This document shows, one piece after another, positions 1 to 64,000 of a stretch of DNA of 64,000 bases. Below the pieces are notes generated by a model. It searched no databases. It worked only from the letters and a program-made list of their open reading frames with translations, and had not been told where the DNA came from. The position numbers and the translations under genes are program-made. The stretch is from the IMG/VR virus record IMGVR_UViG_2974597119_000001, positions 30,006-94,005 of that record; one strand, given 5' to 3'. Positions within the stretch are counted from its first letter, which is position 1; each line of letters starts with the position of its first letter. Source of the stretch: a virus. Lineage: Duplodnaviria > Caudoviricetes.

Positions 1-2550
1 GGCATACTTCTCGGCCAGCCCGTCGCGCAGGTCGCCGCGCGCGATCTCGGCGCGCACAAGGTCCAGCTTCGGCCAGAGCTCGCCGGTCAGGTACTGGTCC
101 ATCGTGGTCCACTGGCCGCCGCCGGCGTAGGCGTAGGCCGGCGAGGCGAACAGCGCGTCCTCGACCTCCTCCACATCCTTGCCGATCCGGTCGGCCAGCT
201 CCGCCGCTGAGAATGTGCCGCTGGTGCGCTCGAGCGCCAGGGACTGCGCGGCGGTGTCCAGCGTTCCCTCGACGCGGCGCGCGGCTCGGCCGGTCACGGC
301 GTCGGACAGGGAGCCGTCGGCGCTCACGGCGCCGATCAGGCGGTACAGCGTCTTGTCCTGCGACGCGGCAAGCTGGAGGTTGGCGTTCTTGCCCGGGTTG
401 CCGTGCTGGGCCACCCAGGCGCGCACACGCTCCTCGAGCGCGGGCCGGTCGACGGCCTGCCCGGTGAACAGCCGGTCGATGTCGGCCGCGATGTCCTGCG
501 CGTCGCGCACGGCGGGATCCGCCAGGAATTCGTCGACGCGGTGCCAGCGCGGCGGCCGGCCCTGCAGGATGTAGGTCACGCCGTCGACGACCTTGGTGTC
601 TCCGACCTTGGCGTTGCCATAGGCCCGCATCACAGCGCCGCCGAGCGCCTTCTTCTTCGCGGCCTCGTCATCGCCAAGCGCATCGAGCACGGCGTGCACG
701 TCCGGCGTGGCCGTCGTCACCTCGTCCGGCGTCCACTTCGCGATCTCATCCGGCACGCCCTGCATGGAGCCGGACACGGTGATGTCCTGGCCCATGCCGG
801 CCTTGGCGCGCCAGCCGGCTTCCATCGTGCCGAAGATGCTCGAGGCGCCGCGCCCGGCGAAGTAGCCGCCGGACAGGTATTCGTCGTCCCATACGCCGAG
901 CTGCTTGAGCGTGTCCCGGTTGACCGTCATCAGCGCGCCGGCCACATCGTCCGCCCTCTTGCGGAAGAACACGATGTCGGTCGTCACTCCGGTATGCGAG
1001 TGCTCGAATGCGGTATTCGGCATGCGCACGGCGCCCAGGAACTCGCCCTTTCGCAGCAGGCGTTCGCGCAAGCTCCGATTCGACTTCGCGTCCATCACGC
1101 TGGTCGGCACGATCATGGCGACGATGCCACCCGGCTTTGTCTTGTCGAGCGCGGTGTCCAGGAAGTAGCCCTCGGCCGACTTGAGGCCGGGCTTGTCGTC
1201 CTTGATCAACGGGCCGCGCAGGCCGAACGGCGCATTGCCGATCACCACGTCGAATTGCCGGTCGCCGTCCTGCGTCGCGAAGCGCTCCAGGCTCGCATTG
1301 ACGATCTCGTGTCGGTCGCCGTGCAGCACCTCCGCCACCTTGGCGCTGGTCGGGTCGAGCTCGACGCCGGTCACCTTCACGCCGGCCGGCGCGGTGTGCA
1401 GGAACACGCCAGTCGCGCAGGACGGCTCGAGCACGGTGCCGCTCGTGAAGCCCAGGTTCGCGAGCGCCGTCCACATGGCCGAGGCCACGGCCGGGTCAGT
1501 GTAGAACTCGTTCCAACTGTCGCCGCAGCCGCCGTTGCCGCTGTACTGGCGCATCAGCGCGCGGTCGGCGTCGCTGTACTCGTCCTTGTCGGCGGTCACC
1601 AGATCGACGACCTGCGCGTTGATCTCGCGGCGCTGGCCCTTGGTGATGCCAGCCGGCACGCCGAAGGAGCCGCGCTCGGCTGGCGCTATGTCCACAGCTA
1701 CCGGCGTTGTGTCCAGAGCTGCCGGCGCTATGTCCGGAGCTTTCGCCGGCGTCGCGGCCGCAAGGTGCTTTTCCCGGATGAACCACCCGCCGTCCTTCCT
1801 GAACGTGTACGGGTCGATGTCCTTCGCCTCGGCCTGCGTCAGGTCGCGACGAATGATGCCGCGCAGCGTCTTGCCCTTGCCGTTCTTGGTGACGTGCTCG
1901 ACGATCTCGGGCGCCGGGTCGGCGGTCATGCCCAGCGCTTCGCGCGGCAGGTAGTCCTGCATCTGCACGGGAACAACGCCGTTCGCCTGCTGGCGCCCGC
2001 GCGTGGTGCTCGACAGGTGCGCCATCACCTTGCCATCGTCGCGCGCGGCGCCAGTGTTCAGGACGTGCCAAGTATCGCCATCGTGCTCGACGACAGGCAG
2101 GTCGAGCGCCGGCGGGGCCACGAACTCGCTGGCGGGCTTCGGTTCGGCGGCCGGCTGCGCGAACAGATCCAGCGTCTCGCCCTTGGCCGGCTCGGCAGGC
2201 TTGAGGCCGTCGAACATGGCCGCCATCTCGGCCGGCGTCTTGCCGTCGAGCTTCCCCATGCCGGCGAAAATCTGCTGCTGCTGGCCCTCGGTCATGCCGG
2301 CCAGCATCTGCGCGAGCCCGTTCAGGCCGCCGTGGCGCGCGATGAAGGCGTCCAGCTTCGACCGCTTCGCGCGCGGCGCCGGCGCAGGCGGCGGTTCCGC
2401 AAACAGCGATCCCTGCGCATGCGGTTTGAGCGCGACCTTCTGGATCCGGATGTGCGGCTTGACGACCGTGCCGTCCTTGCGGACGTGGGCGCCCACATGG
2501 ACCGGCGTGTCAAAGAGCGCGAGCTGCGCTTTCGTGAGGAGAATGATCAT
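1..2550 (-). CDS. DarB-like large polyvalent protein, N-terminal adenine methyltransferase part (runs off the window's left edge)
   Basis: Not in the ORF track. Read by hand from ATG 2550: MIILLTKAQLALFDTPVHVGAHVRKDGTVVKPH..., with MTase motifs EFYT, VLEPSCATGVF and IGNAPFG; in frame at position 1; late promoter motif upstream. Confidence 0.8.
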   Translation of the reverse strand, partial: MIILLTKAQLALFDTPVHVGAHVRKDGTVVKPHIRIQKVALKPHAQGSLFAEPPPAPAPRAKRSKLDAFIARHGGLNGLAQMLAGMTEGQQQQIFAGMGKLDGKTPAEMAAMFDGLKPAEPAKGETLDLFAQPAAEPKPASEFVAPPALDLPVVEHDGDTWHVLNTGAARDDGKVMAHLSSTTRGRQQANGVVPVQMQDYLPREALGMTADPAPEIVEHVTKNGKGKTLRGIIRRDLTQAEAKDIDPYTFRKDGGWFIREKHLAAATPAKAPDIAPAALDTTPVAVDIAPAERGSFGVPAGITKGQRREINAQVVDLVTADKDEYSDADRALMRQYSGNGGCGDSWNEFYTDPAVASAMWTALANLGFTSGTVLEPSCATGVFLHTAPAGVKVTGVELDPTSAKVAEVLHGDRHEIVNASLERFATQDGDRQFDVVIGNAPFGLRGPLIKDDKPGLKSAEGYFLDTALDKTKPGGIVAMIVPTSVMDAKSNRSLRERLLRKGEFLGAVRMPNTAFEHSHTGVTTDIVFFRKRADDVAGALMTVNRDTLKQLGVWDDEYLSGGYFAGRGASSIFGTMEAGWRAKAGMGQDITVSGSMQGVPDEIAKWTPDEVTTATPDVHAVLDALGDDEAAKKKALGGAVMRAYGNAKVGDTKVVDGVTYILQGRPPRWHRVDEFLADPAVRDAQDIAADIDRLFTGQAVDRPALEERVRAWVAQHGNPGKNANLQLAASQDKTLYRLIGAVSADGSLSDAVTGRAARRVEGTLDTAAQSLALERTSGTFSAAELADRIGKDVEEVEDALFASPAYAYAGGGQWTTMDQYLTGELWPKLDLVRAEIARGDLRDGLAEKYA

Positions 2551-2580
2551 CGAGGGACGGCCTTTTCGGAACGTCCCCCG

Positions 2581-2595
2581 ATTGTGCTGTCACGA
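2581..2595 (-). promoter_or_regulatory. Late promoter motif (DarB-like gene)
   Basis: TCGTGAC-AG-CACAAT. Confidence 0.7.
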
Positions 2596-3105
2596 TCAGT
2601 TTGCCGGGCGCGCCGCCAAGAACAGCACCAGGGCCTTGATCATGGCCGGCTTGTCGCGCGTGGCCCGCACCTTCGTTACAAACTCGTCGACCGGCATCGC
2701 CGTGATCGGGCCGAGAAAGCGCGGATCGTCGTAGTGCTCGAGGTACGCGGCGCGCGCGGCGGCCTCGCTGGGGAAGCCCAGCATGCACTTGTCCTCGTCG
2801 TACTTGGCCCATTCGCCATACTTGCGCTGATGCACCACGTAGACCGTCGGCGCCGTCTCGAGCTCCGGGCCCAGGTACACGTCCACCTCGTCGCCGTCGA
2901 CCGCCTCCGACCGGCAGACGTAGCCGTAGTCGTACTTCATCTTCGTGCGCCAGCCCTTGCCCTCGCGCACGGACCCGGCCGGGTTCTCGATGGCGATCTC
3001 CAGGCCGTTCCACTTCACGCGCGGCTTCTTGTAGTTGCCGGCCTCGGCCTGCGCCGGCGTGGGCGGCGTCCACGCATCGGCCTTGAGCAGCACAACGGCG
3101 CCCAC
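2596..3105 (-). CDS. Inorganic pyrophosphatase-like (InPase) domain protein
   Basis: IAIENPAGSVR...YGY...DGDEVDVYLGP...YDEDKCMLGF pattern of phage polyvalent-protein InPase domains; GTG start MGAVVLLKA. Confidence 0.75.
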   Translation of the reverse strand: MGAVVLLKADAWTPPTPAQAEAGNYKKPRVKWNGLEIAIENPAGSVREGKGWRTKMKYDYGYVCRSEAVDGDEVDVYLGPELETAPTVYVVHQRKYGEWAKYDEDKCMLGFPSEAAARAAYLEHYDDPRFLGPITAMPVDEFVTKVRATRDKPAMIKALVLFLAARPAN

Positions 3106-3107
3106 TG

Positions 3108-3287
3108 CTATTCCCTGGCCTTCTGGACCATCTTCTGGCCGACGTTCGCCGTGAGATAGGCGCCGACGGACGCGATGACGACGGCGGAATACACGCCGTC
3201 CGAGATGTGGCCGAACCACACGAGGCCCGTGGCGCTGGCGAGGGTCGCGGCGGCCAACAGGAATTTGCGGCTTGCGTAACGGATCAT
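3108..3287 (-). CDS. Small two-TM membrane protein (holin-like)
   Basis: MIRYASRKFLLAAATL... with two hydrophobic segments; overlaps the upstream stop. Confidence 0.55.
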   Translation of the reverse strand: MIRYASRKFLLAAATLASATGLVWFGHISDGVYSAVVIASVGAYLTANVGQKMVQKARE

Positions 3288-4444
3288 TTCGTCTCCAGGG
3301 TCTGGCGGAGCCAGTTTCCAAAATCGGTGTCGTCGCCGGGCTCGTCCTGGATCACAGGAAGCCAGCGGCCACGGCAATGCGGGTGCTGCACGCCGGCGGC
3401 GATCCACCAGCGCTCATCCGGCTCGCGCTCGACCAGCGTGTTGCCTACGCGCTTGCGCGGCGCCGCTGAGCGGCCGATGTTCGTTTTGCCCGGCCAGATT
3501 TGCGTGTCGCCGTCCTTTTTCGGCGCATCGGCCGCCACGACCTCGACCACCTTGCCGTCGATCTTTCGGCAAAAGGCGCAGGCGTTGCGGTACTGCTCGA
3601 CGCGCTTTAGCTTCGTCCCCGGTTTCTGGCTGGAGACATAGCCCTGATTGGCGTTCTCGCCGGCCTCGGTCACAGCGATGCGGCGCCAGTCGCGGTTCAG
3701 CGTCGCGAACTCGTCGAGCAGCGTCGTCTGCAGGCTGTGAGACGGGCGCGGCGCCTCGCCGTGGCCGGCCAGCATCTGCTCCTCGGTGTGCTGCCGGATC
3801 ACGTTGCGCATGCGGTGCCGCGCGTCGTCGGCCAGCTTCTGCACGTTCTCCGCAGCGCGCGCCGCGCCGAAGCGCATGACGTTGACCTGCAGCGGCGTGA
3901 GCGGCAGGAACTGCGCCGCTTCGTCCACGGTCGACGGCAGCGCCGCGAGCACCGTGTCGGCCTGCTTGGCGTTCAGGGCCTCCATGCTGGCCTGCACGCG
4001 GCCCATGAGCGTCGCGCGCGTCGCGAGCCATTCGGCCTCGGTGCGCAGGTCGTCCGCCGGCAGGTAGCGCTGCACGAGGTAGTCGACCATCAGCATGTTG
4101 TCGTCGAGCGTCCATTCGGCCGGCGGCAGGGCCTCGAGATAGAGCTTCACCAGCTCGCGCTCGCCCTCAGTCCAGCGCTGCATGGCGCCATCGGGACGCG
4201 CCGGCACCGTGCCCGGCCGGTGCTTCTCGCCAGCCAACCACTTCTCGAGCTCGGCCCGGAAGCCATCCAGGCGCATGAGCCCGCGCTGCGTGAACAATTC
4301 GATCAGGCGTCGGACGAACGGCGACTCGTGCGGGTTCCAGATGGAATCGTCGCCGTCGTGAGTGTGCAGGGCCTTGTAAATCTGGTTGAGCGCGCGGTCA
4401 GTCTGCGGCTCGTTCAGGGCGCCCAGGTCGAATAGGAGTGCCAT
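3284..4444 (-). CDS. MuF/gp7-like head morphogenesis protein
   Basis: RIAVTEAG...CAFC...HPHCRG motifs; lies downstream of the portal. Confidence 0.7.
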   Translation of the reverse strand: MALLFDLGALNEPQTDRALNQIYKALHTHDGDDSIWNPHESPFVRRLIELFTQRGLMRLDGFRAELEKWLAGEKHRPGTVPARPDGAMQRWTEGERELVKLYLEALPPAEWTLDDNMLMVDYLVQRYLPADDLRTEAEWLATRATLMGRVQASMEALNAKQADTVLAALPSTVDEAAQFLPLTPLQVNVMRFGAARAAENVQKLADDARHRMRNVIRQHTEEQMLAGHGEAPRPSHSLQTTLLDEFATLNRDWRRIAVTEAGENANQGYVSSQKPGTKLKRVEQYRNACAFCRKIDGKVVEVVAADAPKKDGDTQIWPGKTNIGRSAAPRKRVGNTLVEREPDERWWIAAGVQHPHCRGRWLPVIQDEPGDDTDFGNWLRQTLETK

Positions 4445-4450
4445 GCTGCG

Positions 4451-4465
4451 AGCATAGCGTCACGA
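4451..4465 (-). promoter_or_regulatory. Late promoter motif, leaderless (MuF-like gene)
   Basis: TCGTGAC-GC-TATGCT-N6-ATG. Confidence 0.7.
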
Positions 4466-5158
4466 TCACGCGGCCCAATCCAACGCGGGACCGGCCAGCG
4501 CCACGGGCTTCAAGGTCGCCGCATCCAGGATGGTGAAATCATGCCCTTGGAACACTGCGCCGGTGTCGATGTGGTAGACGTTGCCGAGGATCACCGGCCG
4601 TTGCAGCGGCGTATGCCCGACCACGACCGCACGCACGCCGGCCACGGGGATGTGGCGTTCCTGCTGGATCCGCTCGCGGCTCCACATTGCGAGCATCCCG
4701 AACACGTCATCTTTCAGGTACTCGGGGAAATCCGCCCAGTCGTCCGGGCAATTCGCATGCACGATCCCGACAAGGCCGTCGGCCGTCTCGAGCTCGATTG
4801 CGATGGGAAGCTCGTCGAAAGCGGCCGCGAATGCTTTTTGGCGCATCGTCGGCAGGTCCATGAACCATTGGCCGCCGTTCGCCGCGTAGGTGCGCGGGTC
4901 GTACATGCCCTTCGCCGCGTCGACTGCCATCTGCTCATGGTTGCCGCGCACCGCGTGGAACCAGGGCTGCGCCAGCCACTCCAGCGCGAGCTCGGATTCG
5001 GGCCCGCGATCCACCAGATCGCCGACGCTGAACAGCCGGTCGCGCGAAGGGTCGAACCCCATTTGATCGAGGCGCGCTTGCAGGCGCGAGAAACACCCGT
5101 GGATGTCGCCAACGATGAAATCGCGGCCGGCGCTATTGCCGCCGAATTGTTTGATCAT
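4466..5158 (-). CDS. NinI/PphA-like metallophosphoesterase
   Basis: GDIHG, GDLVDRG, RGNHE, GHTP and IDTGA motifs. Confidence 0.9.
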   Translation of the reverse strand: MIKQFGGNSAGRDFIVGDIHGCFSRLQARLDQMGFDPSRDRLFSVGDLVDRGPESELALEWLAQPWFHAVRGNHEQMAVDAAKGMYDPRTYAANGGQWFMDLPTMRQKAFAAAFDELPIAIELETADGLVGIVHANCPDDWADFPEYLKDDVFGMLAMWSRERIQQERHIPVAGVRAVVVGHTPLQRPVILGNVYHIDTGAVFQGHDFTILDAATLKPVALAGPALDWAA

Positions 5159-5160
5159 GG

Positions 5161-5739
5161 TTAGAGCTGGCTGATGCCAGTCAGGTAGGTCGTCTCGAAC
5201 AACCGCCGGAGCAAGGCATTCCGGGGCCCCATTGCATGCACGACGCTGCGCGCATGATCGAAATACTCGCGCTTGCGTTCCTGACTCCAGGGCGGCGGCG
5301 CCGCGATGATGTCGCGCAGGTTCGCCGTCTTGTCCGCCGTCTTGATCCAGGCCGCGCGGTCGCTGTAGTGCGGCGCCTTGTCGATCTGCGCCTGCTTCTG
5401 CTGCGGCTTCGGCAGCGTCTCGTCGTTGGTCAGCTCGGCCACCAAGTCGGCCACGGTCAGGCCGAACCGCGCCGCGAGCTCGGCGTGCTTGACGCCGGTG
5501 TCCTCGATGGTGTCGTGCAGGACCGCCGCGATCAGCGTGTCGCGGTCGGTGATGCCCGCCTCGTCACGCAGGATGCTCACGACGGCGCGCGGGTGCGCTA
5601 TATAAGGTGTCTTGCCGTCCTTGCGGTATTGGCCGGCGTGCTTGTGCTCGGCGAACCGGTCGGCGCGGTAGTAGGGAGAAACGACAGTCCCGTCCTGGCG
5701 GGTGTATCCGGCGACCTGCGCCTTGAGGAATACGATCAC
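5161..5739 (-). CDS. Small alarmone hydrolase (Mesh1/SpoT-type HD domain)
   Basis: HAGQYRK..PYIAHP, AAVLHDTIEDT, IKTADKTANL. Confidence 0.9.
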   Translation of the reverse strand: MIVFLKAQVAGYTRQDGTVVSPYYRADRFAEHKHAGQYRKDGKTPYIAHPRAVVSILRDEAGITDRDTLIAAVLHDTIEDTGVKHAELAARFGLTVADLVAELTNDETLPKPQQKQAQIDKAPHYSDRAAWIKTADKTANLRDIIAAPPPWSQERKREYFDHARSVVHAMGPRNALLRRLFETTYLTGISQL

Positions 5740-5948
5740 TCCGCCGCCTGCGCAGGTTGCTCCTTCTGACCGGCGCCCATCAGGGCCCGGGCTTCTTCCT
5801 CGCTGATCACGCTGCCCCAGTCGATGGGCTTGTCCTTGCTGCCCTTGTAGGGAACGAACTTGCCCTGTCCCTCGCTCCAGACCTCCTGGGGGACGCCCCG
5901 GGCCGGGCCCCGGAACAAAGCACCTTCGTTTTCGATGTAGACCATCAC
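5736..5948 (-). CDS. 70-aa protein, candidate immunity/antitoxin
   Basis: 4-bp overlaps with both the synthetase and hydrolase genes; function inferred from position only. Confidence 0.5.
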   Translation of the reverse strand: MMVYIENEGALFRGPARGVPQEVWSEGQGKFVPYKGSKDKPIDWGSVISEEEARALMGAGQKEQPAQAAE

Positions 5949-7426
5949 GTTCTCCGAATCAGCATGATCATTTTAGAGAAAGGCGCGGCCTTCTGCAAAG
6001 GTACATGGTCCTGCTGTTGCTTTCCGTCAACGCCGGACTGCCCTGCGCCGGACGCCTTGCTCCAGGCCGTGTCGTAGATTTCCTTCTGCGCCTTGAGCGC
6101 TTCGTAGAACTTCCGGTGATCCTCGTCCGACCATTTGTCGCCCGGCTCGGCCTCGCCGTACTTGGCCTGGAGGCTGCGGCTCACGTTGTAGTGCTCGTGC
6201 CCCTCCTCCTTGGCGAGCGTCATCGCTTTGACGTGAATCTGGAGCTCGGCCAGCATTCCGTTGGGCAGCTTCACGATGGTCATGAGGTCGCGGTAGCCCT
6301 CGTCGGTCGGCTTGGCGAACCGATCCTTGGGTTTCTGCGCCAGCTCGATCCCGGCGTCGCGCAGGTGCCCCAGCGCCTGTTTCACGCTGCCCATCGACGG
6401 CACGCTGATCGTGGCGCGCACGATGTCGCGCAACTGCGACCAGTCGCCGTCATAGTCGGCCTCGACCTTTTCCTTGGCGCGCTTCTCGCCCTTGAGCGGC
6501 GCGATGAACAGGAACCCGGTGTCGCTTTCCCATTCCTCCGGCGTGATGTCGTCCGGTTTCTTGCCGGACTGCAGGCCCATGACCTGGGCGACCTTGCCGA
6601 GCTGTTCGCGGAACTGGCCCAGCCCCTCGGTGCCCTTCTCGACCAGCTCCTCCCACGATTTGACCGGCTGGTTCACCTTCGCCGGCAGCTTGGCGAGCTC
6701 GTCGGCAGTGAACAGCGCGCCGCTGTCGTTGGCCGGCGCCGGCGCGGCCGCGCCCTGGTCGGCTATCTCGGACCAGCGGACCTGATGCACGCGGCCGGAC
6801 GCGTCTTTGACGTGCGCGCCATCTGCGCCCGGTTCACCGACGATCTCGCCCTCGCCCTCGAAATCGCCCGCCTTGAACCGCACCTTGTCGCCCGGCTTGG
6901 CGCGCGGCGCGCCGGCGGCGGCCGGATCCTCATGCGCCGCAGGCTTGCGCTGGGCCGGCTGGCCCTTGTCGGTGCGGACCCATTTCGTCTGCTTGCGGCC
7001 GGTCCGGTCGACGATCTGCTTGCGCGTCAGCCCGGCGCGGTTCGCCGGCGGCATGTCGTGGTTGTCGGCTTTGAAGAACAGCAGCACGCGCCCGTCGGCG
7101 CCGAGAGATTTGGTGACCAATTTGTCCTCGTCTGCGTCGGGCGGGATGGACAGGTAGCGGCGCTGGCCGGCCGCATCCTCGACGATCATGCCGTCCTCGC
7201 CCTCATCGAGGATCGTGTAGCGCTGCGCGGCGCGCTTCTTGTGCCCGAGCACCTTGCCCCAGGGGACGCGGTGATCTTCGCCATCGCAGTCAACCGTGCA
7301 GCCGTGCTTGCCGTGCGCGCGCACGCAGCCGGCGCGCGGGCCGTCGCCGTGCTGGAAATAGACGTGATCGCCGATCTCGACGCCGGGCACGCGCTCCGGC
7401 TCTTGCTGGGGCTTCGCTTTCTTCAT
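5945..7426 (-). CDS. RelA/SpoT-family small alarmone synthetase domain protein with N-terminal extension
   Basis: C-terminal LKGEKRAKEK, LRDIVRAT, GYRD and AELQIH match synthetase motifs Syn1-4. Confidence 0.8.
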   Translation of the reverse strand: MKKAKPQQEPERVPGVEIGDHVYFQHGDGPRAGCVRAHGKHGCTVDCDGEDHRVPWGKVLGHKKRAAQRYTILDEGEDGMIVEDAAGQRRYLSIPPDADEDKLVTKSLGADGRVLLFFKADNHDMPPANRAGLTRKQIVDRTGRKQTKWVRTDKGQPAQRKPAAHEDPAAAGAPRAKPGDKVRFKAGDFEGEGEIVGEPGADGAHVKDASGRVHQVRWSEIADQGAAAPAPANDSGALFTADELAKLPAKVNQPVKSWEELVEKGTEGLGQFREQLGKVAQVMGLQSGKKPDDITPEEWESDTGFLFIAPLKGEKRAKEKVEADYDGDWSQLRDIVRATISVPSMGSVKQALGHLRDAGIELAQKPKDRFAKPTDEGYRDLMTIVKLPNGMLAELQIHVKAMTLAKEEGHEHYNVSRSLQAKYGEAEPGDKWSDEDHRKFYEALKAQKEIYDTAWSKASGAGQSGVDGKQQQDHVPLQKAAPFSKMIMLIRRT

Positions 7427-9171
7427 GGCTCGATGCGGAAAACCGGCAGGCCGAACGCTTTCTGCAGCTCCTCGCCGCCGGCGGCGCCATCGTCCTGGCC
7501 GTCATCGTCGGCCGGCGGCTTGCCGAAGTTGGCGCCGGTGTCGTTCTCGCCACCCGGGCTCCCGAAATCCTCGCCGTCGTCGTCGTCATCGTCGCCGGGC
7601 GCGCCGGGCTGGCCCTGCCCCGGCTGGCCGAAATCCTGCTCCTGCGCCTGGTTCTCGGCCTGCCACACGCCGATCAGCGACGGGTTGATGGGCGCGGTGC
7701 CGATCTTCCCGCCCACGGGATCGAGGCCGTCGATGGCGCGCATCTCGTCCCAGGTCATCGCCAGCTTCTGGCGCTCGAACGCGCGCTGCTCGTCCTCCTC
7801 GTCCAGGCCGGTCCAGCGGAACACGTACTTGTCGGAGAACTCGGCGACGATGAAGTCTGAGAACAGGTTCTCGAAATAGGACAGCAGCGGACGCAGGCCC
7901 TTGTCCTTTGAATTCGCCAGCTTCTCCTCGGTGTCGTCGCCCGACAGGCTCGACGTGCCGGCTGTGAAGGACTCGAAATTGATCTCGTCCGGGGCGATGC
8001 CGTAGATCGCGCAGATGATGCTCGTGAGGAACGTCATCCACTTGGCGAACATGATCTCGTTCACCTCGACGCCGAAGTTCTCGAACGAGGCTTTCGATTC
8101 CTGGTCCTTGGAGATCATGACCGGCAGGGTCCAGGCATTGTTGATGCCCTTGACCATCGCGTTCCAGTAGCGCCGGAACGCCGCCAGATCCTTGTCGTCG
8201 TAGTTCCCCGTGAGGTGCAGCAGGCCCTTCGGGATCTGGTTCGAGTCGAAAAACTTGGTGTTGTAGGTGAAGGCGTTCAGGAACCCGGTGACCGTGCGCA
8301 CCAGCAATTCCGTCTCGGCGAAGCCGTAGCCACCTACCGTGACATCGGTGCGCGGATTGCGCGGCACGTAGATCAGGTCGTCGTAGGTGTAGACGGAGCG
8401 GATGTTCCCCTCGACGACCTGGAGCGAGAAAATCTCGTCATCGCCGCGATAGCCATCCTCGGAACACAGGCGGATCGTGCCGCCGTCGACCGCGTACAGC
8501 CCGTCCAGGCCCAGGGTCTTGTCGCGCTTCCATTCGGTTTCGATGGGCGCCGAATCCATCGTCAGGCTGTCGCGCACCAGCTTCGCCATGAAGCCTGAGA
8601 AGTTGTCGCGCTTGAGCCGCATGCGCTGGCGAGGCTTGGCCTCCCAGCCGCAGTTGAGGAAGAAATCCTGCAGCAGGAGGATGGACTGATTTTCCTCCTC
8701 GCCCGCCTTCGCCTTGTCATCCTTGAGCGCGATGCGGAAGCCCGGGCCCTTGCCGGCGCCCTGGACGCGGCAGAAGCGGTCGATCTGGCGCAGGCGCGTG
8801 AAAATCACCGCGCTCAGGATCGGCGTCTGGTCGACCATCGCGCGCATGTTCTGGAAGCTGAACGCGGTCGGCCGCTCGTACCAGTCGCCGACCAGGGCGA
8901 ACTGCCGGTCATCCAGCCAGACCGACTGCATGCCCGGCTCCTTCTCACGCACGGCGCGGCTGGGGAACGGGATGATGTTCGGCTTGGCGAGCGCCTTCGC
9001 GAATTCCTGCTGCTCGTACTGATCGCGCATGAACTCGACCATCGGCAGCATGCGCTCGACGTTGACCGACGCCGGGTCGAGCGCCGCCTTTTGGAGCTCG
9101 GTTTGCGCATCGCGCCGCTCGTCGGCGGGCGCAGCGTCGTTGTAGGCGATTTTTGCGGCAGTGTCGGTCAT
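7423..9171 (-). CDS. Portal protein
   Basis: 582 aa; LYAVDGGTIR, YVPRNPR, KFFDSNQIPKGLL, IYGIAPDEINF, GLRPLL; acidic tail. Confidence 0.85.
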   Translation of the reverse strand: MTDTAAKIAYNDAAPADERRDAQTELQKAALDPASVNVERMLPMVEFMRDQYEQQEFAKALAKPNIIPFPSRAVREKEPGMQSVWLDDRQFALVGDWYERPTAFSFQNMRAMVDQTPILSAVIFTRLRQIDRFCRVQGAGKGPGFRIALKDDKAKAGEEENQSILLLQDFFLNCGWEAKPRQRMRLKRDNFSGFMAKLVRDSLTMDSAPIETEWKRDKTLGLDGLYAVDGGTIRLCSEDGYRGDDEIFSLQVVEGNIRSVYTYDDLIYVPRNPRTDVTVGGYGFAETELLVRTVTGFLNAFTYNTKFFDSNQIPKGLLHLTGNYDDKDLAAFRRYWNAMVKGINNAWTLPVMISKDQESKASFENFGVEVNEIMFAKWMTFLTSIICAIYGIAPDEINFESFTAGTSSLSGDDTEEKLANSKDKGLRPLLSYFENLFSDFIVAEFSDKYVFRWTGLDEEDEQRAFERQKLAMTWDEMRAIDGLDPVGGKIGTAPINPSLIGVWQAENQAQEQDFGQPGQGQPGAPGDDDDDDGEDFGSPGGENDTGANFGKPPADDDGQDDGAAGGEELQKAFGLPVFRIEP

Positions 9172-9177
9172 GCCGCC

Positions 9178-9192
9178 ATTGTCGTGTCACGA
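9178..9192 (-). promoter_or_regulatory. Late promoter motif, leaderless (portal)
   Basis: TCGTGAC-AC-GACAAT-N6-ATG. Confidence 0.75.
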
Positions 9193-9530
9193 CAACAGCC
9201 GCCACGCCCGCCGCACAGGGTGAATCAAATTTGATTTATCATTCGCACATCAATGGAAATTCTGGAGCAACCGTGAACACGCCCGCCGCGCCGCAATCTA
9301 TGGCGCCGATCATCCTGGCGCACCCCGCGCCGCTACTGCTTGCCATCGCCAGCCGTTGCCGCAAGGGCCTGACAACCGTCGACGACGCCGAAGCGCTCGA
9401 GGAGCTGGCGAGGCAGGCGGAGAAACAGATTCAAGATCAGGCTGCATGACAAGGCAGAGCAAGGTTTAATGCGGGTATCCGCCCGCCGCCATTGCCGCCC
9501 GGGCGCGTATAGGGCGCAGAAAGGAAAGGT

Positions 9531-9752
9531 GTGAGCACCACGAAACCCACGATGCCGCCGCTCCCCGAGTGGGATGACGTGCGCGACAAGGTAGACGCAG
9601 AAGGCATGGAAGCTCTGACCGCCATCGAGCGCCTTGTCTACGAAAACGAGCCGTATGTCGGCGCCGCTGAATGGCGCGACTTCACGCAGGCCGCCCTGCA
9701 GGAAGCGTTCGACCTGGGCGTGATCGCGGGCCGCAAGGAAGCGCCGCTATGA
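9531..9752 (+). CDS. Hypothetical protein
   Basis: AGGAAAGG RBS; first of several overlapping ORFs. Confidence 0.6.
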   Translation: MSTTKPTMPPLPEWDDVRDKVDAEGMEALTAIERLVYENEPYVGAAEWRDFTQAALQEAFDLGVIAGRKEAPL

Positions 9753-10039
9753 GAACGCCAATCCTTTTCATCGGCGGACCGGCCGATGGCCGGCGGAAGG
9801 TCGTGGAACACATGCCGGAATTATGGCGCGTCGAGACCATGCCAGGACTTAGCGAGCACCTTTACCGACCGACGCGCAAATCTGATCAGCCAGTGAGGTT
9901 CGAGGCCGTGCGCCATACCTACCGCCTCGAGCACCTGTACGGCGGCAACGGCCAAACGTTCCCCGTCTACGTCCATACCGACAACACGCAGGACACGATT
10001 GCCATGCTACTGGCCGGCTACCGGGAGGCGCGCGCATGA
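9749..10039 (+). CDS. Hypothetical protein
   Basis: ATGA overlap; MRTPILFIGGPADG start common in small phage proteins. Confidence 0.6.
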   Translation: MRTPILFIGGPADGRRKVVEHMPELWRVETMPGLSEHLYRPTRKSDQPVRFEAVRHTYRLEHLYGGNGQTFPVYVHTDNTQDTIAMLLAGYREARA

Positions 10040-10458
10040 CCCCCGCCGAACAACGCGCCTGGGCCCGCCTGACCGCCGACATGGCCGGCGGCGCCCACCA
10101 GTACGACTACTGGGAGGACGTGCCGGCGGACGTGCGCCAGCGCTACCTCGCGGCGACCGCCGAGCCGGTCTACGTCTCCCGCCTAACCGGCGCCGAGCTC
10201 GAGCGCTGGGCCGCGCGCGCCGCCGGCCTGGAATCGCTCGATGGCGTCGACGTGCTCGAGCGTATCGTCGAGCACTACCGGATCAAGGTCTCGCCGCTGC
10301 GCGAGATCCGCCGCGACTTCGTGCCGGCGGGCTGGGCTGCTGCAGTGGCGCACGATCCCGTCATGCCCCTGATGTTCGGCGCCACCGCACGAGAGGCCAC
10401 GCTGCGCGCGCTGGTCGGCTCGAAGTTTGGCTACACCGTTACCGAGGAGCAGGATTGA
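10036..10458 (+). CDS. Hypothetical protein
   Basis: ATGA overlap; codon bias. Confidence 0.6.
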   Translation: MTPAEQRAWARLTADMAGGAHQYDYWEDVPADVRQRYLAATAEPVYVSRLTGAELERWAARAAGLESLDGVDVLERIVEHYRIKVSPLREIRRDFVPAGWAAAVAHDPVMPLMFGATAREATLRALVGSKFGYTVTEEQD

Positions 10459-10868
10459 AGCGCGTCACCCCCAACAAGCTCGGACGCACCGCGCAGTCCG
10501 CCATCATGAGCCCGCTGACCGCTGGCCTTGTCGCGCTGCGCCTGGGCCGCGCCGACGCCGAGCACTACCACGACCTCGCCGGCGGCATGTCCATCGCCTA
10601 CCGCGCCGCCGAGCTCGTGCCGCGCCACCGGCACCTGCTGGCCGAGCTGCAGCCGGCGCTGGACGCGCTGAACGCGATCTTCGCTCGGCACCAGCAGCGC
10701 ACGGTCGAGGATGCACCGTGGAGCGGCACGGTCGAGGAAGTCGATCAGGTCGAGAACGGCATGCGTATTTATGAGGGTCTGATCAGGACGACGCCGGGCC
10801 CCGTGATGCTGCGCGCCATCGCGCGCGTGAGGCTCGATGCGGCCGAGGCCGCGAACGTACCAGACTGA
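10455..10868 (+). CDS. Hypothetical protein
   Basis: TTG start overlapping the previous stop, GAGGAG upstream. Confidence 0.55.
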   Translation: MKRVTPNKLGRTAQSAIMSPLTAGLVALRLGRADAEHYHDLAGGMSIAYRAAELVPRHRHLLAELQPALDALNAIFARHQQRTVEDAPWSGTVEEVDQVENGMRIYEGLIRTTPGPVMLRAIARVRLDAAEAANVPD

Positions 10869-10994
10869 TTGTCTGTTGCTCGAGCGCGACAACCCGCTGC
10901 GCAATCAGCGGGCTTTATCATTTTTGAGCGATAATGGACCCACATAGGGCGCAACGCTCTCAACCCACCGCGCTACGGCGCACAAGGAAAGGCT

Positions 10995-12188
10995 GTGAAC
11001 CATGTCATCCACGAAGAAGGATCTCGCCCCGTAAAAATCTGGACCGATGAGGTCGAGGACAGCGCGCTCACCCAGCTCAAGAATCTGGCGCGCCTGCCGT
11101 TCATCCACGGCAACGGCGTCGCGGCCATGCCCGACGTTCACGCTGGCATCGGCGCCACGGTCGGCAGCGTCATCGCGACGGACAAAGCGATCATCCCGGC
11201 CGCCGTCGGCGTCGACATCGGTTGCGGCATGAACGCCGTGCGCCTGTCGCTCAAAGCGTCCGACCTGCCGGAAAGCCTGACCGCCATTCGCCACCAGATC
11301 GAGCGCGACGTGCCGCTGGGCGCCGGCGGCGCACACAAGCCCGACCGTATGCCGACCATGCCCGAGCATCTGTGGAACGGCCTGGGCCTGCTGACCGCGA
11401 AGCACGAGGCCCTGGAAAAGAACAGCGCCGGCCGCCAGCTCGGCACGCTCGGCTCCGGCAATCACTTCATCGAGCTCTGCCTGGACGAGAACCAGGACGT
11501 GTGGATCATGCTGCACTCCGGCTCGCGCGGCATCGGCAACCTGATCGGCCGCTACTTCATCGAGAAGGCCAAGCGCCGGATGGAGCAGTATTTCATCAGC
11601 CTGCCCGACGGCGATCTCGCCTACCTGCCCGAGGACACCGACGACTTCAACGATTACGTCGAGGCGGTGAACTGGGCCCAGGACTACGCGCTCGAGAACC
11701 GGCGCGTCATGATGGAGGCCGTCATCGCCGCGCTGCGCCGGCATGTGTCGTCGCACCTTTTCGACTTCACGATCACCCAGGAAGCGATCAACTGCCACCA
11801 CAACTACGTCGAGAAGGAGAACCATTTCGGCCGGAACCTGTGGGTCACGCGCAAGGGCGCCATCCGCGCGCGCGCCGGAGACTTGGGCATCATTCCTGGC
11901 TCGATGGGCCAGCGCAGCTACATCGTGCGCGGCAAGGGCAATGTCGAATCCTACTGCTCATGCTCGCACGGTGCCGGCCGGAAGATGAGCCGCGCCGCCG
12001 CGCGCCGGATGTTCACGGTCGACGACCTGAAAGCACAGACCGCCGGCGTCGAGTGCCGCAAGGACGACGCCGTGCTGGACGAGATCCCGGCCAGCTACAA
12101 GGACATCGACGCCGTGATGGAAAACCAGCGCGATCTCGTCGAGGTCGTGCATGTCCTGAAACAAGTTCTGTGCGTCAAGGGCGCGTAA
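10995..12188 (+). CDS. rtcB: RtcB RNA ligase
   Basis: MPDVHAG, VGVDIGCGM, GTLGSGNHFIE, HSGSRG, CHHNY, SCSHGAGR, DEIPASYK. Confidence 0.95.
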   Translation: MNHVIHEEGSRPVKIWTDEVEDSALTQLKNLARLPFIHGNGVAAMPDVHAGIGATVGSVIATDKAIIPAAVGVDIGCGMNAVRLSLKASDLPESLTAIRHQIERDVPLGAGGAHKPDRMPTMPEHLWNGLGLLTAKHEALEKNSAGRQLGTLGSGNHFIELCLDENQDVWIMLHSGSRGIGNLIGRYFIEKAKRRMEQYFISLPDGDLAYLPEDTDDFNDYVEAVNWAQDYALENRRVMMEAVIAALRRHVSSHLFDFTITQEAINCHHNYVEKENHFGRNLWVTRKGAIRARAGDLGIIPGSMGQRSYIVRGKGNVESYCSCSHGAGRKMSRAAARRMFTVDDLKAQTAGVECRKDDAVLDEIPASYKDIDAVMENQRDLVEVVHVLKQVLCVKGA

Positions 12189-12196
12189 GGGAAGAC

Positions 12197-12649
12197 ATGA
12201 AAACCGCCCTCGAACAACAGCAAGAGATTGCTCGCGACCGCGACGAGCGGGCCTGCCGGCACGCCTACGACAACCGCTACCATAAGATCCGCGCCGCAGT
12301 CGGCTACGACGAATTCCGCGCCATCTGGTTCAAGGCGCTCGAGAGTCACGAGGTCTACGAGGCCGAGCTGCAGCGCCTCGCCGAGCTGGGCCGGAACCTG
12401 CCGCCGATGGATGATGAATCCGAGTTCGTGTTCATGAAGGTGCGCAAGGGCCTCGTGAAGCCGTCCATTCATTCCCTGGAGCACATCGTGAGTTTGATAG
12501 CTAACGGAACACCGTTCGTGGTTACGTCTGGCGTTGAGGGCGCCCGCCTACGGAAAATCGTCAGGCTGGTCGACGAAAAATTCGCCTCCGGCAACGACAT
12601 CCCGGTCGAGCGCATCACGCTCACGCGCGACGAAGTGGGGCTCGACTGA
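12197..12649 (+). CDS. Hypothetical protein
   Basis: RBS plus ATG directly after rtcB (MKTALEQQ...). Confidence 0.6.
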   Translation: MKTALEQQQEIARDRDERACRHAYDNRYHKIRAAVGYDEFRAIWFKALESHEVYEAELQRLAELGRNLPPMDDESEFVFMKVRKGLVKPSIHSLEHIVSLIANGTPFVVTSGVEGARLRKIVRLVDEKFASGNDIPVERITLTRDEVGLD

Positions 12650-12650
12650 C

Positions 12651-12887
12651 ATGGGCACCTGGGTCGGGATCCGCTGCGAGAAGCTGGGCCCGGGCTGCTT
12701 GTCGGCCGAGAACATTGGCCCGTCCGGCATGTTCGCCGACGGCTCCTACAACGTGGCCGCCGGCGTCCGGAAACTCTACGCCGACGCACATAAGCAGGGA
12801 TGGCGCCGCGAGAGCGAAGTGCCGAGCGCCGGGCCGCGCGGCGGCTGGCTGTGCCCTGTGTGTTTGAAGAACAAGGAACAATCGTGA
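12651..12887 (+). CDS. Small Cys-containing (Zn-binding?) protein
   Basis: CEKLGPGC...WLCPVC. Confidence 0.55.
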   Translation: MGTWVGIRCEKLGPGCLSAENIGPSGMFADGSYNVAAGVRKLYADAHKQGWRRESEVPSAGPRGGWLCPVCLKNKEQS

Positions 12888-14362
12888 ATGACAAGAATTC
12901 TCAATTCGTGCTGTCGGATGACGAAATCGAACGGATTGGCACGCACCACGATGTGCAAGGGCCGCACTCCTTCGCCCGCGCCATCGAATCCGCCCTGCTG
13001 TCCAAGCTGCGCGCCCCTGTAGCCGATGAGCGGTGCAAGCGGTGCGGCGGCCCCGGCTGGTACACCAGCCACACCACCGGATACCCGGAGTCGATTCCGT
13101 GCAGCGCCTGCAACCCTCAAGGCGTTTCGGCGGAGCGGCTGGAAAAGGACCCATTCTTGGCTGCGCAGCTTTGGCGCAAACCTGTGGACTTCGCGGACGC
13201 CTACGAGGGCGCCCGGGAGGATCTGGCCATCTGGAAACGGCGCGCCCTGGAAGCCGAGCGCGACTTACGCGCAGAGCGGGAAACGTCGTCGCACCTGGTT
13301 GCCGAGTTGAATGCCGAGAACGGCCCGATGCGCATGGGCGGCCCTGCCGCCCTGGCAAGCGCCCCTGTAGCCGATGAGCGGGCGGCGCTGCAAAGGATCG
13401 TGGAGACCGCAGAAGACGGTGCAAACTCCGGCGACCGTCACGCCCGCTGCGTTGAAATAGCGCGTGCCACTCTGGCAAGTGCCCCTGTAGCCGGGGAGGC
13501 GCAGCCGGCCGCCTACCTGACGCTGGACGAGGAAGGTTCGCCCAGTATGCTGTTCTTCGATGTGGTCGAGGCGCGCACCTATTGCGAACTCGGGGACGAG
13601 CCGGAGCCGCTGTTTCGTCGCTCGGCTCTCGTAGCGGGTGATGCCAATCCCCAGGCCCCTGCGGGATGGCGTTGGACGCTGCACCCGGCAGGGCTGCATC
13701 CTGATGTGTACGCGGCAGCCGCGGCCCGGGACAGCGTCGAGGACGTGCGCAATGCGGCGCTGGAGGAAGCGGCGGGACACATCGAAAGCAAGAAGCCCGT
13801 CGGGACAATCGCCCTAGTCGTTCAGGCGTTCGCCGACGAAGTGCGCACCCTCAAGTACACCCCCGCGCCCACGGCGGCAGAGGGCAGCCAGGCCAGCGAG
13901 GCGGTGCGCGATGCTATCGAGACGTGCGCCAAGATTTGCGACGGCCGCAGTGCAAGCCTGATGCAGTCGCAGATGCTGACGGCCAGCAACGAAGCGCACA
14001 AGTGCGGTATGGCAATTCGATCTCGTGCCAAGGAATTGCTTTCGCTGTCCCTGTCCGCGCAACCGGGAGCTATTCGAAATCCTCTAATAGCTGAACCATC
14101 CGGAGAGTTGGGGCGCGCCGCCACTGAGGATGTGGTGCTGCCGCCGGTTCCGAGCGCTTACAACGACACCGGCAGCTATATCGGGTACGCCAAGTCCGAC
14201 CTGCAGGCTTACGCCCGCGCCGCCGTCCTGGCCGACCGCCAGCGGCGCTCCGGGGACGCCCCGCGCGAAGACGACATGCTGACCATCGCTTACCTCGCGG
14301 GAGCGCAAGCGGAGAAAGAACGCGCCGCCCTGGCCGCGCGAAAGGAGGGGGACGATGCGTAA
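12884..14362 (+). CDS. Mosaic hypothetical protein with repeated APVA(D/G)E linkers
   Basis: GTG start with AAGGAA RBS; GCCCCTGTAGCC occurs three times. Confidence 0.65.
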   Translation: MNDKNSQFVLSDDEIERIGTHHDVQGPHSFARAIESALLSKLRAPVADERCKRCGGPGWYTSHTTGYPESIPCSACNPQGVSAERLEKDPFLAAQLWRKPVDFADAYEGAREDLAIWKRRALEAERDLRAERETSSHLVAELNAENGPMRMGGPAALASAPVADERAALQRIVETAEDGANSGDRHARCVEIARATLASAPVAGEAQPAAYLTLDEEGSPSMLFFDVVEARTYCELGDEPEPLFRRSALVAGDANPQAPAGWRWTLHPAGLHPDVYAAAAARDSVEDVRNAALEEAAGHIESKKPVGTIALVVQAFADEVRTLKYTPAPTAAEGSQASEAVRDAIETCAKICDGRSASLMQSQMLTASNEAHKCGMAIRSRAKELLSLSLSAQPGAIRNPLIAEPSGELGRAATEDVVLPPVPSAYNDTGSYIGYAKSDLQAYARAAVLADRQRRSGDAPREDDMLTIAYLAGAQAEKERAALAARKEGDDA

Positions 14363-14705
14363 AGCATTCCTCTACATCGCCACGACCGCGCTGTTCGTGG
14401 TGTGGGAAGCCTGCAAGCGCGTGCACGGCTGGTGGCGTCGGCGGGGATGATCATGATCGCCTACCTGCTCGACAACCCGCCGCTGGTCATCGCCATCGTC
14501 ACGGGCCTGATCCTGGCCGTGGTGTGCGCCGTTGCAAACTGGCCTCGACGGAAACAGATCAGAAATCAGTTGTCCGCGCGCAACAGAGCCAGCAATGACG
14601 CGGGTTCCGAGCGGTATACTGAAATCGTAGGGCGCTCATAGGGCGCAACAACGTGGATTCACATTCGTCGGCAGAGACTGTACTGTCGGCGCCGAGGGGA
14701 AAATC

Positions 14706-15071
14706 ATGAAGCGCATTCTCGTATCCATCCTGGCCGCCGCCATAATGGCGCCCGTCGCCGCGCACGCTGGCGACTTCATCGCCAAGCGGCTGCAGGACGA
14801 CGGCTCGATCATCGGCCTGACATCGGTGCCGTGCGACGGCGAGCCCGGCCACAAGGCGCTGATCGCCAAGGGCAACTGGATGGGCGCCGGCTGCTACCTC
14901 GTGATGCCCGACGGCTCCGTCAACGTGCGCTGGATCTGGAAGAAGGATCCGCTCGACGCGTACCAGCGCATCGAGCCCGCGCAGCTCCAGCCGGTCGGCG
15001 ATTTCAAGGGCTGGCCCGCCGTCGACTGGTCCAAGCAAGCGCCGTTGTCGCCAAAAGGCAACAGAGGCTGA
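14706..15071 (+). CDS. Secreted hypothetical protein
   Basis: Sec signal ending in AHA; GAGGGG RBS. Confidence 0.7.
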   Translation: MKRILVSILAAAIMAPVAAHAGDFIAKRLQDDGSIIGLTSVPCDGEPGHKALIAKGNWMGAGCYLVMPDGSVNVRWIWKKDPLDAYQRIEPAQLQPVGDFKGWPAVDWSKQAPLSPKGNRG

Positions 15072-15112
15072 TGCGCGCGACGCGCGAATCGAAATTGATG
15101 TAGAATTCGTTC

Positions 15113-15188
15113 CGTGGTGTAGCGCAGTTGGGAGCGCGCCGGGCTCATAACCCGGAGGTCGCAGGTTCGAGTCCTGTCACCGCAACCA
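15113..15188 (+). tRNA. tRNA-Met(CAT), initiator-like
   Basis: Cloverleaf, CAT anticodon, C1:A72 mismatch, GGG/CCC anticodon stem, encoded CCA; TAGAAT -10 at 15101. Confidence 0.93.
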
Positions 15189-15195
15189 GATTCAT

Positions 15196-15208
15196 CGCTC
15201 TTTCAAAA
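15196..15208 (+). promoter_or_regulatory. boxA-like antitermination element
   Basis: CGCTCTTTCAAAA resembles rrn boxA TGCTCTTTAACA and sits at the start of the RNA cluster. Confidence 0.45.
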
Positions 15209-15263
15209 CTTGTCGCGAGCACGTCGACGCCATCGAAGATGGCCGAGGCGGAAGCTCATGAAT

Positions 15264-15339
15264 TGCCAAGTATCTCAGTTGGTAGAGAGGCGCACTGTTA
15301 ATGCGCATGTCGCTGGTTCGATCCCAGCCTTGGCAGCCA
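15264..15339 (+). tRNA. tRNA-Asn(GTT)
   Basis: TGCCAAG/CTTGGCA acceptor stem, GTT anticodon, G73, CCA. Confidence 0.95.
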
Positions 15340-15495
15340 GAATGTCTACCACCGACGCTCAGCTTGCTGAGCAGCTAGATGCCAGCCTAGGGTGGGAATG
15401 GCTGGACCCAAACCGGACGGGTATTGCGGGCGTGTGGTAACGCTCAAGAGACGGGGACTACGCCCGACTGGCCGCCGTAAGCGGCCATCGATTTC

Positions 15496-15573
15496 CGGTC
15501 CCTAGCTCAGTCCGATTAGAGCGTTCGCTTTGGGAGCGAAGGGTCGCAGGTTTGAATCCTGCGGGACCGACCA
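15496..15573 (+). tRNA. tRNA-Pro(TGG)
   Basis: CGGTCCC/GGGACCG acceptor stem, TGG anticodon, CCA; variant T-loop TTTGAAT. Confidence 0.92.
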
Positions 15574-15993
15574 GAATTGCAGCAGTGCCGAGCCCGCTCG
15601 ATGACGACTGAGTGCCCAACTGGCGGGAAACAAGTTCGTCCGATTGGCCCCCGTTAACAGGCCCGTGAGCTCCCTGGCAACAGGGACCACACGTAAGCAG
15701 GTTGGTCGGATAGCGGCGCAAGCCGTGATGCTTCCGAGGTGATGACCAGCCAGCCTGCTACCGTGTGGTGCTCAGCCCCAGTTGAACCTCTGAAACATGA
15801 GACCGGCCCCGGAAGGTGTAGCTTCGGCACGACCGCCCAAGGACTGGCAGATAGCAGACACTGAGCACCGCTCGCATACACCTGTGAGAGAAGTCCCCGC
15901 CGACGCCAGAAGCTGGCCGAGGGGCAGGCGCAGATCGGAGTCGTAAGCCGCCAAATCGAGTAGCACGTAACCTGGGCCGCGTAAGTGCCCAGG
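15574..15993 (+). ncRNA. Unassigned structured RNA, region A
   Basis: No credible ORF; nested stems ACCACACG/CGTGTGGT and GGTGCTCAG/CTGAGCACC; GCAA tetraloop hairpins. Confidence 0.5.
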
Positions 15994-16069
15994 ATCCTCA
16001 AGACGTGGTGCTGAACATCCTTGGTCGGGTTTCCGGGGTGGTTCCCGGACAGCACCACGCCTTGAGGAT

Positions 16070-16378
16070 GGTAGTGTGCGGGCCTCGGCCCGCGAGACGT
16101 GAAGTGAATGGCGTTCGGACGCGGGTTCAATTCCCGCCGGCTCCACCACTGGCAGCATTGGCGTCGAGCTCAGCATCCCCGGGGTCCGGATCACGGGTGA
16201 GTTCCAGTGCTGCCAGTCATGGGGCCGACCGGTTTCGACGGGCGCGCTGCAGCGGATCGGACTACTCGGCAAGCGGAGCCGTAAACCAAGCAAAATCGTA
16301 GACGCCAACGACGACTACATCCGCGCCGCTGCTTAAGCGGTGACGGCCTCCCCCGGCAGGTGGCAACAGAAGCCGGGG
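16070..16378 (+). ncRNA. ssrA: Circularly permuted two-piece tmRNA: acceptor piece ~16070-16148, intervening segment 16149-16220, coding piece 16221-~16378; tag ANDDYIRAAA
   Basis: T-arm plus CGGCTCCACCA precedes GGGGCCGACCGGTTTCGAC; G3:U70 pair; tag ORF 16304-16336. Confidence 0.92.
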
Positions 16379-16436
16379 ACCATCATCGAAGCGGCATTCG
16401 AGCCGGGGATAAGCCCGGCCCGCTTCGATGATGGTG

Positions 16437-17330
16437 TCCCGCAAGGGATGGGATTGACCCACACGCAAACGTCCTTCGAGGCGGTACCCGCTGGCGACGG
16501 TTAAAGCAGCCAGCTCATCACGTCCGCCCTGGCGACGAAAAGGCCAGGACCATTGGTCCGGGGTCGCCCCCCAGCATGCCGGCGGGTCGCCGAGGAAGAA
16601 CGACCGTCGATCCGGAAAACGAGGCACGGGTTCTCGGATGGCTCGCCGGCATGTGGACCGCCATGATGATGGCGCTCCTGGCGCAGTAGTGCGGAGGGAC
16701 TTGTCTATCCCCGAGCCGCGTCAGGGCGCCGCCATGATGGCGAATGCCCTGACTGACGGGCACGTCCTAAGTGGCGTGGGGATAGGCATCCACGCTGCCG
16801 GTTAGATTCCGGCCGCCGTCAACGAGGAAAGCCCCGGTACGCAAGCCGGCAAGCGGAGGCAGAGCCCGCTCCGCCTCAAGCGCAGGGTCAGCGCGCCGCG
16901 CGGCTGGAAGGCCGCAAGAGTCTTCCGGACCGATCCGTCGGTCTCGGCCGCAGGCCCGGGACCCCGGGAACGAAAGCGGATGCTGAGATACCGCCCGCAA
17001 GGCGGATCATTTCAGTGCAGCGAGTAGGAGGTCGGGAGAACCGTTCCGGCGGCAGTCATGCGCGCAGGAGCAAACGTCAGACCCAGCCAATCCATACGGT
17101 CGGTGGAAGTCCGAGCCGGAGACGTAACCGGCACCCTGACGCGCAGCAGGCAGGCTGCGCGGTCCTATCCCAAGGATCACCGGTAGGAAGGAAACGCCGG
17201 GCCGATGAGGGTCGCGAGCCTGAGCACAGGGGCCGACTGACGATAAATTGGGAAGCCATCGCGAGAGTGCGAGGCCCGCTTGCCGGGCCGCCTATCGATC
17301 CAAGTTGACGGTTTCGTTACTTGACTCTCA
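16437..17330 (+). ncRNA. Unassigned structured RNA, region B (one large RNA or several small ones)
   Basis: No credible ORF; many CGCAAG/GNRA hairpins, T-loop-like hairpins and a tRNA-like cloverleaf at 16754-16821. Confidence 0.5.
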
Positions 17331-17480
17331 CTTCAAAAAATCGAGTCCGATCAACGGGTTAAGTCCCTGTTTGAAACCTACTTGCGCGCTTCTGGCGCAC
17401 ATAATCCACATGCCCATTTGCTAAATCGTGCGCGGCCACAGATTGGTCACAGAGCAACAAACCAACAGTCCACACCCATC

Positions 17481-18377
17481 ATGCGCGCACATGGCAACAA
17501 TCGGATTACTGAACCTATCGTGAAGTATCGCCCAGGCACCGTGCACACAGAGCACAACGTGCACGGGCTGAGCATTCACCACGTCTCGGACGTGACTGGG
17601 GTCGAAAACATCCTCGTCCCCGAGCACTCGATATTCCTGGTCAACACACCCGTGATCTCACTGGATACGTGGCAAGGGGAGCGCCTGCCCCCGCGCCACT
17701 GGGCTACCGGCGACGTAGCGTTTCTACCGGCCGGATCAGAAATCACATCCACCCCGGATAGACCCTACGGCAGTGCCATGATCCGCGTGAACGACGAGGC
17801 GTTCAAAAGGGCCACGAGCTGCGACCTGCAGTACGACAGCGCCGAGCTTCGGTATGTCGGAATGTCGAACCCCATCGTCTCCCGCATCGCGACCACAGTG
17901 GCAATTTCTCTCGTGCAGCATCCGCCATGCGCCTTGCTTGTCGATAGCCTCGCGACGACCCTGAGCATCGCAGTGCTCAACGAGATCACCGGCAGGCCCA
18001 GGAAGGAGATGAGCGGAGCCCTCTGCCCCAAGAGGAAGCAGCGCGTGATCGAGTACATCGAGGCGAATATTGGGGATCCAATCACCCTGTCCGAACTCGC
18101 GAGCGTGGCGGCGCTCAGCCCTCACCATTTCAGCCGGTCGTTCCGTCGGACGTTCGGTGTTTCGCCAGTGCGATACGTCTGGACGCGGCGCATCGACATG
18201 GCAAAGCGGTTGATGCGCTACTCGGCGCTGCCGCTCGCGGCGGTCGCCTTGACGTGTGGCTTCTCCAGCCAAAGCCACTTCTCGACGGCGTTCCGGGTGG
18301 CGACCGGAGTGACGCCGGCCGCCTACATGCGCACGATCACCGATATCGCGCGACCGAGGGATTCTCGAGCGACCTGA
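17481..18377 (+). CDS. AraC-family transcriptional regulator (start uncertain)
   Basis: ITLSELASVAALSPHHFSRSF...VALTCGFSSQSHFSTAFR double HTH. Confidence 0.9.
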   Translation: MRAHGNNRITEPIVKYRPGTVHTEHNVHGLSIHHVSDVTGVENILVPEHSIFLVNTPVISLDTWQGERLPPRHWATGDVAFLPAGSEITSTPDRPYGSAMIRVNDEAFKRATSCDLQYDSAELRYVGMSNPIVSRIATTVAISLVQHPPCALLVDSLATTLSIAVLNEITGRPRKEMSGALCPKRKQRVIEYIEANIGDPITLSELASVAALSPHHFSRSFRRTFGVSPVRYVWTRRIDMAKRLMRYSALPLAAVALTCGFSSQSHFSTAFRVATGVTPAAYMRTITDIARPRDSRAT

Positions 18378-18408
18378 TGCGCAATCAGACGATCTGACCG
18401 GAAGAAGC

Positions 18409-18445
18409 AAGCCCCGCAGTCGTTTCCAACGTGCGGGGCTTTTTT
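18409..18445 (+). terminator. Rho-independent terminator
   Basis: AAGCCCCGCA...TGCGGGGCTTTTTT. Confidence 0.8.
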
Positions 18446-18557
18446 AGGGCGCCGATAGGGCGCAGCAGCATCACTCAGAAAGAATCCAGCTTAGGCTTTC
18501 ATGGCGGTCTCCGGTGACGGTTGATCAGGCGTTCACACGATGAACCGCCATTGTACA

Positions 18558-19313
18558 TCACGACCGCCAGTCAGAGATCCCCAGCTCGTCGCGCATCACC
18601 TCGTCGACCTCATCGCCCAGGTCAGGGCGGCGAGCGGCGATGTATTGTGCCAACGCACGACTCGAGCCGCCGGCCGACTCCAGGACGCGCATCACGTCCG
18701 TGCGCCGTAGCTGCTCGACGGAATCCGCCGCGATCTTGATCAGGTGCTCCATGTCCTCGCCGCCAGCCGGCGCCGCCGAGGCACCGATACCCAGCCGCTC
18801 GTTCAGCACGCCCGGCCGGTGATTGTCCGACACGACGCCGGCCGTGCCGAAGGAATCGAACGTCGAGCGCGGGTCCGCCTTCTCGGCCTCCTCGCGCGCG
18901 CGGTCGACGTGCGCCAGGGCCTCGTCGTGCGTGTCGAACGGGCCAGCCAGCCGCGCGACGCCACGCCCCTCTCGCGCCATCGTCACGTAATACTTCCGGC
19001 GCGGGTCGTCGTCGTCCGGGCCCTGCTTGGTGCTGCGCACAGCTTCGCGCGCCTCCGCCTCGTCGGCCATGCGGTCGTAGCCCTTGGCGTCCTCGTGGTG
19101 GCCGCGCTCGCGGTACTTCCGCGCCATGTCGCGAAAGCGCTCGGAATCGGATTGCTTCGGCGCTGGCGTGGCCGCCGGCGCCGGGAACAGCGCGAGCTGG
19201 CCGGTCGCTGCCGACGCCACCGCGCCGCCCTTGCGCTCGTGCGGCTTCACGTAGCGTCCGGCGCGCATGTAGCCGGCAACATGCGATTTCAGGAACAGGA
19301 TGACGGTGCTCAT
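18558..19313 (-). CDS. Putative virion-internal protein
   Basis: Late promoter motif; N-terminus VILFLKSHVAGYMR..YVKPH resembles those of DarB and the HD hydrolase. Confidence 0.65.
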   Translation of the reverse strand: MSTVILFLKSHVAGYMRAGRYVKPHERKGGAVASAATGQLALFPAPAATPAPKQSDSERFRDMARKYRERGHHEDAKGYDRMADEAEAREAVRSTKQGPDDDDPRRKYYVTMAREGRGVARLAGPFDTHDEALAHVDRAREEAEKADPRSTFDSFGTAGVVSDNHRPGVLNERLGIGASAAPAGGEDMEHLIKIAADSVEQLRRTDVMRVLESAGGSSRALAQYIAARRPDLGDEVDEVMRDELGISDWRS

Positions 19314-19319
19314 GCCGCG

Positions 19320-19334
19320 ATTGTCGTTTCACGA
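19320..19334 (-). promoter_or_regulatory. Late promoter motif, leaderless
   Basis: TCGTGAA-AC-GACAAT-N6-ATG. Confidence 0.7.
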
Positions 19335-19463
19335 CCACACTCGCGGCGTCGCGAATCATTTTTGATCTACAATTTCACTTCACGCTTTTTCACTACAGGG
19401 ACGCGCCTCGAATACGAGACGTGACAAGAAACTCAAGTGCCGTGAACCAACGCGGCCTCCTCT

Positions 19464-20480
19464 ATGAACGATCTGAAACTTGACGGGGCAACCGTCCTGC
19501 TCGGCGACTGCATCCAGCGCCTGAAAGAACTTCCAGACTGCAGCGTCCAGATGTGCGTCACCAGCCCGCCCTACTTCGGGCTGCGCGACTATGGCGTCGA
19601 CGGACAGATCGGACTCGAGGAAACGCCGGATGCGTACATCGCCAAGATGGTCGATGTGTTCCGCGAGGTGCGTCGCGTCCTCGCAGACGATGGCACGCTG
19701 TGGCTGAACATTGGGGATAGCTACGCCAGCACTGGCGGCCAGGGCAAGCAGAGCGGACCGCAATTCGCTAATCGCGCGGTTGGCAAAGAGCACGTCACCA
19801 AAGCAGCGCGATACGTCGGCGGCGATGCAAAGCCCAAAGACCTGATCGGCATTCCATGGATGCTCGCCTTCGCCCTGCGCGCTGATGGCTGGTATCTGCG
19901 GCAGGACATCATCTGGCACAAGCCCAACCCGATGCCCGAGAGCGTGCGCGACCGTTGCACCAAGGCGCACGAGTACGTGTTCCTGCTGTCGAAGTCGGAG
20001 CGCTACTTCTACGACGCCGAGGCGGTGAAGGAGCCTGCGGTAAGCGAAAGCCCAGCAGGAAATCGGACTCATAGAGGGGCAACCGCTGATGCCGCCGGCG
20101 AACTCGGGCATCGGACAAAGGCCGGCCTTACCGCGTTGCGTGGTGTCGAGTGGGTCACCCGCAACCGCCGCAGTGTCTGGACCGTGCCAACCCGCCCGTA
20201 CAAAGGCGCGCACTTCGCCGTGTTCCCGCCTGCCCTGGTCGAGCCGTGCATCCTGGCCGGCAGCAGGCCCGGCGACGCGGTTCTCGACCCGTTCAACGGC
20301 AGCGGCACGACCGGGCAGGTCGCCATCGAGCATGGGCGCGAATACGTCGGAATCGAACTGAATCCGGAGTACGTCGATCTCACGCGCCAGCGGTTGGACC
20401 GCGCGATCGCGGAGCGCGATGCGGCAATAGCTGCGGCATCTCCATCGCCGCAGGCTGAACTTTTCGGGAGCGTGGCATGA
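19464..20480 (+). CDS. Orphan DNA methyltransferase (N4-C/N6-A, beta class)
   Basis: VTSPPY...HFAVFP...VLDPFNGSGTT. Confidence 0.93.
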   Translation: MNDLKLDGATVLLGDCIQRLKELPDCSVQMCVTSPPYFGLRDYGVDGQIGLEETPDAYIAKMVDVFREVRRVLADDGTLWLNIGDSYASTGGQGKQSGPQFANRAVGKEHVTKAARYVGGDAKPKDLIGIPWMLAFALRADGWYLRQDIIWHKPNPMPESVRDRCTKAHEYVFLLSKSERYFYDAEAVKEPAVSESPAGNRTHRGATADAAGELGHRTKAGLTALRGVEWVTRNRRSVWTVPTRPYKGAHFAVFPPALVEPCILAGSRPGDAVLDPFNGSGTTGQVAIEHGREYVGIELNPEYVDLTRQRLDRAIAERDAAIAAASPSPQAELFGSVA

Positions 20481-20716
20481 AGGTCATCCCTCGCTACCGC
20501 AAGCGCGTCTACCCGCTGGCCGGCGTGACGGTCTACTACCTCGACCGCATCGTGCCGATGCCGCACGGCATGGGGCCGCTGCTGCTGTCGCATTCGGTCG
20601 CCATCAGCAACACCGAGATCGAGCAGGCCGAGAAAGGCCGCTCCCTCGCTGCCTACCGGCTTCTGCGCGCGCGCCGCGAGATCCGGTCCATCGACATCAC
20701 CAGGAGAAAGGATTGA
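20477..20716 (+). CDS. Hypothetical protein
   Basis: ATGA overlap. Confidence 0.55.
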   Translation: MKVIPRYRKRVYPLAGVTVYYLDRIVPMPHGMGPLLLSHSVAISNTEIEQAEKGRSLAAYRLLRARREIRSIDITRRKD

Positions 20717-21642
20717 AAATCGACCTCGAAGCCATGAAGGCGGCCGCGCTCGCGGCCCAGCACGGCGCCGACCCGGAGCACCCGTGGGAGCTGGCCGGCC
20801 ATACCGCCTACCAGCTCGAGCATGCCGGATGGCGCCGTGGCGTGGAGCAATTCCAGAACCGCATCTACGCGAGCGTGCAGCGCGGGCCCAACACGACGGA
20901 GGCCCAGGCCAATGCCGTCGCGGCGCACATCGTCGCCGCGCAGCCCGCCGTCGTCCTGGCGCTGATCGAGCGGCTGGAGCGCGCCGAGAACGTCATCAAC
21001 AACCCGCGCCTCACCGGCCTGACCGTTCACGACAACCTCGTGAGCATGGGCCTGGAGGGCGCCGCGTGTCAGGCATTCGCCGAGGCGTTCGCGGAACAAT
21101 TCCGCCGCGCCGGGTCGGTCAACTACCTGGAGATGTCGTTCGACCACAGCGACGCGGAGATTGGCCCGCTGGTTGTGACCGTGCAGCGCAGCCAGGGCAA
21201 GACGCCGGGCGCGCTTCGCGCCGAGGCGGAAACCCGCGCCGAGCGTGCCGAGGCCGAGGCGGTCGACCTGCGCGCCGCCATCCGCAAGCAGGCCGCCGCC
21301 GCCACGATGGGCATGGACGAGGCGAAGCGCGGCGCATCAATCATGCTCAAGCGCGCCGAGGAGCTGCACGGCCAGTCCAACCCCGACGCGCTGGCATCCG
21401 AGCGCGCCGCGAACGCCATGCTGACCGAGGAGAACGAGCGGCTGCGCGCCGAGCTCGAGGCGGCCGAGGAGCGCAATCGCATCTACAGGCGCATGACCGG
21501 CTACTGCGTGGGCGGAGAGAAATTGACCCGCGAGGAATATCCGGGGCTGTTCTCGGCGGCGGACGAGGCCGCGAAGAACTACACCGGCGGCGATTTCAAG
21601 CTGCCGGACCTGAAAGGCCAATTCATCAAGGGGCAGTCATGA
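20713..21642 (+). CDS. Ead/Ea22-like coiled-coil protein with C-terminal tail-collar-like segment
   Basis: HIVAAQPAVVLALIERLE motif; C-terminal REEYPGLF...FKLPDLKGQFIKG. Confidence 0.6.
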   Translation: MKIDLEAMKAAALAAQHGADPEHPWELAGHTAYQLEHAGWRRGVEQFQNRIYASVQRGPNTTEAQANAVAAHIVAAQPAVVLALIERLERAENVINNPRLTGLTVHDNLVSMGLEGAACQAFAEAFAEQFRRAGSVNYLEMSFDHSDAEIGPLVVTVQRSQGKTPGALRAEAETRAERAEAEAVDLRAAIRKQAAAATMGMDEAKRGASIMLKRAEELHGQSNPDALASERAANAMLTEENERLRAELEAAEERNRIYRRMTGYCVGGEKLTREEYPGLFSAADEAAKNYTGGDFKLPDLKGQFIKGQS

Positions 21643-22085
21643 ACCGTCGCGGCTTCCTAAAATCCCTCGCCGGCGCGGCCGCTGTCGGCGCCCTGCCGGG
21701 GTTGTCGTTTTCCTCGGCCCGGGCGCTCACCCGGTCGGTCGACCCTCTGCTGAGCGGTCTCCCGGAGACCGACGGTCAATGGCCGGTTGGCGTCGTGATG
21801 CCCTGGGCGACCAGGAAGCATCCCGGGATGGTCTACCTGATCAAATGCGGCCGCGCCAAATGGGAACTGGCTTATGGGCAGGATCTGCATAGCAGCGCGT
21901 ACCCTGAGCTGTTCGAGGCAATCGGGCACAGCTATGGCGGATCGGGCAAGTGGTTTCGTGTGCCTGATTTGCGAGGTCAATTCATACTGCCGGCGGGCCG
22001 CCACGCGCTGACCACCAGACACCGAGTCTGTTTTCCAACGCATAAATTCCCTTACGAATCATGCGTTGTGCGCTCAAGCGCATAA
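21639..22085 (+). CDS. Tat-signal protein with tail-collar domain
   Basis: MNRRGFLKSLAGAAAVGA; PVGVVMPW...AYPELFEAIGHSYGG...FRVPDLRGQFI. Confidence 0.7.
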   Translation: MNRRGFLKSLAGAAAVGALPGLSFSSARALTRSVDPLLSGLPETDGQWPVGVVMPWATRKHPGMVYLIKCGRAKWELAYGQDLHSSAYPELFEAIGHSYGGSGKWFRVPDLRGQFILPAGRHALTTRHRVCFPTHKFPYESCVVRSSA

Positions 22086-22236
22086 TCTAGGGCGCACATA
22101 GGGCGCGGCGGCTGACAATCCATCCCAGGTTCCCACACCCTGAACTGTCCGCGCTGGCCCCACACCGGCGCGCAGGCCGCCGCGCCCACGTCGACCATTT
22201 GCCATAACGCCCGGGTCAAGCAAGCGACTTGTTGAC

Positions 22237-22581
22237 TCAGCGCACGGGCTCCCACACCGGAACGCCGGCGGCGCGCGCAGCGTCCGCCATGTCGGCCGTG
22301 CCGCGCCCACCAGGGAACGCAACCACGCCGTCGGGCTTGAGCTCGAGCATCTTCCGATTGCGCAGCGGCCCGGCCCGCCGGCCATGCGTTGCCCAGTCGG
22401 CCGGGTGCGGGTCGCGCGGCACGCCCCGGGCACGCGCCCAGTCGTCGGCCAGGGAATCGGCGCCGCGCGCCGCGCCGTGGATCAGCAGCGTCACCGGCCG
22501 CTTCGCATGCACGCGGTCGAGCGCGGCGAAGACCGCCTCGCGGTCCGCGTAGTCGCGGCCGCCGCAGACCAGCAGCTTCAT
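22237..22581 (-). CDS. SLOG-family (YspA/DUF2493-like) protein
   Basis: LLVCGGRDY, IHGAARGAD, AGPLRN, AFPGGRGT. Confidence 0.85.
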   Translation of the reverse strand: MKLLVCGGRDYADREAVFAALDRVHAKRPVTLLIHGAARGADSLADDWARARGVPRDPHPADWATHGRRAGPLRNRKMLELKPDGVVAFPGGRGTADMADAARAAGVPVWEPVR

Positions 22582-24674
22582 GCGGCCTCGTCGTAGAAGT
22601 CGCAGCCGGGCGCCGTCGGCTTGGTGCGGAAATGCCGCTCGCTGCACATGCCGCTATGCTCGTCGAACGCCGAGCAGCGGCCGCACACGTTGCCGGACAG
22701 CGCCGGCAGGTCGGCCAGCGGCACCTTCACGATCTCGGCGATCTTCTCCACCACGTTGACAGTCTGCTCCATCTTCGGCGCCTCCGGCAGGATGAACGAT
22801 GTCGTGCCGTGGGCGCGGGCCCAGGCCACGTCGCACAGCATGTTGGCGTAGCTGTAGTGCGGGTCGATGCCGACCTTGAGCACCTTCATGCGCAGCTTAC
22901 GCGCCTCCATGTCCTTTTTCGGGCGTCCGTTCGCGGTCTCCGACCCGTCATCGACGACGAGCGCGGTTTTCGTGAAGTGAACGAACACCCAGTCGCGCAG
23001 GAGCGGAATGCGCTTGCGCTCGCCGTCCTCGAGCACGTCCTGCACGAGATCGTCGGCCGCCGGGAACAGGCAATGGCCGTCACGCACGCGGTACAGCGCG
23101 GTCTGCATGCACTTGTACTGGTTGAGCGTCACCGAGTAGCGCGAGCGATCCTCCTCGGACGTGCGCCGGTCGGACTTCGACAGGTCGTCGCCCCACACCA
23201 TCTGGTCGTCGCGCAGGTCGGCATAACCGGCCAGGAACACGCGGCCCGGGTGCCGGTTCGCGAAGCGCCGCGCGTCGTTGACGTTGGGCAACTGCTCGAC
23301 CACGCACACATCGATCTTGAACTGCCGCATGAGCTCGCTGCAGCGCTCGAACGGGTCGTTGTCGAACACAGCCTCGACATGCGCGTAAGCCTGCCGTCCA
23401 TCCGGCAAGCGCTTCTTGATGACGGCCGCATTGAAGCCGCCCATCTGGTCGATACCCATGAAGTAGCTGCTCACGCCGTCGTGCTTGGCCTCCCATTTGA
23501 GGCCGTACTTGATTCCGGCCTCCATCGCCGCGATGCAGTGCGCCATCGTCACCGGCAACTGGTCGGCGTCAATGTACGGCCGCGCCAGGGTGCGATTGTA
23601 GAAGCTCTTTTTCTGGTTGCCGGTCTTGGCCCGCCGGAAGCCCTCGATCATCTTGCGCGGCGTCATCTTCGGGCTGATCGTGCGCGGCAGCAGGAACGAC
23701 CGGATGCGCGGGTTGGCGCCCGGGTTGGTCACGATGTAGCGGCCGATCTGCGGATCCTGAATCCAGCCGCCGCAGCTCGGGCACGTCCAGACGTACTCGT
23801 TGACCGGCGCGCCCTCGATCTGGCCCGTGTTGTAGCCGATGGACTTCGCCGGGAAGATGCCGGCCGGGTCGGACAGGTCCGACATGGCTTTGCAGTGCGG
23901 GCATTCGGTGTGCCAAACCTCCTGCGTCCCTTCCAAGTACCAAAAATGGATGTCCAGGTCCGGCATGTTGGCCGTGGACAGCATGAGCGTGAAGGCGATC
24001 TCGGAATCGCCCATACGCGCGCGCACCTTGTCGATCTGGTCGAGGGCCATTTCCTGCACCTCGTCCAGGGTCACAATGTCCATCGGCACCGATTCGGTCG
24101 TCACCTTGCCGGTCGTCCAGAGGAACAGCAGCAGCGACTCGCCGACCTTCCGGGTCAGCACGTTGCCCTCGCCGACCTTCTGCGCGTTGCCGTCGGCATC
24201 CCGGCCGTTGACCAGCAGCTTGTAGAGGTCCGGCGCGCTCCGGACCATGCGCATGAACCGGTGCTCGGACTTGTGGATCGCGGTCGTCATCGACGGCATG
24301 AACATGCCGATGCTGACCGGATCCCACTTGCACGCCATGTAGAGGTTCGCCAGGACTTCCCACACAGTCAGGCCGAGCTGCGTCGCCTTCATGGCGATCA
24401 GCATCGCGTCCTTGGCCTCCTCGCGGGTGCTGGGGATGGCCTCGTAGATCGGCCGCAGCGCCGGACGGTTGTCCAGGCGGAACGGCTTGCCGTCGACCTT
24501 CAGCCCCTTCTCGCCCAGGTATTCGCACCACTCGACGAACGTTTTGTCCCCGATTTCGCTGGTGTCGACGCGGAAGCCGGTCATGTGCTCGATGCGGCCG
24601 ATCAGCTCTCCCAGCGTGTCGAATGGATCCTCTGCCTGCTGCGGCTGTCGGCGGCCGCGCTTCGGGAACGCCAT
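22578..24674 (-). CDS. Terminase large subunit (GpA-like)
   Basis: KATQLGLT, TLDEVQEM, LSTA, CPHC/CPSC, GIDQMG nuclease region, DPHY. Confidence 0.88.
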   Translation of the reverse strand: MAFPKRGRRQPQQAEDPFDTLGELIGRIEHMTGFRVDTSEIGDKTFVEWCEYLGEKGLKVDGKPFRLDNRPALRPIYEAIPSTREEAKDAMLIAMKATQLGLTVWEVLANLYMACKWDPVSIGMFMPSMTTAIHKSEHRFMRMVRSAPDLYKLLVNGRDADGNAQKVGEGNVLTRKVGESLLLFLWTTGKVTTESVPMDIVTLDEVQEMALDQIDKVRARMGDSEIAFTLMLSTANMPDLDIHFWYLEGTQEVWHTECPHCKAMSDLSDPAGIFPAKSIGYNTGQIEGAPVNEYVWTCPSCGGWIQDPQIGRYIVTNPGANPRIRSFLLPRTISPKMTPRKMIEGFRRAKTGNQKKSFYNRTLARPYIDADQLPVTMAHCIAAMEAGIKYGLKWEAKHDGVSSYFMGIDQMGGFNAAVIKKRLPDGRQAYAHVEAVFDNDPFERCSELMRQFKIDVCVVEQLPNVNDARRFANRHPGRVFLAGYADLRDDQMVWGDDLSKSDRRTSEEDRSRYSVTLNQYKCMQTALYRVRDGHCLFPAADDLVQDVLEDGERKRIPLLRDWVFVHFTKTALVVDDGSETANGRPKKDMEARKLRMKVLKVGIDPHYSYANMLCDVAWARAHGTTSFILPEAPKMEQTVNVVEKIAEIVKVPLADLPALSGNVCGRCSAFDEHSGMCSERHFRTKPTAPGCDFYDEAA

Positions 24675-25327
24675 CAGGGCCTCGCCGCCATCGTCAGGCC
24701 GCGCTTATTGTTCAGCGCGCGCAGCTTCGCCAGCACGGCCTGCTGTACCTCGGGGTCAGCCTCGCCCACCGCGTCCATGATCAATTCGTACAGCTCGCGG
24801 ATGCGCTCGACGTTGTAGATGACCTCGACCGACTGCAGGTAGGTCTGCAGGATGCCCAGCCGGCGCGAGATGTTCCGGTCGAACATGGCCGGGTTGATCA
24901 CCTTGACCGTGCCGTCCGGGTTCTCGCGCAGGTTCGAGCCCCGTGCCAGTTCGGCATCTTTTACGATACGATCGAAAAAGGCGAAGAAGTTGAACGCCTT
25001 CATGACATCGCGCGGAGATGCGGCGACGACAGCCGGCGACGGCGCCGTGGGCAGGTGCGCCTTTATCCGCTCCTGGATGTGCTCGGCCGGCTCAACCCGC
25101 TCGCGGATGCGCTTTTGAACCTCGCGCAGCTCGCCAGGGCTACCGGACATCGCCGCTTGCCCCTCCATCCGCTCGCGGGTTTCCCTGATCAGGCGCCATA
25201 AAGTCGACCGCGACACCTCCGGCCATTTCGCTTCCAGCCCTTCCCAGTTACGCGGGCCTTCGATCAAAAGGTGTTCGCGGATCTGATCAATCAATGCGCT
25301 TTTTTGATCATCCGTAAGCCGTGCCAT
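24674..25327 (-). CDS. Probable terminase small subunit
   Basis: HTH-like N-terminus (VSRSTLWRLI); coupled to the large subunit; late promoter. Confidence 0.65.
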   Translation of the reverse strand: MARLTDDQKSALIDQIREHLLIEGPRNWEGLEAKWPEVSRSTLWRLIRETRERMEGQAAMSGSPGELREVQKRIRERVEPAEHIQERIKAHLPTAPSPAVVAASPRDVMKAFNFFAFFDRIVKDAELARGSNLRENPDGTVKVINPAMFDRNISRRLGILQTYLQSVEVIYNVERIRELYELIMDAVGEADPEVQQAVLAKLRALNNKRGLTMAARP

Positions 25328-25357
25328 AGAACCAGTTCCATTGTCTCAATAGTCCTG

Positions 25358-25372
25358 ATTCTAGTGTCACGA
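25358..25372 (-). promoter_or_regulatory. Late promoter motif (terminase)
   Basis: TCGTGAC-AC-TAGAAT. Confidence 0.75.
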
Positions 25373-25425
25373 GTCTCAAAGTCCTGAGACTGGGCCGCGC
25401 CCAGACGGGCGGGCCCATGCAGAGG

Positions 25426-25776
25426 TTACAGCTCGAGGCGCGCGAGGATGCCGCGCAAGGCCGAGGTGATATCGCGCACTTTCTTTTCCTGAACCTGCAG
25501 GCGCTGTCCCAGCGGCGACGTGCAGGCTGGCTCGCCACCGCTTTCGTTGCTGTATTCGGTGTCGGTGCGCGAAAGCACAGCCTCGAGACGGCCGAACAGA
25601 ACGCCGACGACATTGTGCAGGTCATTCAGGGCCTGATCGGTACAGTCGAGGCGCTGCGGGATTTCGTTGGCCATCTCATTCTCGTAGCAGGCTTCCATCG
25701 CCGTGGCGGGCGCCGCGATGCGCGCGGCCGCAGCGGCGAATTGGGAGGTCTTGCTGTTGAACATTCCGTTGCTCAT
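25426..25776 (-). CDS. Hypothetical protein
   Basis: AAGGA RBS. Confidence 0.55.
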   Translation of the reverse strand: MSNGMFNSKTSQFAAAAARIAAPATAMEACYENEMANEIPQRLDCTDQALNDLHNVVGVLFGRLEAVLSRTDTEYSNESGGEPACTSPLGQRLQVQEKKVRDITSALRGILARLEL

Positions 25777-26100
25777 TTTTGATTCCTTTGGCGCCCCATG
25801 TGCGCCCTAAGATCAGCGCCCTGAACGGATCGCCTTTGTTGGCGCGGTTTCCCGCGCGAAATCGTCTGACTGCGGATCAGTTTTTCGGCAGCTTCACTTT
25901 GTCGGCTTCCTGGTAGCGGCCCATGCCGTGCAGCTCCGCCATCGCATGCGTCAGCTCGCGCGTGGCCTTCGCGCGGATCCAGCAGCGCACCTGCCAGATC
26001 AATTCGCCGGACAGAGCGCCCAGGCCAACCCACACCAAATGATCAAACCATTCCATGATTGCTCCTAAATGATGCCGGCGGCCGGCCGGCGCGGTACAGA

Positions 26101-26283
26101 TCAGGTCTTGCCGGCCGCATAGCCAGCGGCATAGGCCATGCGGATCAGGGCGGCCACGCCCCGCAGCTCGGCGATGCGGGCCAGATCCTTCGGGCTTGGA
26201 ACGAACAGCGCAGGGTTGTAGTCGGCGGCCCGCTCGAGCGCCTTGGCTATCGCAATCGGATGCGGTGCGGCGGCGGCGCTCAC
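26101..26283 (-). CDS. Hypothetical protein
   Basis: End of an overlapping minus-strand series. Confidence 0.45.
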   Translation of the reverse strand: MSAAAAPHPIAIAKALERAADYNPALFVPSPKDLARIAELRGVAALIRMAYAAGYAAGKT

Positions 26284-26355
26284 GTCAGCCCCCGGCTTCC
26301 TGTGCCCAGCAGAACGCGGTCGTAAGCGACGATGGCGCGGGCGCGCGGCGTCGTG

Positions 26356-26640
26356 TCATCCCACATCGCGGTCGACCCTTTGGTGACGGTTGAAGCGCTC
26401 GGCGAACTTGCGCTCGTCGGCCTGTTGCTTCGCGCGCTTGCGCTCGTCGGCCAGGACCAGGAAGGCCCACAGCGGCGCCAGCAGAGCCAGCACGGGACCG
26501 AGCAACAGCAGGAGCGCCACACCCAGCGCCCGCAGTGCGTCGCCCAGCTCGTCCAGGATCTCCCGGCCGTAGACCGGCAGGCGGCGCCAGCTCAGCAGCA
26601 GGGCGACGAACGACTCGCGCAGGGCTTCTCGGTAGGTCAT
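26356..26640 (-). CDS. Membrane protein
   Basis: MTYREAL..., hydrophobic stretch, ATGA overlap. Confidence 0.55.
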   Translation of the reverse strand: MTYREALRESFVALLLSWRRLPVYGREILDELGDALRALGVALLLLLGPVLALLAPLWAFLVLADERKRAKQQADERKFAERFNRHQRVDRDVG

Positions 26641-26864
26641 TCGCGCCCCTCGAACCAGCGGCGCCACTTGCGCGATGTCTCGGGGTGCGCCTTGTGCCAC
26701 TCGCGCAGGGCCTGCATGACGATGGTCAGGCCGACGATGGACTTGACGGCCCGGAACAGCAGGCTGGCGGCGACGAGCACGGCGACCGCGAGTGCCAGGA
26801 CGACCGACAGCAGCATCCACGCGTAGCCCACCCAGGGCGCGGCGGATTGAGCAAATTCGATCAT
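26637..26864 (-). CDS. Membrane protein
   Basis: MIEFAQS..., TM segment, ATGA overlap. Confidence 0.55.
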   Translation of the reverse strand: MIEFAQSAAPWVGYAWMLLSVVLALAVAVLVAASLLFRAVKSIVGLTIVMQALREWHKAHPETSRKWRRWFEGRE

Positions 26865-27202
26865 CGCCCGCCCCCGCATTGGACGCCGCCCAGGCCGGTC
26901 GGGCAGTTGGCGCGCGGGCACGAGTACATCATGACGCCACCCAGCTTGAGGCCGCAGGCCGAGCATTGGTTCTCGGCGTAGGCCGGGCCCGGCGCGGCGG
27001 GCTGCGCGGGGATGGTCGGGAATTCGGGGCGCGGCACCGGCGTCGTCGGCAGGCGGGTCCAGCGATGCAGCCGCCGGAGCTCGTCCAGCGCGTCGCGCAG
27101 CAAGCCCTCGAGCTGGTAGACGCGCCGCTCGAGCGAAGCGATGCGGTCGTTGGTATGGTCCACGGCATTTCCAGGTTGGCCGGGATCCGCCCGGCTCGGC
27201 AT
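26861..27202 (-). CDS. Small coiled-coil/Cys protein
   Basis: ATG 5 nt after a late-promoter -10 box; CSAC...CPRANCPTG. Confidence 0.55.
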   Translation of the reverse strand: MPSRADPGQPGNAVDHTNDRIASLERRVYQLEGLLRDALDELRRLHRWTRLPTTPVPRPEFPTIPAQPAAPGPAYAENQCSACGLKLGGVMMYSCPRANCPTGLGGVQCGGGR

Positions 27203-27207
27203 GATCA

Positions 27208-27221
27208 ATTCTACGTCACGA
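27208..27221 (-). promoter_or_regulatory. Late promoter motif variant, leaderless
   Basis: TCGTGAC-G-TAGAAT-N5-ATG. Confidence 0.55.
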
Positions 27222-27476
27222 GAGCGCGAAGCGGCGCGGTTGTCGCACCAAAGCAACGGCGGGCATGCTCAGGCCGCGCCACGACTCCACGTCAGCCTCG
27301 TCGCCGATGTTGCCGAAGCGGGCCACGTCGCCGCCGGGCTCGTGCCGCCACAGGGCGCCATCGAACCAGAAGCGCTGCGGCAGGTCGCCGTCGAAGTACC
27401 GGCACTCGTACCAGCCCACGTAGGCCGGATCGATGTTGGCGGGGAACCAGTCGGTCACGGGCGGCAGGTCCGTCAT
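27216..27476 (-). CDS. Hypothetical protein (paralog of 30375-30629)
   Basis: VTDWFP..P..VGWYE..FDG..W. Confidence 0.6.
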   Translation of the reverse strand: MTDLPPVTDWFPANIDPAYVGWYECRYFDGDLPQRFWFDGALWRHEPGGDVARFGNIGDEADVESWRGLSMPAVALVRQPRRFALS

Positions 27477-27994
27477 GCGTCGCCCTGCTGGGCGGCCGCG
27501 ATGAAGTCGCGGATCTCGTCGTTCCAGACGCCGTAGCGGCGGACCACAGACGTGAACTCCTCCACGTCATGACCGCGCAGGCCGTAGACCGGGTTGCCGT
27601 CCAGGTCGAAGCGCAGCTCGCCGTGGCGGTCGCGCTTTTGCTGGCAATGCGTCAGCTCGTGGAAAACCAGGATCTCGCGGTTGCGCGCGCCGCACTCCTG
27701 CCAGTAGCCCTCGTCCAGCACGACCAGGAAGCGCGGCATGCGGCCCAGCATGCGCTGGATCATCCACTCGAAAACGTCTTTCAGGCCGCCTTGCACCTTG
27801 GGCTCGTAGACCGTGCCCAGGATCATCCGGCCGCCCATGATCTTTTCCTTGCGCCGAAAGAGAAACGCTAAGTCGATCTCATTCTCGACAAGGTGCTCGT
27901 GCTCCGGCATGCGCAGCACGGCATCCACAATGGGCTCGAGCCCGTCGTCGGGCTCGGGTAGGCGGAACAGGTCGAATTCGTCGGGCTCATCCAT
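27473..27994 (-). CDS. Putative phage metallopeptidase
   Basis: LVFHELTH...HDVEEF..VVRRYG. Confidence 0.8.
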   Translation of the reverse strand: MDEPDEFDLFRLPEPDDGLEPIVDAVLRMPEHEHLVENEIDLAFLFRRKEKIMGGRMILGTVYEPKVQGGLKDVFEWMIQRMLGRMPRFLVVLDEGYWQECGARNREILVFHELTHCQQKRDRHGELRFDLDGNPVYGLRGHDVEEFTSVVRRYGVWNDEIRDFIAAAQQGDA

Positions 27995-28000
27995 GCGCCC

Positions 28001-28015
28001 ATTGTGGCGTCACGA
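28001..28015 (-). promoter_or_regulatory. Late promoter motif, leaderless (metallopeptidase)
   Basis: TCGTGAC-GC-CACAAT-N6-ATG. Confidence 0.75.
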
Positions 28016-28038
28016 GTCGGACCCGCGCACCCAGGGCG

Positions 28039-29253
28039 TTACAGGCCGAGCCATGCCCGGATCTGGTTCGCCAGCCATGTGCCTAGGGTGGCGTGGCCGG
28101 CGGTATCCGGGAGAACCCCGTCGGATTTGGTGTAGGCAAGCCCCGTCGGGTCCAGAAAGAGGCACCCATAGGCATCACCCAATTCCTGCTCGACCAACGC
28201 TTTCAGGGTGTCACGGAACTCGATGTGCTTTGCGCTTGGCGCCGCCGGCGCGGTTGGATCCCACGGGCCCACGATGACCATTTGCGGCTCACCCTTACCG
28301 CCTCGCGCCCGGAAAAGAAGGTCTTTGGCCGCAGCATAGAATTCAGCTGCCGTGGACCCCGCCAAGTCCTCCAGGCCGAACGCGACAACCATGATGTGCG
28401 TGTGGCCGGTACCCGGCCAATCAAAATGCGAGCGGTCGACACCCCGATATCGCGTGCCCCCGGCATCGGCGATGTATCCCGTCCCCGCCGATCCCGACGT
28501 GAGAACGTCGTCCATGCCGAGCAGGTCTCCCGCGACAAGAGCAAGGTTGTCGCCGGCGATTGCCGCGCCGTCGCCAGACACAAACCCATCCCCGAAAGCC
28601 AGCATGCGCCAGCGGGGACGCTCCTCCCACTGCATGTCTTCCGGCGCCGCAAGCAAGATCCCGGAGAATGCCTGATCCCCAGTCCCCTCCACGAAGATGT
28701 TTCGAGCCGCGCGCGTGGGGAACTCGATCCGGAACGACTCGACCCCTGGCCCGGCCGTCGACATCACTCCGTCCAGGCTCACGTATTGGCCGTCGACGAT
28801 GAAGCGGTATGGCCGGCTCGATTTGGATACCTGGAACGCGACCACCTGGGCATCCAGGCGCGCGCCAGCGCGCCATACCACGGCATCACGCCCGCCCCCG
28901 ACATTTCCGCCCGTCTCGCCCACCGTGACGCACGGGAACTGCCGGAGCCCGCCAGCGTCCTTGTCGGCCCCGCCGAAATAGTGAATCCAATCGCTGCGGT
29001 TCGCGTAGGTATGGTCCTGCACTGGCAGCTCGGCGCTCACGTCCGCGCCCACCGTAATGATCGGCGGATCGGCCATGACCGGGCTGCCGTGAGGGCTTGG
29101 CAAGCTCGCAGCAGCGGCGATGCGGGCCTTCAACGCCGGCCTATCCCGTAGCCAGTCCGGGATAGGCGGCCGCTTGGCGCCAGCCAGAGCAGACGGCAAA
29201 CCCGGCTCCATCGTCGGAGCCAGCAAGGCATCCAGGAGCACGGGCTTGAGCAT
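28039..29253 (-). CDS. SGNH/GDSL-fold protein with catalytic residues substituted
   Basis: AFGDGF (block I), GSAGTGY (II), FGLED (III), DGVLP (V). Confidence 0.7.
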   Translation of the reverse strand: MLKPVLLDALLAPTMEPGLPSALAGAKRPPIPDWLRDRPALKARIAAAASLPSPHGSPVMADPPIITVGADVSAELPVQDHTYANRSDWIHYFGGADKDAGGLRQFPCVTVGETGGNVGGGRDAVVWRAGARLDAQVVAFQVSKSSRPYRFIVDGQYVSLDGVMSTAGPGVESFRIEFPTRAARNIFVEGTGDQAFSGILLAAPEDMQWEERPRWRMLAFGDGFVSGDGAAIAGDNLALVAGDLLGMDDVLTSGSAGTGYIADAGGTRYRGVDRSHFDWPGTGHTHIMVVAFGLEDLAGSTAAEFYAAAKDLLFRARGGKGEPQMVIVGPWDPTAPAAPSAKHIEFRDTLKALVEQELGDAYGCLFLDPTGLAYTKSDGVLPDTAGHATLGTWLANQIRAWLGL

Positions 29254-29522
29254 CAGGATTTGTCGATCAGACAGTTGCCAGTAGTCGTAGCCACGTTGAA
29301 CGTGCCCGGCACGCCGGGGATGACCGTGGCCGGCCGGTACTGGTTGATTTCACCGATGGGCGTGTAGGTGCCGTCGGCGTTCTTGAAGTTGATCGTAGCC
29401 CGCCAGGGCGGACCGTCGACGCCCGACCGGCGGCCTACCACCATGACGGGAACGCCGCTATCGACGTTGAAATCGGGGGACGTTTGGGCGCCCTCACCAG
29501 GGGATATGAGTGCTTGTGCCAT
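29253..29522 (-). CDS. Small beta-rich late protein (decoration-like?)
   Basis: Leaderless late promoter; coupled to the SGNH gene. Confidence 0.6.
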   Translation of the reverse strand: MAQALISPGEGAQTSPDFNVDSGVPVMVVGRRSGVDGPPWRATINFKNADGTYTPIGEINQYRPATVIPGVPGTFNVATTTGNCLIDKS

Positions 29523-29528
29523 GCCGAG

Positions 29529-29543
29529 ATTGTGCAGTCACGA
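29529..29543 (-). promoter_or_regulatory. Late promoter motif, leaderless
   Basis: TCGTGAC-TG-CACAAT-N6-ATG. Confidence 0.75.
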
Positions 29544-29576
29544 CGCACGTTCCGAAGCGAAAGCTGCATCGACACA

Positions 29577-29876
29577 TCACGCCTTGCCGCTGCGCTTGGC
29601 TTTCTTTTCCTGCTCCTCCCGAACCGCGTCCAGGTGCATCAACGCCTTGTGAAGGTCATCGACCCGCGCCGCCGGCAGCTCGCCGCCATTGGCGATGGTC
29701 CGCGCGAACACCTCGAGCGGGCGCAGCGCCAGGAGCTCATCGTTCAGCGCCGGCGCGCGGCCGCTCCAGAATTCCTCGGCGCGCAGGTCAGCCAGCAGCT
29801 CGACGCGCTCGGCATCGGTCAGCAACTGCGCCGTCTCGACCAGGGCCCGAAGGTTTTTCACGTTGTGGACTTGCAT
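29577..29876 (-). CDS. Hypothetical protein
   Basis: GAGGAG RBS; MQVHNVKN. Confidence 0.55.
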   Translation of the reverse strand: MQVHNVKNLRALVETAQLLTDAERVELLADLRAEEFWSGRAPALNDELLALRPLEVFARTIANGGELPAARVDDLHKALMHLDAVREEQEKKAKRSGKA

Positions 29877-29877
29877 C

Positions 29878-30126
29878 TCATCTCCTCGCGGCCTGCAGCC
29901 GCTCAATTTCGGGTCGCCGCTCGGCGTCCCATATCGCCCGGACTTCCGCCTCGAGCACCTTGCGGGCGGCCGTGCCGCGCCGCCGTTCAATCCTGTCCAG
30001 GTACAGCCGCCGCTCGGCCATCGTCGGCATCCAGGCGATGGACCGCGCCTCGCATTCGTGCCGCCATTCCTCCGACCAGCTCGAGACCTGCCGGCCGTCG
30101 CGCAGCGTGACGACCGGCCGCGTCAA
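29878..30126 (-). CDS. Conserved phage hypothetical protein
   Basis: SEEWRHECEAR...RRG motif. Confidence 0.6.
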   Translation of the reverse strand: MTRPVVTLRDGRQVSSWSEEWRHECEARSIAWMPTMAERRLYLDRIERRRGTAARKVLEAEVRAIWDAERRPEIERLQAARR

Positions 30127-30371
30127 TCACGGCTGGCGTCCTCGGGGCGCTTGCCGATCAGCCGGCCGGGCATGTCGCGCAGATACCGGGGCGCCGCGTC
30201 CAGCGGTATCCACTCGTAGCACGGGCCGCTGTTGGTGCGGATGTAGGCGCCACGGTGCGGGCCGCTCTTGACCGTCTCGAGCACGCGGACGTGCTCAACT
30301 CCACGGATGAACTTGCGGTCGCCGACCTGGGGCCTGGGCCGGGCCGGCGCTGTCGAAATGTGGATGCGCAT
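30123..30371 (-). CDS. Hypothetical protein
   Basis: Operon position. Confidence 0.5.
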   Translation of the reverse strand: MRIHISTAPARPRPQVGDRKFIRGVEHVRVLETVKSGPHRGAYIRTNSGPCYEWIPLDAAPRYLRDMPGRLIGKRPEDASRD

Positions 30372-30374
30372 GGC

Positions 30375-30629
30375 TCAGCCCTCCGCCGGCGCCACCAGCC
30401 CGCGCCACTGGTGCGTTTCGTGCGTGCCCATGATCGACGGCTCAGCCCAGGAATGAACGGCAGGGTCCGCCGTCATCCAGCGCTTGCCGTCCCAAAAGCG
30501 GAACGTGCCGATCAGGCGGCCCTTTGCATTCCAATGCATCAGCCTCGAATTGCGCACCTCGTAGCGGCCCACATGGACTGGGTTCACGTCGCGCGGGAAC
30601 CAGCCCGTTACCTTAGGTTTGTTGATCAT
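30375..30629 (-). CDS. Hypothetical protein (paralog of 27216-27476)
   Basis: VTGWFP..NP.HVGRYE..FWDG..W. Confidence 0.6.
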   Translation of the reverse strand: MINKPKVTGWFPRDVNPVHVGRYEVRNSRLMHWNAKGRLIGTFRFWDGKRWMTADPAVHSWAEPSIMGTHETHQWRGLVAPAEG

Positions 30630-30741
30630 TTTCGGTTCTTGTGCGCCCTATGCGCGCCCTAAACATTGCCGGTTGCCCGGAGACCCGCATAAACGCTTGC
30701 TGTGCGGGGCTAGATAGCCTGACTAACTATCTGGTTTGGAT

Positions 30742-31029
30742 TCACTTGCTCATATTCTGTACTTGCTCGGCCACGATCTCGCTGGGCCATTCCGGCGACT
30801 TGTCAGCGTTCACCATGCAGCGCACGCCGGCATCGATACCGGTCCGCAGCTTGAGCCCGCAGGTGCAGATCACGCGGCTATCGTGGCCCTCGCGCTCGGC
30901 TCCGCAGTTGCTGCAGCGGAACACCTTGCGCCGGTCGAACGTCTCGCGCATCAGCACGCGGCCGAAGCAGGCCCGGCAGACGTGCGGCGTCAGCTTCCAA
31001 TCCCAATTGTCTTGATCTTTTTTGCTCAT
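30742..31029 (-). CDS. Zn-finger protein
   Basis: CRAC, CSNC, CTC. Confidence 0.65.
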   Translation of the reverse strand: MSKKDQDNWDWKLTPHVCRACFGRVLMRETFDRRKVFRCSNCGAEREGHDSRVICTCGLKLRTGIDAGVRCMVNADKSPEWPSEIVAEQVQNMSK

Positions 31030-31550
31030 TACCAAAGCCTCAACTGCGACGGCGCGCCCCGGATCTCGCCACGGAACGAGAAGCGCGCATGCCGGTCGGC
31101 ATCGCGCAGCGTTGCCACGATCAGCTCATCGGTCGCGGCCGACAAATCGAGCTCGAGCCGCTTTGGCTCGCCGCCCTCGAGGTAGTAGATGCGTCGCCGC
31201 GACAGCGGGCGCACCTTCACCGGCTTCGCGCCCTTCGCGTTCTTGCCGATGCGCACCTCGCGCTCGCGGTTGTAGCAGCTCACGCACACATGGCCCCGGA
31301 TCAGGCGCGCGGCGATGCGATGGCAGCGGCCGCAGATCGTCGTGCCCTTGAGCGGCGACATGGACGCGGCAGTCTCGCCAGCATGCACGGCGCCCAGCGG
31401 GCAGACGCGGCATTTGAATTGCTGCTCGCTGCCCTCGTGGTTCGCCTTACGCCACATGCCGGCGCACGACGTGACGCTGAGCGTGGCGCTGTAGCGGTCG
31501 CATCGGAAGTACTGACCCGGTGCGCCCTCGATTTTGAAGTACTCGACCAT
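31029..31550 (-). CDS. Multi-Cys Zn-finger protein, possible regulator
   Basis: CRVC, CGRC, CVSC. Confidence 0.65.
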   Translation of the reverse strand: MVEYFKIEGAPGQYFRCDRYSATLSVTSCAGMWRKANHEGSEQQFKCRVCPLGAVHAGETAASMSPLKGTTICGRCHRIAARLIRGHVCVSCYNREREVRIGKNAKGAKPVKVRPLSRRRIYYLEGGEPKRLELDLSAATDELIVATLRDADRHARFSFRGEIRGAPSQLRLW

Positions 31551-31729
31551 TCCGGCCCCAATTGATCAAACGCTGACCAATTTTATCACGGTGGCCGTCG
31601 CTTATTTCAAACAGCACGAGAAGAATAGCGCGGATACAACAGTTGGTTGCGTGCGCTTTGGTGATCGCGAGCGATGCAGCGTGATAGCTCGGGATGCTTT
31701 TCGAGGGTTATCCCTGCTTTGCAGGGCAG

Positions 31730-31998
31730 GATACCGTGGCCCGCTGATTGATACCGCTCGGTTCCCGGTTCGGTATCCAACTTTTCCCTTTCAAATCATG
31801 CCCCTAGAAGAAGAAGATACCAAGATACCAAGAAATAATAATAAAGGGATCATGTGAGGTGGGTGCCTTTGTGCATGTATGTCGCGCGATGCGCATGCAT
31901 GTACATGACGTGTTTGTATGTATCCCTCCGGGTATCCGGTATCCGGTATCCTCTTTAAAATCATGCACTTGCGAGCGGGTCGCTGATACCGTGGTATC
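31730..31998. repeat. GATACC/GGTATC iteron cluster, candidate replication origin
   Basis: 10 exact copies in both orientations around an AT-rich core, in a non-coding divergence point. Confidence 0.6.
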
Positions 31999-32036
31999 CG
32001 AACAGCTCAATTCCGATACGAATTCACGCGCTACCG

Positions 32037-32102
32037 CTATCGGTTGATCGAATCCGATTAACACAATCAATTGGGCTAATCCTTCGCATCCGCGCACCAT
32101 AG
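32037..32102 (+). promoter_or_regulatory. Early promoter repeat, copy 1
   Basis: CTATCGG...CAATTGG...TTCGC...GCGCACCATAG. Confidence 0.5.
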
Positions 32103-32139
32103 AGGCGTGGCCGATGACCGGCCGGTAATTGGAACCGAC

Positions 32140-32925
32140 ATGATCACCCAAACCTACTACGTTTCGACGGGTCGCAAGAACGCGATGTACACGCTGCGGT
32201 GCCGCCGCGATGTTGTCGGTCAGGCTCCAGTGCTGCGCGACTACATGCCCGACTTCTACCTGTGCAACCTCGCCGCGACCGAAGATAAGGCCGTCGAAAA
32301 GGCGCGCGAATACATGGAAGCGATGCGCATCCGGATCGGTGAGAGCGACGGGTTCAAGATCGAATTCGATGAATACCCCGACCACGAGGCATTCAAGCGG
32401 CGCGGCAAGCTGTCGGTGCGCGACACGCGCTCGATGCAGTTGATCGAGGCAGGCGTGTTCCCGTTCGGTAAGCACCGTGGCGAGCTGATCGCCGAGGCCC
32501 CGGATTCCTACGTGCTGTTCTTCGCCGACAAGACCCGCGACGCCGACGAGCCGGTCATGGCCGCGCTCGCCGCCGCGTGCATGGGCGTTGCGCTCGAAAA
32601 GGGCCTGATCGCCAAGCGCGACGCCCGCCGCGCCGAACAAGCTGCCCAGGACGCGAAGTCCAACTTCGTCGGCGCCGTCGGCGAGCGCCGCGACTTCGAG
32701 GGCGAGTTGTTCGTCTGCTTCGAGAAGAAGATCCGGTACGGCTCGGAAGAGTTCACCGACTACTGGGTCAACAAGGTTCGCATCGGTGACGACATCGTGA
32801 CCTATCTCGGCGGCAAGCCGCTGGGCGAGCGCGGCGCCATCATCAAATTCCGCGCAACCATCAAGAAGCACAACGAATACCAAGGCGTGAAGACGACTAT
32901 CGTCAACCGCCCCTCCGCCGCCTGA
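32140..32925 (+). CDS. Hypothetical protein (FPFGKH motif plus OB-like C-terminus)
   Basis: FPFGKHRGE; FRATIKKHNEYQGVKTTIVNRP. Confidence 0.7.
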   Translation: MITQTYYVSTGRKNAMYTLRCRRDVVGQAPVLRDYMPDFYLCNLAATEDKAVEKAREYMEAMRIRIGESDGFKIEFDEYPDHEAFKRRGKLSVRDTRSMQLIEAGVFPFGKHRGELIAEAPDSYVLFFADKTRDADEPVMAALAAACMGVALEKGLIAKRDARRAEQAAQDAKSNFVGAVGERRDFEGELFVCFEKKIRYGSEEFTDYWVNKVRIGDDIVTYLGGKPLGERGAIIKFRATIKKHNEYQGVKTTIVNRPSAA

Positions 32926-32966
32926 TCAACCCGCCCGGTTCGCGCCGGGCCCTCTATCCATCAAAT

Positions 32967-33371
32967 ATGATCACTACCATCCTTCGCGCACCCACCGGCG
33001 CCGGCATCCACTACTGCGCCCTGCAGCTCGCTGAGCGAGCCCGCATCGCCAACGAATACGTCGCCCCGGTCGCCGTCATCGTCCCTCCGATCAAAGAGCT
33101 GATCGAGCAATGGAAGCGCATCGCCGGCGGTCTGGATATCCTCGTCAACGTCTACCGGCCGAACGAATGGAAGCGGCTTCGCGCCGGCCAGGGAAATGGC
33201 ATCGTTCTGGTCAATGAACTGCGGTGGCATCACCTCAACCCGATCTTGCAAGCGCTGCAGGACGACACGCACGAGCACTGGTTGCTCAACCCGCCGCTCG
33301 AGATCGAGATCGAGATAGGCGTGAACCTGCAGCCGCGCCCGCCGCGCCGGATAGATGGGAAGGGCGTATGA
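32967..33371 (+). CDS. Hypothetical protein
   Basis: ORF in early cluster. Confidence 0.5.
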   Translation: MITTILRAPTGAGIHYCALQLAERARIANEYVAPVAVIVPPIKELIEQWKRIAGGLDILVNVYRPNEWKRLRAGQGNGIVLVNELRWHHLNPILQALQDDTHEHWLLNPPLEIEIEIGVNLQPRPPRRIDGKGV

Positions 33372-33676
33372 CGCCCCGCCAGCGCCGCGACTGGATCCTC
33401 GCCCACATGCGCGAGCGGCCGCGTGAGAGCTTCGACGTGCTCAACAGCGATTTCGTCTATGCCTACGCCGAAGCCACGGACGCGCCGGTCGCGCTGCAGA
33501 TGTTCGGTGCGCCGAAATGCCAGCAGCTCGGCCGAGACCTGGGCGAGCTCCACAAGCGCGGCCACCTCAAGCGCAACGCCACCGGGTTGCCCGCCGGCGA
33601 CTCGAGCATGGGATTCCCGAAGTGGGTCTACTGCTACCGGCTTCGAGCGATTGAATCTGACTATCTGCCCGATTGA
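33368..33676 (+). CDS. Hypothetical protein
   Basis: ATGA overlap. Confidence 0.55.
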   Translation: MTPRQRRDWILAHMRERPRESFDVLNSDFVYAYAEATDAPVALQMFGAPKCQQLGRDLGELHKRGHLKRNATGLPAGDSSMGFPKWVYCYRLRAIESDYLPD

Positions 33677-33717
33677 AAAATTCAATCGAGATGTTGCGCG
33701 CCTACAACCCGCAAAGG

Positions 33718-33739
33718 TTCGCGCAAGCGCATCATAGAA
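33718..33739 (+). promoter_or_regulatory. Early promoter repeat, copy 2
   Basis: TTCGCGCAAGCGCATCATAGAA. Confidence 0.55.
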
Positions 33740-33771
33740 CCGTGCTGATTGAATTTGATTAGGAGCGAATC

Positions 33772-34017
33772 ATGAAGATCGTAAGCGAAGTGATCCAGCC
33801 CGACGCCAGCGCCTGGAGCGCGCTGGTTGAGGTGCGCGGCGTGTTGTTCCGCGCCTCCTACGTCGCCAACCGGCTGAGCTGCGGTCTCGCTCCCTACAAG
33901 CACGCGCCGCGCCGCCCCCGCTGGTATCTCGAATCGGTGCAGCGCTGGGCCGAGAAGCAAGTCGCCGCCCTGCCGGCCGAATGGATGCAGATGCACCGCG
34001 AGCTGTACCCCGCCTGA
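33772..34017 (+). CDS. Hypothetical protein
   Basis: TTAGGAG RBS. Confidence 0.65.
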   Translation: MKIVSEVIQPDASAWSALVEVRGVLFRASYVANRLSCGLAPYKHAPRRPRWYLESVQRWAEKQVAALPAEWMQMHRELYPA

Positions 34018-34058
34018 TAACCAACCCCGGGCCCTGCGGGGCCCATAGGAGAAAGGAC

Positions 34059-34307
34059 ATGAACCAACGCCAACGCCACACCATCGAACAGATCGCGGCT
34101 CGCCTGAAGAAGCCGCACGCCGGCGCGTCCGTAGGCGGCCCCTTGGACAGCGAAGAGGTCAACAAGGCTATCGAGCTGTTGCAGAGCAAGGGCTTTGAAG
34201 TCACCAGCAGGCTCTATCTCAACACCTGGGTTATCCCGCCGCTGGATCTCATGCTGTCCGATGCCGCGCACGACCAGAAACTCGCGTTGGACCTGTCGCG
34301 CCCCTAA
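34059..34307 (+). CDS. Hypothetical protein
   Basis: GAAAGGAC RBS. Confidence 0.6.
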   Translation: MNQRQRHTIEQIAARLKKPHAGASVGGPLDSEEVNKAIELLQSKGFEVTSRLYLNTWVIPPLDLMLSDAAHDQKLALDLSRP

Positions 34308-34345
34308 CCTCCCGCCCGCCGCGCGCGGGCCCACCAGGAACCACC

Positions 34346-34735
34346 ATGAAAGAACGCAAGACTGTCACCCGCGAGGGCCTGCAGTTCAAAGTCATGAGCT
34401 CGCGCGAACGTGTCGCCGAGCTCGGCGGCCGCCACTTCTACTGCATCGGTCGCGACGCCGACGGCTGGACGCTGTTCGAGCACGACCAGGACATCACCGT
34501 CCACGGCAGCGCGACGCCGCTGGGCCGCCGGTTCGAGCGCCTGCTGGATACCAAGGCGCTGGTCGCCGAGATCCGCCGGCTGGTCGAGACGGACGAGGTG
34601 CTGCCCGCCGATTGCCGCCCGCCGTGGGAGATCGACGCGCGCCGCCACGATGCGAACCAAGCCGCGCTCGCTGAGCAGCGCAGCGGAGCCGGCCTGTCCC
34701 AGCCCACGCGCCATCCGTGCGGCGCCCCCATCTGA
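34346..34735 (+). CDS. Hypothetical protein
   Basis: CAGGAA RBS. Confidence 0.6.
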   Translation: MKERKTVTREGLQFKVMSSRERVAELGGRHFYCIGRDADGWTLFEHDQDITVHGSATPLGRRFERLLDTKALVAEIRRLVETDEVLPADCRPPWEIDARRHDANQAALAEQRSGAGLSQPTRHPCGAPI

Positions 34736-34751
34736 TCCACCAGGAACCGAC

Positions 34752-34955
34752 ATGAAAATCTACACGAGCCCAGGCAGCGGCGACTACTTCGATGGCAGCG
34801 ATAACTACGGCCCCCTTGGATTCCGTCTGCTGGGCGACCGCAGGTTCTGGATGGCCTGGGCAAATGTGGGCGCCGCCGGCGAAAACAGGGTCTCTCGCGC
34901 CGTGATGGACGACTTTGGCACGCTGGTCGAGACCGCTCGCTTGGAGACCGCATGA
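34752..34955 (+). CDS. Hypothetical protein
   Basis: CAGGAA RBS. Confidence 0.55.
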   Translation: MKIYTSPGSGDYFDGSDNYGPLGFRLLGDRRFWMAWANVGAAGENRVSRAVMDDFGTLVETARLETA

Positions 34956-35257
34956 ACGCCCACCAACGCCGCAAGGCCCGCCGCCAGGACGCGCGGGACT
35001 ACCCGGGCCTGCACCCGTATCAGATTCGCGCGATCAAGAAGATGCGTCGGGGCACCGCGCGCCTGCCAGCACCGTACATCTATTTTCGGCAAGGCGCCGG
35101 CAAGACCATCACATTCCCGCCGGGCACCGCGATCTACTGCCAGCAGTTTGGCCGCTCGCTGCGCCCGGAATACATCCCCGACCTCATCGGCTACGTGAAC
35201 GGCCGCCGTATCGAGGCCGACGTTGCCGCCCCCACCACCAACCAGGAAAGGACATGA
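34952..35257 (+). CDS. Hypothetical protein
   Basis: ATGA overlap; MNAHQRRK. Confidence 0.55.
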   Translation: MNAHQRRKARRQDARDYPGLHPYQIRAIKKMRRGTARLPAPYIYFRQGAGKTITFPPGTAIYCQQFGRSLRPEYIPDLIGYVNGRRIEADVAAPTTNQERT

Positions 35258-35625
35258 CGAAACAGCACAAGCAACCCTGCCGCGCCTGCCCGTGGCGCCG
35301 TGACAACCAAGCGCCCGGCTGGCTCGGCAACTCGACGCCCGGCGAATTCCTGCAGCAGTCCGACGCCGGCATCCGCATGCCATGCCATGAGGCCGTCGAC
35401 TACGAGCGAGCCGACTGGGAGCAGCAGGCCGCCGAGGCGCCGCAGTGCGCCGGCCGCGCGATCCACCTGAGCAACCGCTGCCAGCACGTCGAGCCCGGCA
35501 TCCTGAAACTGCCGGCCGACCACAAGCTGGTTTTCACTCGGCCGCACGAGTTCATCGCACACCACACCAACGTCGACCCGGCCACGCTGGAGCAGACGAT
35601 GATCTTCGATCTGTACAACCTCTGA
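35254..35625 (+). CDS. Cys/His-rich phage protein
   Basis: PCRACPWR...PCH...CAG. Confidence 0.65.
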   Translation: MTKQHKQPCRACPWRRDNQAPGWLGNSTPGEFLQQSDAGIRMPCHEAVDYERADWEQQAAEAPQCAGRAIHLSNRCQHVEPGILKLPADHKLVFTRPHEFIAHHTNVDPATLEQTMIFDLYNL

Positions 35626-35636
35626 CAGGAAAGGAC

Positions 35637-36035
35637 ATGACCCCGAACCAACTGACCCAACCCTACAACGTTGCCATCAGCAGCACCTGCAGCGGCGCCT
35701 CGCCCGTTATCTACGAGCAGTGTCAAGATCCGGACACCGGCGAGAACTGGAATCGCGAGCTCGGGCAAACCAACACTGCGTTCGTCGCGGACTACGACAA
35801 CGCAGCCAAAGCCGTAACCTGGAACGAGGAACCGCACTCGTTCAAGCTCACCGACGAAGGCCAGGAGAGCATCGCCCTTGCCTACTTGTTCGCCGCCGCG
35901 CCGACGATGCGCGACGCATTGCGCGAGGTTCTGCGTACCAGCCATGACGCGAAGCTGCGCGGGCTGGCGATGGCCGCGCTCGACGCCACCGCGCCGCCGT
36001 CCGAGCTGCCCCAGGCTGACCCGGAAACCTGTTAG
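35637..36035 (+). CDS. Hypothetical protein
   Basis: GAAAGGAC RBS; LFAAAP motif. Confidence 0.6.
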   Translation: MTPNQLTQPYNVAISSTCSGASPVIYEQCQDPDTGENWNRELGQTNTAFVADYDNAAKAVTWNEEPHSFKLTDEGQESIALAYLFAAAPTMRDALREVLRTSHDAKLRGLAMAALDATAPPSELPQADPETC

Positions 36036-36042
36036 CCTGCAA

Positions 36043-36110
36043 CTATCGGCTGCGCATACAACATTGCAACAACCAATTGGCCTAATCGTTCGCGCAAGCG
36101 CACCATAGAA
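36043..36110 (+). promoter_or_regulatory. Early promoter repeat, copy 3
   Basis: CTATCGGCTG...AACCAATTGG...TTCGCGCAAGCGCACCATAGAA. Confidence 0.6.
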
Positions 36111-36135
36111 TCGTAGTGATCGACAACGCACCGGA

Positions 36136-36360
36136 GTGAACGACATGAAAGTGGGCGACAAAGTCAAAGTGATCCGCACGCCGGACAGCTTTTACAACAG
36201 GGTTTTGTGGTGGCCTGACAGCGGCATGACTGGAACCGTCGAAGCTATCTTCAAGAATGGCTCCATCCGCGTGGCTTGCGATCAACTGCGGAACAAATCC
36301 GAAGACGGCAAGATTTCCAAGACGTTCAAGAAAGACGAAATGCGGTACGAAGCCATCTAA
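36136..36360 (+). CDS. Small SH3/KOW-like protein
   Basis: MKVGDKVKV...GMTGTVEAI. Confidence 0.6.
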   Translation: MNDMKVGDKVKVIRTPDSFYNRVLWWPDSGMTGTVEAIFKNGSIRVACDQLRNKSEDGKISKTFKKDEMRYEAI

Positions 36361-36401
36361 CAGACAACCCCGCCCCGGTTCGCCGGGGCAGCACTGAGGA
36401 A

Positions 36402-36605
36402 ATGATCATGAAGGAAACGAAGATCACGCCGGTTATGCGCGATGCGCTGGAACGCGTAGCGCGCGGCCTTAGCCTTCGCGGCTATGCGCATGCGTCCACT
36501 TATTGGGCGCTGCGACGCAAGGGGCTGATTTTCGATTCGGAAACGATCACCGATGCAGGCCGCGCAGCTATCGGCCTGTCGCCCGCCCAACCGGGGCAGC
36601 ACTGA
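36402..36605 (+). CDS. Small wHTH-like protein
   Basis: ALRRKGLI...ITDAGRAA. Confidence 0.55.
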   Translation: MIMKETKITPVMRDALERVARGLSLRGYAHASTYWALRRKGLIFDSETITDAGRAAIGLSPAQPGQH

Positions 36606-36609
36606 GGGA

Positions 36610-36756
36610 ATGACCATGCACACCTGGACCATCACCACGACGACCGCCGGAACTTTCAACGTGAGCGCCAGCTCGCGCGACGCCGCTATGCGCACCGCCG
36701 CCGACCTGCTGGAAAGCTGGGGCTACGATGACGCGCGCATTCTGAGCGTCGCCTGA
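36610..36756 (+). CDS. Hypothetical protein
   Basis: GAGGG RBS. Confidence 0.5.
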   Translation: MTMHTWTITTTTAGTFNVSASSRDAAMRTAADLLESWGYDDARILSVA

Positions 36757-37005
36757 CAGCCCCGGCTCATGCCCCGCGTGCGGAGACAGCTATGACCATG
36801 AACAGACGAAAAGACGATATCGCAGACCGCGCCCCCTTGCAGTCGTACCTGTATGTCGCCTTCGTCGCTCTCCTGGCGCTGGTGTGTACCGCAGAGCTGG
36901 TGCTGCTGCTGCTCGATCTCAGTTTGTAAACCGACAGCCCCGGCTCTGGCCGCGTGACAGGCGGCTATCACAGGCGCTGTGCCTGATCCCCTACAGGAGA
37001 ATTCC

Positions 37006-37242
37006 ATGCAGAAACCCGCCCCGTTTTCCCGCGTCACCGGCTTCGCGCGCCTGCTCGCCGCCGCGATGGCAATGCCTGCCGCCTTCCGCCAGTCCGCGAT
37101 GGCGCAGATCGGCACCTACGAGTCGCGCGGCCACGGCACCGGTCGCTGGCTTGGCCTGTCGCGCAACACCGTCGCGCAGAACAAGCGCGCCGCGCTCAAG
37201 GCCCGCAACCGCGCGCGCAACAAGGCCGCGCATCGCGGGTAA
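37006..37242 (+). CDS. Basic hypothetical protein
   Basis: CAGGAG RBS; KRAALKARNR. Confidence 0.6.
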   Translation: MQKPAPFSRVTGFARLLAAAMAMPAAFRQSAMAQIGTYESRGHGTGRWLGLSRNTVAQNKRAALKARNRARNKAAHRG

Positions 37243-37289
37243 CCAGGTCTCGGCCCGCGCCGGCGGGCCGCCGTCCCCAAGGAACCATC

Positions 37290-37553
37290 ATGCTCACCAC
37301 CCTGAAAACCTACCAGCAGACGATGACGCGCCGCCTGCGCGCGATGCGCAGCGGCACCGTGATCGACGCCGCTCGCCAGCCGGAACCGGCCACCGTCGAC
37401 CGAGTGCGCAAGCTGGCGAACGACGCCATTCAGCAGTACAGCGACGAGGTGTTCGCTGGCGGCGAGCCCGTGTTCCCCGACTGGGCGCGCGACGTGCTCG
37501 AGCTGTGCGACCAGCACGACGCGATGGCCGCCAAGCTGCAGCGCCGGAGCTGA
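37290..37553 (+). CDS. Hypothetical protein
   Basis: AAGGAA RBS. Confidence 0.6.
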   Translation: MLTTLKTYQQTMTRRLRAMRSGTVIDAARQPEPATVDRVRKLANDAIQQYSDEVFAGGEPVFPDWARDVLELCDQHDAMAAKLQRRS

Positions 37554-37555
37554 TC

Positions 37556-37786
37556 ATGGCCGGCGCCCCGATCTACCAATGCGGCGACGCGACGTACACG
37601 AAGCAGTTCGCGCGCCGCGCCGACGGCCAATGGTTCTACCGGGTGACCGACCGCGTGACGCGCCGGCTCGGCCGCTGGATCCAATGCGCCGACCGGCCGC
37701 CGTATGCGTGGTACAACCCGGCCGCTGGCCGCGCGCGCCTGCCGCAACCTGATAGCGCGCTGCTATCGGCTGGCGCAGCAACATGA
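37556..37786 (+). CDS. Hypothetical protein
   Basis: GGAG RBS. Confidence 0.55.
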   Translation: MAGAPIYQCGDATYTKQFARRADGQWFYRVTDRVTRRLGRWIQCADRPPYAWYNPAAGRARLPQPDSALLSAGAAT

Positions 37787-37829
37787 GAACAACCAATTGG
37801 CGCGATGATTCGCGCGAGCGCACCATAAG
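37763..37829 (+). promoter_or_regulatory. Early promoter repeat, copy 4
   Basis: CTATCGGCTG...AACCAATTGG...TTCGCGCGAGCGCACCATAAG. Confidence 0.6.
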
Positions 37830-38076
37830 CACATGGTTGTTCAATTTTGATTAGGAGATTTCCATGCAACGCGATGACTGGCTCGACGACAAGAAGGATC
37901 CGCAGCTCGAGTGCGACGAGGCAATGACGCCGCTCGAGGCCGCGTGCATGACGCTGTGCGTGCTGATCCTGGTCGTCGGCTTCGGCACCCTGGCCTACTG
38001 GAATTGGTTCGCGTAACACCGCCGCCGCGCCGGCCGCGCGGCACCACCAAGCGCTACGGCGCGCAGGAGAAAGGAA

Positions 38077-38421
38077 GTGAAACGACTGATACGAGCTGCC
38101 GCCGCGATGCTGTCGCTGGCCGGCCTGACATTTTGCGCACCCGTCCCCGCCGCGCCCGCGCCTGCCGGCACCCCGCCGATATGCTCGTTCATCGCCGGCA
38201 TGTCGCAGGCCATCGCCGAGGACCGCGACGATGGGCTTTCCAAGATCGAAGTGATCCGCGAGATCCTTTCGGCTGACGCCTCCGACAAAGCGAAAGCGCT
38301 CGCGCTCAATCTGGCCGATCTGGTCTACCAGCCCGAGATCATCGACGAGCCGCCGAAGAAGATCGCCGCCGCGCTGCTGCTCGCGTGCGTGCAGAAGGTT
38401 GCGCCAAAGGGCGCGCTGTAA
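38077..38421 (+). CDS. Secreted hypothetical protein
   Basis: Signal-peptide-like N-terminus; GGAGAAAGG RBS. Confidence 0.6.
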   Translation: MKRLIRAAAAMLSLAGLTFCAPVPAAPAPAGTPPICSFIAGMSQAIAEDRDDGLSKIEVIREILSADASDKAKALALNLADLVYQPEIIDEPPKKIAAALLLACVQKVAPKGAL

Positions 38422-38487
38422 CCCGCCGCCCGGCCGGTTGCCGGGCCAACAAATCTGCGCCGACACAACGGCGCGCAAGGAGCAATT

Positions 38488-39276
38488 GTGGGACTGGATG
38501 TCTACCTGAAAAAGTGCGCTGACCGCGCCGAGGCCGACCGCATCGAGGACGATTACGAAAAGCAAAGCGATGCGTTTTGGGAGGCCGGCGGCGGCTACAG
38601 CAACGCGACCGAGGAGCAGAAGGTGGAAATTCGCGCCAAGTGTGCCGCGCTCGCGGAACAGCTCGGCATCGACGGCTACCAGCACAAGAGCCGCACGAAA
38701 ATCGAGGTCGACTCCAAAATCGACCCAGAGCATTACTTCAAGATCGGCTACTTCCGCAGCAGCTACAACGGCGGCGGGTTCGACGCGGTGATGAGGCGGT
38801 TCGGGTTGCCGTCGTTGGGCGACATCATGGGCGCCGGCGACGACTACGAGTTTGTGCCCGACTGGGACGCATCGCTGGCCCGCGCCAACGACGCCATCGC
38901 CAAGTACGAAGCCCACCTCGCCTCGCCGGTCGGTAAGTACGACGTGCTGGAAGTGTCTGGTTTCGATCAGGTCGGCGGCAAGGAACAAGCGCTCGCGATT
39001 TTCGCAAAGGAAATCGAGCGAGAGCACGCGCCCGGTTTCCGCAGCTACTCGAACCGCGCCGGCGATTTCTACCTCGACGGAATCAAGGCGGTCGCGGTCA
39101 TCCCCGGCGGTCGCAGCATCCTGGGCCAGCCCGAAACCTACATCGTCTACGAGAAAGAATCCGGCGACGGCAAAGAGGACTGGTATCTGACCGCCATCAA
39201 GATCGTGCGCGAGACCTGCGAGTACGTGATCGCGCAGCCGGACCGCCAGCACTTCTATCTGGTCTGGTCGGGCTGA
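38488..39276 (+). CDS. Conserved phage hypothetical protein
   Basis: MGLDVYL...IGYFR motif; AAGGAG RBS. Confidence 0.7.
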   Translation: MGLDVYLKKCADRAEADRIEDDYEKQSDAFWEAGGGYSNATEEQKVEIRAKCAALAEQLGIDGYQHKSRTKIEVDSKIDPEHYFKIGYFRSSYNGGGFDAVMRRFGLPSLGDIMGAGDDYEFVPDWDASLARANDAIAKYEAHLASPVGKYDVLEVSGFDQVGGKEQALAIFAKEIEREHAPGFRSYSNRAGDFYLDGIKAVAVIPGGRSILGQPETYIVYEKESGDGKEDWYLTAIKIVRETCEYVIAQPDRQHFYLVWSG

Positions 39277-39334
39277 TCCAAGCCGCAGCATGCCCCGGTT
39301 CGCCGGGGCGCCCCGCCACCAACCAAGGAAAGGA

Positions 39335-39928
39335 ATGAACGACCTCGAAACCTTCAAGACGCTGCTCGAGCAGATGGACCCTGTTGAGATGGCGCAGCAC
39401 TCGACGATCAATCACCACGTCGACGGCATGCAGTACCTCTGCCTGCACCGCTCGCCGAAGCTGACCGCGAAAATCTACCTGATCGAGCAACCGACCAACC
39501 CGAACAGCGGCTTCCTCGTCCACCCGCATTCGCACCGCTACCCGTTCTCGAGCGTGGTGCTGGCCGGCCAGCTCGAGCACATCCGGTTTCTGGAAATGGA
39601 CGGCGCGAGCTGGGTCCGCTACAGCTACCGCGCGGAGAGCCGCCAGCGCCTCTATGACCGGGCATGCGGCCTGCTGGTGCATCGCATCGAACCGCATCAT
39701 CGCGGCTCGTCGTATTTCGTGCAGCCCTACGAGATCCACACGCTGCGCATGATCACCGAGCCGGCGAAGCCCGTGATGATCGGCCTGATGCAGTTCGCCG
39801 ACACGCAGCCCACGTCCGAGCTCTACCTGCCGGACGGCATGGACGAGGTTGCCTATCCGCAGTCGCGACAGCCCACTGCCATCGAGGCGTTCGCGCTGCG
39901 CAACCGTTGCCTGGAGCTGCTGAAATGA
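39335..39928 (+). CDS. Cupin-like protein
   Basis: VHPHSHRYPFSSVVLAG...EIHTL. Confidence 0.65.
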   Translation: MNDLETFKTLLEQMDPVEMAQHSTINHHVDGMQYLCLHRSPKLTAKIYLIEQPTNPNSGFLVHPHSHRYPFSSVVLAGQLEHIRFLEMDGASWVRYSYRAESRQRLYDRACGLLVHRIEPHHRGSSYFVQPYEIHTLRMITEPAKPVMIGLMQFADTQPTSELYLPDGMDEVAYPQSRQPTAIEAFALRNRCLELLK

Positions 39929-40998
39929 CCATGACCAAGGGGCGCATCGACCGCGCCGGCGAGATCGTTTTCCACGACGCAAGTCTGAAAATTTGGGAGG
40001 AAGGGTTAGCCGACGCCCGACGCGCAGGCGGCTTCAAGGGCGAGGACGCCTGGGAGCGCCAGTTCAAGCGCGACGTGTTCGCTCGCATCGTGCAGCAGCT
40101 CAACCGGTTGGGCTGGACCGTCGGGCCCTGGAGCGACGCCCACAAGTACAAGGCCATCGCGCGCAACCATCGCACCTGCGCCAAGGGCGACCTGCAAGCC
40201 CAGTTGTCGCTCAGCGGACGCTGCATCGAGTTCGAGATGTGGCAGGACGTGCAGAACGTCGAGAACCGCAACGGCGGCAAGTACGACTTCAATAAAGAGA
40301 GCCGGATGACCTATCTCCAGCGCCTGGAGATGGAGCGCACGCGCCGGCGGATCCGCGACTACCTCTGCAACGTGTTCACCGGCTACGAGTTTGTTCCGCC
40401 CAAGCCGAAGTGTGGCCCCGATGGCGTGACGGCCGTCGAGTACGCCGCGCGCAACCGGCGCACCAACGGGCACTACGTGCCCGAGCTCGACCGCGCCCGC
40501 ATCCACATGGAGAGCAACGCCCGCGCCGCCGACGGCGGCACCATCGAGCACGGCGCCAAGGTTTGGGCCCTGGACTACAAGGGCCGCGTCATAACCGGCA
40601 CGGCCTACTACAGCCTCAACAACTCCTGGCACATCGTGACCGGGCGCTATGGCCTGACCGTCTGCCACACAGGCAAGATTTTCACGCGTCGGCCTGAGAA
40701 CCTGCGCGTCAAGCAGAACGCCTACGAGCGCCGCCAGCGCCTCGAGCGCGAGCTTGCGAAGGCGACCGAAGCGATGAACTTCGAGCGCGCCGCCGTGCTG
40801 CGCGACATCCTGTTCCCGGGAAATCCCGAGCTGTTCGTCGTCTGGCACAAGAAGCACGAGGCGTACCACTGCGCCAACTTCTGCGGTTACACCCGCGACA
40901 AGATCAAGGCCGGCCGGTTCACCGCCGACGAGGTGCGCAACTGGCGCCACGAGCCCAACGAGGTCATCGCCCTGTCCGGCGAGAAGGTGGCGGCATGA
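39925..40998 (+). CDS. Hypothetical protein with UVR-like motif
   Basis: AMNFERAAVLRD. Confidence 0.7.
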   Translation: MTMTKGRIDRAGEIVFHDASLKIWEEGLADARRAGGFKGEDAWERQFKRDVFARIVQQLNRLGWTVGPWSDAHKYKAIARNHRTCAKGDLQAQLSLSGRCIEFEMWQDVQNVENRNGGKYDFNKESRMTYLQRLEMERTRRRIRDYLCNVFTGYEFVPPKPKCGPDGVTAVEYAARNRRTNGHYVPELDRARIHMESNARAADGGTIEHGAKVWALDYKGRVITGTAYYSLNNSWHIVTGRYGLTVCHTGKIFTRRPENLRVKQNAYERRQRLERELAKATEAMNFERAAVLRDILFPGNPELFVVWHKKHEAYHCANFCGYTRDKIKAGRFTADEVRNWRHEPNEVIALSGEKVAA

Positions 40999-41216
40999 CC
41001 TTCGGCGCCATCCCACCCAAGCAGCTCACAGCGCGCGAGGCGGCCGACGTGCACGGCGTGACGCCGCGCCGCATCCAGAGGCTGGCCGAGGACGGCCGGA
41101 TCCCTGGCGCCGTGAAGAAAGGCCCCATCTGGCTTGTGCCGGCGGGCTTTTCTGTCCTGCCGCCCCCGAAACGCAAGCGCGCGCTGGCGAAAATCAAGGC
41201 GGGGAGCGGCCTGTAG
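40995..41216 (+). CDS. Excisionase-like HTH protein
   Basis: LTAREAADVHGVTPRRIQRL..GRIPGA.K.G..WLVP. Confidence 0.75.
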   Translation: MTFGAIPPKQLTAREAADVHGVTPRRIQRLAEDGRIPGAVKKGPIWLVPAGFSVLPPPKRKRALAKIKAGSGL

Positions 41217-41222
41217 GCGCGG

Positions 41223-41237
41223 TCGTGATCGCACAAT
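41223..41237 (+). promoter_or_regulatory. Late promoter motif (HTH-phosphoesterase)
   Basis: TCGTGAT-CG-CACAAT. Confidence 0.6.
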
Positions 41238-41266
41238 GGCCCCTGGCCCACTAACCACACGACGAC

Positions 41267-42550
41267 ATGGCTACCCAAAAAGTCACACAGGACGAGTTCA
41301 TTCAGGCGGCCGCGAAGCACAACTACAACGCCTACCAGATGGCAAAGGCCCTGGGCCTGGACCACTCGAACGTCGCGAAGCGGTTGAACAGGTTGATCAG
41401 CTCCGGCGCCATTGACGCGGCCGACGTGGAGGAAGCCAAGAAAGCGAACGGCCGCAAAGTCCCCCTGTCCGAGAACGAACGCAAGTTCCACGAGGACTGG
41501 GGGCCGCAGGAGTGCATCGACGAGCTGATGCGCATCGCGAAGATCGACGAGACGAAAGTGGTGACGCGGAACTACTTTCGCGTCCATTCGGACATCTCGG
41601 AATCGACCTGGAACCGTTATTTCGGCACGTTCCTCGAGTTCAAGCGACAGGCCGGGATCATGCTGTCGCGCCACGCGCACCGCATGGAGCGCGACATCGC
41701 CAAGCACGCCAGCAAGGACGTGCAGCGGGCCATGAACGAGCAGAAATCCGGCTGGGAAGGGGCATACCTACGCCCGTCCGGGAAACGCTTCCAGACCGTC
41801 CTGGTGGCGTCTGACATCCACGACATCGAATGCGATCCTTTCTGGCGGGTGTGCTTCCTGGACACCGCGCGCCGCGTGCAGCCCGAGAAAATCGTCATCA
41901 ACGGCGACGCGCTCGACCTGCCCGAGTTCGGCAAGTACGGCGTCGACCCGCGCGAGTGGGATGTTGTCGGCCGGATCCGCTGGCTGCACCAGTTCCTGGC
42001 CGACGTGCGCAAGGCCAGCCCCGAGAGCGAGATCGTCTACATCGAGGGAAATCACGAGTTCCGCCTGCTGCGCCATCTTGCGGAGGCCACGCCGGCGCTC
42101 AAGGTTGTGCTGTCCGACCTGCACGGCTTCACCGTGCCGAAGCTGCTGGGCCTGGACACCTACGAGGTGAACTACATCGCCCGCATGGATCTCGCTGCCT
42201 TTACCGAGCGCGACGTGAAAGACGAGCTCAAGAAGAACTACCACATCATGTTCGACTGCCTGCTGGCGCACCACTTCCCCGAAGGGCGCCAGATGGGCTA
42301 TCCGGGCTTCAACGGCCATCACCACAAGCACATCGTCTGGCCGTTCTACTCGCCCACCTTCGGCTCGACCGAATGGCACCAGCTTGGCTGCGGCCATCAG
42401 CGCGCCGCCAGCTATTGCGCCGGCGAGAAGTGGGCGCTGGGCTTCATGCTGGCGCACGTCGACACGCACCAGAAGCACGTCCAGTTCGAGTATGTCGAGG
42501 TCCGCGACTTCGCGATGATCGGCGGGAAGTTCTACCAGCGCGCGGCTTAG
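41267..42550 (+). CDS. HTH plus calcineurin-like metallophosphoesterase
   Basis: SDIH, NGDALD, EGNHE, GHHH; N-terminal HTH. Confidence 0.8.
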   Translation: MATQKVTQDEFIQAAAKHNYNAYQMAKALGLDHSNVAKRLNRLISSGAIDAADVEEAKKANGRKVPLSENERKFHEDWGPQECIDELMRIAKIDETKVVTRNYFRVHSDISESTWNRYFGTFLEFKRQAGIMLSRHAHRMERDIAKHASKDVQRAMNEQKSGWEGAYLRPSGKRFQTVLVASDIHDIECDPFWRVCFLDTARRVQPEKIVINGDALDLPEFGKYGVDPREWDVVGRIRWLHQFLADVRKASPESEIVYIEGNHEFRLLRHLAEATPALKVVLSDLHGFTVPKLLGLDTYEVNYIARMDLAAFTERDVKDELKKNYHIMFDCLLAHHFPEGRQMGYPGFNGHHHKHIVWPFYSPTFGSTEWHQLGCGHQRAASYCAGEKWALGFMLAHVDTHQKHVQFEYVEVRDFAMIGGKFYQRAA

Positions 42551-42873
42551 GCCAGCGCCCCCGCCGCGCGGGCGCACATCTTCACTTGCAGCAGGATCCC
42601 GAGGCGCTTGAACAGCGCCTCGTCCTCATAGAACAGGCCCTTGGACGCCAGATAGCCCTGGCAGAGTTCTGGCGTGGGCATCTCGCCGCCCCAGGTCGCG
42701 TCGACGAAGCGATACAGCGCGGCGCTTTCCTGCACCCACGGGCCCACTGCATCGAAGTCGGCGCGCACGGCGTTGCGCAGGATGGCCTGCTCGCGGCCGA
42801 CAATGCCGGCGCGCTCACAGTAGTAGGCGAATTCGGTCTTGAAGCCGGCCGGGACTTGGATCGGCGCGGCCAT
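42547..42873 (-). CDS. Hypothetical protein
   Basis: Coupled to the primase stop. Confidence 0.6.
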   Translation of the reverse strand: MAAPIQVPAGFKTEFAYYCERAGIVGREQAILRNAVRADFDAVGPWVQESAALYRFVDATWGGEMPTPELCQGYLASKGLFYEDEALFKRLGILLQVKMCARAAGALA

Positions 42874-45716
42874 CAGAACGGCTCCGTCTCAAGGTCGGCC
42901 AGCGTCGCCGGCCGCGCCGGCGGTGTCGTCGGCAGGTCATGCAGGATCGGGTCGAGCGGCACGCGGATGCACTTCGATTGTACGCCGTTGAACTTGAGCG
43001 GCTTGTTGATGTTGCGGTCGGCGCCGGGCACGCGCAGCAGCATGCCGCGCAGGTCGGCAGCGTATTGCGTGTCAGCAACCAGCCGCTTGAGCTCGTTCGA
43101 GCTGTTGGACAGCACCAGGAACCCGTCTTTGACGCGCATTCCGTGGCGCTGGAGGAACGAATCGGCCTTGGTGCTGCCGATGTCCAGGCCGGGCACCGAG
43201 ACGTTGCTGGCCTCGCACACGAGCTCGTAGACCGTGATGTCGATGCCGTTGATCCGGATCTTGCCTTCCATGAGCGCGGACAGCGCGCGAGCGCTTTCGT
43301 CCTCGTCGGCGCCTTCCAGGTGTTCGGACCAGTCGTATTCCTTGATCAGGGCCTCGGCCTGCTCCTGCGTCGCCACGGCGCTCGAGATTAGCGACCACGC
43401 GCCGGCCAGCAGCGTCCCGTACTGGTCGCCGTCGCGCTGACTGCCGAACACGCGTGCGCCGGCTTCGGTGAACACGTCGATGTTCTTGAGCGTCGTCGGC
43501 AGCAGGTCGATGGCCCGGCGCAGCAGGCGGCGCGGTACTGTCGGGTCGTGCTCGACCAGGGCATGAATGGCGTCCCTAAGCGACTTCCACTCGTTCGGGT
43601 CGCCCTTGCCGTCACGGCCAGAACGCAGCGTGAGCACGGACAGGCGGTCGATGTCGGCCTTGTTCTTGAGCGCCACCTGGATCGACGCGAGGCAGAACAT
43701 GCTGCGGATATGGAACGTCATGCCGGAGCCGTCGGCTGTGCCCTTAAGCGTCTCGGCGTCGGATTCGGTCGATGCCTGCCGGATCAGAGCCAGGATCGAC
43801 TGGATGCGCTTCGCGTCGCTTTCCTCGGTCGATTCGGATTCGTCCATGAGCACCGGCAGCGCGTCGGCCTTGAGCCGCTGGCGGATGCCGGCCTCGGAGC
43901 TCGAGCCCTGCGCAAACACGTCAGTCCCGCGCAACAGGTTGTGCGCCATCTTGGCGATGGTCGACTTGCCCGATCCGGCGCCGCCGGTGATCCAGAGGTG
44001 CGGCCGCCAGGGCATCGCCCCGCACACGGGCGCCAGCGCCACCCAGCCTACGAACAGGACCGCAGAGCCAGGTTTGGACCAACGGAACCGCCGAACGAGC
44101 TCGAGGAGCTGCTGGCCCTCGGCCTCGGTGAATTGACGGTCATGTGGATCCGGCAACGACTTGCCGAGCTCGTAGACGAATTCCGACTCCAGACGCGTGA
44201 TCTCCACGCGCTGGCCGTCGACGCTCAGGTAGCCGCCGTGGTGATAGATCGCCCTGCCCTCGTCGGCCCAGGCGCCGCGCCCACGGATCCGGCTGGTATC
44301 GTAGATGCCGCGCTTCTCGGCCGTGCGCACGATGAAGTTGGCGGCCGCCTTGCGGTCGATGCCGCCGGCCTTTTCGCTGCCAGGGAAGCACGCCTCCCAC
44401 CAGTTCAGCGGCGCGAGCGCGATCAGGCCAATGTCGGAGAAATCGCCTTTCGTGCAGACGATGATCTGCCGCTTGCCGTGGCTGAAAATGAAGTACTGGT
44501 CCCGGTCATAACCCAGGATCGTGAAATAGCCGTTGTTCTCCGGCCGGTCGTCGCCGTCATCCTCATCGTCGTCGCCATCGGGCGGCGCGCCGTCGCTGGC
44601 TGGCGGATCATCCTCATCCGAGCCTTCCCAGGGCGGCGGCGGGTCATTGTCGGGCGGCGCGGGGTCCGGCGCCGGCGGCGGGTTGAGCACGGCGTCGAAC
44701 ACGCCGCAGATGGCCTCGTGGCCCTCGAGCTGCTGCAGGTCGTTGAAGTCGGTCGGGCCGTGGGCGCGGCCGCCGCGCTCGTTCGTGGCGCCCAGCGCCG
44801 CATCGAACGGCGGGAACGCGACCAAGGCGCCCACCTCTTTCTCGCACTCGCGTGCGCGCGTCAGGCCCGGGTTCACGACCGGCTTGAGCGTCCACTGGTC
44901 GTTGTCGGCCGCGATGATGATGATGGCATCCGGGAACCGCGCGCGCCAGACCTTCGCCACCGGCAGCAGGTTCGGCGCGTCGAACGCGATGATGACCGCG
45001 TGCCCTGTCGCCTCGTGGATACTGGCGCCCGTGGCATAGCCTTCGCAGATGACGATGACCTGCTTGCCCTCGTGCTCGAGCGGCCGGCCGATCACCCAAA
45101 AGTGCCCCTCTTTGTCGCCGTCCGTCAGGTACCACTTGTCCGATGCGCCCTCGCGCTTCTTCGGCATGATGGCCTGCAGGCTGTGGATGCGCTTCGTCAG
45201 GTCGCGCATCGGGATCAGCAGGGCCTGATTGGTGACCGTGTGCACCTCGCCGGTGTCTTGATTGATCACCTCCCAGCGACCGACGCGAAGGCCGTGAGCG
45301 CGGATGCCCTTGCGCTCGAGGTAGGGGTGCGCGTCGCAGTCGACAGCCTCGGACCACAGGCGATTGGCGCGCTCGGCGGCAGCGGCGCTCGCCGCCGCGT
45401 CCTCGGCCGCGCGCTGCGCCTCGATGCGCTCCATGCGCTCGCGATAGGCGCGCTTCTCGGCGGCCGTCAGCGGCGCGCGCTTGATGTCGGCCTTCCAGGT
45501 GAATTTCGTGTCGTGGCCGTAGCGGCGGTTGCAGCCGAACATGCCGGCGGGCCGGTCGTCGGCGTGCAGCACGTACCAAACAGTCTTTTCCCGGTCGCCA
45601 TCGGCGCGGATACGGTGGAGCTTGCCGTCGGCCTTTAGGTCAGCAGCCGATACGTGAATATCTTCCTCACGCATGGCCCTGCAGAACTGATCGATGATGT
45701 CGGATTCATGCAACAT
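42873..45716 (-). CDS. Primase-helicase (Toprim plus P-loop), P4-alpha-like architecture
   Basis: HPYLERKGI, ICEGYATG, AADND, DFND; GGAGSGKST, LMDE. Confidence 0.9.
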   Translation of the reverse strand: MLHESDIIDQFCRAMREEDIHVSAADLKADGKLHRIRADGDREKTVWYVLHADDRPAGMFGCNRRYGHDTKFTWKADIKRAPLTAAEKRAYRERMERIEAQRAAEDAAASAAAAERANRLWSEAVDCDAHPYLERKGIRAHGLRVGRWEVINQDTGEVHTVTNQALLIPMRDLTKRIHSLQAIMPKKREGASDKWYLTDGDKEGHFWVIGRPLEHEGKQVIVICEGYATGASIHEATGHAVIIAFDAPNLLPVAKVWRARFPDAIIIIAADNDQWTLKPVVNPGLTRARECEKEVGALVAFPPFDAALGATNERGGRAHGPTDFNDLQQLEGHEAICGVFDAVLNPPPAPDPAPPDNDPPPPWEGSDEDDPPASDGAPPDGDDDEDDGDDRPENNGYFTILGYDRDQYFIFSHGKRQIIVCTKGDFSDIGLIALAPLNWWEACFPGSEKAGGIDRKAAANFIVRTAEKRGIYDTSRIRGRGAWADEGRAIYHHGGYLSVDGQRVEITRLESEFVYELGKSLPDPHDRQFTEAEGQQLLELVRRFRWSKPGSAVLFVGWVALAPVCGAMPWRPHLWITGGAGSGKSTIAKMAHNLLRGTDVFAQGSSSEAGIRQRLKADALPVLMDESESTEESDAKRIQSILALIRQASTESDAETLKGTADGSGMTFHIRSMFCLASIQVALKNKADIDRLSVLTLRSGRDGKGDPNEWKSLRDAIHALVEHDPTVPRRLLRRAIDLLPTTLKNIDVFTEAGARVFGSQRDGDQYGTLLAGAWSLISSAVATQEQAEALIKEYDWSEHLEGADEDESARALSALMEGKIRINGIDITVYELVCEASNVSVPGLDIGSTKADSFLQRHGMRVKDGFLVLSNSSNELKRLVADTQYAADLRGMLLRVPGADRNINKPLKFNGVQSKCIRVPLDPILHDLPTTPPARPATLADLETEPF

Positions 45717-45783
45717 ACATGCTCCGACTTGGCGTTACCGACATACTTCCCCTGCTACGAAGCCTGCTGACCTTGAAAAAGGA

Positions 45784-45835
45784 GGTGCGAGAGCGCGTCA
45801 GCAGGAACGCTTCGGGAGCTACCCTATCTCGCACC
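45784..45835 (-). ncRNA. C4/CI-like antisense RNA in the primase leader, with downstream targets
   Basis: GGTGCGAGA/TCTCGCACC stem, GGGTAGCTCCC hairpin; loop CCTGCTGAC is complementary to 45763-45771 and partly to 45751-45758. Confidence 0.6.
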
Positions 45836-45943
45836 GGAAAATGACACGGCTGGAGCAATTGCTGCCTGGGCATCGCGTGAAATGCGATGAAGCCGTGGCG
45901 CGTCTGGTGATTCTACGCGTGTTTTCGATCACGCGGTTTTGGA

Positions 45944-46402
45944 TCAACTAACGCCGCGATCCCGGCAATAGTCTGCGACTATCGACTGCGCGACGGCCGG
46001 CGTGTGCGCCACGCCCGCGATGCCGCCGGCCTCGCGCACGAAGTCGATGAAATGGCGCTGATCGTCCGACGTGCGGCCGCCGCCTGATTCCTTGGTCTCG
46101 ATGGCGGTGAAAACGGCCACCGGCCGGCCGACCATCTCCGGCGTGACGATGATGCTGGTCATGCCGCAGAGGTCGGACGCGCCGACGACCGGCTTGCCGT
46201 TCACCATGCCGAAGCCCAGGGTGATCGGGCGCGCGGCCGCCAGCGTCACCGAGCCGTCCTTGTTCCGGATCGGCTTGCCGGCGCCGACCCAGGCCGTGCC
46301 GGTGTTCACCCGCCAGAGCGTGACGCGGACGGCGGCGCGGAACAGCGACGACAGCGCTGACGCCGCCGCCCACACCAGCCGCTGGACGTTGGATTCACGC
46401 AT
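45944..46402 (-). CDS. VRR-NUC-like nuclease
   Basis: MRESNVQ...GASDL...AIETK...GRTSDDQRHF. Confidence 0.8.
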   Translation of the reverse strand: MRESNVQRLVWAAASALSSLFRAAVRVTLWRVNTGTAWVGAGKPIRNKDGSVTLAAARPITLGFGMVNGKPVVGASDLCGMTSIIVTPEMVGRPVAVFTAIETKESGGGRTSDDQRHFIDFVREAGGIAGVAHTPAVAQSIVADYCRDRGVS

Positions 46403-46895
46403 TCACGTTCGACGCCGCGATCAGGCGGGCATCGTCCTCGCGCGCACCATGCTCGGCCAGCCCGGCGGCGCGGTTGTCGGCGATGGTGTAGTGCTTCGGA
46501 TCCTTGCCGGCGTGCAGCGCCTTGAGGCGCGCAACGTGCGGCGTGAGCTCCGTCACCAGCGCGCGGTAGCCGCCGGCGACCATGCGGTCGTCGTTGAGCT
46601 TTCCGGCGGCCTGGGCGTCGACCAGGATCGCGAGGCATGCCAGCGCGTGCGCCAGATGCGGCAGACCGCTATCCGGATCCACCTCCTCGCCCTCGAACCA
46701 TGCGTTCAGGTGCCGGCATGCCGCGTCGTAGTAGATCGACGCGCGCACGCCGATCTCGCGGAAGTTCGAGCGCCCGTACTTGAGCATGCCGTCGAGCAGG
46801 CCCAGGGCACCGAGCGCGGTCGCCGTCGTCGGCCAGAGGTGGAGCGGCAGCTTACCGCTGCCGATGGCGTCTTTGGGGTTGGTGGGCTTGTTCAT
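46395..46895 (-). CDS. dATP/dGTP diphosphohydrolase-like protein (DUF5664)
   Basis: NPKDAIG..K, GMLKYGRSN, DPDSGLPHLAHA. Confidence 0.8.
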   Translation of the reverse strand: MNKPTNPKDAIGSGKLPLHLWPTTATALGALGLLDGMLKYGRSNFREIGVRASIYYDAACRHLNAWFEGEEVDPDSGLPHLAHALACLAILVDAQAAGKLNDDRMVAGGYRALVTELTPHVARLKALHAGKDPKHYTIADNRAAGLAEHGAREDDARLIAASNVNA

Positions 46896-46903
46896 AATTG
46901 GGG

Positions 46904-47368
46904 TCAGAACGGAATGTCGTCGTCCAGGTCCGCTTGCCGCTGCGCGGGCCGCTGTTGTTGCTGCGCTGCCGGGCGCTGTTGCTGCGCCGGACGCCCGCCC
47001 CCATTATTCCCATCACGACCCTCGCCGCCGTCGGACTTGCTGCCGAGCATCGTCATCTGGTTGCAGTGGACCTCGGTCGTGTAGCGCTCGATGCCCTCCT
47101 TGTCGGTCCACTTGCGCGTCTTGTTCTTCCCCTCGAGGTAGACCAGCGACCCCTTGCGCAGATACTCGCCGGCGACCTCGGCGACGCGACCGTACATGGT
47201 GATGCGGTGCCACTCGGTCGCTTCCTTCTTCTCGCCGCTGGCCTTGTCCTTCCAGGTCTCGGACGTGGCGAGGCTGAAATTGCAGACGGCATCGCCGCTC
47301 TGCATGTACTTGACCTCGGGATCGGCGCCCAGGCGACCGATCAACTGCACTTTGTTCAAAGACGACAT
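46904..47368 (-). CDS. ssb: Single-stranded DNA-binding protein
   Basis: [14 protein letters not shown]...DDDIPF. Confidence 0.97.
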
Positions 47369-47379
47369 GGTGAAAACCC

Positions 47380-49041
47380 TCAGATAAGCGCGGCTTGGCC
47401 GCTGGTGTTGGAGCCGGTCAGGCCCTGGCCGGTCGCGTGGGCGGACCGGTGTTCGTCAAACCGCTGGCGCAGCTCTTTCAGCGCCTTCGGCTTCTGTGAT
47501 TTGATGCCCATCATCGGGACGCCCAGGATTTCGAGCGCCGTCTGGCCGGTTTCCTGGCGCCACGCCTGCAGGTCGGAGATCAGGGCATTGATCAGCCCAT
47601 CTTTCTCGGCGCGCGCGCGCAGCAGGTTGTCGGCGCGGCCTTCGGAGAAGCCGAGCGCCATCAGCTCCTCTTTCGTCTGTGCCTTGCCCTGCTTGATCCT
47701 GGCGTCGCGCGCGATCTGCGCCTGCATCTCGGGCGTGATCTGGTGGAGCTCGCCGTCGACTTGCTCGAGCCCGCTGCGCCCGCCGGCCGGGTACAGATGG
47801 CCGCAGGCCGGGCATGTCGGCGCCGGCGGATGCACGATGTAACACTTCGGGCACTGCTTGAGCTCGATGGTGTCCTCGTCGGCATCCTTCTTGCCGCGCT
47901 TCTTCTTCTGGCGGCCGTCAAGCGTCCAAGCGCGCTCCTGGTCGGGCAGGCCGTGCTTGACCTTGAAAACGCCGTCGATCACGGCGCCGACGTTGCCGAC
48001 GTGATCCAGCAGCCAGCAGCCGCGCTTGTTCTCGGACGGCCGCATGATCCGGCCGACCTGCTGCAAGAACAGCGCCTCGGACGCCGTGGGCCGGAGCATG
48101 ATGCAGCATTCCAGGTCAGGCAGGTCGTAGCCCTCGCTCACGAGGTCGACCGTGCAGGCGCCGTGAATCTCGCCGCGCCGCAGCTTCTTGTTGATGGCCG
48201 TGCGCTGGCTGTCGGACATCTCCGGTTCGCCCACCAGCAGCTCGAACTTGTAGCCGGCGGCGTTGAACTCGTCCCGGACGTGCTTGGCGTGCTCGATGCT
48301 CGAGCAGAACACGATGGTTTTCGCGCCCGGGCAAATCTTGGTGTAGTGCTCGACGGCGGAACCGGTGATGCGCGGCTTGTCCACGCGCTCGGCCAGGGCT
48401 GCGCGGTTGTACTCGCCGTCCTTGTCCTTCTTGAGCCCGGACAGGTCGGGCATGTCGAGGCTGGTGTAGACGACCGGGTTCACCAGCATGCCCCACGCGA
48501 TCAGCTCGGACACGAGCGGGCCCAGCACCATCGACTTGAACACGCCGCCGGCATGCTCGCCGAGGCCCTTGCCGTCGGTGCGCACCGGCGTCGCCGTGAC
48601 GCCGAGCATGAGCGGCCGGCCCAGTTGCTCCCAGGCGCGCCCCCATTTGTTGCCCGCGACGACGTGGTGCGCCTCGTCGAAGATCGCGATGTCGAACTTG
48701 TACTTGTCGGGTTGCTTCTTGAGCCGGATCAGCAGCGTATCGACGCTGGCGACCTGGATGCGCGCGTGCGGGTTCGGCGTGAAGTGCGGGCTGATCATCC
48801 CGTGCTCGATGCCGAGCGCGCGCAGCGAGGCCGACGCCTGCAGCAGCAGCTCCTTGCGGTGCACGATGATGATGATGCGGCGGCCCTTCTCGGCGCCGCT
48901 GGCGGCGATGTAGCTGAACGTGAACGTCTTGCCGCCGCCGGTCGGTAGCACGAACAGCACTGGGGCGTGGCGCTCCCGGAATTGCTGGCGGATCTCTTGA
49001 ACCGCCTTCTCCTGGTAATCCCGAAGTGTAATTGCAGGCAT
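47380..49041 (-). CDS. SF2 helicase with Zn finger
   Basis: LRDYQ, PTGGGKT, DEAHH, TAT, QQVGR, CPKC/CPAC. Confidence 0.93.
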
Positions 49042-49096
49042 GAATGGTCTCAGGCGCGGCGGTAGCGATGGGTCCGCGCCCAGCAGTGAGGGGTTG

Positions 49097-49330
49097 TCAG
49101 AGGGAGTCGAACACCTTGCGCACCGGCGCCGAGTTGAACGCGCGCCGCACGCAGTACGAGCGGACGACCGAGATCACCGTGAAGATCACGCCGATGCCGA
49201 TGGCCTGCGGCAGCGTCACGGGGAAGCCGAACAGCGGCAGCACCAGCAGGTTCGCCGTGAGGTTGATGCCCCAGCCGATTGCGGTGTTCGCCAGGGCCTC
49301 GACGAGCGAGCCTTTCCGGGATTGCGCCAT
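49097..49330 (-). CDS. Small two-TM phage membrane protein
   Basis: MAQSRKGSLVEALAN...SYCVRRAFN. Confidence 0.7.
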   Translation of the reverse strand: MAQSRKGSLVEALANTAIGWGINLTANLLVLPLFGFPVTLPQAIGIGVIFTVISVVRSYCVRRAFNSAPVRKVFDSL

Positions 49331-49575
49331 TACGACCCCTCGCCAGGGATCGCCGATGCAGCGGCATGCTCCGCTTCCCAGCGCTCTACCACGCGTTGCA
49401 TTTCCGCAACGATGGCGACGGTTTTCGGCAACTGCCGCTTCCATCGATTGGGCGTCGCGCGAGAAACCTTCGTCTCGTTGCAGAGCTGGGTGAAGTTGCG
49501 GCCGATGGCGTGCAGCCGACGCTCCATGTCGTCGAGTTCATCGGTAAATTGCTGATTGAAGGGCTTTTTAGCCAT
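49330..49575 (-). CDS. Cro-like HTH protein
   Basis: FTQLCNETKVSRATPNRWK; first gene of the leftward replication operon. Confidence 0.55.
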   Translation of the reverse strand: MAKKPFNQQFTDELDDMERRLHAIGRNFTQLCNETKVSRATPNRWKRQLPKTVAIVAEMQRVVERWEAEHAAASAIPGEGS

Positions 49576-49767
49576 CTCGTCTCTGATCGGTTGAGTTTGC
49601 AAATTGTACTGGAATTGAATCATCACGACTCGAATGTGAGGGATGAACCTGCGTGATGTTCGGTGACGAGTGACGTATTCGCGCGACAAACGTGGTTGCA
49701 TTAGTTGTCGGCGTTTCAAATTTGATCGACACTACGCTCTCACGAACATTTTTGATTAGGAGAGCGC

Positions 49768-50778
49768 ATGGAACTGGTCGACGATCATCCGACCGGCCTG
49801 CTCGAAATGACCAACGCCGAGTATCACGGCGCGCCGGGCATCTCGAAAAGCAAGCTCGACGCCGTGGCGGTCAGCGAGCTCAACTACTGGGACCAGTACG
49901 TCAATCCGAACCGCGAGTCCGAGGACGAGAAGCATTGCTTCATCGTCGGCGACGGCACGCACAAGCTGGTGCTGGAGCCCGGCACGTTCGAGCAGACCTA
50001 CGCCGTCGGCTTCGACAAGACCGAGCACGCCGGCGCGCTGGACACGGTTGCCGATCTCAAAAAGGCGCTCGGCGACCTGGGCGAGATGGTCAGCGGCTCA
50101 AAGCCGGAGCTGATCGAGCGCCTGCGCGTCGCCAACCCGAAAGCCCGCATCATGGCGGTGCTGGAGGCCGAGCATAATCGGCGCATCGCCGGCCGCACGC
50201 CGATCCCGGCGCGGGACTACAAGAACATGCTGTCGATGCTGGCGGCCGTGGAGAACGACCCCGTGGCGGGCCCGCTGCTCAAGGGCGCCAGGACGGAGCA
50301 ATCGTTTTTCGTCTACGAGGACATAGAGGTCATCGACCCGGAAACCGGCGAGGTGATCCCCGTCCAGGTGCTGAAAAAGTGCCGCACCGATGCGATCACA
50401 GCCAATGGCCTGCTGGTCGCCGACCTGAAAACCACCGACGACGTGAGCGAGGAAGGCTTCGGCGCCACCATCGCGCGGCGCCGCTACCACGTCCAGGCGG
50501 CGTGGTACCTCGACATCCTGCGCAAGCTCTACGGCAGGGATGCACCGCAATACTGGGCCATTGTCGCCGCGCAAAAGACCCGGCCGTTCGACGTGGCGGT
50601 CCACTACCTGACCGACGACGAGATCGAGGCCGGCCGGCGGATTTACCAGCAGGATCTCGCCCGCCTCATCCTGGCCGAGCAGCGCGACTACTGGCCCGGC
50701 GTCGCACGCGGCAAGCCCATCAAGGCGAGCCTCCCCCGGTGGGAGACGCGCCGTTTCCCTGACCTTTTTGGCCTCTGA
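49768..50778 (+). CDS. RecE/ExoVIII-like PD-(D/E)XK exonuclease
   Basis: YH...ISKS, KCRTD, DLKTT, YHVQAAWY. Confidence 0.9.
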   Translation: MELVDDHPTGLLEMTNAEYHGAPGISKSKLDAVAVSELNYWDQYVNPNRESEDEKHCFIVGDGTHKLVLEPGTFEQTYAVGFDKTEHAGALDTVADLKKALGDLGEMVSGSKPELIERLRVANPKARIMAVLEAEHNRRIAGRTPIPARDYKNMLSMLAAVENDPVAGPLLKGARTEQSFFVYEDIEVIDPETGEVIPVQVLKKCRTDAITANGLLVADLKTTDDVSEEGFGATIARRRYHVQAAWYLDILRKLYGRDAPQYWAIVAAQKTRPFDVAVHYLTDDEIEAGRRIYQQDLARLILAEQRDYWPGVARGKPIKASLPRWETRRFPDLFGL

Positions 50779-50783
50779 CCATC

Positions 50784-52106
50784 ATGCACATCGCAAAAAT
50801 CAAGTTCAGCAACATCCTCGGCATCGCCGAGATGGAATTGTCGCCCAAGGGCTTCACCGAGATCAGCGGGCCCAACGGTTCCGGCAAAACCAGCATCCTT
50901 GAGGCTATCAAGGCGGTGCTCGAGACCGGCCACGACGCGACGCTGCTGCGCAAAGGCGCCGAGAAGGGCGAAGCCGTGCTCGTGCTCGACGACGGCACCG
51001 AGCTCAGCAAGACCGTGACGCCGACCGGCAGCACGTCGGCGGTGCGCCGCGACGGCAAGAAGGTGCCGCGCCCGGCCGAGGTGATCAAGCAGCTCACCGA
51101 CATGATCAGCGTCAACCCGGTCGACTTCCTGCGTGCGCCGAAGAAGGACCGCGTGCGCGTTCTGCTGGAGGCCATGCCGCTGGAAGCCGACGCCGAGAAG
51201 CTGGCCGAGATCGCCGGCGTCAAGGTGACGGCCGCGCCCGGCACGCACGCCCTGCAGGTGATCCAGCAGGTCCACACCGAGGTCTACGACGCGCGCACCG
51301 GGACCAACCGCGCCGTCAAGGAAAAGAAGGCGACGATCACCCAGCTCGAGCAGGCCGTGCCGCCCGTGCCGGCGGGCGCCGACGGCGACGAGGCGGAGCT
51401 GGACGCCGCGCTGCAGGAGATCGACGCCGCGCGCGATGCGGAGCTGGGCCGCATTTCGACCAAGCTGGACGGCATCCGCGCGGACACGCGCACGAAGATC
51501 GACGCCATCCGGACCAAGCTGCAGGCCGACATGGACGCGCTCAAGGCGGCGGCCCAGGCGGAGGTCGACGCGATCAACGCCGAGCTCGCCAAGCGCGAGA
51601 CCCAGGCGGCCGCCGCGCGCGAGCGCAACGTCACGACGTTCGCCGCCCAGCGCGAGCCCATCGCCGCGCAGCTCGGAACGCTGCGCCAGAACCGCGACCT
51701 GCACGCACGCCGCGCGCAGACGCTCGAGACCATCGGCGTGATGGAAACCGAGCTCGAGGAGTTGGAGACCCAGGCCGAGCGCCAGACGCAGGCCCTGGCC
51801 GCCATCGAGCAGTACAAGTCCGACCTGCTGAACAGCCTGCCGATCCCGGGCCTCGAGGTGCGCGACGGCGAAATCTATCGCGACGACGTGCAATTCGACC
51901 GGCTCAACACCGCGCAGCAGGTCGACGTGGCGGTCGAGATCGCGAAGCTGCGCGCCGGCGACCTGGGCGTCATCTGCGTCGACGGACTCGAGTCCCTGGA
52001 CACCGAATCGCTCGACGCCTTCCGCGACCGCGCGCTGGAAAGTGGACTCCAGCTTTTCGTGACTCGAGTCTCTGACGACGACTTTTCTATCAGCACCGAC
52101 GACTGA
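50784..52106 (+). CDS. SMC/Rad50-like ATPase
   Basis: GPNGSGKTS, coiled coil, ICVDGLESLD. Confidence 0.85.
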   Translation: MHIAKIKFSNILGIAEMELSPKGFTEISGPNGSGKTSILEAIKAVLETGHDATLLRKGAEKGEAVLVLDDGTELSKTVTPTGSTSAVRRDGKKVPRPAEVIKQLTDMISVNPVDFLRAPKKDRVRVLLEAMPLEADAEKLAEIAGVKVTAAPGTHALQVIQQVHTEVYDARTGTNRAVKEKKATITQLEQAVPPVPAGADGDEAELDAALQEIDAARDAELGRISTKLDGIRADTRTKIDAIRTKLQADMDALKAAAQAEVDAINAELAKRETQAAAARERNVTTFAAQREPIAAQLGTLRQNRDLHARRAQTLETIGVMETELEELETQAERQTQALAAIEQYKSDLLNSLPIPGLEVRDGEIYRDDVQFDRLNTAQQVDVAVEIAKLRAGDLGVICVDGLESLDTESLDAFRDRALESGLQLFVTRVSDDDFSISTDD

Positions 52107-52175
52107 ATAGCGTCAATCAATCATCGCAACAGAACGCATCAAATAAAATGATGCACCCCTTTCAAGGAGAACGAG

Positions 52176-52739
52176 GTGAAACCCTTTTTTCAGGTGAAAT
52201 TCAAAGACGGCAGCATGTTCGAGGTGCCGACGATCATCGTCGCGCAGGACCGCGCCAACTACTACCACCAGCGCGACAAGGAAGAATTCCCGACCCTCGA
52301 CGACGCGCTCAAGGACACGGCCGAGCTGTTCGCGGCCGACACCTACGAGATCGAGGACTGGGCCAAGAACAACATGAACTGGGACGAGCTCGCGCCGCAC
52401 GCGCGGCTCGTCGGATACGAGCCCGCCGAGCGTGACTGGATGGACTGCGAGCTGTCTTTCCACGATCAGCGCACCGGGATCGAGCCGTTCAAGGAAGGCG
52501 AATCCCTGCTGGATGTGCCGCTCGAGCTCGCGATGAGCCGCGTGTTCGCCCAGCGCCACGTCTGCAGCGTCACCGCTTTCAACGGCCCGAACGGCGCGGC
52601 CGTCGGCGCGATGGCCTTCATCCAGGGCACGCCCGACGTGGTGCAACACTTTCTCGGCGGCCTGACCGCCTTGAACAACGCGCTGTTTGCCCAGCCGGCC
52701 CCTGACGCCGGCGAAGGCAGCGAAGAAGTCACCCACTAA
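52176..52739 (+). CDS. Hypothetical protein
   Basis: AAGGAG RBS. Confidence 0.65.
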   Translation: MKPFFQVKFKDGSMFEVPTIIVAQDRANYYHQRDKEEFPTLDDALKDTAELFAADTYEIEDWAKNNMNWDELAPHARLVGYEPAERDWMDCELSFHDQRTGIEPFKEGESLLDVPLELAMSRVFAQRHVCSVTAFNGPNGAAVGAMAFIQGTPDVVQHFLGGLTALNNALFAQPAPDAGEGSEEVTH

Positions 52740-52750
52740 CCGGAGCCACA

Positions 52751-53872
52751 ATGAGCAACGATATGGTCCCCCACCAGGGCGGCGCCCTGGTCCCGGCTGA
52801 CAATCCCGTCAGCCGTACCCTGGCCGTCGGCCATGCGCCCGGCATGAACCTCGGCGCTGTCGCCATCGAATCCGAGCGCGCGATTGCCGAGGCCCAGGGC
52901 AAGATGACCCTGGCGAAGCGCTTCCCGCGCAGCATGACCGCCGCGACCACCGAATTCATGGACGCCTGCAAGAGTCCGGAATTCGCAGCCACTGCGTTCT
53001 ACAGCGTGCCCAACCGTGGCAGCGGGCCCAGCATCCGCTTCGCCGAGGAGGCCGCGCGCTGCTACGGCAACTTCATCTACGGCCACCGCGAGCTGGGCCG
53101 TACCCCGCCCGGCCCGGGCCCGAAGGACTACGGCGCGAGCGAGATCGAAGTCTACGCGTGGGACGTGGAGCGCAACAACCACTCGACGCGCCAGATCACC
53201 GTCATGCACTGCCTCGACACGAAGAACGGCCCGAGGAAGCTCACCGATCAGGCCGACATCGACAATCGCATCGCCAACGTCGCGTCCAAGCAGATGCGCG
53301 GCCGCATCCTGGCCCTGATGCCGAAGGGCATGATCGCGGCGGGCATCGAGGAGTGCAAACGCACTCTGGCCGGCGACAACGAAAAGCCGCTGAGCGACCG
53401 ACTGATCAATATGGCCGCCGCCTTCGGCCGCTTCGGCGTGACCGACGCGCACCTGACCGCGTACCTGGGCCACCCGGTCGACAGCACCACGCTCGATGAG
53501 CTCGGCGACCTGATGGGCATCTACAACGCCATCCGCGACGGCGCCAAGACCAGCGATTATTTCCAGCTCGGCGACGCGCCCGATGACGGCAAGCAGCCCG
53601 CCCCGGCCGCCGCCGCGATCACGCAGCAGGTCCAGCAGTCCAACGAGCAGCAGAAACCGGCGGCGACGCGCACGACTCGCAGTCGTTCGTCGACGAACGG
53701 CAAGCCGGCTGAATCGGACGCACAGCAGAAGAAAGATTCGCAGAGCGAATCTCCCCATAAACAAGAAGCGCAGCCGACGGATACCCCACCACCACCGGCG
53801 GGTGCGCAACCGTCGTCCACGGGAGCGTCCCCCACCCCCTCCACCCCTCCCGTGGACGACGACCCGTTTTAA
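52751..53872 (+). CDS. Putative single-strand annealing/recombination protein
   Basis: Located in the RecE operon; AKRFPR motif; SSB-like DDDPF tail. Confidence 0.55.
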   Translation: MSNDMVPHQGGALVPADNPVSRTLAVGHAPGMNLGAVAIESERAIAEAQGKMTLAKRFPRSMTAATTEFMDACKSPEFAATAFYSVPNRGSGPSIRFAEEAARCYGNFIYGHRELGRTPPGPGPKDYGASEIEVYAWDVERNNHSTRQITVMHCLDTKNGPRKLTDQADIDNRIANVASKQMRGRILALMPKGMIAAGIEECKRTLAGDNEKPLSDRLINMAAAFGRFGVTDAHLTAYLGHPVDSTTLDELGDLMGIYNAIRDGAKTSDYFQLGDAPDDGKQPAPAAAAITQQVQQSNEQQKPAATRTTRSRSSTNGKPAESDAQQKKDSQSESPHKQEAQPTDTPPPPAGAQPSSTGASPTPSTPPVDDDPF

Positions 53873-53915
53873 CGAGCGACCGCCAGCGCAAGGCGGAGAA
53901 AGGTAACGGTATGGC

Positions 53916-54119
53916 GTGTCCAGGAAGTATTTCACGCCGGCAGAGGTGTCCGACCGATTCGGAGGCAGGATCTCCGTTCGGACCCTCGCCAACTGGCGGT
54001 ATCTCGGCACGGGCCCGAAGTTCAGTCGCCTCGGCGGGCGCATCCTCTACCCGGTAGAGGCCCTGGACGAGTGGGAGCGAACCAGAACGGTCGAGAGCAC
54101 CAGCGAATACCGGAGATGA
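53916..54119 (+). CDS. Excisionase-like HTH protein
   Basis: ISVRTLANWRYLGTGPKF..LGGRILY. Confidence 0.8.
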   Translation: MSRKYFTPAEVSDRFGGRISVRTLANWRYLGTGPKFSRLGGRILYPVEALDEWERTRTVESTSEYRR

Positions 54120-54167
54120 AGCAGCGGCGGGGCCAAAAACCCCGCCGCTTCGATTCAAGGAAGAATT

Positions 54168-54923
54168 TTGAACACAGCAAAGATCAAAGCCGCCCTGCGC
54201 GCCCGCTTCTGCGCGCCGGAATGGGCGATCATGTTCGAGGTCGGCGACGGCACGGGCACGAACCAGCGCCGCTGGGCCGACGCCGTGGCGATGAACCTCT
54301 GGCCGTCTCGCGGGCTCGAGATCCACGGTTTCGAGATCAAGGCCAGCCGCAGCGACTGGCTGCGCGAGCTCAAGAACCCGGCCAAGGCCGAATCGGTCCA
54401 GCGCTATTGCGACCGCTGGTGGATCGTGGCGCCGCCCGGCGTGGTGAAGGACGGCGAGCTCCCGCCGACATGGGGCCTGTACGAGGCCAAGGACGGGAAG
54501 CTCCGGCAGGCCGTCGCGGCGCCCCAGCTCGCCCCGCAGCCGGTCGACCGGAGTTTTATCGCCGCCATGCTGCGCCGCGCGGGCGCCGTCGACGCCGACG
54601 AGGTGCGTGCGGCCGTGGACGCCGAGGTCGCGGCCGCGCGTGCGGGTGACGAGAAGAGGATCGAGCAGGAAATCGAGAGCCGGACGCGGCGCCATGCTGA
54701 TCTGGCGAAGGCCGTCCAGGAGATCGAGAGCATCAGCGGCGTGAAGATCAGCGCCTGGGGCGACAGCAAAGAAATCGGCCGCGCCGTGAAACTGGTGCTC
54801 GATTCCGGCGCGCTGCAGACCTACGGAGGCATCCACGGCATGCGGAACCAGATCGCGGCCACGCTTAAGGATTTCGACAAGGCCCTGGGCGCGTTCCCGC
54901 CCCCGGCCGAGGACGCAGCATGA
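54168..54923 (+). CDS. MmcB-like PD-(D/E)XK nuclease
   Basis: RWADAV...GFEIKASRSDWLREL. Confidence 0.75.
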   Translation: MNTAKIKAALRARFCAPEWAIMFEVGDGTGTNQRRWADAVAMNLWPSRGLEIHGFEIKASRSDWLRELKNPAKAESVQRYCDRWWIVAPPGVVKDGELPPTWGLYEAKDGKLRQAVAAPQLAPQPVDRSFIAAMLRRAGAVDADEVRAAVDAEVAAARAGDEKRIEQEIESRTRRHADLAKAVQEIESISGVKISAWGDSKEIGRAVKLVLDSGALQTYGGIHGMRNQIAATLKDFDKALGAFPPPAEDAA

Positions 54924-55249
54924 TTTACGTCGACGACATGCGCGCCCGGTACGGCCGGATGGTCATGTGCCACATGCTGGCCGACACCGACGAGGAGCTG
55001 CACGCGATGGCGGCCCGGATCGGCGTGGCGCGCCGCTGGTGGCAGGCGCCGCCGCGCCACGACAGCCACTACGACATCGCGCTCAGCAAGCGCGCCCTGG
55101 CAGTAGCCGCCGGCGCCGTCGAGATCACCTGGAGGCAGGCCGGCGCCATGAACTACCGGCGCCGCGTGCTGGGCGTCCTGGGGGCGCCGGAGGATGCCGT
55201 GCAGTGGATGCTCGACCACCGGGCCGCGCGCCGCGCCCAGGCCGCATGA
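54920..55249 (+). CDS. DUF4031-like protein
   Basis: MIYVDD...CHMLADT.EELH...HYDI. Confidence 0.8.
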   Translation: MIYVDDMRARYGRMVMCHMLADTDEELHAMAARIGVARRWWQAPPRHDSHYDIALSKRALAVAAGAVEITWRQAGAMNYRRRVLGVLGAPEDAVQWMLDHRAARRAQAA

Positions 55250-55307
55250 CGCCGAGCAATCGTGACAACAAACCAAGTGCGGAACCAACCGCACCTCAAG
55301 GAAACTT

Positions 55308-56405
55308 ATGGAATGGTCAGGACAGCAGGCCGCCGCGCTCAAGAAGGTCAGCGCGTGGCTGCGTGACAAGAAGGGCAAGCAGGTATTCCGCCTATTCGGC
55401 TACGCCGGCACCGGCAAGACGACCCTCGCTATGGAGCTGGCGGCCGCCGCACGGGGGCTCGTCGTGTTCGCCGCCTTCACGGGCAAGGCCGCTCTGGTCC
55501 TGCGTTCCAAGGGTTGCGAGAACGCCAGCACGATCCACAGCCTGATCTACCGGCTGGTCGACGACGGCGAGGGCGAGCCGCGTTTCGTCCTGAACCGCGA
55601 CAGCTTGGCGAGCGTGGCGTCCCTGATCGTCATCGACGAGGTGTCGATGGTCGATGAGGAGCTGGGCCGCGACCTGCTCAGCTACGGCACGAAGGTGCTG
55701 GTGCTGGGCGACCCGGCCCAGTTGCCGCCGGTGCGCGGGACTGGCTTCTTCACGGCGGTCGAGCCGGACATCATGCTCACCGAGATCCACCGGCAGGCGC
55801 GCGACAACCCCATCATCCACCTGTCAATGCAGGCCCGCGAGGGGCTGCGTCTGGCGCCGGGCGCCTACGGCGAGAGCCGGGTGATCACCAGGGCCCAGCT
55901 CGAGCGCCAGGACGTGCTGGAGGCGGATCAGGTACTGGTGGGCATGAACAAGACCCGGCGCGCCTACAACGCGCGCCTGCGCCAATTGAAGGGGCTGGAG
56001 GGCCTGCTGCCGCTGGCCGGCGACCGGATGGTGTGCCTGCGCAACAACAAGGACAAGGGCCTGCTGAACGGCGGCATCTGGACGGCGCCCAGGCCGAGCC
56101 GAGAGAGCGCCGGCATCGTGACGATGGAGGTCGAATCCCTCGACGACCCGAGCATCACCAGCCCGGTCGAGGTCGAGGTGCCGCTGGAGTTCTTCCGAGG
56201 CACCGAGGCAGACCTGGACTGGCGCAAGCGCCGGAACCACGACGAGTTCGACTACGGCTACGCACTGACCGTGCACAAGGCGCAGGGCTCAGGCTGGGAC
56301 GAGGTGATGCTGTTCGACGAAAGCGGCTCGTTCCGCGAGAACCGGCGCCAGTGGCTCTACACGGGCGTCACCCGCGCGGCCGAGCGCATCACAGTTGTGA
56401 TCTAG
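55308..56405 (+). CDS. RecD/Dda-like SF1 helicase
   Basis: GYAGTGKTT, IDEVSM, GDPAQL, TVHKAQGS, YTGVTRA. Confidence 0.92.
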   Translation: MEWSGQQAAALKKVSAWLRDKKGKQVFRLFGYAGTGKTTLAMELAAAARGLVVFAAFTGKAALVLRSKGCENASTIHSLIYRLVDDGEGEPRFVLNRDSLASVASLIVIDEVSMVDEELGRDLLSYGTKVLVLGDPAQLPPVRGTGFFTAVEPDIMLTEIHRQARDNPIIHLSMQAREGLRLAPGAYGESRVITRAQLERQDVLEADQVLVGMNKTRRAYNARLRQLKGLEGLLPLAGDRMVCLRNNKDKGLLNGGIWTAPRPSRESAGIVTMEVESLDDPSITSPVEVEVPLEFFRGTEADLDWRKRRNHDEFDYGYALTVHKAQGSGWDEVMLFDESGSFRENRRQWLYTGVTRAAERITVVI

Positions 56406-56421
56406 GCACACACACCGAGCC

Positions 56422-56714
56422 TGTGCCCTACCTGCGCCCTAACTCAAAATCCCGGGCGCAGTGGCCCGCTTGACTAAAGCGGGCCACCCGTGCAAATCGT
56501 TGATTTAGCAGTGATTTTTAGAGGGGCGATTGGGGCGGCCGACCGGACTTGAACCGGCGACATCCAGAATCACAATCCATTCTCAGGGTTTACCCGAATA
56601 TCACGGATGATCATTTTTGGTCATCATAACAACGGGTTAACTCAAGGATGGGCGCCTCGGCAAACCCTAAAATTCACGCCGCATCCCGGGCTTTTGCGCC
56701 CTGGATGTGCCCTA
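56422..56714 (-). repeat. Paired arm-type-like repeats flanking the attP core (56422-56441, 56695-56714)
   Basis: TAGGGCGC-N3-TAGGGCAC and TAGGGCAC-N3-CAGGGCGC. Confidence 0.65.
56531..56578 (-). other. attP core = 3' half of tRNA-His(GTG)
   Basis: Minus strand GGATTGTGATTCTGG...GGTTCAAGTCC...GCCCCA; no 5' half; upstream of the integrase. Confidence 0.85.
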
Positions 56715-56765
56715 GGCGTCGCCGATCAGCCGGCGGTGCTGAGTGAAAGAGTATCAGAGGAAAGC

Positions 56766-58079
56766 ATGCAAAAGAAGATCACGAAGTCTGTTGTCGACGG
56801 CGCCACGGCACCCGCCACGGGCGACGCGTGGATTTGGGATACCGAGCTGCAGGGGTTCGGGCTGCGCATCCAAGCGAGCGGGCGGAAGGTCTACGTGGTC
56901 CGCTACAGGACGAACGACGCCAAGCGGACCCAGCGCAAGATGAATGTGTGCCGCGCGTCCGACGCCACGCCCGACAAGGCCCGAGCGCTCGCGCGAGACA
57001 TCTTTATGAAGGTGGCCGGCGGTGAAGATCCCGCCGCCGAGCGCAAGCCCGTCAAGAACGAGTTCTCGGTCACCCTGGAGGGAATGTTCCAGGCGCGCGT
57101 GGCCCACATGAGGGCCATTGGTCGGTCGCACGCGAACGAGGTAGAGCGCGTGCTTCTGCTGTCCAAGGAAATGAATGCCGCCGACGCCCTGGGGCGCCAC
57201 AAGCACCCTTCCGAGGTTACGCCGGCAAGCATCGTCAAGTACCTGTCGAAGTATTACGAGGCCGGCCATCGCGGCGCCGCCGACAAGGCGCGAGGCTATA
57301 TCTCCGCCGCCTTCAACTGGGCCATCACCTCCGCCAACGACTACACGGTTGCCCACCGCCAGAACTGGGGCATCGAGCACAATCCCGCCGTGTCCGTGAA
57401 GAAAGACCCTGGCGCCAGCAAGGTTCGCGACCGGAACCTGTCCGCCGACGAGATCCGCATCCTGTGGATCGACTGCGAGGACGGCAACGGCGGGCTGTCG
57501 ACATCGGTCGAGGTCTGCTTGCGCATGATGATCGCCTGCGGCCAGCGCGTGAACGAAACGCTGCGGATAGATGGCATCGACATCGATCTGGAAACGAATC
57601 TCTGGACCATGCCGGCGCACAAGACCAAGGGTCGCAAGCGGCCGCACACGATCCCCCTGCCCGACTGCATCATCCCGGACCTGCGAAAGCTCAAAGAGAA
57701 GCACGGCGACGGGCCCCTGTTCCCGTCGCGCCTTGCCGAGTCCAAGACCGGCCTGCTCAGCGCGCTCGGCGTCTCCCAGGCGGTCTACAAGTACGTGCAT
57801 GCCGAGGACTGCCCGATCAAGCCGTTCCAGACACGCGACCTGCGCCGCACCTGGAAATCTCGCGCGCACGACGCCGGCGTCGACCGCTTCACCCGTGACC
57901 TGATCCAGCAGCACGCCAAGAACGACACCGGGTCGAAGAACTACGACCGCGCCGAATACCTGCCGCAGATGACCGAGGCCATGGAGAAGTGGAACGCATG
58001 GCTCGAGGGCGTCATTGGCGGCCCGACCAAGCCGCAGCCGATCAAGCAGGCGCCGACACATCTCGCGCTGGCGGCCTGA
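56766..58079 (+). CDS. int: Tyrosine integrase with arm-DNA-binding domain
   Basis: WDTELQGFGLR..SGRK; GQRVNE, KTK, RDLRRT, LIQQH, NYDR. Confidence 0.93.
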   Translation: MQKKITKSVVDGATAPATGDAWIWDTELQGFGLRIQASGRKVYVVRYRTNDAKRTQRKMNVCRASDATPDKARALARDIFMKVAGGEDPAAERKPVKNEFSVTLEGMFQARVAHMRAIGRSHANEVERVLLLSKEMNAADALGRHKHPSEVTPASIVKYLSKYYEAGHRGAADKARGYISAAFNWAITSANDYTVAHRQNWGIEHNPAVSVKKDPGASKVRDRNLSADEIRILWIDCEDGNGGLSTSVEVCLRMMIACGQRVNETLRIDGIDIDLETNLWTMPAHKTKGRKRPHTIPLPDCIIPDLRKLKEKHGDGPLFPSRLAESKTGLLSALGVSQAVYKYVHAEDCPIKPFQTRDLRRTWKSRAHDAGVDRFTRDLIQQHAKNDTGSKNYDRAEYLPQMTEAMEKWNAWLEGVIGGPTKPQPIKQAPTHLALAA

Positions 58080-58178
58080 GCAAGACGACTGGAGCCCGGC
58101 ATTAGCCGGGCTCCGCCCAGTCGGGACTTTAGAATTCCAACAGCGGCGCGCAGCGCCATATTTTTTTGAGGTAACGAT

Positions 58179-58406
58179 ATGTCCGTTGAGGATCGTGCAC
58201 AGGAACTCGAGCTGCAGGACTGGGAGCGCAACAACCGCTCGCGCCCGGCGCGCCCCAGGTACAGCCCCGGCGAGCCCGGCTACGGCCCGGCCGAGTGCGT
58301 CGAGTGCGTCGACGACATGCCGGCCGAGCGCCGCGCGATGGGCTCGCACGTCTGCACGGCCTGCAAGACGATCCAGGAGCAGCAGCAAAAGCGAAGGGCC
58401 GCGTAA
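58179..58406 (+). CDS. TraR/DksA C4 zinc-finger protein
   Basis: EDRAQELE...CVEC.DDMPAERRAMG...CTAC. Confidence 0.8.
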   Translation: MSVEDRAQELELQDWERNNRSRPARPRYSPGEPGYGPAECVECVDDMPAERRAMGSHVCTACKTIQEQQQKRRAA

Positions 58407-58427
58407 GCGGCCCCTGCCCCGTCACCA

Positions 58428-58454
58428 AGCCCGCCTCGAGCGGGCTATTTTTTT
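58428..58454 (+). terminator. Rho-independent terminator
   Basis: AGCCCG-CCTCGAG-CGGGCT-ATTTTTTT at convergent gene ends. Confidence 0.7.
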
Positions 58455-59035
58455 GCCTTGCCCGTCCGGCTTTCCCAGTCGGTGATCAGCGCGTTGAGCT
58501 GGGCCCGGCACTCGGCGTACTGGCTGGCGTTGACGGCGTGGTTGTTGAGGATGTCGGGGCTGTCAACTGGGGCCCGAGCAAGATCGGCTCCGCCGGACGG
58601 ACCAGCAGGCTCGCCGGCGGCGGCGGGCAGGTCAGGCCGGAGGGCACGGTCCCACACGCGGACAAAACCATTGGTATAGACAGCAGGAGGGATAGCTTTC
58701 GGAGGTTCACCGGGTTTCTCCACGTAGACCTTGGTAACTTTCGGGACTTCTTTGATCACCTCGACGGTGACGGTCTTGATGTTGCGCTTCTCGAGCTCGA
58801 GATCGGCCGCCAGCTTGTCGCCGCGCGCGCGCTGCGCGTCGATCTCAGCCTGCAGCTTCTGCTGGGCCTTGAGCTGGTTCGCGGCCTCGCGGTCGCCGCG
58901 CATGTCCCAGCCCTTGTAGAAGGCGCCGCCGGTCAGGGCGGCCACCAGCAGGACGCCGGCCAGGATAAGCCAGGGCAGGAACGGGCGCGCGACGGCTTTC
59001 GCAGCCGCGCCGGCGGCGTCGGATACGACGGTCAT
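58445..59035 (-). CDS. i-spanin (Rz-like)
   Basis: N-terminal TM plus coiled coil; in the lysis cassette. Confidence 0.7.
   Translation of the reverse strand: MTVVSDAAGAAAKAVARPFLPWLILAGVLLVAALTGGAFYKGWDMRGDREAANQLKAQQKLQAEIDAQRARGDKLAADLELEKRNIKTVTVEVIKEVPKVTKVYVEKPGEPPKAIPPAVYTNGFVRVWDRALRPDLPAAAGEPAGPSGGADLARAPVDSPDILNNHAVNASQYAECRAQLNALITDWESRTGKAKK
58486..58710 (-). CDS. o-spanin (Rz1-like) nested lipoprotein
   Basis: Lipobox LSAC, Pro-rich, embedded in another frame of the Rz-like gene. Confidence 0.7.
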   Translation of the reverse strand: MNLRKLSLLLSIPMVLSACGTVPSGLTCPPPPASLLVRPAEPILLGPQLTAPTSSTTTPSTPASTPSAGPSSTR

Positions 59036-59304
59036 CGGGTCACCTCGTGGCGGTCGGCCTTCTCCGCGATCTGCTCTTTCACCGCATCGACCTTCTCGAA
59101 CAACTGCCGAAAGTTCTCGCGCTGCTCGGCGCGGAACTCCCGGAACTCGTCCTTGAGCACGTAGTCCTGGAGGCGATCAGAGAGGCGCGCATTGGCCGCC
59201 TGCAGGTCTTTGATGGAATCGGACTGACCTTTCATGATGAACCCGCCCAGGAACGTCACCACGCCAAAGATCATCTGCAGGAGGAATTGCAGGTCGACGT
59301 TCAC
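59032..59304 (-). CDS. TM/coiled-coil lysis-cassette protein
   Basis: GTG start MNVDLQFLLQMIFG. Confidence 0.6.
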   Translation of the reverse strand: MNVDLQFLLQMIFGVVTFLGGFIMKGQSDSIKDLQAANARLSDRLQDYVLKDEFREFRAEQRENFRQLFEKVDAVKEQIAEKADRHEVTR

Positions 59305-60029
59305 GAACGCCCCTCGAAAAATGGCTCGTACTTGGGGCGCCGAACGTTGATCACGTTGTCGACGTACTCGCGGTTGATGTGGAATGGGCTGGCTCCGTAG
59401 CCCTGCCATTTGGCCTTGGATTTGAGGCTGGTGTGCTCGACGTGGCCGAACCAGCGACTGCGGTCGCAGCCGTCGGTGTTCTTGCACAGCAGGCGATCCT
59501 GGCGCAGGCCGGACTCGCCGCCGTTGTAGGCCGACAGTGTGAACGCCAAACGGTCGGTCGAGGTCGCCGCGTCGCTCACGCGGCCGTAGATGCCCTTGTC
59601 CATCTCGACGATGGCCGTGAGCTGATACTTGGCGTCGTAGCGATTCTCCCAGGCCCAGCCCCGCAGACTGGCGTACTCCTGGCGGAGCTCCTGGAACTTG
59701 TTGAAGCGGACGGATCCGTCCGCTCGGTAGGCAATGGTGATCTGGCCCAGGCCGAACCCGTACTCGCGGCTCGTCTTGAGCTCGGAACGCGTGTTCCAGC
59801 ATTTCGAGTGCGTGAGCGAAATGCAGGATTCCTGCTCGATCTGCGCCGCCATGAATGACGGCATGGGCGCCGTCGGCCAGATGTTCTCTTGAACGGTACG
59901 CAGCTCCGGCAGCAGCTTGTGCGCGGCCGGCGGGACGAACGTGCGGACGTTCTGAGCGTACACCGCCGAGCTCGCGCAGGAGGCGATCATTGCGACCGCC
60001 ATGACGAGCAGGTGCCGAAGCGTGCGCAT
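59301..60029 (-). CDS. Endolysin, lytic transglycosylase with signal peptide
   Basis: AQIEQES, GLGQ, AYNGG, NREYV. Confidence 0.88.
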   Translation of the reverse strand: MRTLRHLLVMAVAMIASCASSAVYAQNVRTFVPPAAHKLLPELRTVQENIWPTAPMPSFMAAQIEQESCISLTHSKCWNTRSELKTSREYGFGLGQITIAYRADGSVRFNKFQELRQEYASLRGWAWENRYDAKYQLTAIVEMDKGIYGRVSDAATSTDRLAFTLSAYNGGESGLRQDRLLCKNTDGCDRSRWFGHVEHTSLKSKAKWQGYGASPFHINREYVDNVINVRRPKYEPFFEGRS

Positions 60030-60331
60030 TATGACTTCGCCCACAGCACCAGAGACAGCACGACGATGCCGACGAAAAGGACAACGGACGCCACCACTGT
60101 CCCGGCGGCGCGGTTCCCGATCATCACGTCGTGCATCAAATCGCCGAGCTGGATCTGCGGGAAGATCACGCGACTGATCACGATGGCGATGCCTGAGAGC
60201 ACCAGCGCGTAGGAGGTCCACTCCAGCAGCGTGCGGACCATCGCCGGGTCGACGAAGAAGAACAGGTAGAGGACCGCCGGCAGGATGAGCAGCCACGCGG
60301 ACGGATCGATAAGGGCCTTGAGGCGGTTCAT
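60029..60331 (-). CDS. Holin-like membrane protein
   Basis: Three TM segments; GGAG RBS; directly upstream of the endolysin. Confidence 0.7.
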   Translation of the reverse strand: MNRLKALIDPSAWLLILPAVLYLFFFVDPAMVRTLLEWTSYALVLSGIAIVISRVIFPQIQLGDLMHDVMIGNRAAGTVVASVVLFVGIVVLSLVLWAKS

Positions 60332-60342
60332 GACGACTCCAG

Positions 60343-60373
60343 AAAAAAGACTGCGGCTAGACAACCGCAGTCT
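60343..60373 (-). terminator. Terminator of the tail-fibre operon
   Basis: AGACTGCGG/CCGCAGTCT plus TTTTT on the minus strand. Confidence 0.75.
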
Positions 60374-60383
60374 ATCGTCACGA
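60369..60383 (-). promoter_or_regulatory. Late promoter motif (lysis cassette)
   Basis: TCGTGAC-GA-TAGACT. Confidence 0.65.
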
Positions 60384-60402
60384 CAACTCGCGCCTGCGCG
60401 GG

Positions 60403-61098
60403 TTACGTCTTGATAATATAGTTCATCGAAACGTTTCGCGGCCGAGTAATTCCGAGGCCACCATTGTTGCTCACGCTGCCAGGGTTGAGCGTAAAAAACT
60501 GCGTGTAGCCAGTATATGCTTGGTCAACAAGAGGGTCGACCCCAAACATATCGGATGGAGTTCCGTCGGATGTGCGAAAGAACGTGGGATCTGGATTAGC
60601 AGAGTGCGGATCCCAGTGCGTGAGCGACCCCTTTTGGCGAGATCCAAGAACGCGCGCCGGATCTGCCCCTCGGCCTCGATCCAGACCGCGAATGAATTCG
60701 CCGCGCAGATCCGGCACGTTAAACGTGGTGCTGCCGTCACCCACGCCATGCGGAGCCACCACGAGCACGACACCCGATGCCGTCGCAGTCGCGTTCTTGG
60801 AGAGGGTCAGCGTGCTCGTGCCAATATTGATGGCCGTGATCGTCGTGGCAGACTGGATGCCCGGGCCACTGATCGGCATGCCGACCTGCAAGTTGGTCGT
60901 CGAGGCAACAGTGACAGACGCCGAACCGTTCGTCGTATTGCCCGTCGCGGAGAGGGTAATCGTTGCAAACAGGGCCGCGTATGCCGTGCGGCTGACCGCC
61001 TGCCCTTCGCACATCAGGAAACCGCGCGGCGCAACCGCGCCGCCGAATGGGAACACGACACCGCGCATCCCATCGAGAAGATCATGCAGAGCTGCCAA
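60403..61098 (-). CDS. Tail-collar domain tail fibre protein
   Basis: GFLMCEGQAVSRTAYAALF...FNVPDLRGEFIRG...RPRNVSMNYIIK. Confidence 0.85.
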   Translation of the reverse strand: MAALHDLLDGMRGVVFPFGGAVAPRGFLMCEGQAVSRTAYAALFATITLSATGNTTNGSASVTVASTTNLQVGMPISGPGIQSATTITAINIGTSTLTLSKNATATASGVVLVVAPHGVGDGSTTFNVPDLRGEFIRGLDRGRGADPARVLGSRQKGSLTHWDPHSANPDPTFFRTSDGTPSDMFGVDPLVDQAYTGYTQFFTLNPGSVSNNGGLGITRPRNVSMNYIIKT

Positions 61099-61119
61099 TC
61101 ATCGTCCCAGCCTTTTCGC

Positions 61120-61530
61120 TTACAGAAAGTCGGGAGCTTCCGGCATCGCGACTGCCGGGAAGCCCTGTTGTTCGGGGATATCGCGCAGCGATTGGCGGTA
61201 CGCGAGCAATGCCATGAACTGGCTGGCCGTCAGCGTCGTATCGCCGCCGGCGTCGGCCTCGTCGCGGTGGCGCGTGACCATCCAGTCGGTAGACGAAAGC
61301 GCCCCGTCGCGCTGCGCGCGCGCAGCATCGGCAAGCTGCTCGTCAGTCGGCGGCGGCTGATCGACCAGCATCGGGAAACCGTCATCATCACCGACGATCC
61401 GCTTCCCAGTGGACTGCCCCTCGAGAAGCGCGGCGTGGTCATCGGCCGTGATCTCCACGGCGTCGCCGGGAATGCTCGTGTTGATGGCGTCATCGTAGAA
61501 GCCGCCGGAGGATTTCGAGTAATAGAGCAT
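61120..61530 (-). CDS. Tail fibre assembly chaperone
   Basis: YYSKSSGGFY...YRQSLRDIPEQQGFP. Confidence 0.85.
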   Translation of the reverse strand: MLYYSKSSGGFYDDAINTSIPGDAVEITADDHAALLEGQSTGKRIVGDDDGFPMLVDQPPPTDEQLADAARAQRDGALSSTDWMVTRHRDEADAGGDTTLTASQFMALLAYRQSLRDIPEQQGFPAVAMPEAPDFL

Positions 61531-61541
61531 GTGTGAACGTC

Positions 61542-62543
61542 CTAGTTACCGATGGCGAGGTACGTGCAGCCGAGATTGAGGTTGCCGTCACCTGGGTTCC
61601 TCGAGCTGGAGAAGTGAACAGTGAATCCAGTTTGGGTCGAGACGCCGGCGGCAGCGATACAGAAGTTCAGCGTCGTTCCCACAATGACCTGCTGAGCCGC
61701 ATTCGGGAATGCCAATGGGAAAGTGATGGATCGAGAGACGTTCGAGTTCGGCGCAAGCGGAGTTCCGCTTTCGTTGAAAACGCCACATTGAAGAATCACA
61801 CCGCTCGGCAGTTTTTGATAGCCGTTGTTGGCATTGAAAAGCGCACCAAAGACGCCGGCGAATTGAGCGAGAGCAGTGCCAGACGCAAGGATCCAGCCGG
61901 TTCCAGGTTTTGCGACCAGCACGGCGTCACCAGTCCCAGCAATCTGAAAGCTCGTGATGGCCGACGTGGTTCCGAAGATGCCATCACCAGCGGCCGCCTG
62001 AACCGTCAACGTGGCAGTCACAGTGGCGCTTTTGAGATGAAACACGGCACCATCGGGAACGGTAGAAAGGGACGGCAAGGTCCAGGTGTAGGCTCCCGTA
62101 TTGGTCCCGTAGAGGTAACGACCTGCCTGTGACGCCGTGAGGGCTTGAGATCCGCTCAGAATCTCCATTCGCGAAAACGCGACGCCTGCCCTTTTCACAA
62201 ATTCGGTCGTCGCCAGCGTGGTCGAGTCGTCAAACTGCGCCGGCGTCGGCATCGACGCTGGTCCCGACAGCACGCCGCCAGACAACGGCAGCGCATTCGC
62301 CACGGCAAACGACGCGAGGTTGATCCCGATCAGCATGTCGCCGGCGCTGGCCGGATTGGCGAGCGTGACCGTGCTGCCGTTGGTCGCGATGTAGTCGACG
62401 TTCGGCTCGAGCAGCGCGCCGTTCTTGAAGAACAGGCAGCGGCCCGGCGTGTAGTTGACCAAGACTTCCGTCTGGCCCTGCGCCAGCGTGACCGGCGCGA
62501 AGCTGAAAAGCGTGTTCAGGGGGCTGTTGCCAAGGTAAGCCAT
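61542..62543 (-). CDS. Tail fibre protein
   Basis: DDSTTLATTEFV; NGYQKLPSGVILQCG; FPLAFPN. Confidence 0.85.
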   Translation of the reverse strand: MAYLGNSPLNTLFSFAPVTLAQGQTEVLVNYTPGRCLFFKNGALLEPNVDYIATNGSTVTLANPASAGDMLIGINLASFAVANALPLSGGVLSGPASMPTPAQFDDSTTLATTEFVKRAGVAFSRMEILSGSQALTASQAGRYLYGTNTGAYTWTLPSLSTVPDGAVFHLKSATVTATLTVQAAAGDGIFGTTSAITSFQIAGTGDAVLVAKPGTGWILASGTALAQFAGVFGALFNANNGYQKLPSGVILQCGVFNESGTPLAPNSNVSRSITFPLAFPNAAQQVIVGTTLNFCIAAAGVSTQTGFTVHFSSSRNPGDGNLNLGCTYLAIGN

Positions 62544-62554
62544 GTCCCAGCCTC

Positions 62555-63160
62555 CTATGCGAATTTGATGATGTAGTTCATGGCGACGTTGCGCGGGCGA
62601 GTTTCAGCAGCAGTCCGAGCCACGCGCGAGGCATCGAACGTAAGCACGTCGGTATTGGCTGCAGTGCCGGTAGTGATAGAGGACGCTCCTGGCGCTCCTC
62701 CCTTGATGGACAGATCGAAGGCGCCAGCACCGGTCGCTCCACCAATTGCTCCACCGCCCGCTCCAGCCAGCGGTCGTGGCTGGATGGTTCCCGTGATGTT
62801 TTGCAACGCGTCCTGCTGGGCAGTCCCCAGCGCTCGCCCCGAGTCCACCCCTCGCCCCTGGTCCAGCCCGCGAATGAATTCACCCCGGGCCTCGGGAAGA
62901 TTGAACGTGGTCGTGCCGTTGCCCGCGCCATAGGTCGTGCCGATGGCCGCGAACAGCTTCGCGTAGGTCGTGCGGCTCACAGCAGACCCGTCGCACAGCA
63001 TCCAGCCTTCCGGCGGCAGCGGGCCCGCATAGGGCAGCACGACGCCGGCCGGCACGGCGTTCTGCACGAAGGCGGTCGAAGCGACAGCGCTCGACGAGTC
63101 CCCGGCGGCCGCCGTCGGCACGTACTGCGCCGGCGATTGATCGTAGTTCAGGCGCCCCAT
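62555..63160 (-). CDS. Tail-collar domain protein
   Basis: PAGVVLPYAG..PEGWMLCDGSAVSRTTYAKLFAAIG. Confidence 0.88.
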   Translation of the reverse strand: MGRLNYDQSPAQYVPTAAAGDSSSAVASTAFVQNAVPAGVVLPYAGPLPPEGWMLCDGSAVSRTTYAKLFAAIGTTYGAGNGTTTFNLPEARGEFIRGLDQGRGVDSGRALGTAQQDALQNITGTIQPRPLAGAGGGAIGGATGAGAFDLSIKGGAPGASSITTGTAANTDVLTFDASRVARTAAETRPRNVAMNYIIKFA

Positions 63161-63161
63161 A

Positions 63162-63482
63162 TCAGAGCTCCGTCGCCGAGATCACGTAGTCGATGGCGGC
63201 CGCCGCGCTGGCTTGCACGTTCAGCGTGTCGCCCGGCTTGAGGACGATCTGCGCCTCGGGCTTGAGCGTCAGCGTGCCGTTCGCCGGCACCATCGCCTTG
63301 AACAGCACATGCTTGGTCACGCCGCCGCTGGTGACGGAGACCGACACGTTAGGCGTGGAGTTGTCGGTGATGTTGCAGAACGTCGCCGACGTAATGACCG
63401 TGCCACGGCCGGCTGGCGCGGTATAGGCCACGGCCTGCGCAGTGCCGCAGGTGCCGAGGGCATTCTTGAAATTGGTTGCCAT
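63162..63482 (-). CDS. Small tail-associated protein
   Basis: Beta-rich; located in the fibre operon. Confidence 0.65.
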   Translation of the reverse strand: MATNFKNALGTCGTAQAVAYTAPAGRGTVITSATFCNITDNSTPNVSVSVTSGGVTKHVLFKAMVPANGTLTLKPEAQIVLKPGDTLNVQASAAAAIDYVISATEL

Positions 63483-63488
63483 GAAAGG

Positions 63489-64000
63489 TTATCCCCCGAA
63501 GATGATTGCGTATTCGATGGCGAGATCGTTCGCCGTCTGCTGGACGAATTCGGTGTTGGCGACCTGCTGCGAGCTGTCGCCGGCGGTCGGCGTCGGCGCG
63601 GTCGGCGTGCCCAACAGGGCCGCGTTCGTGTAGTCGTTGGTCGACTGCAGGACGTTCGTGGCGTCGCACCAGAGCTCGACGTTCCTGCCCTGCGCGACAG
63701 CGATGCCGGTGCCGGCGGCCGTCTTGACGGTCAGCGAGAACGCGCCGGAGGTGCGGTTCGAGACGATCCAGCTTTTCGCCACGGCCGGAACGATGACGGA
63801 GATGTTGCCGGTCAGAGCGCCGGTGAACACCAGGATCCCCGCGCCGGCCTCGACGGCGGATAGCGTGACGTTGACGTTGCCGCTGACATCCTTGGAGGTC
63901 ACGCCGTTGACCGTGCCCTGCACGAATGCGGTCGTGGCGATCTTCGTCGAGTTGTCGCCCAGCGGCGGCGTCGGAGCGGTCGGCGTGCCGGTCAGGGCCG
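63489..64000 (-). CDS. Tail fibre protein, 3' part (runs off the window's right edge)
   Basis: GTPTAP..GD.S...A.T.FVQ repeats. Confidence 0.8.
   Translation of the reverse strand, partial: ALTGTPTAPTPPLGDNSTKIATTAFVQGTVNGVTSKDVSGNVNVTLSAVEAGAGILVFTGALTGNISVIVPAVAKSWIVSNRTSGAFSLTVKTAAGTGIAVAQGRNVELWCDATNVLQSTNDYTNAALLGTPTAPTPTAGDSSQQVANTEFVQQTANDLAIEYAIIFGG

Follow-up and report, generated by a model that had tools for sequence, protein, structure and literature searches.

A Tas1/Apk-like synthetase domain as an exchangeable payload in a phage head-morphogenesis operon: a probable polymorphic toxin with a candidate inhibitor and a Mesh1-type hydrolase

Gene order at the locus

The window analysed here, a 64,000-nt stretch of a 94-kb phage genome, carries on its minus strand a series of translationally coupled genes running from the portal through a RelA/SpoT (RSH) synthetase, a 70-aa ORF and an HD hydrolase to a phosphatase, downstream of which lie a MuF-like gene, an inorganic pyrophosphatase (InPase) gene and a DarB-like gene:

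7423–9171, minus strand: portal protein gene (PF04860, E = 8e-17; PHROG 12, E = 1e-43)
5945–7426, minus strand: P0001, 493-aa carrier–toxin protein with an N-terminal carrier (aa 1–~225), a Tas1/Apk-like RelA/SpoT domain (aa ~236–461) and a conserved C-terminal tail
5736–5948, minus strand: P0002, 70-aa ORF, probably 69 aa from the ATG at 5945; candidate protein inhibitor (immunity)
5161–5739, minus strand: P0003, Mesh1-type small alarmone hydrolase, 192 aa, single domain with an N-terminal tag (HD_4, E = 3e-21)
4466–5158, minus strand: P0004, lambda/NinI/PrpA-type PPP phosphatase, 230 aa (Metallophos, E = 2e-15; PHROG 246 'NinI-like', E = 2e-77); outside the swapped cassette described below
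3284–4444, minus strand: P0005, MuF-like minor head protein, 386 aa (ESM Atlas model, TM 0.49–0.61 to MuF (PF04233) clusters)
2596–3105, minus strand: InPase of the polyvalent-protein type (PF18823, E = 3e-45); context, outside the cassette
1–2550, minus strand: start of a DarB-like methyltransferase/helicase of >2000 aa that runs off the window; context

At the first junction, the stop codon of the portal gene and the start codon of the synthetase gene overlap as ATGA. The TGA stop of the synthetase overlaps the start (ATG or GTG) of the 70-aa ORF, this ORF in turn ends in a stop codon overlapping the GTG with which the HD gene begins, and the HD gene stop lies 2 nt upstream of the phosphatase ATG. 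The sequence-only reading had described four tightly coupled ORFs directly after the portal, an unfused synthetase and an InPase close by, and this description stands: all four ORFs are present on the minus strand with gene identities borne out by family matches, three junctions are stop/start overlaps and the fourth a 2-nt gap, the InPase is recognised by its PF18823 match, and P0001 has no match to MuF PF04233, the MuF-like protein being encoded by a separate gene. A promoter/terminator scan picked up a single promoter-like site, located within the synthetase gene at its 3′ end (5999–5970); this does not exceed what chance would give (0.6 expected).

Among the neighbouring genes, P0005 has no Pfam MuF (PF04233) match and reaches Phage_min_cap2 only at E = 0.014, and 'particle associated protein' is the annotation given to its homologue in Yersinia phage fHe-Yen8-01. 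P0004 displays the GDIHG, GDLVDRG and GNHE motifs of PPP/lambda-type phosphatases. We considered and rejected the view that it is an ApaH-like nucleotide enzyme linked to the synthetase, since the N-terminal metal motif alone matches ApaH and the gene is not co-inherited with the synthetase.

The synthetase protein, its tag and its two partners

Within P0001, and on the same strand, we could delimit the following segments:

7112–7390, minus strand: first Tudor/SH3-like beta-barrel of the carrier (aa ~13–105; AF2 model pLDDT >90 over aa 20–93; VIA Z 6–7.8 to Tudor/KOW/SH3 barrels)
7067–7087, minus strand: hydrophobic run of the tag, internal copy VLLFFKA (aa 114–120), in a predicted disordered linker (pLDDT <50 over aa 105–126)
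6971–7036, minus strand: second half of the tag, GLTRKQ..D..G....WVR (aa ~131–152), a predicted beta-hairpin
6761–6901, minus strand: second Tudor/SH3-like barrel of the carrier (aa ~176–222; pLDDT >90; VIA matches over 172–226)
6044–6721, minus strand: RSH synthetase (candidate toxin) domain, from profile, model, Foldseek and column counts
5948–6001, minus strand: conserved C-terminal tail, L-x-K-[AS]-x5-hydrophobic run-[KR][KR], here PLQKAAPFSKMIMLIRRT

By sequence, profile and fold, the RSH domain is closest to Tas1, a (p)ppApp-making T6SS toxin. Residues 318–412 match RelA_SpoT PF04607 (30.6 bits against a cut-off of 27), the family profile finds Tas1 in the PDB with E = 2.6e-10 (next solved structure, 1e-3), and Foldseek with the domain model (pLDDT 91.8) returns Tas1 on top (E = 1.4e-8), the top matches all being RSH/SAS synthetases; the domain thus has the nucleotidyltransferase fold of the superfamily. 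The syn1 lysines, syn2 Asp, syn3 G-Y and syn4 E-x-Q of the RelA/SpoT superfamily are all present; K312, K320, D334, R337, G377-Y378-R379-D380, E394, Q396, K406 and H410 are invariant in 64 relatives, T339 and H398 are each kept in 61 of these, and D334 and E394 align with RelSeq D264 and E323. Set against the signature residues of Apk enzymes (syn2 R-x-T, syn3 G-x-N and syn4 x-H; PMC12226406), syn2 (R-A-T) and syn4 (I-H) are Apk-like and conserved, but syn3 is D-L-M, neither the Apk G-x-N nor the RSH S-x-H, which makes the acceptor substrate uncertain; 24 of the 64 relatives have D-x-N, that is, the Apk-type N, at syn3. Moreover, substitutions at these motifs left the specificity of Apk2 unchanged (PMC12226406), so that the motifs do not settle the substrate. 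Family profile searches found no match in P0001 to PAAR, an N-terminal feature of Apk1, and tblastn with the synthetase found nothing among the INPHARED isolate phages (50,697 phage records).

The carrier lies directly behind the portal in all loci that have it. Fold searches with its N-module returned only generic small beta-barrels with Z below 8 and low-TM viral matches, and tblastn of the phage records with the N-module alone matched only the first barrel, in Morganella phage Mecenats66. In relatives, this barrel stands alone (~95 aa; L068–L079) or is fused to a MuF-like protein (L080, L087). The C-terminal tail also occurs on proteins with a Zeta payload and, in proteins where the small P0002-family domain is fused to the RSH domain, at the junction of the two. 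P0001 has one effector domain, whereas polyvalent proteins have at least two in one polypeptide, as do P0220, P0290 and P0320.

Consistent with the claim of the sequence-only reading that synthetase and hydrolase share a tag, we found it at the N-terminus of the hydrolase (23–25 aa, 5665–5739; GYTRQDGTVVSPYYR), where it is conserved in homologues, and internally (aa 114–120) in the synthetase; in the RSH protein of L080, 9 residues separate its hydrophobic motif from the N-terminus. Eleven of 14 hydrolase genes encode the tag, namely those in the late operon, and it is absent from three that are located on the opposite strand in other loci. In the tag census, the InPase starts MGAVVLLKA, the DarB-like protein has the full bipartite tag at its N-terminus, and the phosphatase has none. 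The tag bears no similarity to the N-terminus of P1 DarB, which experiments have defined as a capsid-targeting sequence.

The best solved relative of P0003 is human MESH1/HDDC3 (E = 5e-36; alignment over aa 24–179), and LHDT.EDT and ADK..NLRD are kept in this alignment, so that the HD and ED catalytic motifs are present. Aph1 (PDB 7smg) is matched at E = 6e-4, and the hydrolase is thus Mesh1-type rather than Aph1-type. For P0002 we identified 67 homologues; the conserved core of the family reads IENEGALFRGPAR...PY...WG. The family has no match in PDB (by sequence or profile), Pfam, NCBIfam or PADLOC, and no similarity of P0002 could be detected to Tis1/IapK, or to any solved chain, the Tas1–Tis1 entry included. 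In five representative clusters the P0002-family domain is joined to the C-terminal end of the RSH domain, which, like the orphan copies described below, supports the small ORF as a partner of the synthetase; given such toxin–inhibitor fusions an autoinhibited enzyme would fit as well as a separate immunity protein. A small ORF that follows a Portal_Mu-fused RSH protein (L097) weakly resembles the P0002 family (hhalign P = 0.0017, probability 16%), which is no more than suggestive.

Exchange of the payload and co-inheritance of its partners

A related locus, L002, has flanks 86% identical to those here and differs by the exchange of one block:

5222–6755, minus strand: exchangeable cassette comprising the candidate toxin domain, the 70-aa ORF and most of the HD gene (blastn breakpoints against L002)

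In L002 a Zeta toxin and a 55-aa ORF occupy this position. One breakpoint falls at aa ~223 of P0001, which shares 73% identity with the L002 protein in the N-module only, and the other lies inside the 3′ end of the HD gene, of which a stub of ~60 nt survives. Among loci dereplicated at 90% identity (24 with RSH, 11 with Zeta), the small ORF was present in 21 RSH loci and missing from three, versus one Zeta locus with it (Fisher p = 1.5e-5), and the HD hydrolase in 16 RSH loci, with eight lacking it, versus none of the Zeta loci (p = 1.9e-4). The phosphatase was found in 1/24 RSH and 2/11 Zeta loci, a difference that is not significant; it lies beside the Zeta payload in L002 and L016, is missing from most RSH loci and appears to be an accessory gene that shares the hot spot but is otherwise unrelated. 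The RSH domain is accompanied only by the 70-aa ORF and the HD hydrolase, and Zeta loci have their own conserved downstream ORF of 55–63 aa. The arrangement is that of polymorphic toxins, with a conserved N-terminal carrier, a variable toxin domain (RSH or Zeta) and for each its own downstream ORF family, and these comparative data favour a swappable toxin with two putative antidotes over an alarmone 'pulse/erase' device.

Proposed mechanism, alternatives and known systems

We consider it rather probable that the locus is a phage-borne polymorphic toxin in the head-morphogenesis operon, made up of a carrier-borne Tas1/Apk-like toxin, a protein inhibitor and an enzymatic antidote; its toxicity, neutralisation, chemical product, packaging and benefit to the phage are what we infer from the arrangement of the genes. 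The 493-aa protein would join a carrier, with two Tudor/SH3-like barrels around the tag peptide, to a payload acting as a Tas1/Apk-like 3′-pyrophosphokinase, which most likely would turn ATP/ADP into (p)ppApp and so drain ATP. The 70-aa protein would be the cognate inhibitor of the synthetase and the Mesh1-type hydrolase an enzymatic antidote degrading the toxin product, the two shielding the cell in which the toxin is produced late in infection. The most likely role of carrier and tag would be to bring the toxin into the procapsid, next to portal and MuF-like protein, and the packaged toxin would then enter the next cell with the DNA. A link to the phage head is supported by the constant position of the carrier after the portal, by the fusion of its first barrel to the MuF-like protein in L080 and L087, by the particle-associated MuF-like homologue of fHe-Yen8-01, and by the occurrence of this RSH clade as the C-terminal part of proteins that also contain MuF, Portal_Mu or SNF2/RadC. 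Because the immunity genes lie in the late operon, they would give a newly infected host no protection early in infection. As the hydrolase is tagged, synthetase and hydrolase may be co-injected, and a toxin packaged alongside its own antidote does not sit easily with a simple toxin role.

The same delivery with another product, either (p)ppGpp or pyrophosphorylated tRNA CCA ends, has a smaller though appreciable chance. FaRel2 and CapRel pyrophosphorylate the tRNA CCA end, Mesh1-type hydrolases act on (p)ppGpp, and SAHs reportedly reverse tRNA pyrophosphorylation; these activities, the departure of syn3 (D-L-M) from both published signatures and the unchanged specificity of substituted Apk2 would all suit such a product, against which stand Tas1 as best match by sequence, profile and fold, the conserved Apk-like syn2 R-x-T and syn4 H, and the Apk-type N at syn3 in over a third of the relatives (24/64).

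We regard as unlikely the original proposal that synthetase, hydrolase, phosphatase and InPase form a single kit, injected together to pulse or erase alarmones as infection begins. The tag on the hydrolase, on the InPase and within the synthetase would agree with it, as would the fusion of InPase to the RSH domain in a few large proteins (P0233, P0218, P0239, P0241) and the presence on the same carrier of the anti-CBASS enzyme Acb1 (together with an RSH domain in P0220, and in a BFVD match), which fits early-acting effectors. However, the phosphatase is untagged, and the notion of one dedicated nucleotide-signalling system fails in that neither phosphatase nor InPase is co-inherited with the synthetase, both occurring equally with a Zeta payload or none. 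The RSH reaction releases AMP, not PPi, which also removes the supposed need for a PPi-removing partner, and replacement of the RSH domain by a classical toxin, Zeta, with its own small ORF is toxin–immunity behaviour.

Equally improbable is an unpackaged intracellular toxSAS toxin–antitoxin, serving as an exclusion or addiction module within an infected cell or a lysogen, for instance directed at rival phages. Phages reportedly carry toxSAS pairs with small or SAH antitoxins, the RSH–small fusions recall CapRel-type proteins, in which toxin and antitoxin are fused, and the genome has a tyrosine-recombinase-family match, so that a temperate or plasmid-prophage lifestyle is possible. Against this, the toxin domain is always on a carrier right behind the portal and coupled to genes for late structural proteins, MuF-like proteins occur fused to the carrier's first barrel, relatives of the RSH domain are found in fusion with portal or MuF, and the tag follows the late-operon hydrolase genes and not the three on the opposite strand. 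Phage toxSAS pairs have been summarised (PMC12226406); the putative polymorphic toxin described here shares with them and with the fused CapRel type an RSH domain whose presumed toxicity a small protein or SAH would neutralise, and a fused small domain in some relatives, but is head-module-linked and on a swappable carrier rather than a stand-alone two-gene module.

Its likeness to Apk2–IapK–Aph1, noted in the sequence-only reading, holds. In that system of MuF polymorphic toxins, known from Bacteroides caccae, S. pneumoniae and M. haemolytica prophages with a Tis1-like IapK (PMC10083569, PMC12226406), the small immunity gene is never missing, whereas the hydrolase occurs in some cases only (PMC10083569); here too a head-module protein with a Tas1-like RSH domain at the carrier C-terminus is followed nearly always by a small ORF and in part of the loci by an HD hydrolase. 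They differ in that the carrier here is Tudor/SH3-like instead of MuF, with the MuF-like protein separate and downstream, the small protein bears no detectable resemblance to Tis1/IapK, the hydrolase is of the Mesh1 type, not the Aph1 type, and N-terminally tagged, syn3 differs, and the genomes are ~90 kb and myovirus-like, not typical temperate prophages. Tas1–Tis1 (Apk1), the P. aeruginosa T6SS (p)ppApp synthetase effector (PDB 6ox6), is closest in solved structure and sequence and has the D-x-x-R-x-T syn2 motif in common with P0001, which lacks PAAR or T6SS context and for which capsid delivery is presumed. The family described here adds a second, independent carrier for this Tas1-like toxin type, in large phages of Proteobacteria, and a natural RSH/Zeta payload swap with a new candidate inhibitor family attached. 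Whether phage polymorphic toxins travel in virions, and what role they have there, is an open question for MuF/Apk2 (PMC10083569); if packaging is true, capsid toxin delivery would not be tied to MuF.

The RSH clade, InPase, DarB-like methyltransferase/SNF2 and MuF domains, all head-proximal, also characterise polyvalent proteins (Iyer et al. 2017, PMC5512222), whose domains are all predicted to be packaged and injected (PMC5512222). In contrast, they occur here in separate genes with a common tag, not in one giant polypeptide, and the RSH domain has immunity-like partners, which are not described for polyvalent proteins (PMC5512222). Capsid-targeting sequences are known from T4 internal proteins and from the 30 residues at the N-terminus of P1 DarB (PMC9024508); they resemble the tag in being short N-terminal peptides on unrelated cargo, a DarB homologue included, although it shares no sequence similarity with that of P1 DarB. 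The short shared tag is thus a candidate portable capsid-loading signal and, were packaging true, a compact handle for loading proteins into phage heads.

More tentatively, and with the odds against it, the bipartite tag could be the address label of a general, programmable capsid-cargo system. A hydrophobic run ending K-[A/S], followed by a G-Y/H-x-R...V..H/Y-x-R hairpin, would send unrelated enzymes to the procapsid, among them the toxin, the alarmone hydrolase, the InPase, the DarB-like protein and an SNF2 helicase. Cleavage by the prohead protease would take place at K|[A/S] sites on either side of the payload, behind the carrier and ahead of the conserved C-terminal tail; where the inhibitor domain is fused to the toxin, the same cleavage would detach it, so that the toxin would become active only once in the capsid. 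Orphan copies of the 70-aa inhibitor might then be the response of bacteria and competing mobile elements. Orphan P0002-family copies, with no RSH domain nearby, occur on a Caldimonas chromosome and an integrative element; they are rare, since the family was found in only one of 301 genomes surveyed from the order to which the Caldimonas genome belongs, namely that genome itself.

Gene order behind the portal and its closest known parallel

The window covers bases 30006-94005 of a 94,005-base IMG/VR record rated complete by CheckV, and has a G+C content of ~65%. The closest isolates by DNA are the Pseudomonas putida phages Jeremy and Dolphis and Aeromonas phage ST4, with genomes of 90-95 kb and a similarity (~77%) limited to the portal gene. 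The record may belong to a temperate phage or to one resolving plasmid dimers, as it carries a 490-aa ORF (window 56607-58079, + strand) with an above-cut-off match to the tyrosine-recombinase family Phage_integrase (PF00589, E = 4.8e-10). The genes considered here are:

7423-9171 (-): portal, Phage_portal family match
5945-7426 (-): 493-aa protein P0001, carrier plus RSH (RelA/SpoT) synthetase; RelA_SpoT at aa 318-412, 30.6 bits against a cut-off of 27
5736-5948 (-): 70-aa protein P0002, ORF call
5161-5739 (-): 192-aa Mesh1-type hydrolase P0003; HD_4, E = 3e-21
4466-5158 (-): 230-aa phosphatase P0004; Metallophos, PHROG 'NinI-like' at E = 2e-77
3284-4444 (-): 386-aa protein P0005, MuF-like by ESM Atlas model match
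2596-3105: InPase, downstream of the MuF-like gene
start at 2550: DarB-like methyltransferase/helicase, downstream context

From the portal through the 192-aa gene, the three junctions have overlapping stop and start codons (ATGA, TGATG and GTGA), and at the fourth, between the 192-aa and 230-aa genes, stop and start are 2 nt apart. ORF calls and codon overlaps thus bear out the order, coordinates and tight coupling of the four-gene block described in the sequence-only reading, and family matches its RelA/SpoT, Mesh1-type HD, NinI-like and InPase identities. Pfam gives no MuF match for the 386-aa protein; its ESM Atlas model aligns with MuF clusters at TM 0.49-0.61, and the Yersinia phage fHe-Yen8-01 homologue bears the annotation 'particle associated protein'. 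Since the homologue of this gene in Jeremy lies directly after the portal, the four genes between them in the window represent an insertion. A short ORF between the MuF-like and InPase genes (window 3108-3287, - strand) has as positional counterpart a called 59-aa gene in the related contig L002 (7030-7209).

We read the locus, which lies in the head operon, as a probable polymorphic toxin accompanied by two antidotes that would work in the manner of Apk2-IapK-Aph1. It nevertheless falls outside that family because the toxin lacks a MuF fusion, as the earlier reading had it (the MuF-like protein being a separate gene), the small protein shows no detectable similarity to Tis1/IapK, and the hydrolase is of the Mesh1 type and bears a tag.

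An exchangeable cassette

The P0001 family yielded 211 matches, many on 90-98-kb contigs. One of them, P0118, is 73% identical to P0001 over residues 1-240 only and continues as a Zeta toxin domain. On both flanks L002, the contig of P0118, matches the window at 86% identity, with 1.1 kb of other DNA in place of window 5222-6755. On the left, the break falls at residue ~223 of P0001, where the carrier (the N-terminal module) ends; on the right, it falls within the final 60 nt of the hydrolase gene, a piece that L002 keeps as an intergenic stub before the phosphatase gene. Thus, the exchanged unit comprises toxin domain, small ORF and hydrolase, and the phosphatase lies outside it.

We collected 79 carrier-containing IMG/VR loci, typing their ORFs by phmmer and hmmsearch, and found the portal followed by the carrier in every one. 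For association counts, loci were dereplicated at 90% identity, and only those with 1.2 kb or more of sequence downstream were used.

Genes in loci with RSH or Zeta payload (C-terminal domain of the carrier protein); Fisher p-values are indicative only, because related sequences are not fully independent
Gene; RSH payload (n = 24); Zeta payload (n = 11); Fisher p
Small ORF; 21; 1; 1.5e-5
HD hydrolase; 16; 0; 1.9e-4
Phosphatase; 1; 2; 0.23

Overall, the presence pattern is that reported for Apk2, where every locus has the small immunity gene and some also have the hydrolase (PMC10083569). The phosphatase, earlier counted in the block, lies outside the exchanged unit and occurs in 1/24 RSH versus 2/11 Zeta loci; like the InPase, it is a neighbour of the cassette rather than a partner in it. 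Zeta loci bring along a different conserved ORF of 55-63 aa that overlaps the Zeta-toxin stop (L002:4887-5066, with counterparts in L012, L013, L016, L020, L021, L028 and L051); its product is a candidate for Zeta immunity and does not evidently resemble the small protein of RSH loci. L020, the sole Zeta locus with a P0002-type ORF, carries it in addition to the Zeta-type ORF and behind it, where it looks like the orphan immunity genes of polymorphic toxin loci.

The synthetase domain and its candidate antidotes

The best solved relative of the synthetase domain was Tas1, a type VI effector making (p)ppApp, both with a single sequence (E = 5e-4) and with a 64-sequence profile (E = 2.6e-10; next structure, 1e-3). 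An AlphaFold model of aa 236-493 (mean pLDDT 91.8), searched against the PDB with Foldseek, again matched Tas1 best (E = 1.4e-8), with RelQ and RelP, both small alarmone synthetases, coming next. The catalytic positions K312, K320, D334, R337, G377-Y378-R379-D380, E394 and Q396 are invariant across the 64 relatives. Against the residue signatures distinguishing adenosine from guanosine 3'-pyrophosphokinases (Paulet et al.; PMC12226406, section 16), syn2 is of the Apk type (R-A-T), syn4 (I-H) agrees with the H of Apk2, and syn3 (D-L-M) is of neither type, with the Apk-type N at that position in 24/64 relatives. Together, the Tas1 match, catalytic positions and signatures argue for a Tas1/Apk-like and probably active enzyme, whose product is most likely (p)ppApp.

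The 67 homologues of P0002 share a strongly conserved core; Pfam, NCBIfam, PADLOC and the PDB contain no match to P0002. In five representative clusters a P0002-type domain is fused to the RSH C-terminus, which points to a direct functional link, and we infer that P0002 is the cognate inhibitor of the synthetase. Lone homologues (71-80% identity) occur in the Caldimonas tepidiphila chromosome and in an integrative element, with no RSH, carrier, portal or hydrolase within 7 kb and no close RSH anywhere in the Caldimonas genome; such orphans are rare (1/301 genomes sampled). That in the integrative element (L009/L010:7001-7204, 80% identity) neighbours a resolvase, an integrase, an SLT protein and an AAA_13 protein. 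Just upstream of P0002, inside the 3' end of the synthetase gene, a sigma-70-like site (TTTGCA-18-TAAAAT, window 5970-5999, - strand), of a kind no more frequent than expected by chance, could allow toxin-independent expression of the candidate inhibitor. As to the hydrolase, its closest solved relative is human MESH1 (E = 5e-36), and the (p)ppApp hydrolase Aph1 matches it at E = 6e-4 only.

Carrier, tag and wider relatives

The AlphaFold model of P0001 residues 1-235 (pLDDT 79) has two small beta-barrels (aa 20-93 and 181-217) of only generic resemblance to Tudor/KOW/SH3 folds (Z 6-7.8), a disordered linker (aa 105-126) containing VLLFFKA, and a hairpin (aa 134-150). The carrier is made up of modular parts. 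In about a dozen loci the first barrel is a ~95-aa protein of its own behind the portal, and in L080:764-2386 and L087:6989-8491 it is fused in frame to the MuF-like protein, which ties the carrier to MuF. The tag (a hydrophobic run ending in K-[A/G/S], then a hairpin) and second barrel start the RSH protein in L080 and stand alone in L084; the whole carrier is payload-free in L015 and L017-L019, and carrier and RSH domain are separate genes in L096.

A whole-genome census turned up eight instances of the hydrophobic-run-K-[A/G/S] motif: within roughly ten residues of the N-terminus in the hydrolase, InPase, DarB-like protein, an SNF2 helicase and the 18558-19313 product, internally in the synthetase, and in only two frames overlapping no listed gene. 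The 18558-19313 gene (- strand), far from the head operon, encodes a 251-aa protein of no recognised family whose N-terminus, MSTVILFLKSHVAGYMRAGRYVKPHER, is a full bipartite tag. On the hydrolase the tag is an extension ahead of the Mesh1 core, kept in homologues; it is on 11/14 hydrolase genes that follow an RSH gene and absent from three opposite-strand ones in other loci. The tag is real and modular, and the earlier proposal of a putative head-targeting tag on both synthetase and hydrolase holds as to its presence. By analogy with T4 internal proteins and P1 DarB, the latter packaged by virtue of its 30 N-terminal residues alone (PMC9024508), it may act as a capsid address or protease site; the DarB N-terminal sequence has no similarity to it. 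Both RSH and Zeta payload proteins end in a conserved tail, L-x-K-[A/S]-x5-hydrophobic run-[K/R][K/R], found at the junction in RSH-inhibitor fusions. That synthetase and hydrolase may be co-injected, as first suggested, fits the tag on the hydrolase but is not required by the comparative data.

An exhaustive search returned 2,230 representative clusters with P0001's RSH type. Among the best 143, 56 have the carrier, 81 have no other module searched for, implying that other carriers are used or that the RSH stands alone, and the remaining 6 combine RSH with InPase, hydrolase or small domain without a carrier. The relatives P0201 (2,115 aa, containing MuF), P0290 (with RadC/SNF2), P0320 (a Portal_Mu-ART-sigma70 protein) and P0220 (1430 aa, carrier-RSH-Acb1 in one polypeptide, Acb1 being an anti-CBASS enzyme) are polyvalent proteins of Iyer et al. 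(PMC5512222), presumably injected, and such architectures support virion delivery only by association. P0220, together with P0233 and P0218, in which carrier, RSH and InPase share one polypeptide, are polyvalent versions of the carrier-RSH system.

Follow-up and report, generated by a model that had tools for sequence, protein, structure and literature searches.

Composite arm-plus-core repeats between the accessory modules of a temperate phage as candidate sites for its own P4-type integrase

The attL of phage lambda is a well-known substrate of a heterobivalent tyrosine integrase, and its P' arm combines the core site C', the IHF site H' and the tandem arm-type sites P'1-P'3. Integron gene cassettes consist of an ORF and an attC site, pdif modules are carried by Acinetobacter plasmids, and the PeSL cassettes of T4-type phages bear an early promoter and a terminator and are used via homologous recombination. 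The general scheme of arm-type and core-type sites has been described for heterobivalent tyrosine integrases together with the autorepression of int through arm-type sites, as typified by IntS of prophage KplE1 (at argW) and by P4 Int (PMC2951348). Among the intergenic repeats of mycobacteriophages, the stoperators of Cluster A are individual sites of 13-14 bp to which the immunity repressor binds (PMC9283540, PMC6550527); in Cluster K the SAS includes the ribosome-binding region, and the inverted repeats of the ESAS (17 bp) lie directly upstream (PMC3203893).

We analysed a 64,000-nt stretch of DNA (hereafter the window) belonging to a 94-kb temperate phage (complete genome 94,005 bp), in which a first-pass annotation had reported a short repeat, TAGGGCGC (hereafter the box), occurring in pairs at attP and at seven distant sites. 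The repeat proved to be real, with 12 exact copies of the 8-mer in the window (2.06 expected; maximum of 6 in shuffles), and pairs of the form TAGGGCGC-N3-TAGGGCGC (at most 2 mismatches, 11-bp period) were far above chance (8 found in the window, 0.09 expected), starting at 9499, 14628, 18445 and 22088 on the (+) strand and at 25791, 30643, 56423 and 56696 on the (-) strand. The 94,005-bp genome held no additional box pairs beyond the window. Six of these pairs are distal, and the seventh distal site (10934) is a half-site, with an intact second box and a first box that agrees at 4 of 8 bases. The pairs are absent from four candidate host genomes (Reyranellaceae, 6.6-9.8 Mb), which contained only 0-2 one-mismatch hits (the control level), and the motif is, judged by these counts, not a host motif.

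The pairs on both sides of the attP core were likewise confirmed, with 1 and 2 mismatches. The P' arm pair (56423..56441, (-) strand, 1 mismatch) lies 122 nt from the tRNA-His anticodon-stem core, and a hairpin (56461-56487) and an element resembling the IHF consensus (approximately 56497-56510) are located between the two. The common core (56526..56577, (-) strand) is the reverse complement of the 3' part of the host tRNA-His (anticodon loop through CCA, with 5 further nt); 45 nt of it (56531-56575) match exactly the 3' part of tRNA-His in 26 Reyranellaceae/alphaproteobacterial genome records (Reyranella and Enhydrobacter included), and the phage copy of the anticodon stem-loop occupies 56564-56580. 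The P arm pair (56696..56714, (-) strand, 2 mismatches) is placed approximately 50 nt upstream of the start codon of the tyrosine integrase gene int (56766..58079, (+) strand; 437 aa, ATG at 56766, Shine-Dalgarno sequence GAGGAAAG), whose product has the domains Arm-DNA-bind_3 (E = 2.3e-13, above the curated cut-off), Phage_int_M (score under its cut-off) and Phage_integrase. A candidate recombination directionality factor (RDF), namely an HTH_17 (excisionase/AlpA-like) protein, is encoded at 53916..54119 ((+) strand); it is present in the relatives G003, G004 and G005 and missing from G001 and G002. The attB tRNA is tRNA-His for this phage (G000) and tRNA-Arg for relatives, and at least nine phages (G000, G003, G004 at attL, G005, L129, L132, L134, L135 and L138) have box pairs on either side of a tRNA-derived core next to int, with tRNA-His, Arg(ACG), Gly(CCC) and a Leu(CAA)-like tRNA serving as targets. 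Together with the arm domain of Int and the absence of a host counterpart, this comparison gives good support to the boxes being putative arm-type sites of the integrase.

The first-pass annotation saw only the arm half of a larger unit and missed an inverted repeat that is conserved 56-58 nt upstream of every pair. The whole unit (hereafter the cassette) measures approximately 92 bp and is composed of the inverted repeat CCWGA-N7-TCWGG (found in 7/7 distal cassettes), a spacer of 56-58 bp (fixed in length, non-conserved in sequence) and two boxes 11 bp apart, situated on a single side; this composite pattern retrieves exactly the 7 distal sites, as compared to 0.11 in shuffles. The cassettes lie exactly at the borders between accessory modules, reaching from the preceding stop codon to the Shine-Dalgarno sequence of the gene that follows, and form two arrays converging on the terminase gene; the 7-bp centre of the inverted repeat differs from slot to slot within the genome.

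The (+) array is opened by cassette 1 (9426..9517; inverted repeat 9426-9440, 58-nt spacer, arm pair 9499-9517 with first box CCGGGCGC), situated between the start of the divergent portal gene (9171) and a GTG start at 9531. Cassette 2 (10861..10952, (+) strand; inverted repeat 10861-10875, 58-nt spacer, only the second box, 10945-10952, intact) lies upstream of an RtcB-like ligase gene (10995-12188), and cassette 3 (14555..14646, (+) strand; inverted repeat 14555-14569, 58-nt spacer, perfect arm pair 14628-14646) upstream of an ORF (14706-15071) and a tRNA/tmRNA cluster. In cassette 4 (18374..18463, (+) strand; inverted repeat 18374-18388, 56-nt spacer, perfect arm pair 18445-18463) the inverted repeat overlaps the TGA of ORF 17382-18377, the next gene downstream (18558-19313, (-) strand) is convergent, and the spacer holds a terminator-like hairpin with a T run, in agreement with the terminator noted earlier ahead of 18445. 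The array ends with cassette 5 (22016..22106, (+) strand; inverted repeat 22016-22030, 57-nt spacer, perfect arm pair 22088-22106), which faces the 3' end of a convergent DUF2493-like gene (22237-22578, (-) strand) and TerL (22578-24674, (-) strand), an arrangement that is the same in the relatives G144 and G145. On the (-) strand, the inverted repeat of cassette 6 (25791..25880; inverted repeat 25866-25880, 56-nt spacer, arm pair 25791-25809) overlaps the stop of ORF 25877-26056 ((-) strand), with the ATG of ORF 25426-25776 located 14 nt downstream, and cassette 7 (30643..30733; inverted repeat 30719-30733, 57-nt spacer, perfect arm pair 30643-30661) is placed between a zinc-ribbon gene (30742-31035, (-) strand) and ORF 30375-30629 ((-) strand), in a slot that is kept in all relatives examined. 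As annotated, the pairs at 9499, 25791 and 30643 precede a start codon with a Shine-Dalgarno sequence, at a distance of 13-14 nt.

Some 20 related viral contigs yielded approximately 87 cassettes, all of them located between modules of accessory genes. Their spacers are unconserved in sequence and measure 56-58 nt in 71 cases, 45-47 nt in 13, and 49, 61 or 69 nt in one each, with lengths of 45-47 or ~68 bp confined to some relatives. The anticodon arm of the host tRNA-His reads CCAGA-N7-TCTGG, as does that of the tRNA-Arg at the attL of provirus G004, and both equal the cassette consensus. The attP of G144 carries tRNA-Gly(CCC) (3' half AAGCTG), and 4/5 of the G144 cassettes have the right half AAGCTG and not ARTCWG, which suggests that the cassette half-site covaries with the tRNA target, on the strength of one specificity switch and with the caveat that homogenisation may have made the cassettes within one genome alike. 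In G148 a stretch of exactly 57 nt separates the end of the attP element AAATCTGG from the arm pair that follows it, and G003 and G005 have one distal site each, with a geometry common to the distal site and attP (74 nt or 63 nt). As the real core of this phage and of G004 lies 122-124 nt from the arm pair, as compared to 57 in cassettes, the latter are not simple copies of an attP arm. Furthermore, identical 15-mer cores (centres included) are found in orthologous slots of G001 and G146 even though the spacers there are no more alike than background, and cores are shared across unrelated contexts in modest excess (approximately 5-6 observed vs 2 expected, by our own estimate). The IHF consensus core CAR-N4-TT clusters at -28/-27 from the boxes (12 of 17 spacer occurrences in 64 cassettes of relatives), being found there in a minority of cassettes (approximately 12-18 of 64) and in 0/7 of those in the window. 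G001 and G002 retain int and 6-7 cassettes, without a recognisable attP and without the HTH_17 RDF.

Like lambda attL, the cassettes have an inverted core with a 7-bp centre, tandem arm boxes spaced by about one helical turn on one side only and, in a minority of the relatives' copies, an IHF-like element at the midpoint of the spacer, and the integrase has a separate arm-binding domain. Unlike lambda attL, they are present in seven copies outside attP, within gene arrays and each with its own centre sequence, their core-to-arm distance is 57 bp (122 bp in the attP of this phage), and most of their spacers are devoid of an IHF consensus, many being hairpins. The anticodon-arm match, the boxes at attP and the arm domain of Int lead us to regard the cassettes as compact attL-like (core plus arm) sites, and we consider it probable, from the comparison of sequences, that they are bound by Int. 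The P4-type tyrosine integrase of the phage would then recognise a composite site of ~92 bp, its arm-type half being the TAGGGCGC pair and its core-type half the inverted repeat, which would copy the anticodon stem-loop of the tRNA genes used as attB by this integrase clade. The N-terminal arm domain of Int would sit on the boxes, and its core-binding and catalytic domains on the inverted repeat; the spacer, apparently helically phased in length and carrying a hairpin/terminator or (in about one fifth of the relatives' cassettes) an IHF-like element midway, would bridge both contacts when bent and so generate one compact attL-like half-intasome per cassette.

Because an att-like module is copied seven times between accessory blocks, the integrase may also shuffle or control these blocks. 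On the assumption that the cassettes are Int-bound att-like sites, it is a finely balanced question whether module exchange is their main role, and Int-dependent repression or insulation has a smaller, albeit appreciable, claim to it; the full explanation that we favour (composite arm and core integrase sites serving as module-exchange junctions) is put forward tentatively, as falling just short of such a balance. According to it, the cassettes would most likely act as site-specific junctions at which related phages swap, acquire or shed accessory modules, the slot-specific 7-bp centres would block recombination among cassettes of the same genome, and Int occupancy would probably also reduce read-through into the following module, as a side effect. 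In line with module exchange, the gene content between cassettes is unrelated among relatives, the same module is found behind different cassettes in G001 and G004, homology begins at the left half-site in L025/L028/L035 (and also between G001 and G002), and G002 contains a hybrid cassette with the core of one G001 cassette and the spacer and arms of another, the intervening module being gone. Synteny breaks at the sites, which had been proposed as a check, were thus often seen at cassette edges, but some breakpoints fall directly past the boxes (L025 vs L028) or away from cassettes, so that the mosaicism could be due to ordinary recombination, homologous or illegitimate, at short conserved sequences. 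It also counts against module exchange that the cassettes bear arm boxes on one side only and that, to our knowledge, P4-type integrases have no established canonical reaction in which both partners are attL-like. Nevertheless, since cassettes lie exactly at the borders of varying modules and breakpoints at cassette edges, the integrase-linked gene acquisition that had been offered as an alternative appears to fit better than the stoperator-like regulator that had been preferred.

As in integrons and pdif modules, mostly co-oriented accessory modules are each bordered by what resembles a tyrosine-recombinase-type site beginning at the stop codon, and the gene content of the slots varies between relatives; unlike there, the place of IntI or XerC/D is taken by a P4-type Int that has an arm domain, the units are double-stranded and composed of core and arm (not folded attC hairpins), and the centres differ between slots. 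An integron proper was ruled out by the P4-type Int, by the fact that no attI/Pc platform was seen, and by the half-site W positions, which are complementary in 29/42 cassettes only, so that the stem is not maintained. Like PeSLs, the cassettes are short and conserved, lie between genes, include a stem-loop and are placed where shuffled accessory genes adjoin, and they differ from PeSLs in having no conserved promoter and in conserved ends that appear to be integrase-type sites.

The main rival to module exchange, which we regard as rather doubtful, is that Int (with or without IHF) wraps the cassettes so as to block or insulate, in a stoperator-like manner, the transcription or initiation of the module that follows, the autorepression of int at arm-type sites being widened to the entire accessory region and recombination being a by-product. 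IntS of KplE1 and P4 Int, which repress their own promoters via arm-type sites, offer a precedent (PMC2951348), and the likeness extends to a P4-family integrase with a tRNA-gene target, to arm-type boxes just upstream of int (56696-56714; 40-75 nt ahead in relatives) and, by analogy, to the integrase as a possible DNA-binding regulator; in KplE1 and P4, however, the control is local (own promoter inside attL/attP), whereas the boxes here recur 26-47 kb off, each with a core-like repeat. Regulation would agree with the position of the boxes (ending 7-20 nt ahead of the Shine-Dalgarno sequence and start codon in many cassettes), with the constant presence of the first slot among relatives, and with the centres differing within a genome, as neutral drift would predict for a pure binding site. 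Orientation speaks for it in G001 and G004, where every cassette is co-oriented with the genes, but only in part here: the sites had been described as all following local transcription, which holds for 5/7, while those at 18445 and 22088 (cassettes 4 and 5) face convergent genes and have no co-oriented gene downstream. The three -10-like hexamers previously linked to the boxes do exist, but none is conserved ahead of the boxes in 64 cassettes of relatives, where conservation is limited to a T at -1/-2, and neither the boxes nor the sequence ahead of them contain a conserved promoter element; a distinct motif resembling a promoter (TCGTGAC-N2 followed by a -10-like box; 8 occurrences vs 0.32 expected) stands directly ahead of gene starts and was never found at boxes. 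Moreover, repression through the arm domain needs no full inverted core with a 7-bp centre, and leaves unexplained the complete attB-like core at a helically phased distance in each distal site, as well as the cores and centres conserved in orthologous slots despite spacer divergence.

With stoperators, the boxes share a short, asymmetric intergenic motif in many copies per phage, mostly along transcription and absent from the host, and differ from them in forming a tandem pair that also occurs at attP and is accompanied, at a set distance, by an attB-like inverted repeat. The alignment of all sites with transcription that typifies stoperators failed at cassettes 4 and 5, and no immunity repressor for a stoperator-type system was identified, the box motif being shared with attP instead. 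Two promoter readings of the boxes were also rejected: a sigma-54 promoter would place the transcription start approximately 4 nt ahead of the ATG at 25791 and 30643, too close to accommodate a Shine-Dalgarno sequence, and a T7-like promoter lacks its polymerase, as PHROG and Pfam scans of the main ORFs of the window revealed no phage RNA polymerase.

It is unlikely that another phage factor (the zinc-ribbon pair 30742-31035 / 31029-31550, or an HTH protein) reads the cassettes as terminator/promoter-type units comparable to PeSLs or SAS/ESAS, their presence at attP reflecting shared site use. Both Cys-rich genes are found in 6/6 genomes, directly upstream of the first cassette, approximately 14/37 spacers are strong hairpins (several with T runs), and composite start-associated repeats whose function is unknown do exist in Cluster K mycobacteriophages (PMC3203893). 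Like SAS/ESAS, the cassettes are composite intergenic repeats with an asymmetric box a few bases before starts (in SAS/ESAS preceded by an inverted repeat in a subset), kept across subclusters ahead of unrelated genes and absent from the host; unlike the cassettes, SAS were not found at attP and ESAS repeats are unrelated to attB (PMC3203893). The boxes on both sides of the attP core in at least nine phages, and an inverted repeat that equals the attB anticodon arm and switches with the tRNA target in G144, point to Int instead; furthermore, the zinc-ribbon proteins have no assignable DNA-binding family, and G001 and G002 possess cassettes without the HTH_17 protein.

We consider it improbable that the cassettes are decaying, functionless scars, left by serial integration at tRNA-like sites or by the spread of a selfish miniature repeat. 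Degenerate copies are indeed present (the 10934 site here, and several G148 cassettes with the right half-site only), and in the G004 lineage the first box is identical to the 3' acceptor strand of the tRNA-Arg targeted there, hinting at a tRNA-derived origin; yet the end motifs and their spacing are preserved in approximately 87 copies from phages with a protein identity of only 40-60%, while the spacer is free to vary, and selection is indicated by length classes that are helically phased and by half-sites that covary with the target tRNA. That the cassettes act as RNA (a 5'-UTR or intercistronic signal in which an anticodon-stem-loop mimic and tandem UAGGGCGC are read by an RNA-binding protein or nuclease) is very improbable, for in spite of the co-orientation with genes in most genomes, the abutting Shine-Dalgarno sequences and the tRNA-repair-type genes of the phage (RtcB-like ligase, phosphoesterases, tRNAs and tmRNA), the stem is not maintained, no Rfam family matched the cassettes at the gathering threshold (the only matches in the window being three tRNAs and a permuted tmRNA), the attP boxes are oppositely oriented relative to int, and two cassettes face convergent genes.

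The first slot, located behind the zinc-ribbon genes, is occupied in all relatives and holds the sole distal cassette of G003 and G005, in which respect it resembles a fixed regulatory site.

The box pair that the first-pass annotation had noticed on both sides of the attP core and again at distant sites proved to be a genuine, phage-specific repeat occurring far above chance: the single box TAGGGCGC is found 12 times (2.06 expected) and the pair TAGGGCGC-N3-TAGGGCGC, allowing up to 2 mismatches, 8 times (0.09 expected), no shuffle reaching either count and no pair being found in a scan of the genome's first 30 kb. At one of the sites reported (10934) the second box is intact, whereas the first is not, and the attP pairs are the least perfect of all (1 and 2 mismatches). 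The possibility of a host-factor motif was ruled out, as in four Reyranellaceae-type host genomes (6.6-9.8 Mb each) the exact pair is absent and one-mismatch pairs (0-2 per genome) stay at the level of the reversed-pattern control, which assigns the motif to the phage and not to its host.

Alignment of the sites brought out a second conserved element, missed in the first reading, upstream of each distal pair: an inverted repeat (CCWGA-N7-TCWGG, scanned as CWGAY-N5-RTCWG) whose distance to the first box, over unconserved sequence, is 56-58 nt. The composite pattern (boxes relaxed to 4 mismatches) recovers exactly the seven distal sites (0.11 in shuffled sequence), here called cassettes 1-7 (9426-9517, 10861-10952, 14555-14646, 18374-18463 and 22016-22106 on the plus strand, and 25791-25880 and 30643-30733 on the minus strand). 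Through box-pair scans of viral contigs and the fetching of relatives, the collection was enlarged from 42 to 64 and then to 87 distinct cassettes on approximately 20 contigs, with spacers of 56-58 nt in 71 cases, 45-47 nt in 13, and 49, 61 and 69 nt in one each (a cassette found separately in the related genome G148 has 81 nt). The two main spacer classes are about one helical turn apart, and such a fixed, phased distance over free sequence would be expected if a single nucleoprotein complex read both ends. Strong hairpins are present in about 14 of 37 spacers (some with T runs, e.g. at 18445), and in some cassettes an IHF-consensus-like core (CAR-N4-TT, often inside TAAATCAA) occupies a fixed register near the spacer middle (12 of 17 occurrences at -28/-27 from the boxes); it was found in none of the seven cassettes of the window. 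In its component parts (core, bendable spacer and tandem arm sites), each cassette corresponds to an attL-type site. Furthermore, the 7-bp centres of the inverted repeats all differ within the phage studied, which would prevent recombination among the cassettes that a genome carries. As a separate observation, four AT-rich and unrelated IMG/VR contigs (L004, L017, L021 and L030, one of them labelled GVMAG) carry long tandem arrays of the 11-bp unit ATGTAGGGCGC, which appear iteron-like and are devoid of the cassette architecture.

The attP call was correct, since the 45-nt stretch 56531-56575 matches, without a single difference, the 3' part of tRNA-His from 26 genome records; most of these are of Reyranella, Enhydrobacter and other Reyranellaceae, the likely host group. 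The adjoining tyrosine integrase (Int, 56766-58079) begins with the ATG at 56766 and is 437 aa long; its Arm-DNA-bind_3 and catalytic domains exceed the Pfam cut-offs, the central-domain match being weaker. Measured from the anticodon-stem part of the core, the arm pairs are 122 nt away on one side and about 115 nt away on the other, the second of them about 50 nt upstream of the int start. The reading of the boxes as arm sites was corroborated by relatives with other targets, in which T[A/C]GGGCGC pairs stand on either side of a segment of tRNA origin immediately before int (tRNA-Arg(ACG) at the attL of provirus G004 and in loci L132, L134 and L135; tRNA-Gly(CCC) in L129 of genome G144; a tRNA-Leu(CAA)-like core in L138 of genome G148; a core not assigned to a tRNA in G003 and G005). 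Moreover, the G005 integrase aligns to that of the phage over the arm domain only (residues 4-102, 50% identity), and its boxes are the same. At the G004 attL (L037, 1554-1870) the 3' acceptor strand of tRNA-Arg(ACG) is TTCGGGCGC, which is also the arm-type box of that lineage, and at least 8 further boxes and a second tRNA-3'-end-like remnant follow downstream; this may hint at a tRNA origin of the arm-type boxes.

The inverted repeat, in turn, resembles the anticodon arm of the target tRNA. That of the host tRNA-His reads CCAGA-(7-nt loop)-TCTGG, and identical stems are found in the tRNA-Arg of the G004 attL, where the adjoining bases also fit the cassette consensus (RTCWGGGNNTCA); anticodon-centred crossover sites are already known as a major class (PMC4383910). 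We consider the covariation seen in G144 to be the strongest point in favour of an attB-like core: its attP carries tRNA-Gly(CCC), whose anticodon arm has the 3' half AAGCTG, and in 4 of its 5 cassettes the right half-site is AAGCTG and not ARTCWG. The geometry is consistent with this, as AAATCTGG in the G148 attP ends exactly 57 nt before its arm pair, and in G003 and G005 (a single distal site plus attP each) both kinds of site have the boxes equally far from an AAATG element present in each (74 nt in three cases and, one helical turn less, 63 nt in one). The W positions of the two half-sites are complementary in just 29 of 42 cassettes, which fits a protein reading DNA half-sites and not an RNA/DNA hairpin; an RNA hairpin was rejected on this count and for want of an Rfam match. 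Plain copies of the attP P' arm were likewise rejected for the phage studied and for G004, in both of which the true core stands 122-124 nt from the arm pair, with an IHF-like element about midway, as against 57 nt in the cassettes; the cassettes are better described as a putative compact version of the attP arm. Fragments of tRNA 3' ends left by tandem integration would place the repeat about 21 nt from the box and not 57 nt, and would bring a T arm, which is missing. Just outside the G148 attP, whose core has 10 nt in common with the anticodon arm of the phage-borne tRNA-Leu(CAA), we observed the complete gene for this tRNA (L159, G148:C1:65070-65160), which may be a phage-borne stand-in for a host tRNA disrupted by integration.

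Taken together, these observations suggest that the box pair belongs, as the arm-type end, to a conserved and geometrically constrained core + arm unit of the phage's own integrase, and that Int probably reads the cassettes. The HTH_17 excisionase-like protein (53916-54119 in this phage), a candidate recombination directionality factor (RDF) found in G003, G004 and G005, cannot be the common cassette reader, as it is missing from the relatives G001 and G002, which retain 6-7 cassettes. Both of these genomes (L043 and L059, respectively) are complete with terminal repeats and have an intact integrase (58% identical) with a DksA/TraR-like neighbour gene; neither an attP nor a tRNA fragment could be recognised in them, no arm boxes lie near int, the HTH_17 RDF and the Dda-like helicase are absent, and similarity, ARAGORN and box scans for an attP were all empty. 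Homologues of Int at E <= 1e-60 were found in none of 138 genomes of the host's order, and a single-protein search of viral contigs gave no match; the viral relatives were recovered by alignment-based search.

On the assumption that Int does read the cassettes, module exchange is the function that we favour, with confidence evenly balanced. Between cassettes, relatives have almost nothing in common in gene content, and what they share is the replication and structural genes on the flanks; synteny breaks, which the first-pass annotation had suggested as a check, do fall at several cassette edges, although some lie elsewhere. G001 and G002 are a close pair that differs by a clean event: in G002 the module between cassettes A and B of G001 is absent, and the remaining hybrid cassette has its junction inside the right half-site that A and B share, with the inverted repeat of A before it and the spacer plus boxes of B after it. 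In the last slot of G001 versus G002, and in L025, L028 and L035, the left half-site marks the change from unrelated DNA upstream to cassette DNA that is shared. Moreover, a homologous module stands behind the first cassette in G001, G002 and G146 and behind a different one in G004 and G145. In orthologous slots of G001 and G146 the 15-mer core (centre included) is identical, with the spacer at background identity and flanks at 31-70% (translated comparison). Cores common to more than one genome number 10 of 72 distinct ones, and independent sharings in unrelated contexts (about 5-6, against about 2 by chance in our own estimate) are in modest excess. Against pure exchange speak one breakpoint just past the boxes, the many indels away from cassettes, and the first slot, which is kept in every relative and is the sole distal cassette in G003 and G005.

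Int-dependent repression or insulation, close to the stoperator-like role originally proposed, is a less favoured though substantial possibility. Local autorepression by integrases via arm-type sites is known (PMC2951348), as are stoperators and SAS/ESAS as dispersed asymmetric repeats. The 7-9 cassettes of G001 and of G004 all point in the direction of the genes and split an accessory region of 25-30 kb into groups of 1-9 genes; the inverted repeat begins at or inside the stop codon of the preceding gene, and in many cases the boxes end 7-20 nt before the next start. The phage studied, like G144 and G145, has its cassettes in two convergent arrays, both directed towards TerL (22578-24674, minus strand): cassettes 7 and 6 on the minus strand, and cassettes 1-5 on the plus strand, the latter array beginning beside the start of the portal gene (7423-9171, minus strand) and ending with a cassette that faces the 3' end of the TerL operon. 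This convergence leaves cassettes 4 and 5 without a co-oriented downstream gene, so that the reported orientation with local transcription holds for the other five only. The -10-like hexamers reported do exist, but no -35/-10 element is conserved at the cassettes. Among promoter-type readings, a sigma-54 promoter fits formally (GG-N10-GC), but the implied start leaves no room for a Shine-Dalgarno sequence and the direct repeat unexplained; PhoB/CII-type activator boxes in place of a -35 element would stand too near the start codons (13-14 nt); a T7-like promoter starting at the second-box GGG finds no phage RNA polymerase among the scanned ORFs; and a sigma-70 promoter in the spacer finds no conserved -35/-10 element, conservation there being limited to T at -1/-2 and a weak TT at -21/-20. 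A separate promoter-like motif (TCGTGAC-N2 followed by a -10-like box; 8 copies, 0.32 expected) never coincides with the boxes and occurs at 2581-2595, 4451-4465, 9178-9192, 25358-25372, 28001-28015, 29529-29543 and 60369-60383 on the minus strand and at 52057-52071 on the plus strand, mostly a few bases upstream of start codons (portal, a DarB-like gene, ORF 24674-25327).

Phage genomes are mosaics, and to our knowledge there is mostly no explanation of how accessory modules move while keeping clean borders; in the present case a defined, conserved site, apparently read by the phage's own integrase, is found at the module borders. Under the exchange reading, compact attL-like cassettes (an attB-mimicking core plus arm boxes, with an own 7-bp centre per slot) would serve as addressed junctions for an ordinary arm-binding integrase, through which phages could, independently of lysogeny, exchange accessory modules (for defence and counter-defence), take up new ones and lose others. 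We put forward tentatively, as a rather doubtful generalisation, that this family of temperate phages of about 90-98 kb (in Alphaproteobacteria and perhaps other hosts) might possess in this an integron-like platform, some members (G001 and G002) apparently retaining Int just for such use. A narrow literature search found no dispersed att-like cassettes within a phage genome. If Int recombines the cassettes, a classical integrase would have a further function, site-specific module exchange within viral genomes, on an integron-like principle that employs arm-type/core-type parts, and this would account for relatives that retain int without attP; if it only binds them, Int would be without precedent as an integrase that serves as a genome-wide architectural regulator and not as a local autoregulator. 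Either way, the box pair offers a practical marker for module borders and for the prediction of attB specificity in many uncultured phages, and the fixed-geometry core/arm unit might find use as a compact recombination target.

The whole phage record (94,005 bp, 65% G+C), of which the window covers bases 30006-94005, has only distant relatives among named phages and belongs with a family of 88-98-kb IMG/VR relatives, the proteins of which are 40-80% identical to its own. PHROG and Pfam scans of the window placed, besides the portal, TerL and integrase genes, an RtcB-like ligase (10995-12188), a DNA methyltransferase (19464-20480), a primase (42873-45716, minus strand), and helicase and RecE-like exonuclease genes. 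A cluster of three tRNAs and a permuted tmRNA occupies 15113-16427, the tmRNA (16095-16336, plus strand; Rfam RF04321, 104.5 bits) adjoining tRNA-Met, tRNA-Asn and tRNA-Pro. TerL is followed by a small DUF2493/SLOG-like gene (MKLLVCGGRDY...; 22237-22578, minus strand), which GC3-based gene calling made too long (to 22647). Two Cys-rich zinc-ribbon-like genes (30742-31035 and 31029-31550, both on the minus strand) are kept in 6 of 6 related genomes, always immediately upstream of the first cassette, which makes them candidate early regulators; protein-atlas look-ups yielded no function for them and no family could be assigned. Lastly, the module between cassettes 4 and 5 (18558-21642) has its own divergent promoter region and a reverse-strand gene of the uncharacterised phrog_20105 beside the DNA methyltransferase, and could represent a self-contained moron of restriction-modification-like or defence type.

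What the first reader, a model, noticed from the sequence alone, without database searches (positions are those of the whole stretch)
16070..16378. Phage-encoded, compact, circularly permuted two-piece tmRNA
Seen: the 3' tRNA-like half (T-arm, CGGCTCC-A-CCA, ending 16148) comes before the 5' half (GGGGCCG...GGTTTCGAC, from 16221). A 72-nt spacer closed by a 13-bp stem separates them. G3:U70 is present, inter-piece pairings are GGGCGC/GCGTTC and ACTACT/GGTAGT, and the tag is ANDDYIRAAA-stop. The pieces total only ~240 nt, with pk3/pk4 apparently absent. Known: permuted tmRNA occurs in Alphaproteobacteria, some cyanobacteria and a few Betaproteobacteria. Inference: this may be an independent permutation or a phage-borne vehicle for one. 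No smpB is in the window.
Basis: partly seen in the sequence, partly recalled or inferred. Interest (0 to 1): 0.85.

Follow-up and report, generated by a model that had tools for sequence, protein, structure and literature searches.

The report
Phage-borne two-piece tmRNA gene
A 94-kb phage carries a real, circularly permuted (two-piece) tmRNA gene of the betaproteobacterial type; near-copies sit in unrelated phages, including cultured Achromobacter phages where it is unannotated, but phage two-piece tmRNAs are already a known kind.

Summary
ARAGORN calls a permuted tmRNA (tag ANDDYIRAAA). Rfam tmRNA_permuted scores 104.5 bits against a cut-off of 47. The helices are supported by compensatory changes in relatives.

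The record is a complete 94-kb virus. The gene lies between phage genes, and no smpB is present.

An independent permutation is not supported. The RNA is a divergent member of the betaproteobacterial-type permuted family: beta_tmRNA aligns full-length at 61 bits, below its cut-off of 84. Ten IMG/VR viral copies pass that cut-off and bridge the gap. The gene shares the family's post-tag loop motif, which standard tmRNAs of the same order lack. A tree separates all permuted forms from standard ones (99/97), but an AU test cannot exclude a separate origin.

The same cassette is 92% identical, spacer included, in a lambdoid phage contig. It is 87% identical in N4-like Achromobacter phages Axy11 and JWDelta, where flanks are unrelated.

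Phage two-piece tmRNAs were reported in 2022. Verdict: a new member of a known kind, of moderate interest.

The parts
15994..16070 (+). Long imperfect hairpin directly upstream of the acceptor piece. It may be a processing site or the end of the tRNA transcription unit. It is specific to this phage.
   Evidence: Fold of 15985-16100: -65.3 kcal/mol, z -4.75. Homology with the Axy11 copy starts at about 16068 and with L189 at 16095, so this hairpin is not part of the shared cassette.
16068..16148 (+). Acceptor piece (3' tRNA-like half). It holds the P2b 3' strand GGTAGT (16070-75), an inserted hairpin (16078-93), the P2a 3' strand (16111-17), the T-arm (16121-37), the acceptor 3' strand (16138-44), A 16145 and the encoded CCA (16146-48). 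The 5' end is inferred, not mapped.
   Evidence: The hairpin stem covaries among relatives: GCGGGC/GCCCGC, GAGC/GCTC, GCAG/CTGC.
16149..16220 (+). Intervening sequence of 72 nt, removed on maturation. A 13-bp closing stem (16149-61 with 16204-16) extends the acceptor stem. The tail TCAT puts U at -1 before the inferred RNase P site.
   Evidence: The L189 copy keeps the stem through a compensatory A-U to G-C change. Closing stems of 6-13 bp occur in the 18 related permuted genes with spacers over 20 nt.
16221..16385 (+). Coding piece. It holds the acceptor 5' strand GGGGCCG (G3:U70), the D-loop analogue ACCGGTTTCGA, the P2a 5' strand (16239-45), the P2b 5' strand ACTACT (16261-66), the PK1-position hairpin (16267-81), the resume codon GCC (16304), the tag ANDDYIRAAA (16304-33), the stop in the loop of helix 5 (16321-46), and a hairpin with a GGCAACAGAAG loop (16351-78). 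The 3' end is inferred from where homology stops.
   Evidence: 86.6% identity to Axy11 and JWDelta, and 92.3% to L189.
16379..16435 (+). Terminal 16-bp-stem hairpin after the conserved cassette. It may be a 3' end, terminator or processing structure. It has no T-run and is specific to this phage.
   Evidence: fold. No canonical terminator found. It lies outside the region shared with other phages.
15113..15573 (+). tRNA-Met(CAT), tRNA-Asn(GTT) and tRNA-Pro(TGG) on the same strand, 0.5 kb upstream. They are probably in the same cargo region and possibly the same transcript.
   Evidence: Permuted tmRNAs next to tRNA arrays are also seen in L196, L214 and L247.
10995..12188 (+). RtcB RNA ligase on the same strand, 4 kb upstream. 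This is context only. The linkage to tmRNA is not conserved.
   Evidence: Pfam RtcB 433.6 bits. None of 80 related RtcB loci in IMG/VR has a tmRNA within 8 kb.

Best explanation
This is a functional phage-carried ssrA gene of the circularly permuted, betaproteobacterial type.

Inferred pathway, by analogy with the Caulobacter two-piece tmRNA:
1. One precursor is made, perhaps together with the upstream tRNAs.
2. Host RNase P cuts before G16221. The 3' end of the acceptor piece is trimmed to the encoded CCA at 16148, and the 72-nt spacer is discarded.
3. The two pieces stay together through the 7-bp acceptor stem and the helices P2a (7 bp) and P2b (6 bp).
4. Host AlaRS charges the RNA through G3:U70.
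5. Host SmpB and EF-Tu deliver it to ribosomes stalled on broken mRNAs. The phage encodes no SmpB.
6. Translation resumes at GCC 16304 and adds ANDDYIRAAA. The terminal Ala-Ala should still direct host ClpXP-type proteolysis.

The likely benefit is to keep ribosomes free in infected cells, where mRNA is being cleaved.

Shown here: the gene, its conserved architecture, covariation of the helices, conservation of the tag frame, its phage location, and its transfer between phages. Inferred: processing, charging, tagging and the benefit.
For: Detection: ARAGORN and Rfam both call it.

Identity elements: G3:U70 and the T-arm are intact in all 23 related permuted genes tabulated.

Covariation:
- The inter-piece helix P2a forms standard pairs in 95% of cells across 20 distinct sequences. 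With shuffled partners the figure is 60% (maximum 74% in 1000 shuffles). All 7 positions show compensatory double changes.
- P2b covaries: ACTACT/GGTAGT, ACGATC/GATCGT, ACAACC/GGTTGT, GCAACA/TGTTGT.
- Within the four-member subclade, compensatory changes occur in the spacer stem, the acceptor-piece hairpin, helix 5 (GCCGC/GCGGT against GTTGC/GCAAT) and the post-tag hairpin (CCCCGG/CCGGGG against CCCCAG/CTGGGG). Meanwhile the tag frame is kept, with synonymous Arg and Ala codon changes and only residue 8 varying among A, V and L.

Phage location:
- The record is a 94-kb virus rated 100% complete by CheckV.
- The portal and RtcB genes lie on one side. A methylase and a tail-collar protein lie on the other.
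- Homologues occur in the virion genomes of lytic Achromobacter phages.

Structure: the folds are well beyond shuffled controls.

Processing: U at -1 before the 5' GGGG occurs in most relatives. This fits RNase P preference, which is my own knowledge.
Against: - There is no expression, processing, aminoacylation or tagging data.
- The beta_tmRNA score (61 bits) is below Rfam's cut-off (84).
- No sigma-70-like promoter or canonical terminator was found nearby.
- The tag ends RAAA, not the ALAA seen in 27 standard and permuted tmRNAs of the host-like order. The strength of the degron is therefore uncertain.
- The host is unknown, so compatibility with its SmpB and AlaRS is assumed.
- Close relatives of this phage's RtcB region lack the gene, so it is dispensable cargo.
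Confidence: 0.8

Rival explanations
1. This is an independent (fourth) permutation event. The phage subclade (window, L189, Axy11, JWDelta) arose from a standard one-piece tmRNA of a Burkholderiales-like host, separately from the bacterial beta two-piece lineage.
For: - The AU test does not reject a tree that places the subclade beside standard tmRNAs (delta lnL 2.8, p 0.40).
- The tRNA-like parts are as similar to standard tmRNAs of the order as to bacterial permuted ones. For example, S_L139 matches 40 of 45 and 23 of 26 positions.
- The beta_tmRNA score is below the cut-off.
- The subclade has its own P2b sequence and an extra hairpin in the acceptor piece.
Against: - The full-length alignment to RF01850 (positions 1-331, E 1.7e-17) is the best in its clan.
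- Viral copies form a graded series up to 187 bits. L264 (97.6 bits) shares an exact 27-nt stretch with the window.
- Element order is the same, and so is the 22-nt spacing between the PK1-position hairpin and the resume codon.
- The post-tag loop motif GGCAACAGAA / CTTGTTACC is present in bacterial and viral permuted genes and absent from 11 standard tmRNAs of the order.
- The best tree separates all 34 permuted sequences from the 11 standard ones with 99/97 support.
Confidence: 0.12
2. The RNA is a tag-swap or interference device rather than a simple helper. It competes with the host's own tmRNA for SmpB and stalled ribosomes. Products then receive a phage-specific tag (YIRxAA in place of YALAA) with a different fate, or host trans-translation is dampened.
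For: - The tag core differs consistently from the ANDE[TRN][YF]ALAA of the host-like order and is conserved across three phage backbones.
- The phage brings no SmpB, so it must share the host's.
- A phage tRNA-like-domain-only tmRNA (DS6A) is reported to inhibit tmRNA (PMC4131195).
- Tags in other viral copies are very diverse.
Against: - The C-terminal Ala-Ala and the N-terminal AND are kept, as in ordinary degradation tags.
- A pure decoy would not need a conserved reading frame or helix 5.
- No phage adaptor or protease partner has been identified.
Confidence: 0.12
3. The gene is a non-functional passenger: either host DNA at a prophage border, or an attP remnant of a tmRNA 3' end.
For: - Many IMG/VR hits to the T-arm/acceptor motif are fragments at contig ends, typical of integration at ssrA (68 of 98 matches in 97 loci).
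- The phage has a tyrosine integrase.
Against: - The gene is complete, with both pieces and the tag.
- It lies mid-genome, between phage genes and 40 kb from the integrase.
- It is conserved with compensatory changes in unrelated phages, including lytic ones.
- No close copy was found in 401 sampled bacterial genomes of the order.
Confidence: 0.03

Closest known systems
Betaproteobacterial two-piece tmRNA (Rfam RF01850 beta_tmRNA; described by Sharkady and Williams 2004, which I cite from memory because the paper was not readable here)
   Same: - Gene order is acceptor piece, spacer, coding piece.
- P2a and P2b pair the two pieces.
- A small hairpin sits at the PK1 position, with 22 nt to the resume codon.
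- The 10-residue tag starts with AND.
- The stop codon lies in helix 5.
- One post-tag hairpin carries the GGCAACAGAA/CUUGUUACC-type loop.
- There is no PK3 or PK4.

   Different: - The score is 61 bits against a cut-off of 84.
- The spacer is 72 nt, against about 25-30.
- There is an extra hairpin in the acceptor piece.
- P2b is ACUACU/GGUAGU.
- The acceptor stem is GGGGCCG, not GGGGGUG.
- CCA is encoded here, while most of the 15 bacterial copies parsed end in ACC before the spacer.
- The tag is YIRAAA instead of F/Y-A-L/I-AA.
- It is carried by phages, not on a chromosome.
Two-piece tmRNAs of marine phages (OM43 phage Melnitz, pelagimyophages; Buchholz et al. 2022, PMC9004378)
   Same: - They are phage-encoded permuted ssrA genes without smpB.
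- They were found by ARAGORN.
- They are thought to have been acquired horizontally.
- Their function is unknown.
   Different: - Those are of alphaproteobacterial type and sit next to a glutamine riboswitch in T4-like marine myophages.
- This one is of beta type, GC-rich and has no riboswitch hit.
- It is shared with N4-like and lambdoid phages of non-marine hosts.
One-piece tmRNAs of mycobacteriophages (Bxz1 group), Bacillus phage G, and the tRNA-like-domain-only form of DS6A (Hudson et al. 2014, PMC4131195)
   Same: A phage carries tmRNA but no SmpB and depends on host partners.
   Different: Those are standard or truncated gene forms in phages of Gram-positive hosts. This one is permuted.
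Caulobacter crescentus two-piece tmRNA (Keiler, Shapiro and Williams 2000, cited within PMC9004378)
   Same: It is the model for the mechanism. A single precursor is cut by tRNA-processing enzymes into two base-paired RNAs that are alanylated and tag proteins.
   Different: It belongs to a different (alpha) permutation lineage, has a longer tag, and is a chromosomal, essential-pathway gene.

Membership tests
tmRNA (any form) | tRNA-Ala-like domain: 7-bp acceptor stem with G3:U70, discriminator A, CCA end, T-arm | tested here: met
   GGGGCCG/CGGCTCC with G3:U70, A 16145, CCA 16146-48, T-arm GCGGG-TTCAATT-CCCGC.
tmRNA (any form) | Short tag reading frame that starts at an Ala resume codon and ends in a stop, with a C-terminal Ala-Ala | tested here: met
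   GCC at 16304 through TAA at 16334-36 gives ANDDYIRAAA. The frame is kept in L189, Axy11 and JWDelta.
tmRNA (any form) | Alanylation, SmpB binding and trans-translation activity | not testable with these tools
   This needs experiments. There is no SmpB gene in the phage.
Permuted tmRNA (Rfam RF04321) | Score at or above the gathering cut-off, with the acceptor piece upstream of the coding piece | tested here: met
   104.5 bits against 47, model positions 1-213. ARAGORN marks the gene as permuted.
Permuted tmRNA (Rfam RF04321) | The two pieces are held together by inter-piece helices | tested here: met
   P2a is 95% paired against 60% when shuffled, and all 7 positions covary. P2b covaries.
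Betaproteobacterial type (Rfam RF01850) | Score at or above the gathering cut-off of 84 bits | tested here: not met
   60.8-61.2 bits, E about 1e-17, over the full model length. Bacterial members score 160-331 bits, and ten viral copies score 90-187.
Betaproteobacterial type (Rfam RF01850) | Family-specific architecture: small PK1-position hairpin, 22-nt spacer to the resume codon, post-tag hairpin with a conserved loop | tested here: met
   Alignment. The loop motif is shared with bacterial L132 and with viral copies, and is absent from 11 standard tmRNAs.
Betaproteobacterial type (Rfam RF01850) | Common descent with the bacterial beta lineage, meaning the same permutation event | tested here: inconclusive
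   The tree split of permuted against standard has 99/97 support. The AU test does not reject the alternative (p 0.40).
Alpha- or cyanobacterial permuted tmRNA (RF01849, RF01851) | Best-scoring clan member | tested here: not met
   Within clan CL00001, beta_tmRNA was the match kept. The 4-5 lower-scoring overlapping clan matches were dropped, and their identities and scores were not shown.

The most novel reading that the evidence does not exclude
The ANDDYIRxAA two-piece tmRNA may be a self-contained cassette that moves between unrelated phages: an N4-like lytic type, a lambdoid type and this 94-kb type. It would act as a counter-measure to host RNA-cleaving defences, or as a tag-swap against the host's one-piece tmRNA. 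More broadly, phage-borne copies like these could be the vehicle that seeded the patchy permuted ssrA genes in Betaproteobacteria. One metagenome-assembled genome (G001) holds both a standard and a divergent permuted copy.
Probability: 0.15. Interest if true: 0.7.

Novelty: new member of a known kind. Interest (0 to 1): 0.4.

Why it matters
No function has been shown for any phage tmRNA in the papers I could search. This cassette is useful for three reasons:
- It is conserved with clear purifying selection in three unrelated phage types.
- It occurs in cultured lytic Achromobacter phages (JWDelta, Axy11), so deletion, RNA mapping and tag detection are directly feasible.
- Its tag differs from those of host-like bacteria, which makes phage-driven tagging distinguishable by mass spectrometry.

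It also shows that beta-type permuted tmRNAs are common in viral contigs. That bears on how permuted ssrA genes spread. For annotation, the gene is missed or mislabelled in the GenBank records of those phages. It is a modest advance, not a new class of element.

Tried and rejected
- The motif GGGGCCGACCGGTTTCGA, tried as a clade marker, is shared by many standard tmRNAs (Steroidobacteraceae and others).
- Minimum-energy cofolding of the two pieces gave inconsistent P2 pairings, so comparative analysis was used instead.
- An unguided longest-stem search for P2b barely beat shuffled partners (7.5 against 6.9). P2b was read manually.
- G001's permuted copy is not in a prophage. It lies among chromosomal genes (LysR, SMC, DapD), so it gives no evidence of phage delivery.
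- RtcB and tmRNA are not a conserved module: 0 of 80 related RtcB loci have a tmRNA.
- Relatives by portal and primase (Aeromonas ST4, Pseudomonas Dolphis, Jeremy and Touem01, and others) gave no tmRNA hit by blastn. They were not searched with a covariance model.
- BLAST of the coding piece against 401 genomes of the order found nothing.
- The supplements of PMC9004378 list no Achromobacter phage or this tag.
- PMC516066 could not be read.
- The host could not be named. Its GC content (65.5%) and its DNA hits suggest a Burkholderiales-like host only weakly.

Full report
**1. The observation**

ARAGORN reports a permuted tmRNA at 16056-16427 on the + strand with tag ANDDYIRAAA. Rfam's tmRNA_permuted model (RF04321) matches 16095-16336 at 104.5 bits, against a gathering score of 47.

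The layout is as follows:
- Acceptor piece: T-arm GCGGG-TTCAATT-CCCGC, acceptor 3' strand CGGCTCC, discriminator A, and an encoded CCA ending at 16148.
- Spacer: 72 nt (16149-16220). Its ends pair over 13 bp.
- Coding piece: starts at 16221 with GGGGCCG, which gives G3:U70.

A fold of 16118-16240 gives exactly T-arm, acceptor stem and spacer stem (-63.7 kcal/mol, z -4.1).

After the tag come three structures: helix 5 with the stop codon in its loop, a 7-bp hairpin with a GGCAACAGAAG loop (16351-16378), and a long terminal hairpin (16379-16435). This part folds with z -6.1.

**2. It is in a phage**

The window is bases 30006-94005 of a 94,005-bp IMG/VR virus record that CheckV rates as complete. 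The genes found are:
- a portal, a DarB-like methyltransferase, a primase, a helicase and a tyrosine integrase;
- RtcB 4 kb upstream of the tmRNA;
- an AraC-type regulator, a DNA methylase and a tail-collar protein downstream.

Portal and primase relate the phage to phages of about 90-95 kb, such as Aeromonas ST4 and Pseudomonas Dolphis, Jeremy and Touem01. The whole record has three tRNAs (Met, Asn, Pro), all just upstream of the tmRNA. It has no SmpB.

**3. Relatives, and selection on structure**

The coding piece is 86.6% identical over about 165 nt to unannotated DNA in the N4-like Achromobacter phages vB_AxyP_19-32_Axy11 and JWDelta. Rfam scores those copies at 97.6 and 95.8 bits. Their tags are ANDDYIRVAA and ANDDYIRLAA.

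An IMG/VR contig of 44.7 kb (L189) carries a copy that is 92.3% identical over 287 nt, including the 72-nt spacer. Nothing else in that contig matches the phage. It is a lambdoid temperate phage with CI, CII, DnaB and Erf. The same cassette is therefore in three unrelated backbones.

Within these four copies, compensatory changes keep the spacer stem, the acceptor-piece hairpin, P2a, helix 5 and the post-tag hairpin. The tag frame is kept, with synonymous changes, and only residue 8 varies.

Across 20 distinct permuted genes, both viral and bacterial:
- the inter-piece helix P2a is 95% paired, against 60% with shuffled partners (maximum 74% in 1000 shuffles);
- all seven P2a positions show double changes;
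- P2b covaries as well.

In all 23 permuted genes tabulated, G3:U70 and the T-arm are intact. This is the signature of a working RNA, not a relic.

**4. Which family, and was the permutation independent?**

Among the tRNA-clan families, beta_tmRNA (RF01850) is the best match. It aligns over its full length (positions 1-331, window 16048-16385) at E 1.7e-17. The score, however, is only 60.8-61.2 bits, below the cut-off of 84.

Two IMG/VR scans gave the wider picture:
- A scan with the T-arm/acceptor motif gave 97 loci: 15 with the permuted arrangement (spacers of 4-111 nt), 15 with the standard arrangement, and the rest fragments.
- A second scan, with a coding-piece motif, added two more viral permuted copies (L264, L265).

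Ten viral copies pass the beta_tmRNA cut-off (90-187 bits). Bacterial chromosomal copies score 160-331 bits. The window's subclade sits at the divergent end of a continuum. L264 (97.6 bits) shares an exact 27-nt stretch with it.

Shared derived features are:
- the small hairpin at the PK1 position;
- the 22-nt spacing to the resume codon;
- the post-tag loop motif, GGCAACAGAA or CTTGTTACC. It is present in bacterial and viral permuted genes but absent from 11 standard tmRNAs of the same order.

A maximum-likelihood tree of the alignable parts separates 11 standard tmRNAs from all 34 permuted ones with 99/97 support. Relationships inside the permuted group are unresolved. An AU test does not reject a tree that places the subclade beside the standard forms (p 0.40).

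I therefore rate a shared origin with the beta lineage as likely, at about 0.8, but not proven. Compactness and the lack of PK3/PK4 are normal for this family.

**5. Bacterial copies**

In a sample of 151 genomes of the order reached through locus L065, only four had strong permuted hits. Three of these lacked a standard tmRNA. One, G001, a 7.1-Mb metagenome-assembled genome, had both. Its divergent permuted copy lies among housekeeping genes.

No close copy of the window's coding piece was found in 401 sampled genomes. The refuter 'near-identity to a host chromosomal ssrA' was thus not met in what could be searched.

The tallies and the tag list include one unpublished genome (G029, locus L134).

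**6. Context**

None of 80 IMG/VR loci with a related RtcB (60-85% identity) has a tmRNA nearby. A 92.9-kb relative (L276) shares RtcB and the gene at about 22.7-24 kb of the window, but lacks the tRNAs and the tmRNA. So 12.2-22.7 kb of the window is variable cargo, and the tmRNA is an acquired accessory gene. Its GC content (65%) matches that of the phage, whereas the Achromobacter-phage copies are 52-54% GC.

**7. Mechanism**

The inferred steps are:
1. The precursor is processed by host tRNA enzymes. U at -1 before the 5' G occurs in most relatives.
2. The pieces are held together by the acceptor stem, P2a and P2b.
3. The RNA is alanylated through G3:U70.
4. Host SmpB delivers it to stalled ribosomes.
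5. ANDDYIRAAA is added.

Tags of 27 tmRNAs in the host-like order are ANDE/D-x-Y/F-A-L-AA. The phage tag keeps the AND start and the terminal AA but changes the core. The products are probably still degraded. A changed fate, or competition with the host tmRNA, is the main functional rival.

**8. Novelty**

Phage tmRNAs have been known since the mycobacteriophage cases (PMC4131195). Buchholz et al. counted 53 two-piece forms among 133 unique phage tmRNAs, mostly marine and of alpha type (PMC9004378). The 2025 tmRNA database lists 79 phage sequences (PMC11915505).

I found no paper that mentions a tmRNA in the Achromobacter N4-like phages, and none that tests any phage tmRNA functionally. The verdict is a new member of a known kind. 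Its value is practical, because the cassette sits in cultured phages.

Noticed in passing
window 16437-17380: About 0.9 kb downstream of the tmRNA has no convincing ORF. Other first-stage notes flag it as a possible large structured RNA. A permissive Rfam scan gave only a weak tRNA-Sec-like match at 16736-16820 (21.7 bits, E 0.3). It lies outside the cassette shared with other phages.
   Followed up: partly
L001 6251-6484 (Axy11_034) and L002 6167-6297: In GenBank, the Axy11 tmRNA coding piece is overlapped by a minus-strand 'hypothetical protein' CDS. The region just after the JWDelta tmRNA is annotated as a 'terminator'. Neither record annotates the tmRNA. ARAGORN misses the Axy11 copy and mis-reads the JWDelta tag, because their spacers are long (113 and 207 nt).
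   Followed up: partly
L214, L257, L264, L265, L266: These viral permuted tmRNAs have a spacer of only 4 nt (ATGG). The CCA end abuts the 5' G of the coding piece, which is an extreme case for processing.
   Followed up: no
L268 about 9437-9547: This is a permuted tmRNA in a metagenome contig. Its 111-nt spacer has a closing stem and an internal T-arm-like hairpin (GCAGGTTCGAAACCTGC). It may be a tRNA-like insert. ARAGORN calls nothing in this locus.
   Followed up: no
L039 (G002), L065 (G001), L264: These divergent permuted tmRNAs have tags that do not end in Ala-Ala: ANDTHFLKFGT (my reading of L039), ANADIYLKWA and ANDSSYLKVA. G001 also has a standard tmRNA (193.7 bits) on another contig, so it has either two ssrA genes or is a mixed bin.
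   Followed up: partly
L260 4519-4665: A viral contig with a permuted tmRNA also carries adjacent suppressor-type tRNAs with anticodons CTA and TTA. This hints at stop-codon reassignment in that phage.
   Followed up: no
L369 (G373:C1:4092054-4092335): A bacterial genome with a 331-bit beta_tmRNA has a second, weak (45.6-bit) beta_tmRNA-like match 9 kb away. It may be a fragment left by an island integrated at ssrA.
   Followed up: no
window 10995-12188 and 12800-14362: RtcB RNA ligase (433 bits) lies on the same strand as the tRNAs and the tmRNA. The 520-codon ORF between them has no Pfam or PHROG match and may not be real in this GC-rich DNA.
   Followed up: partly
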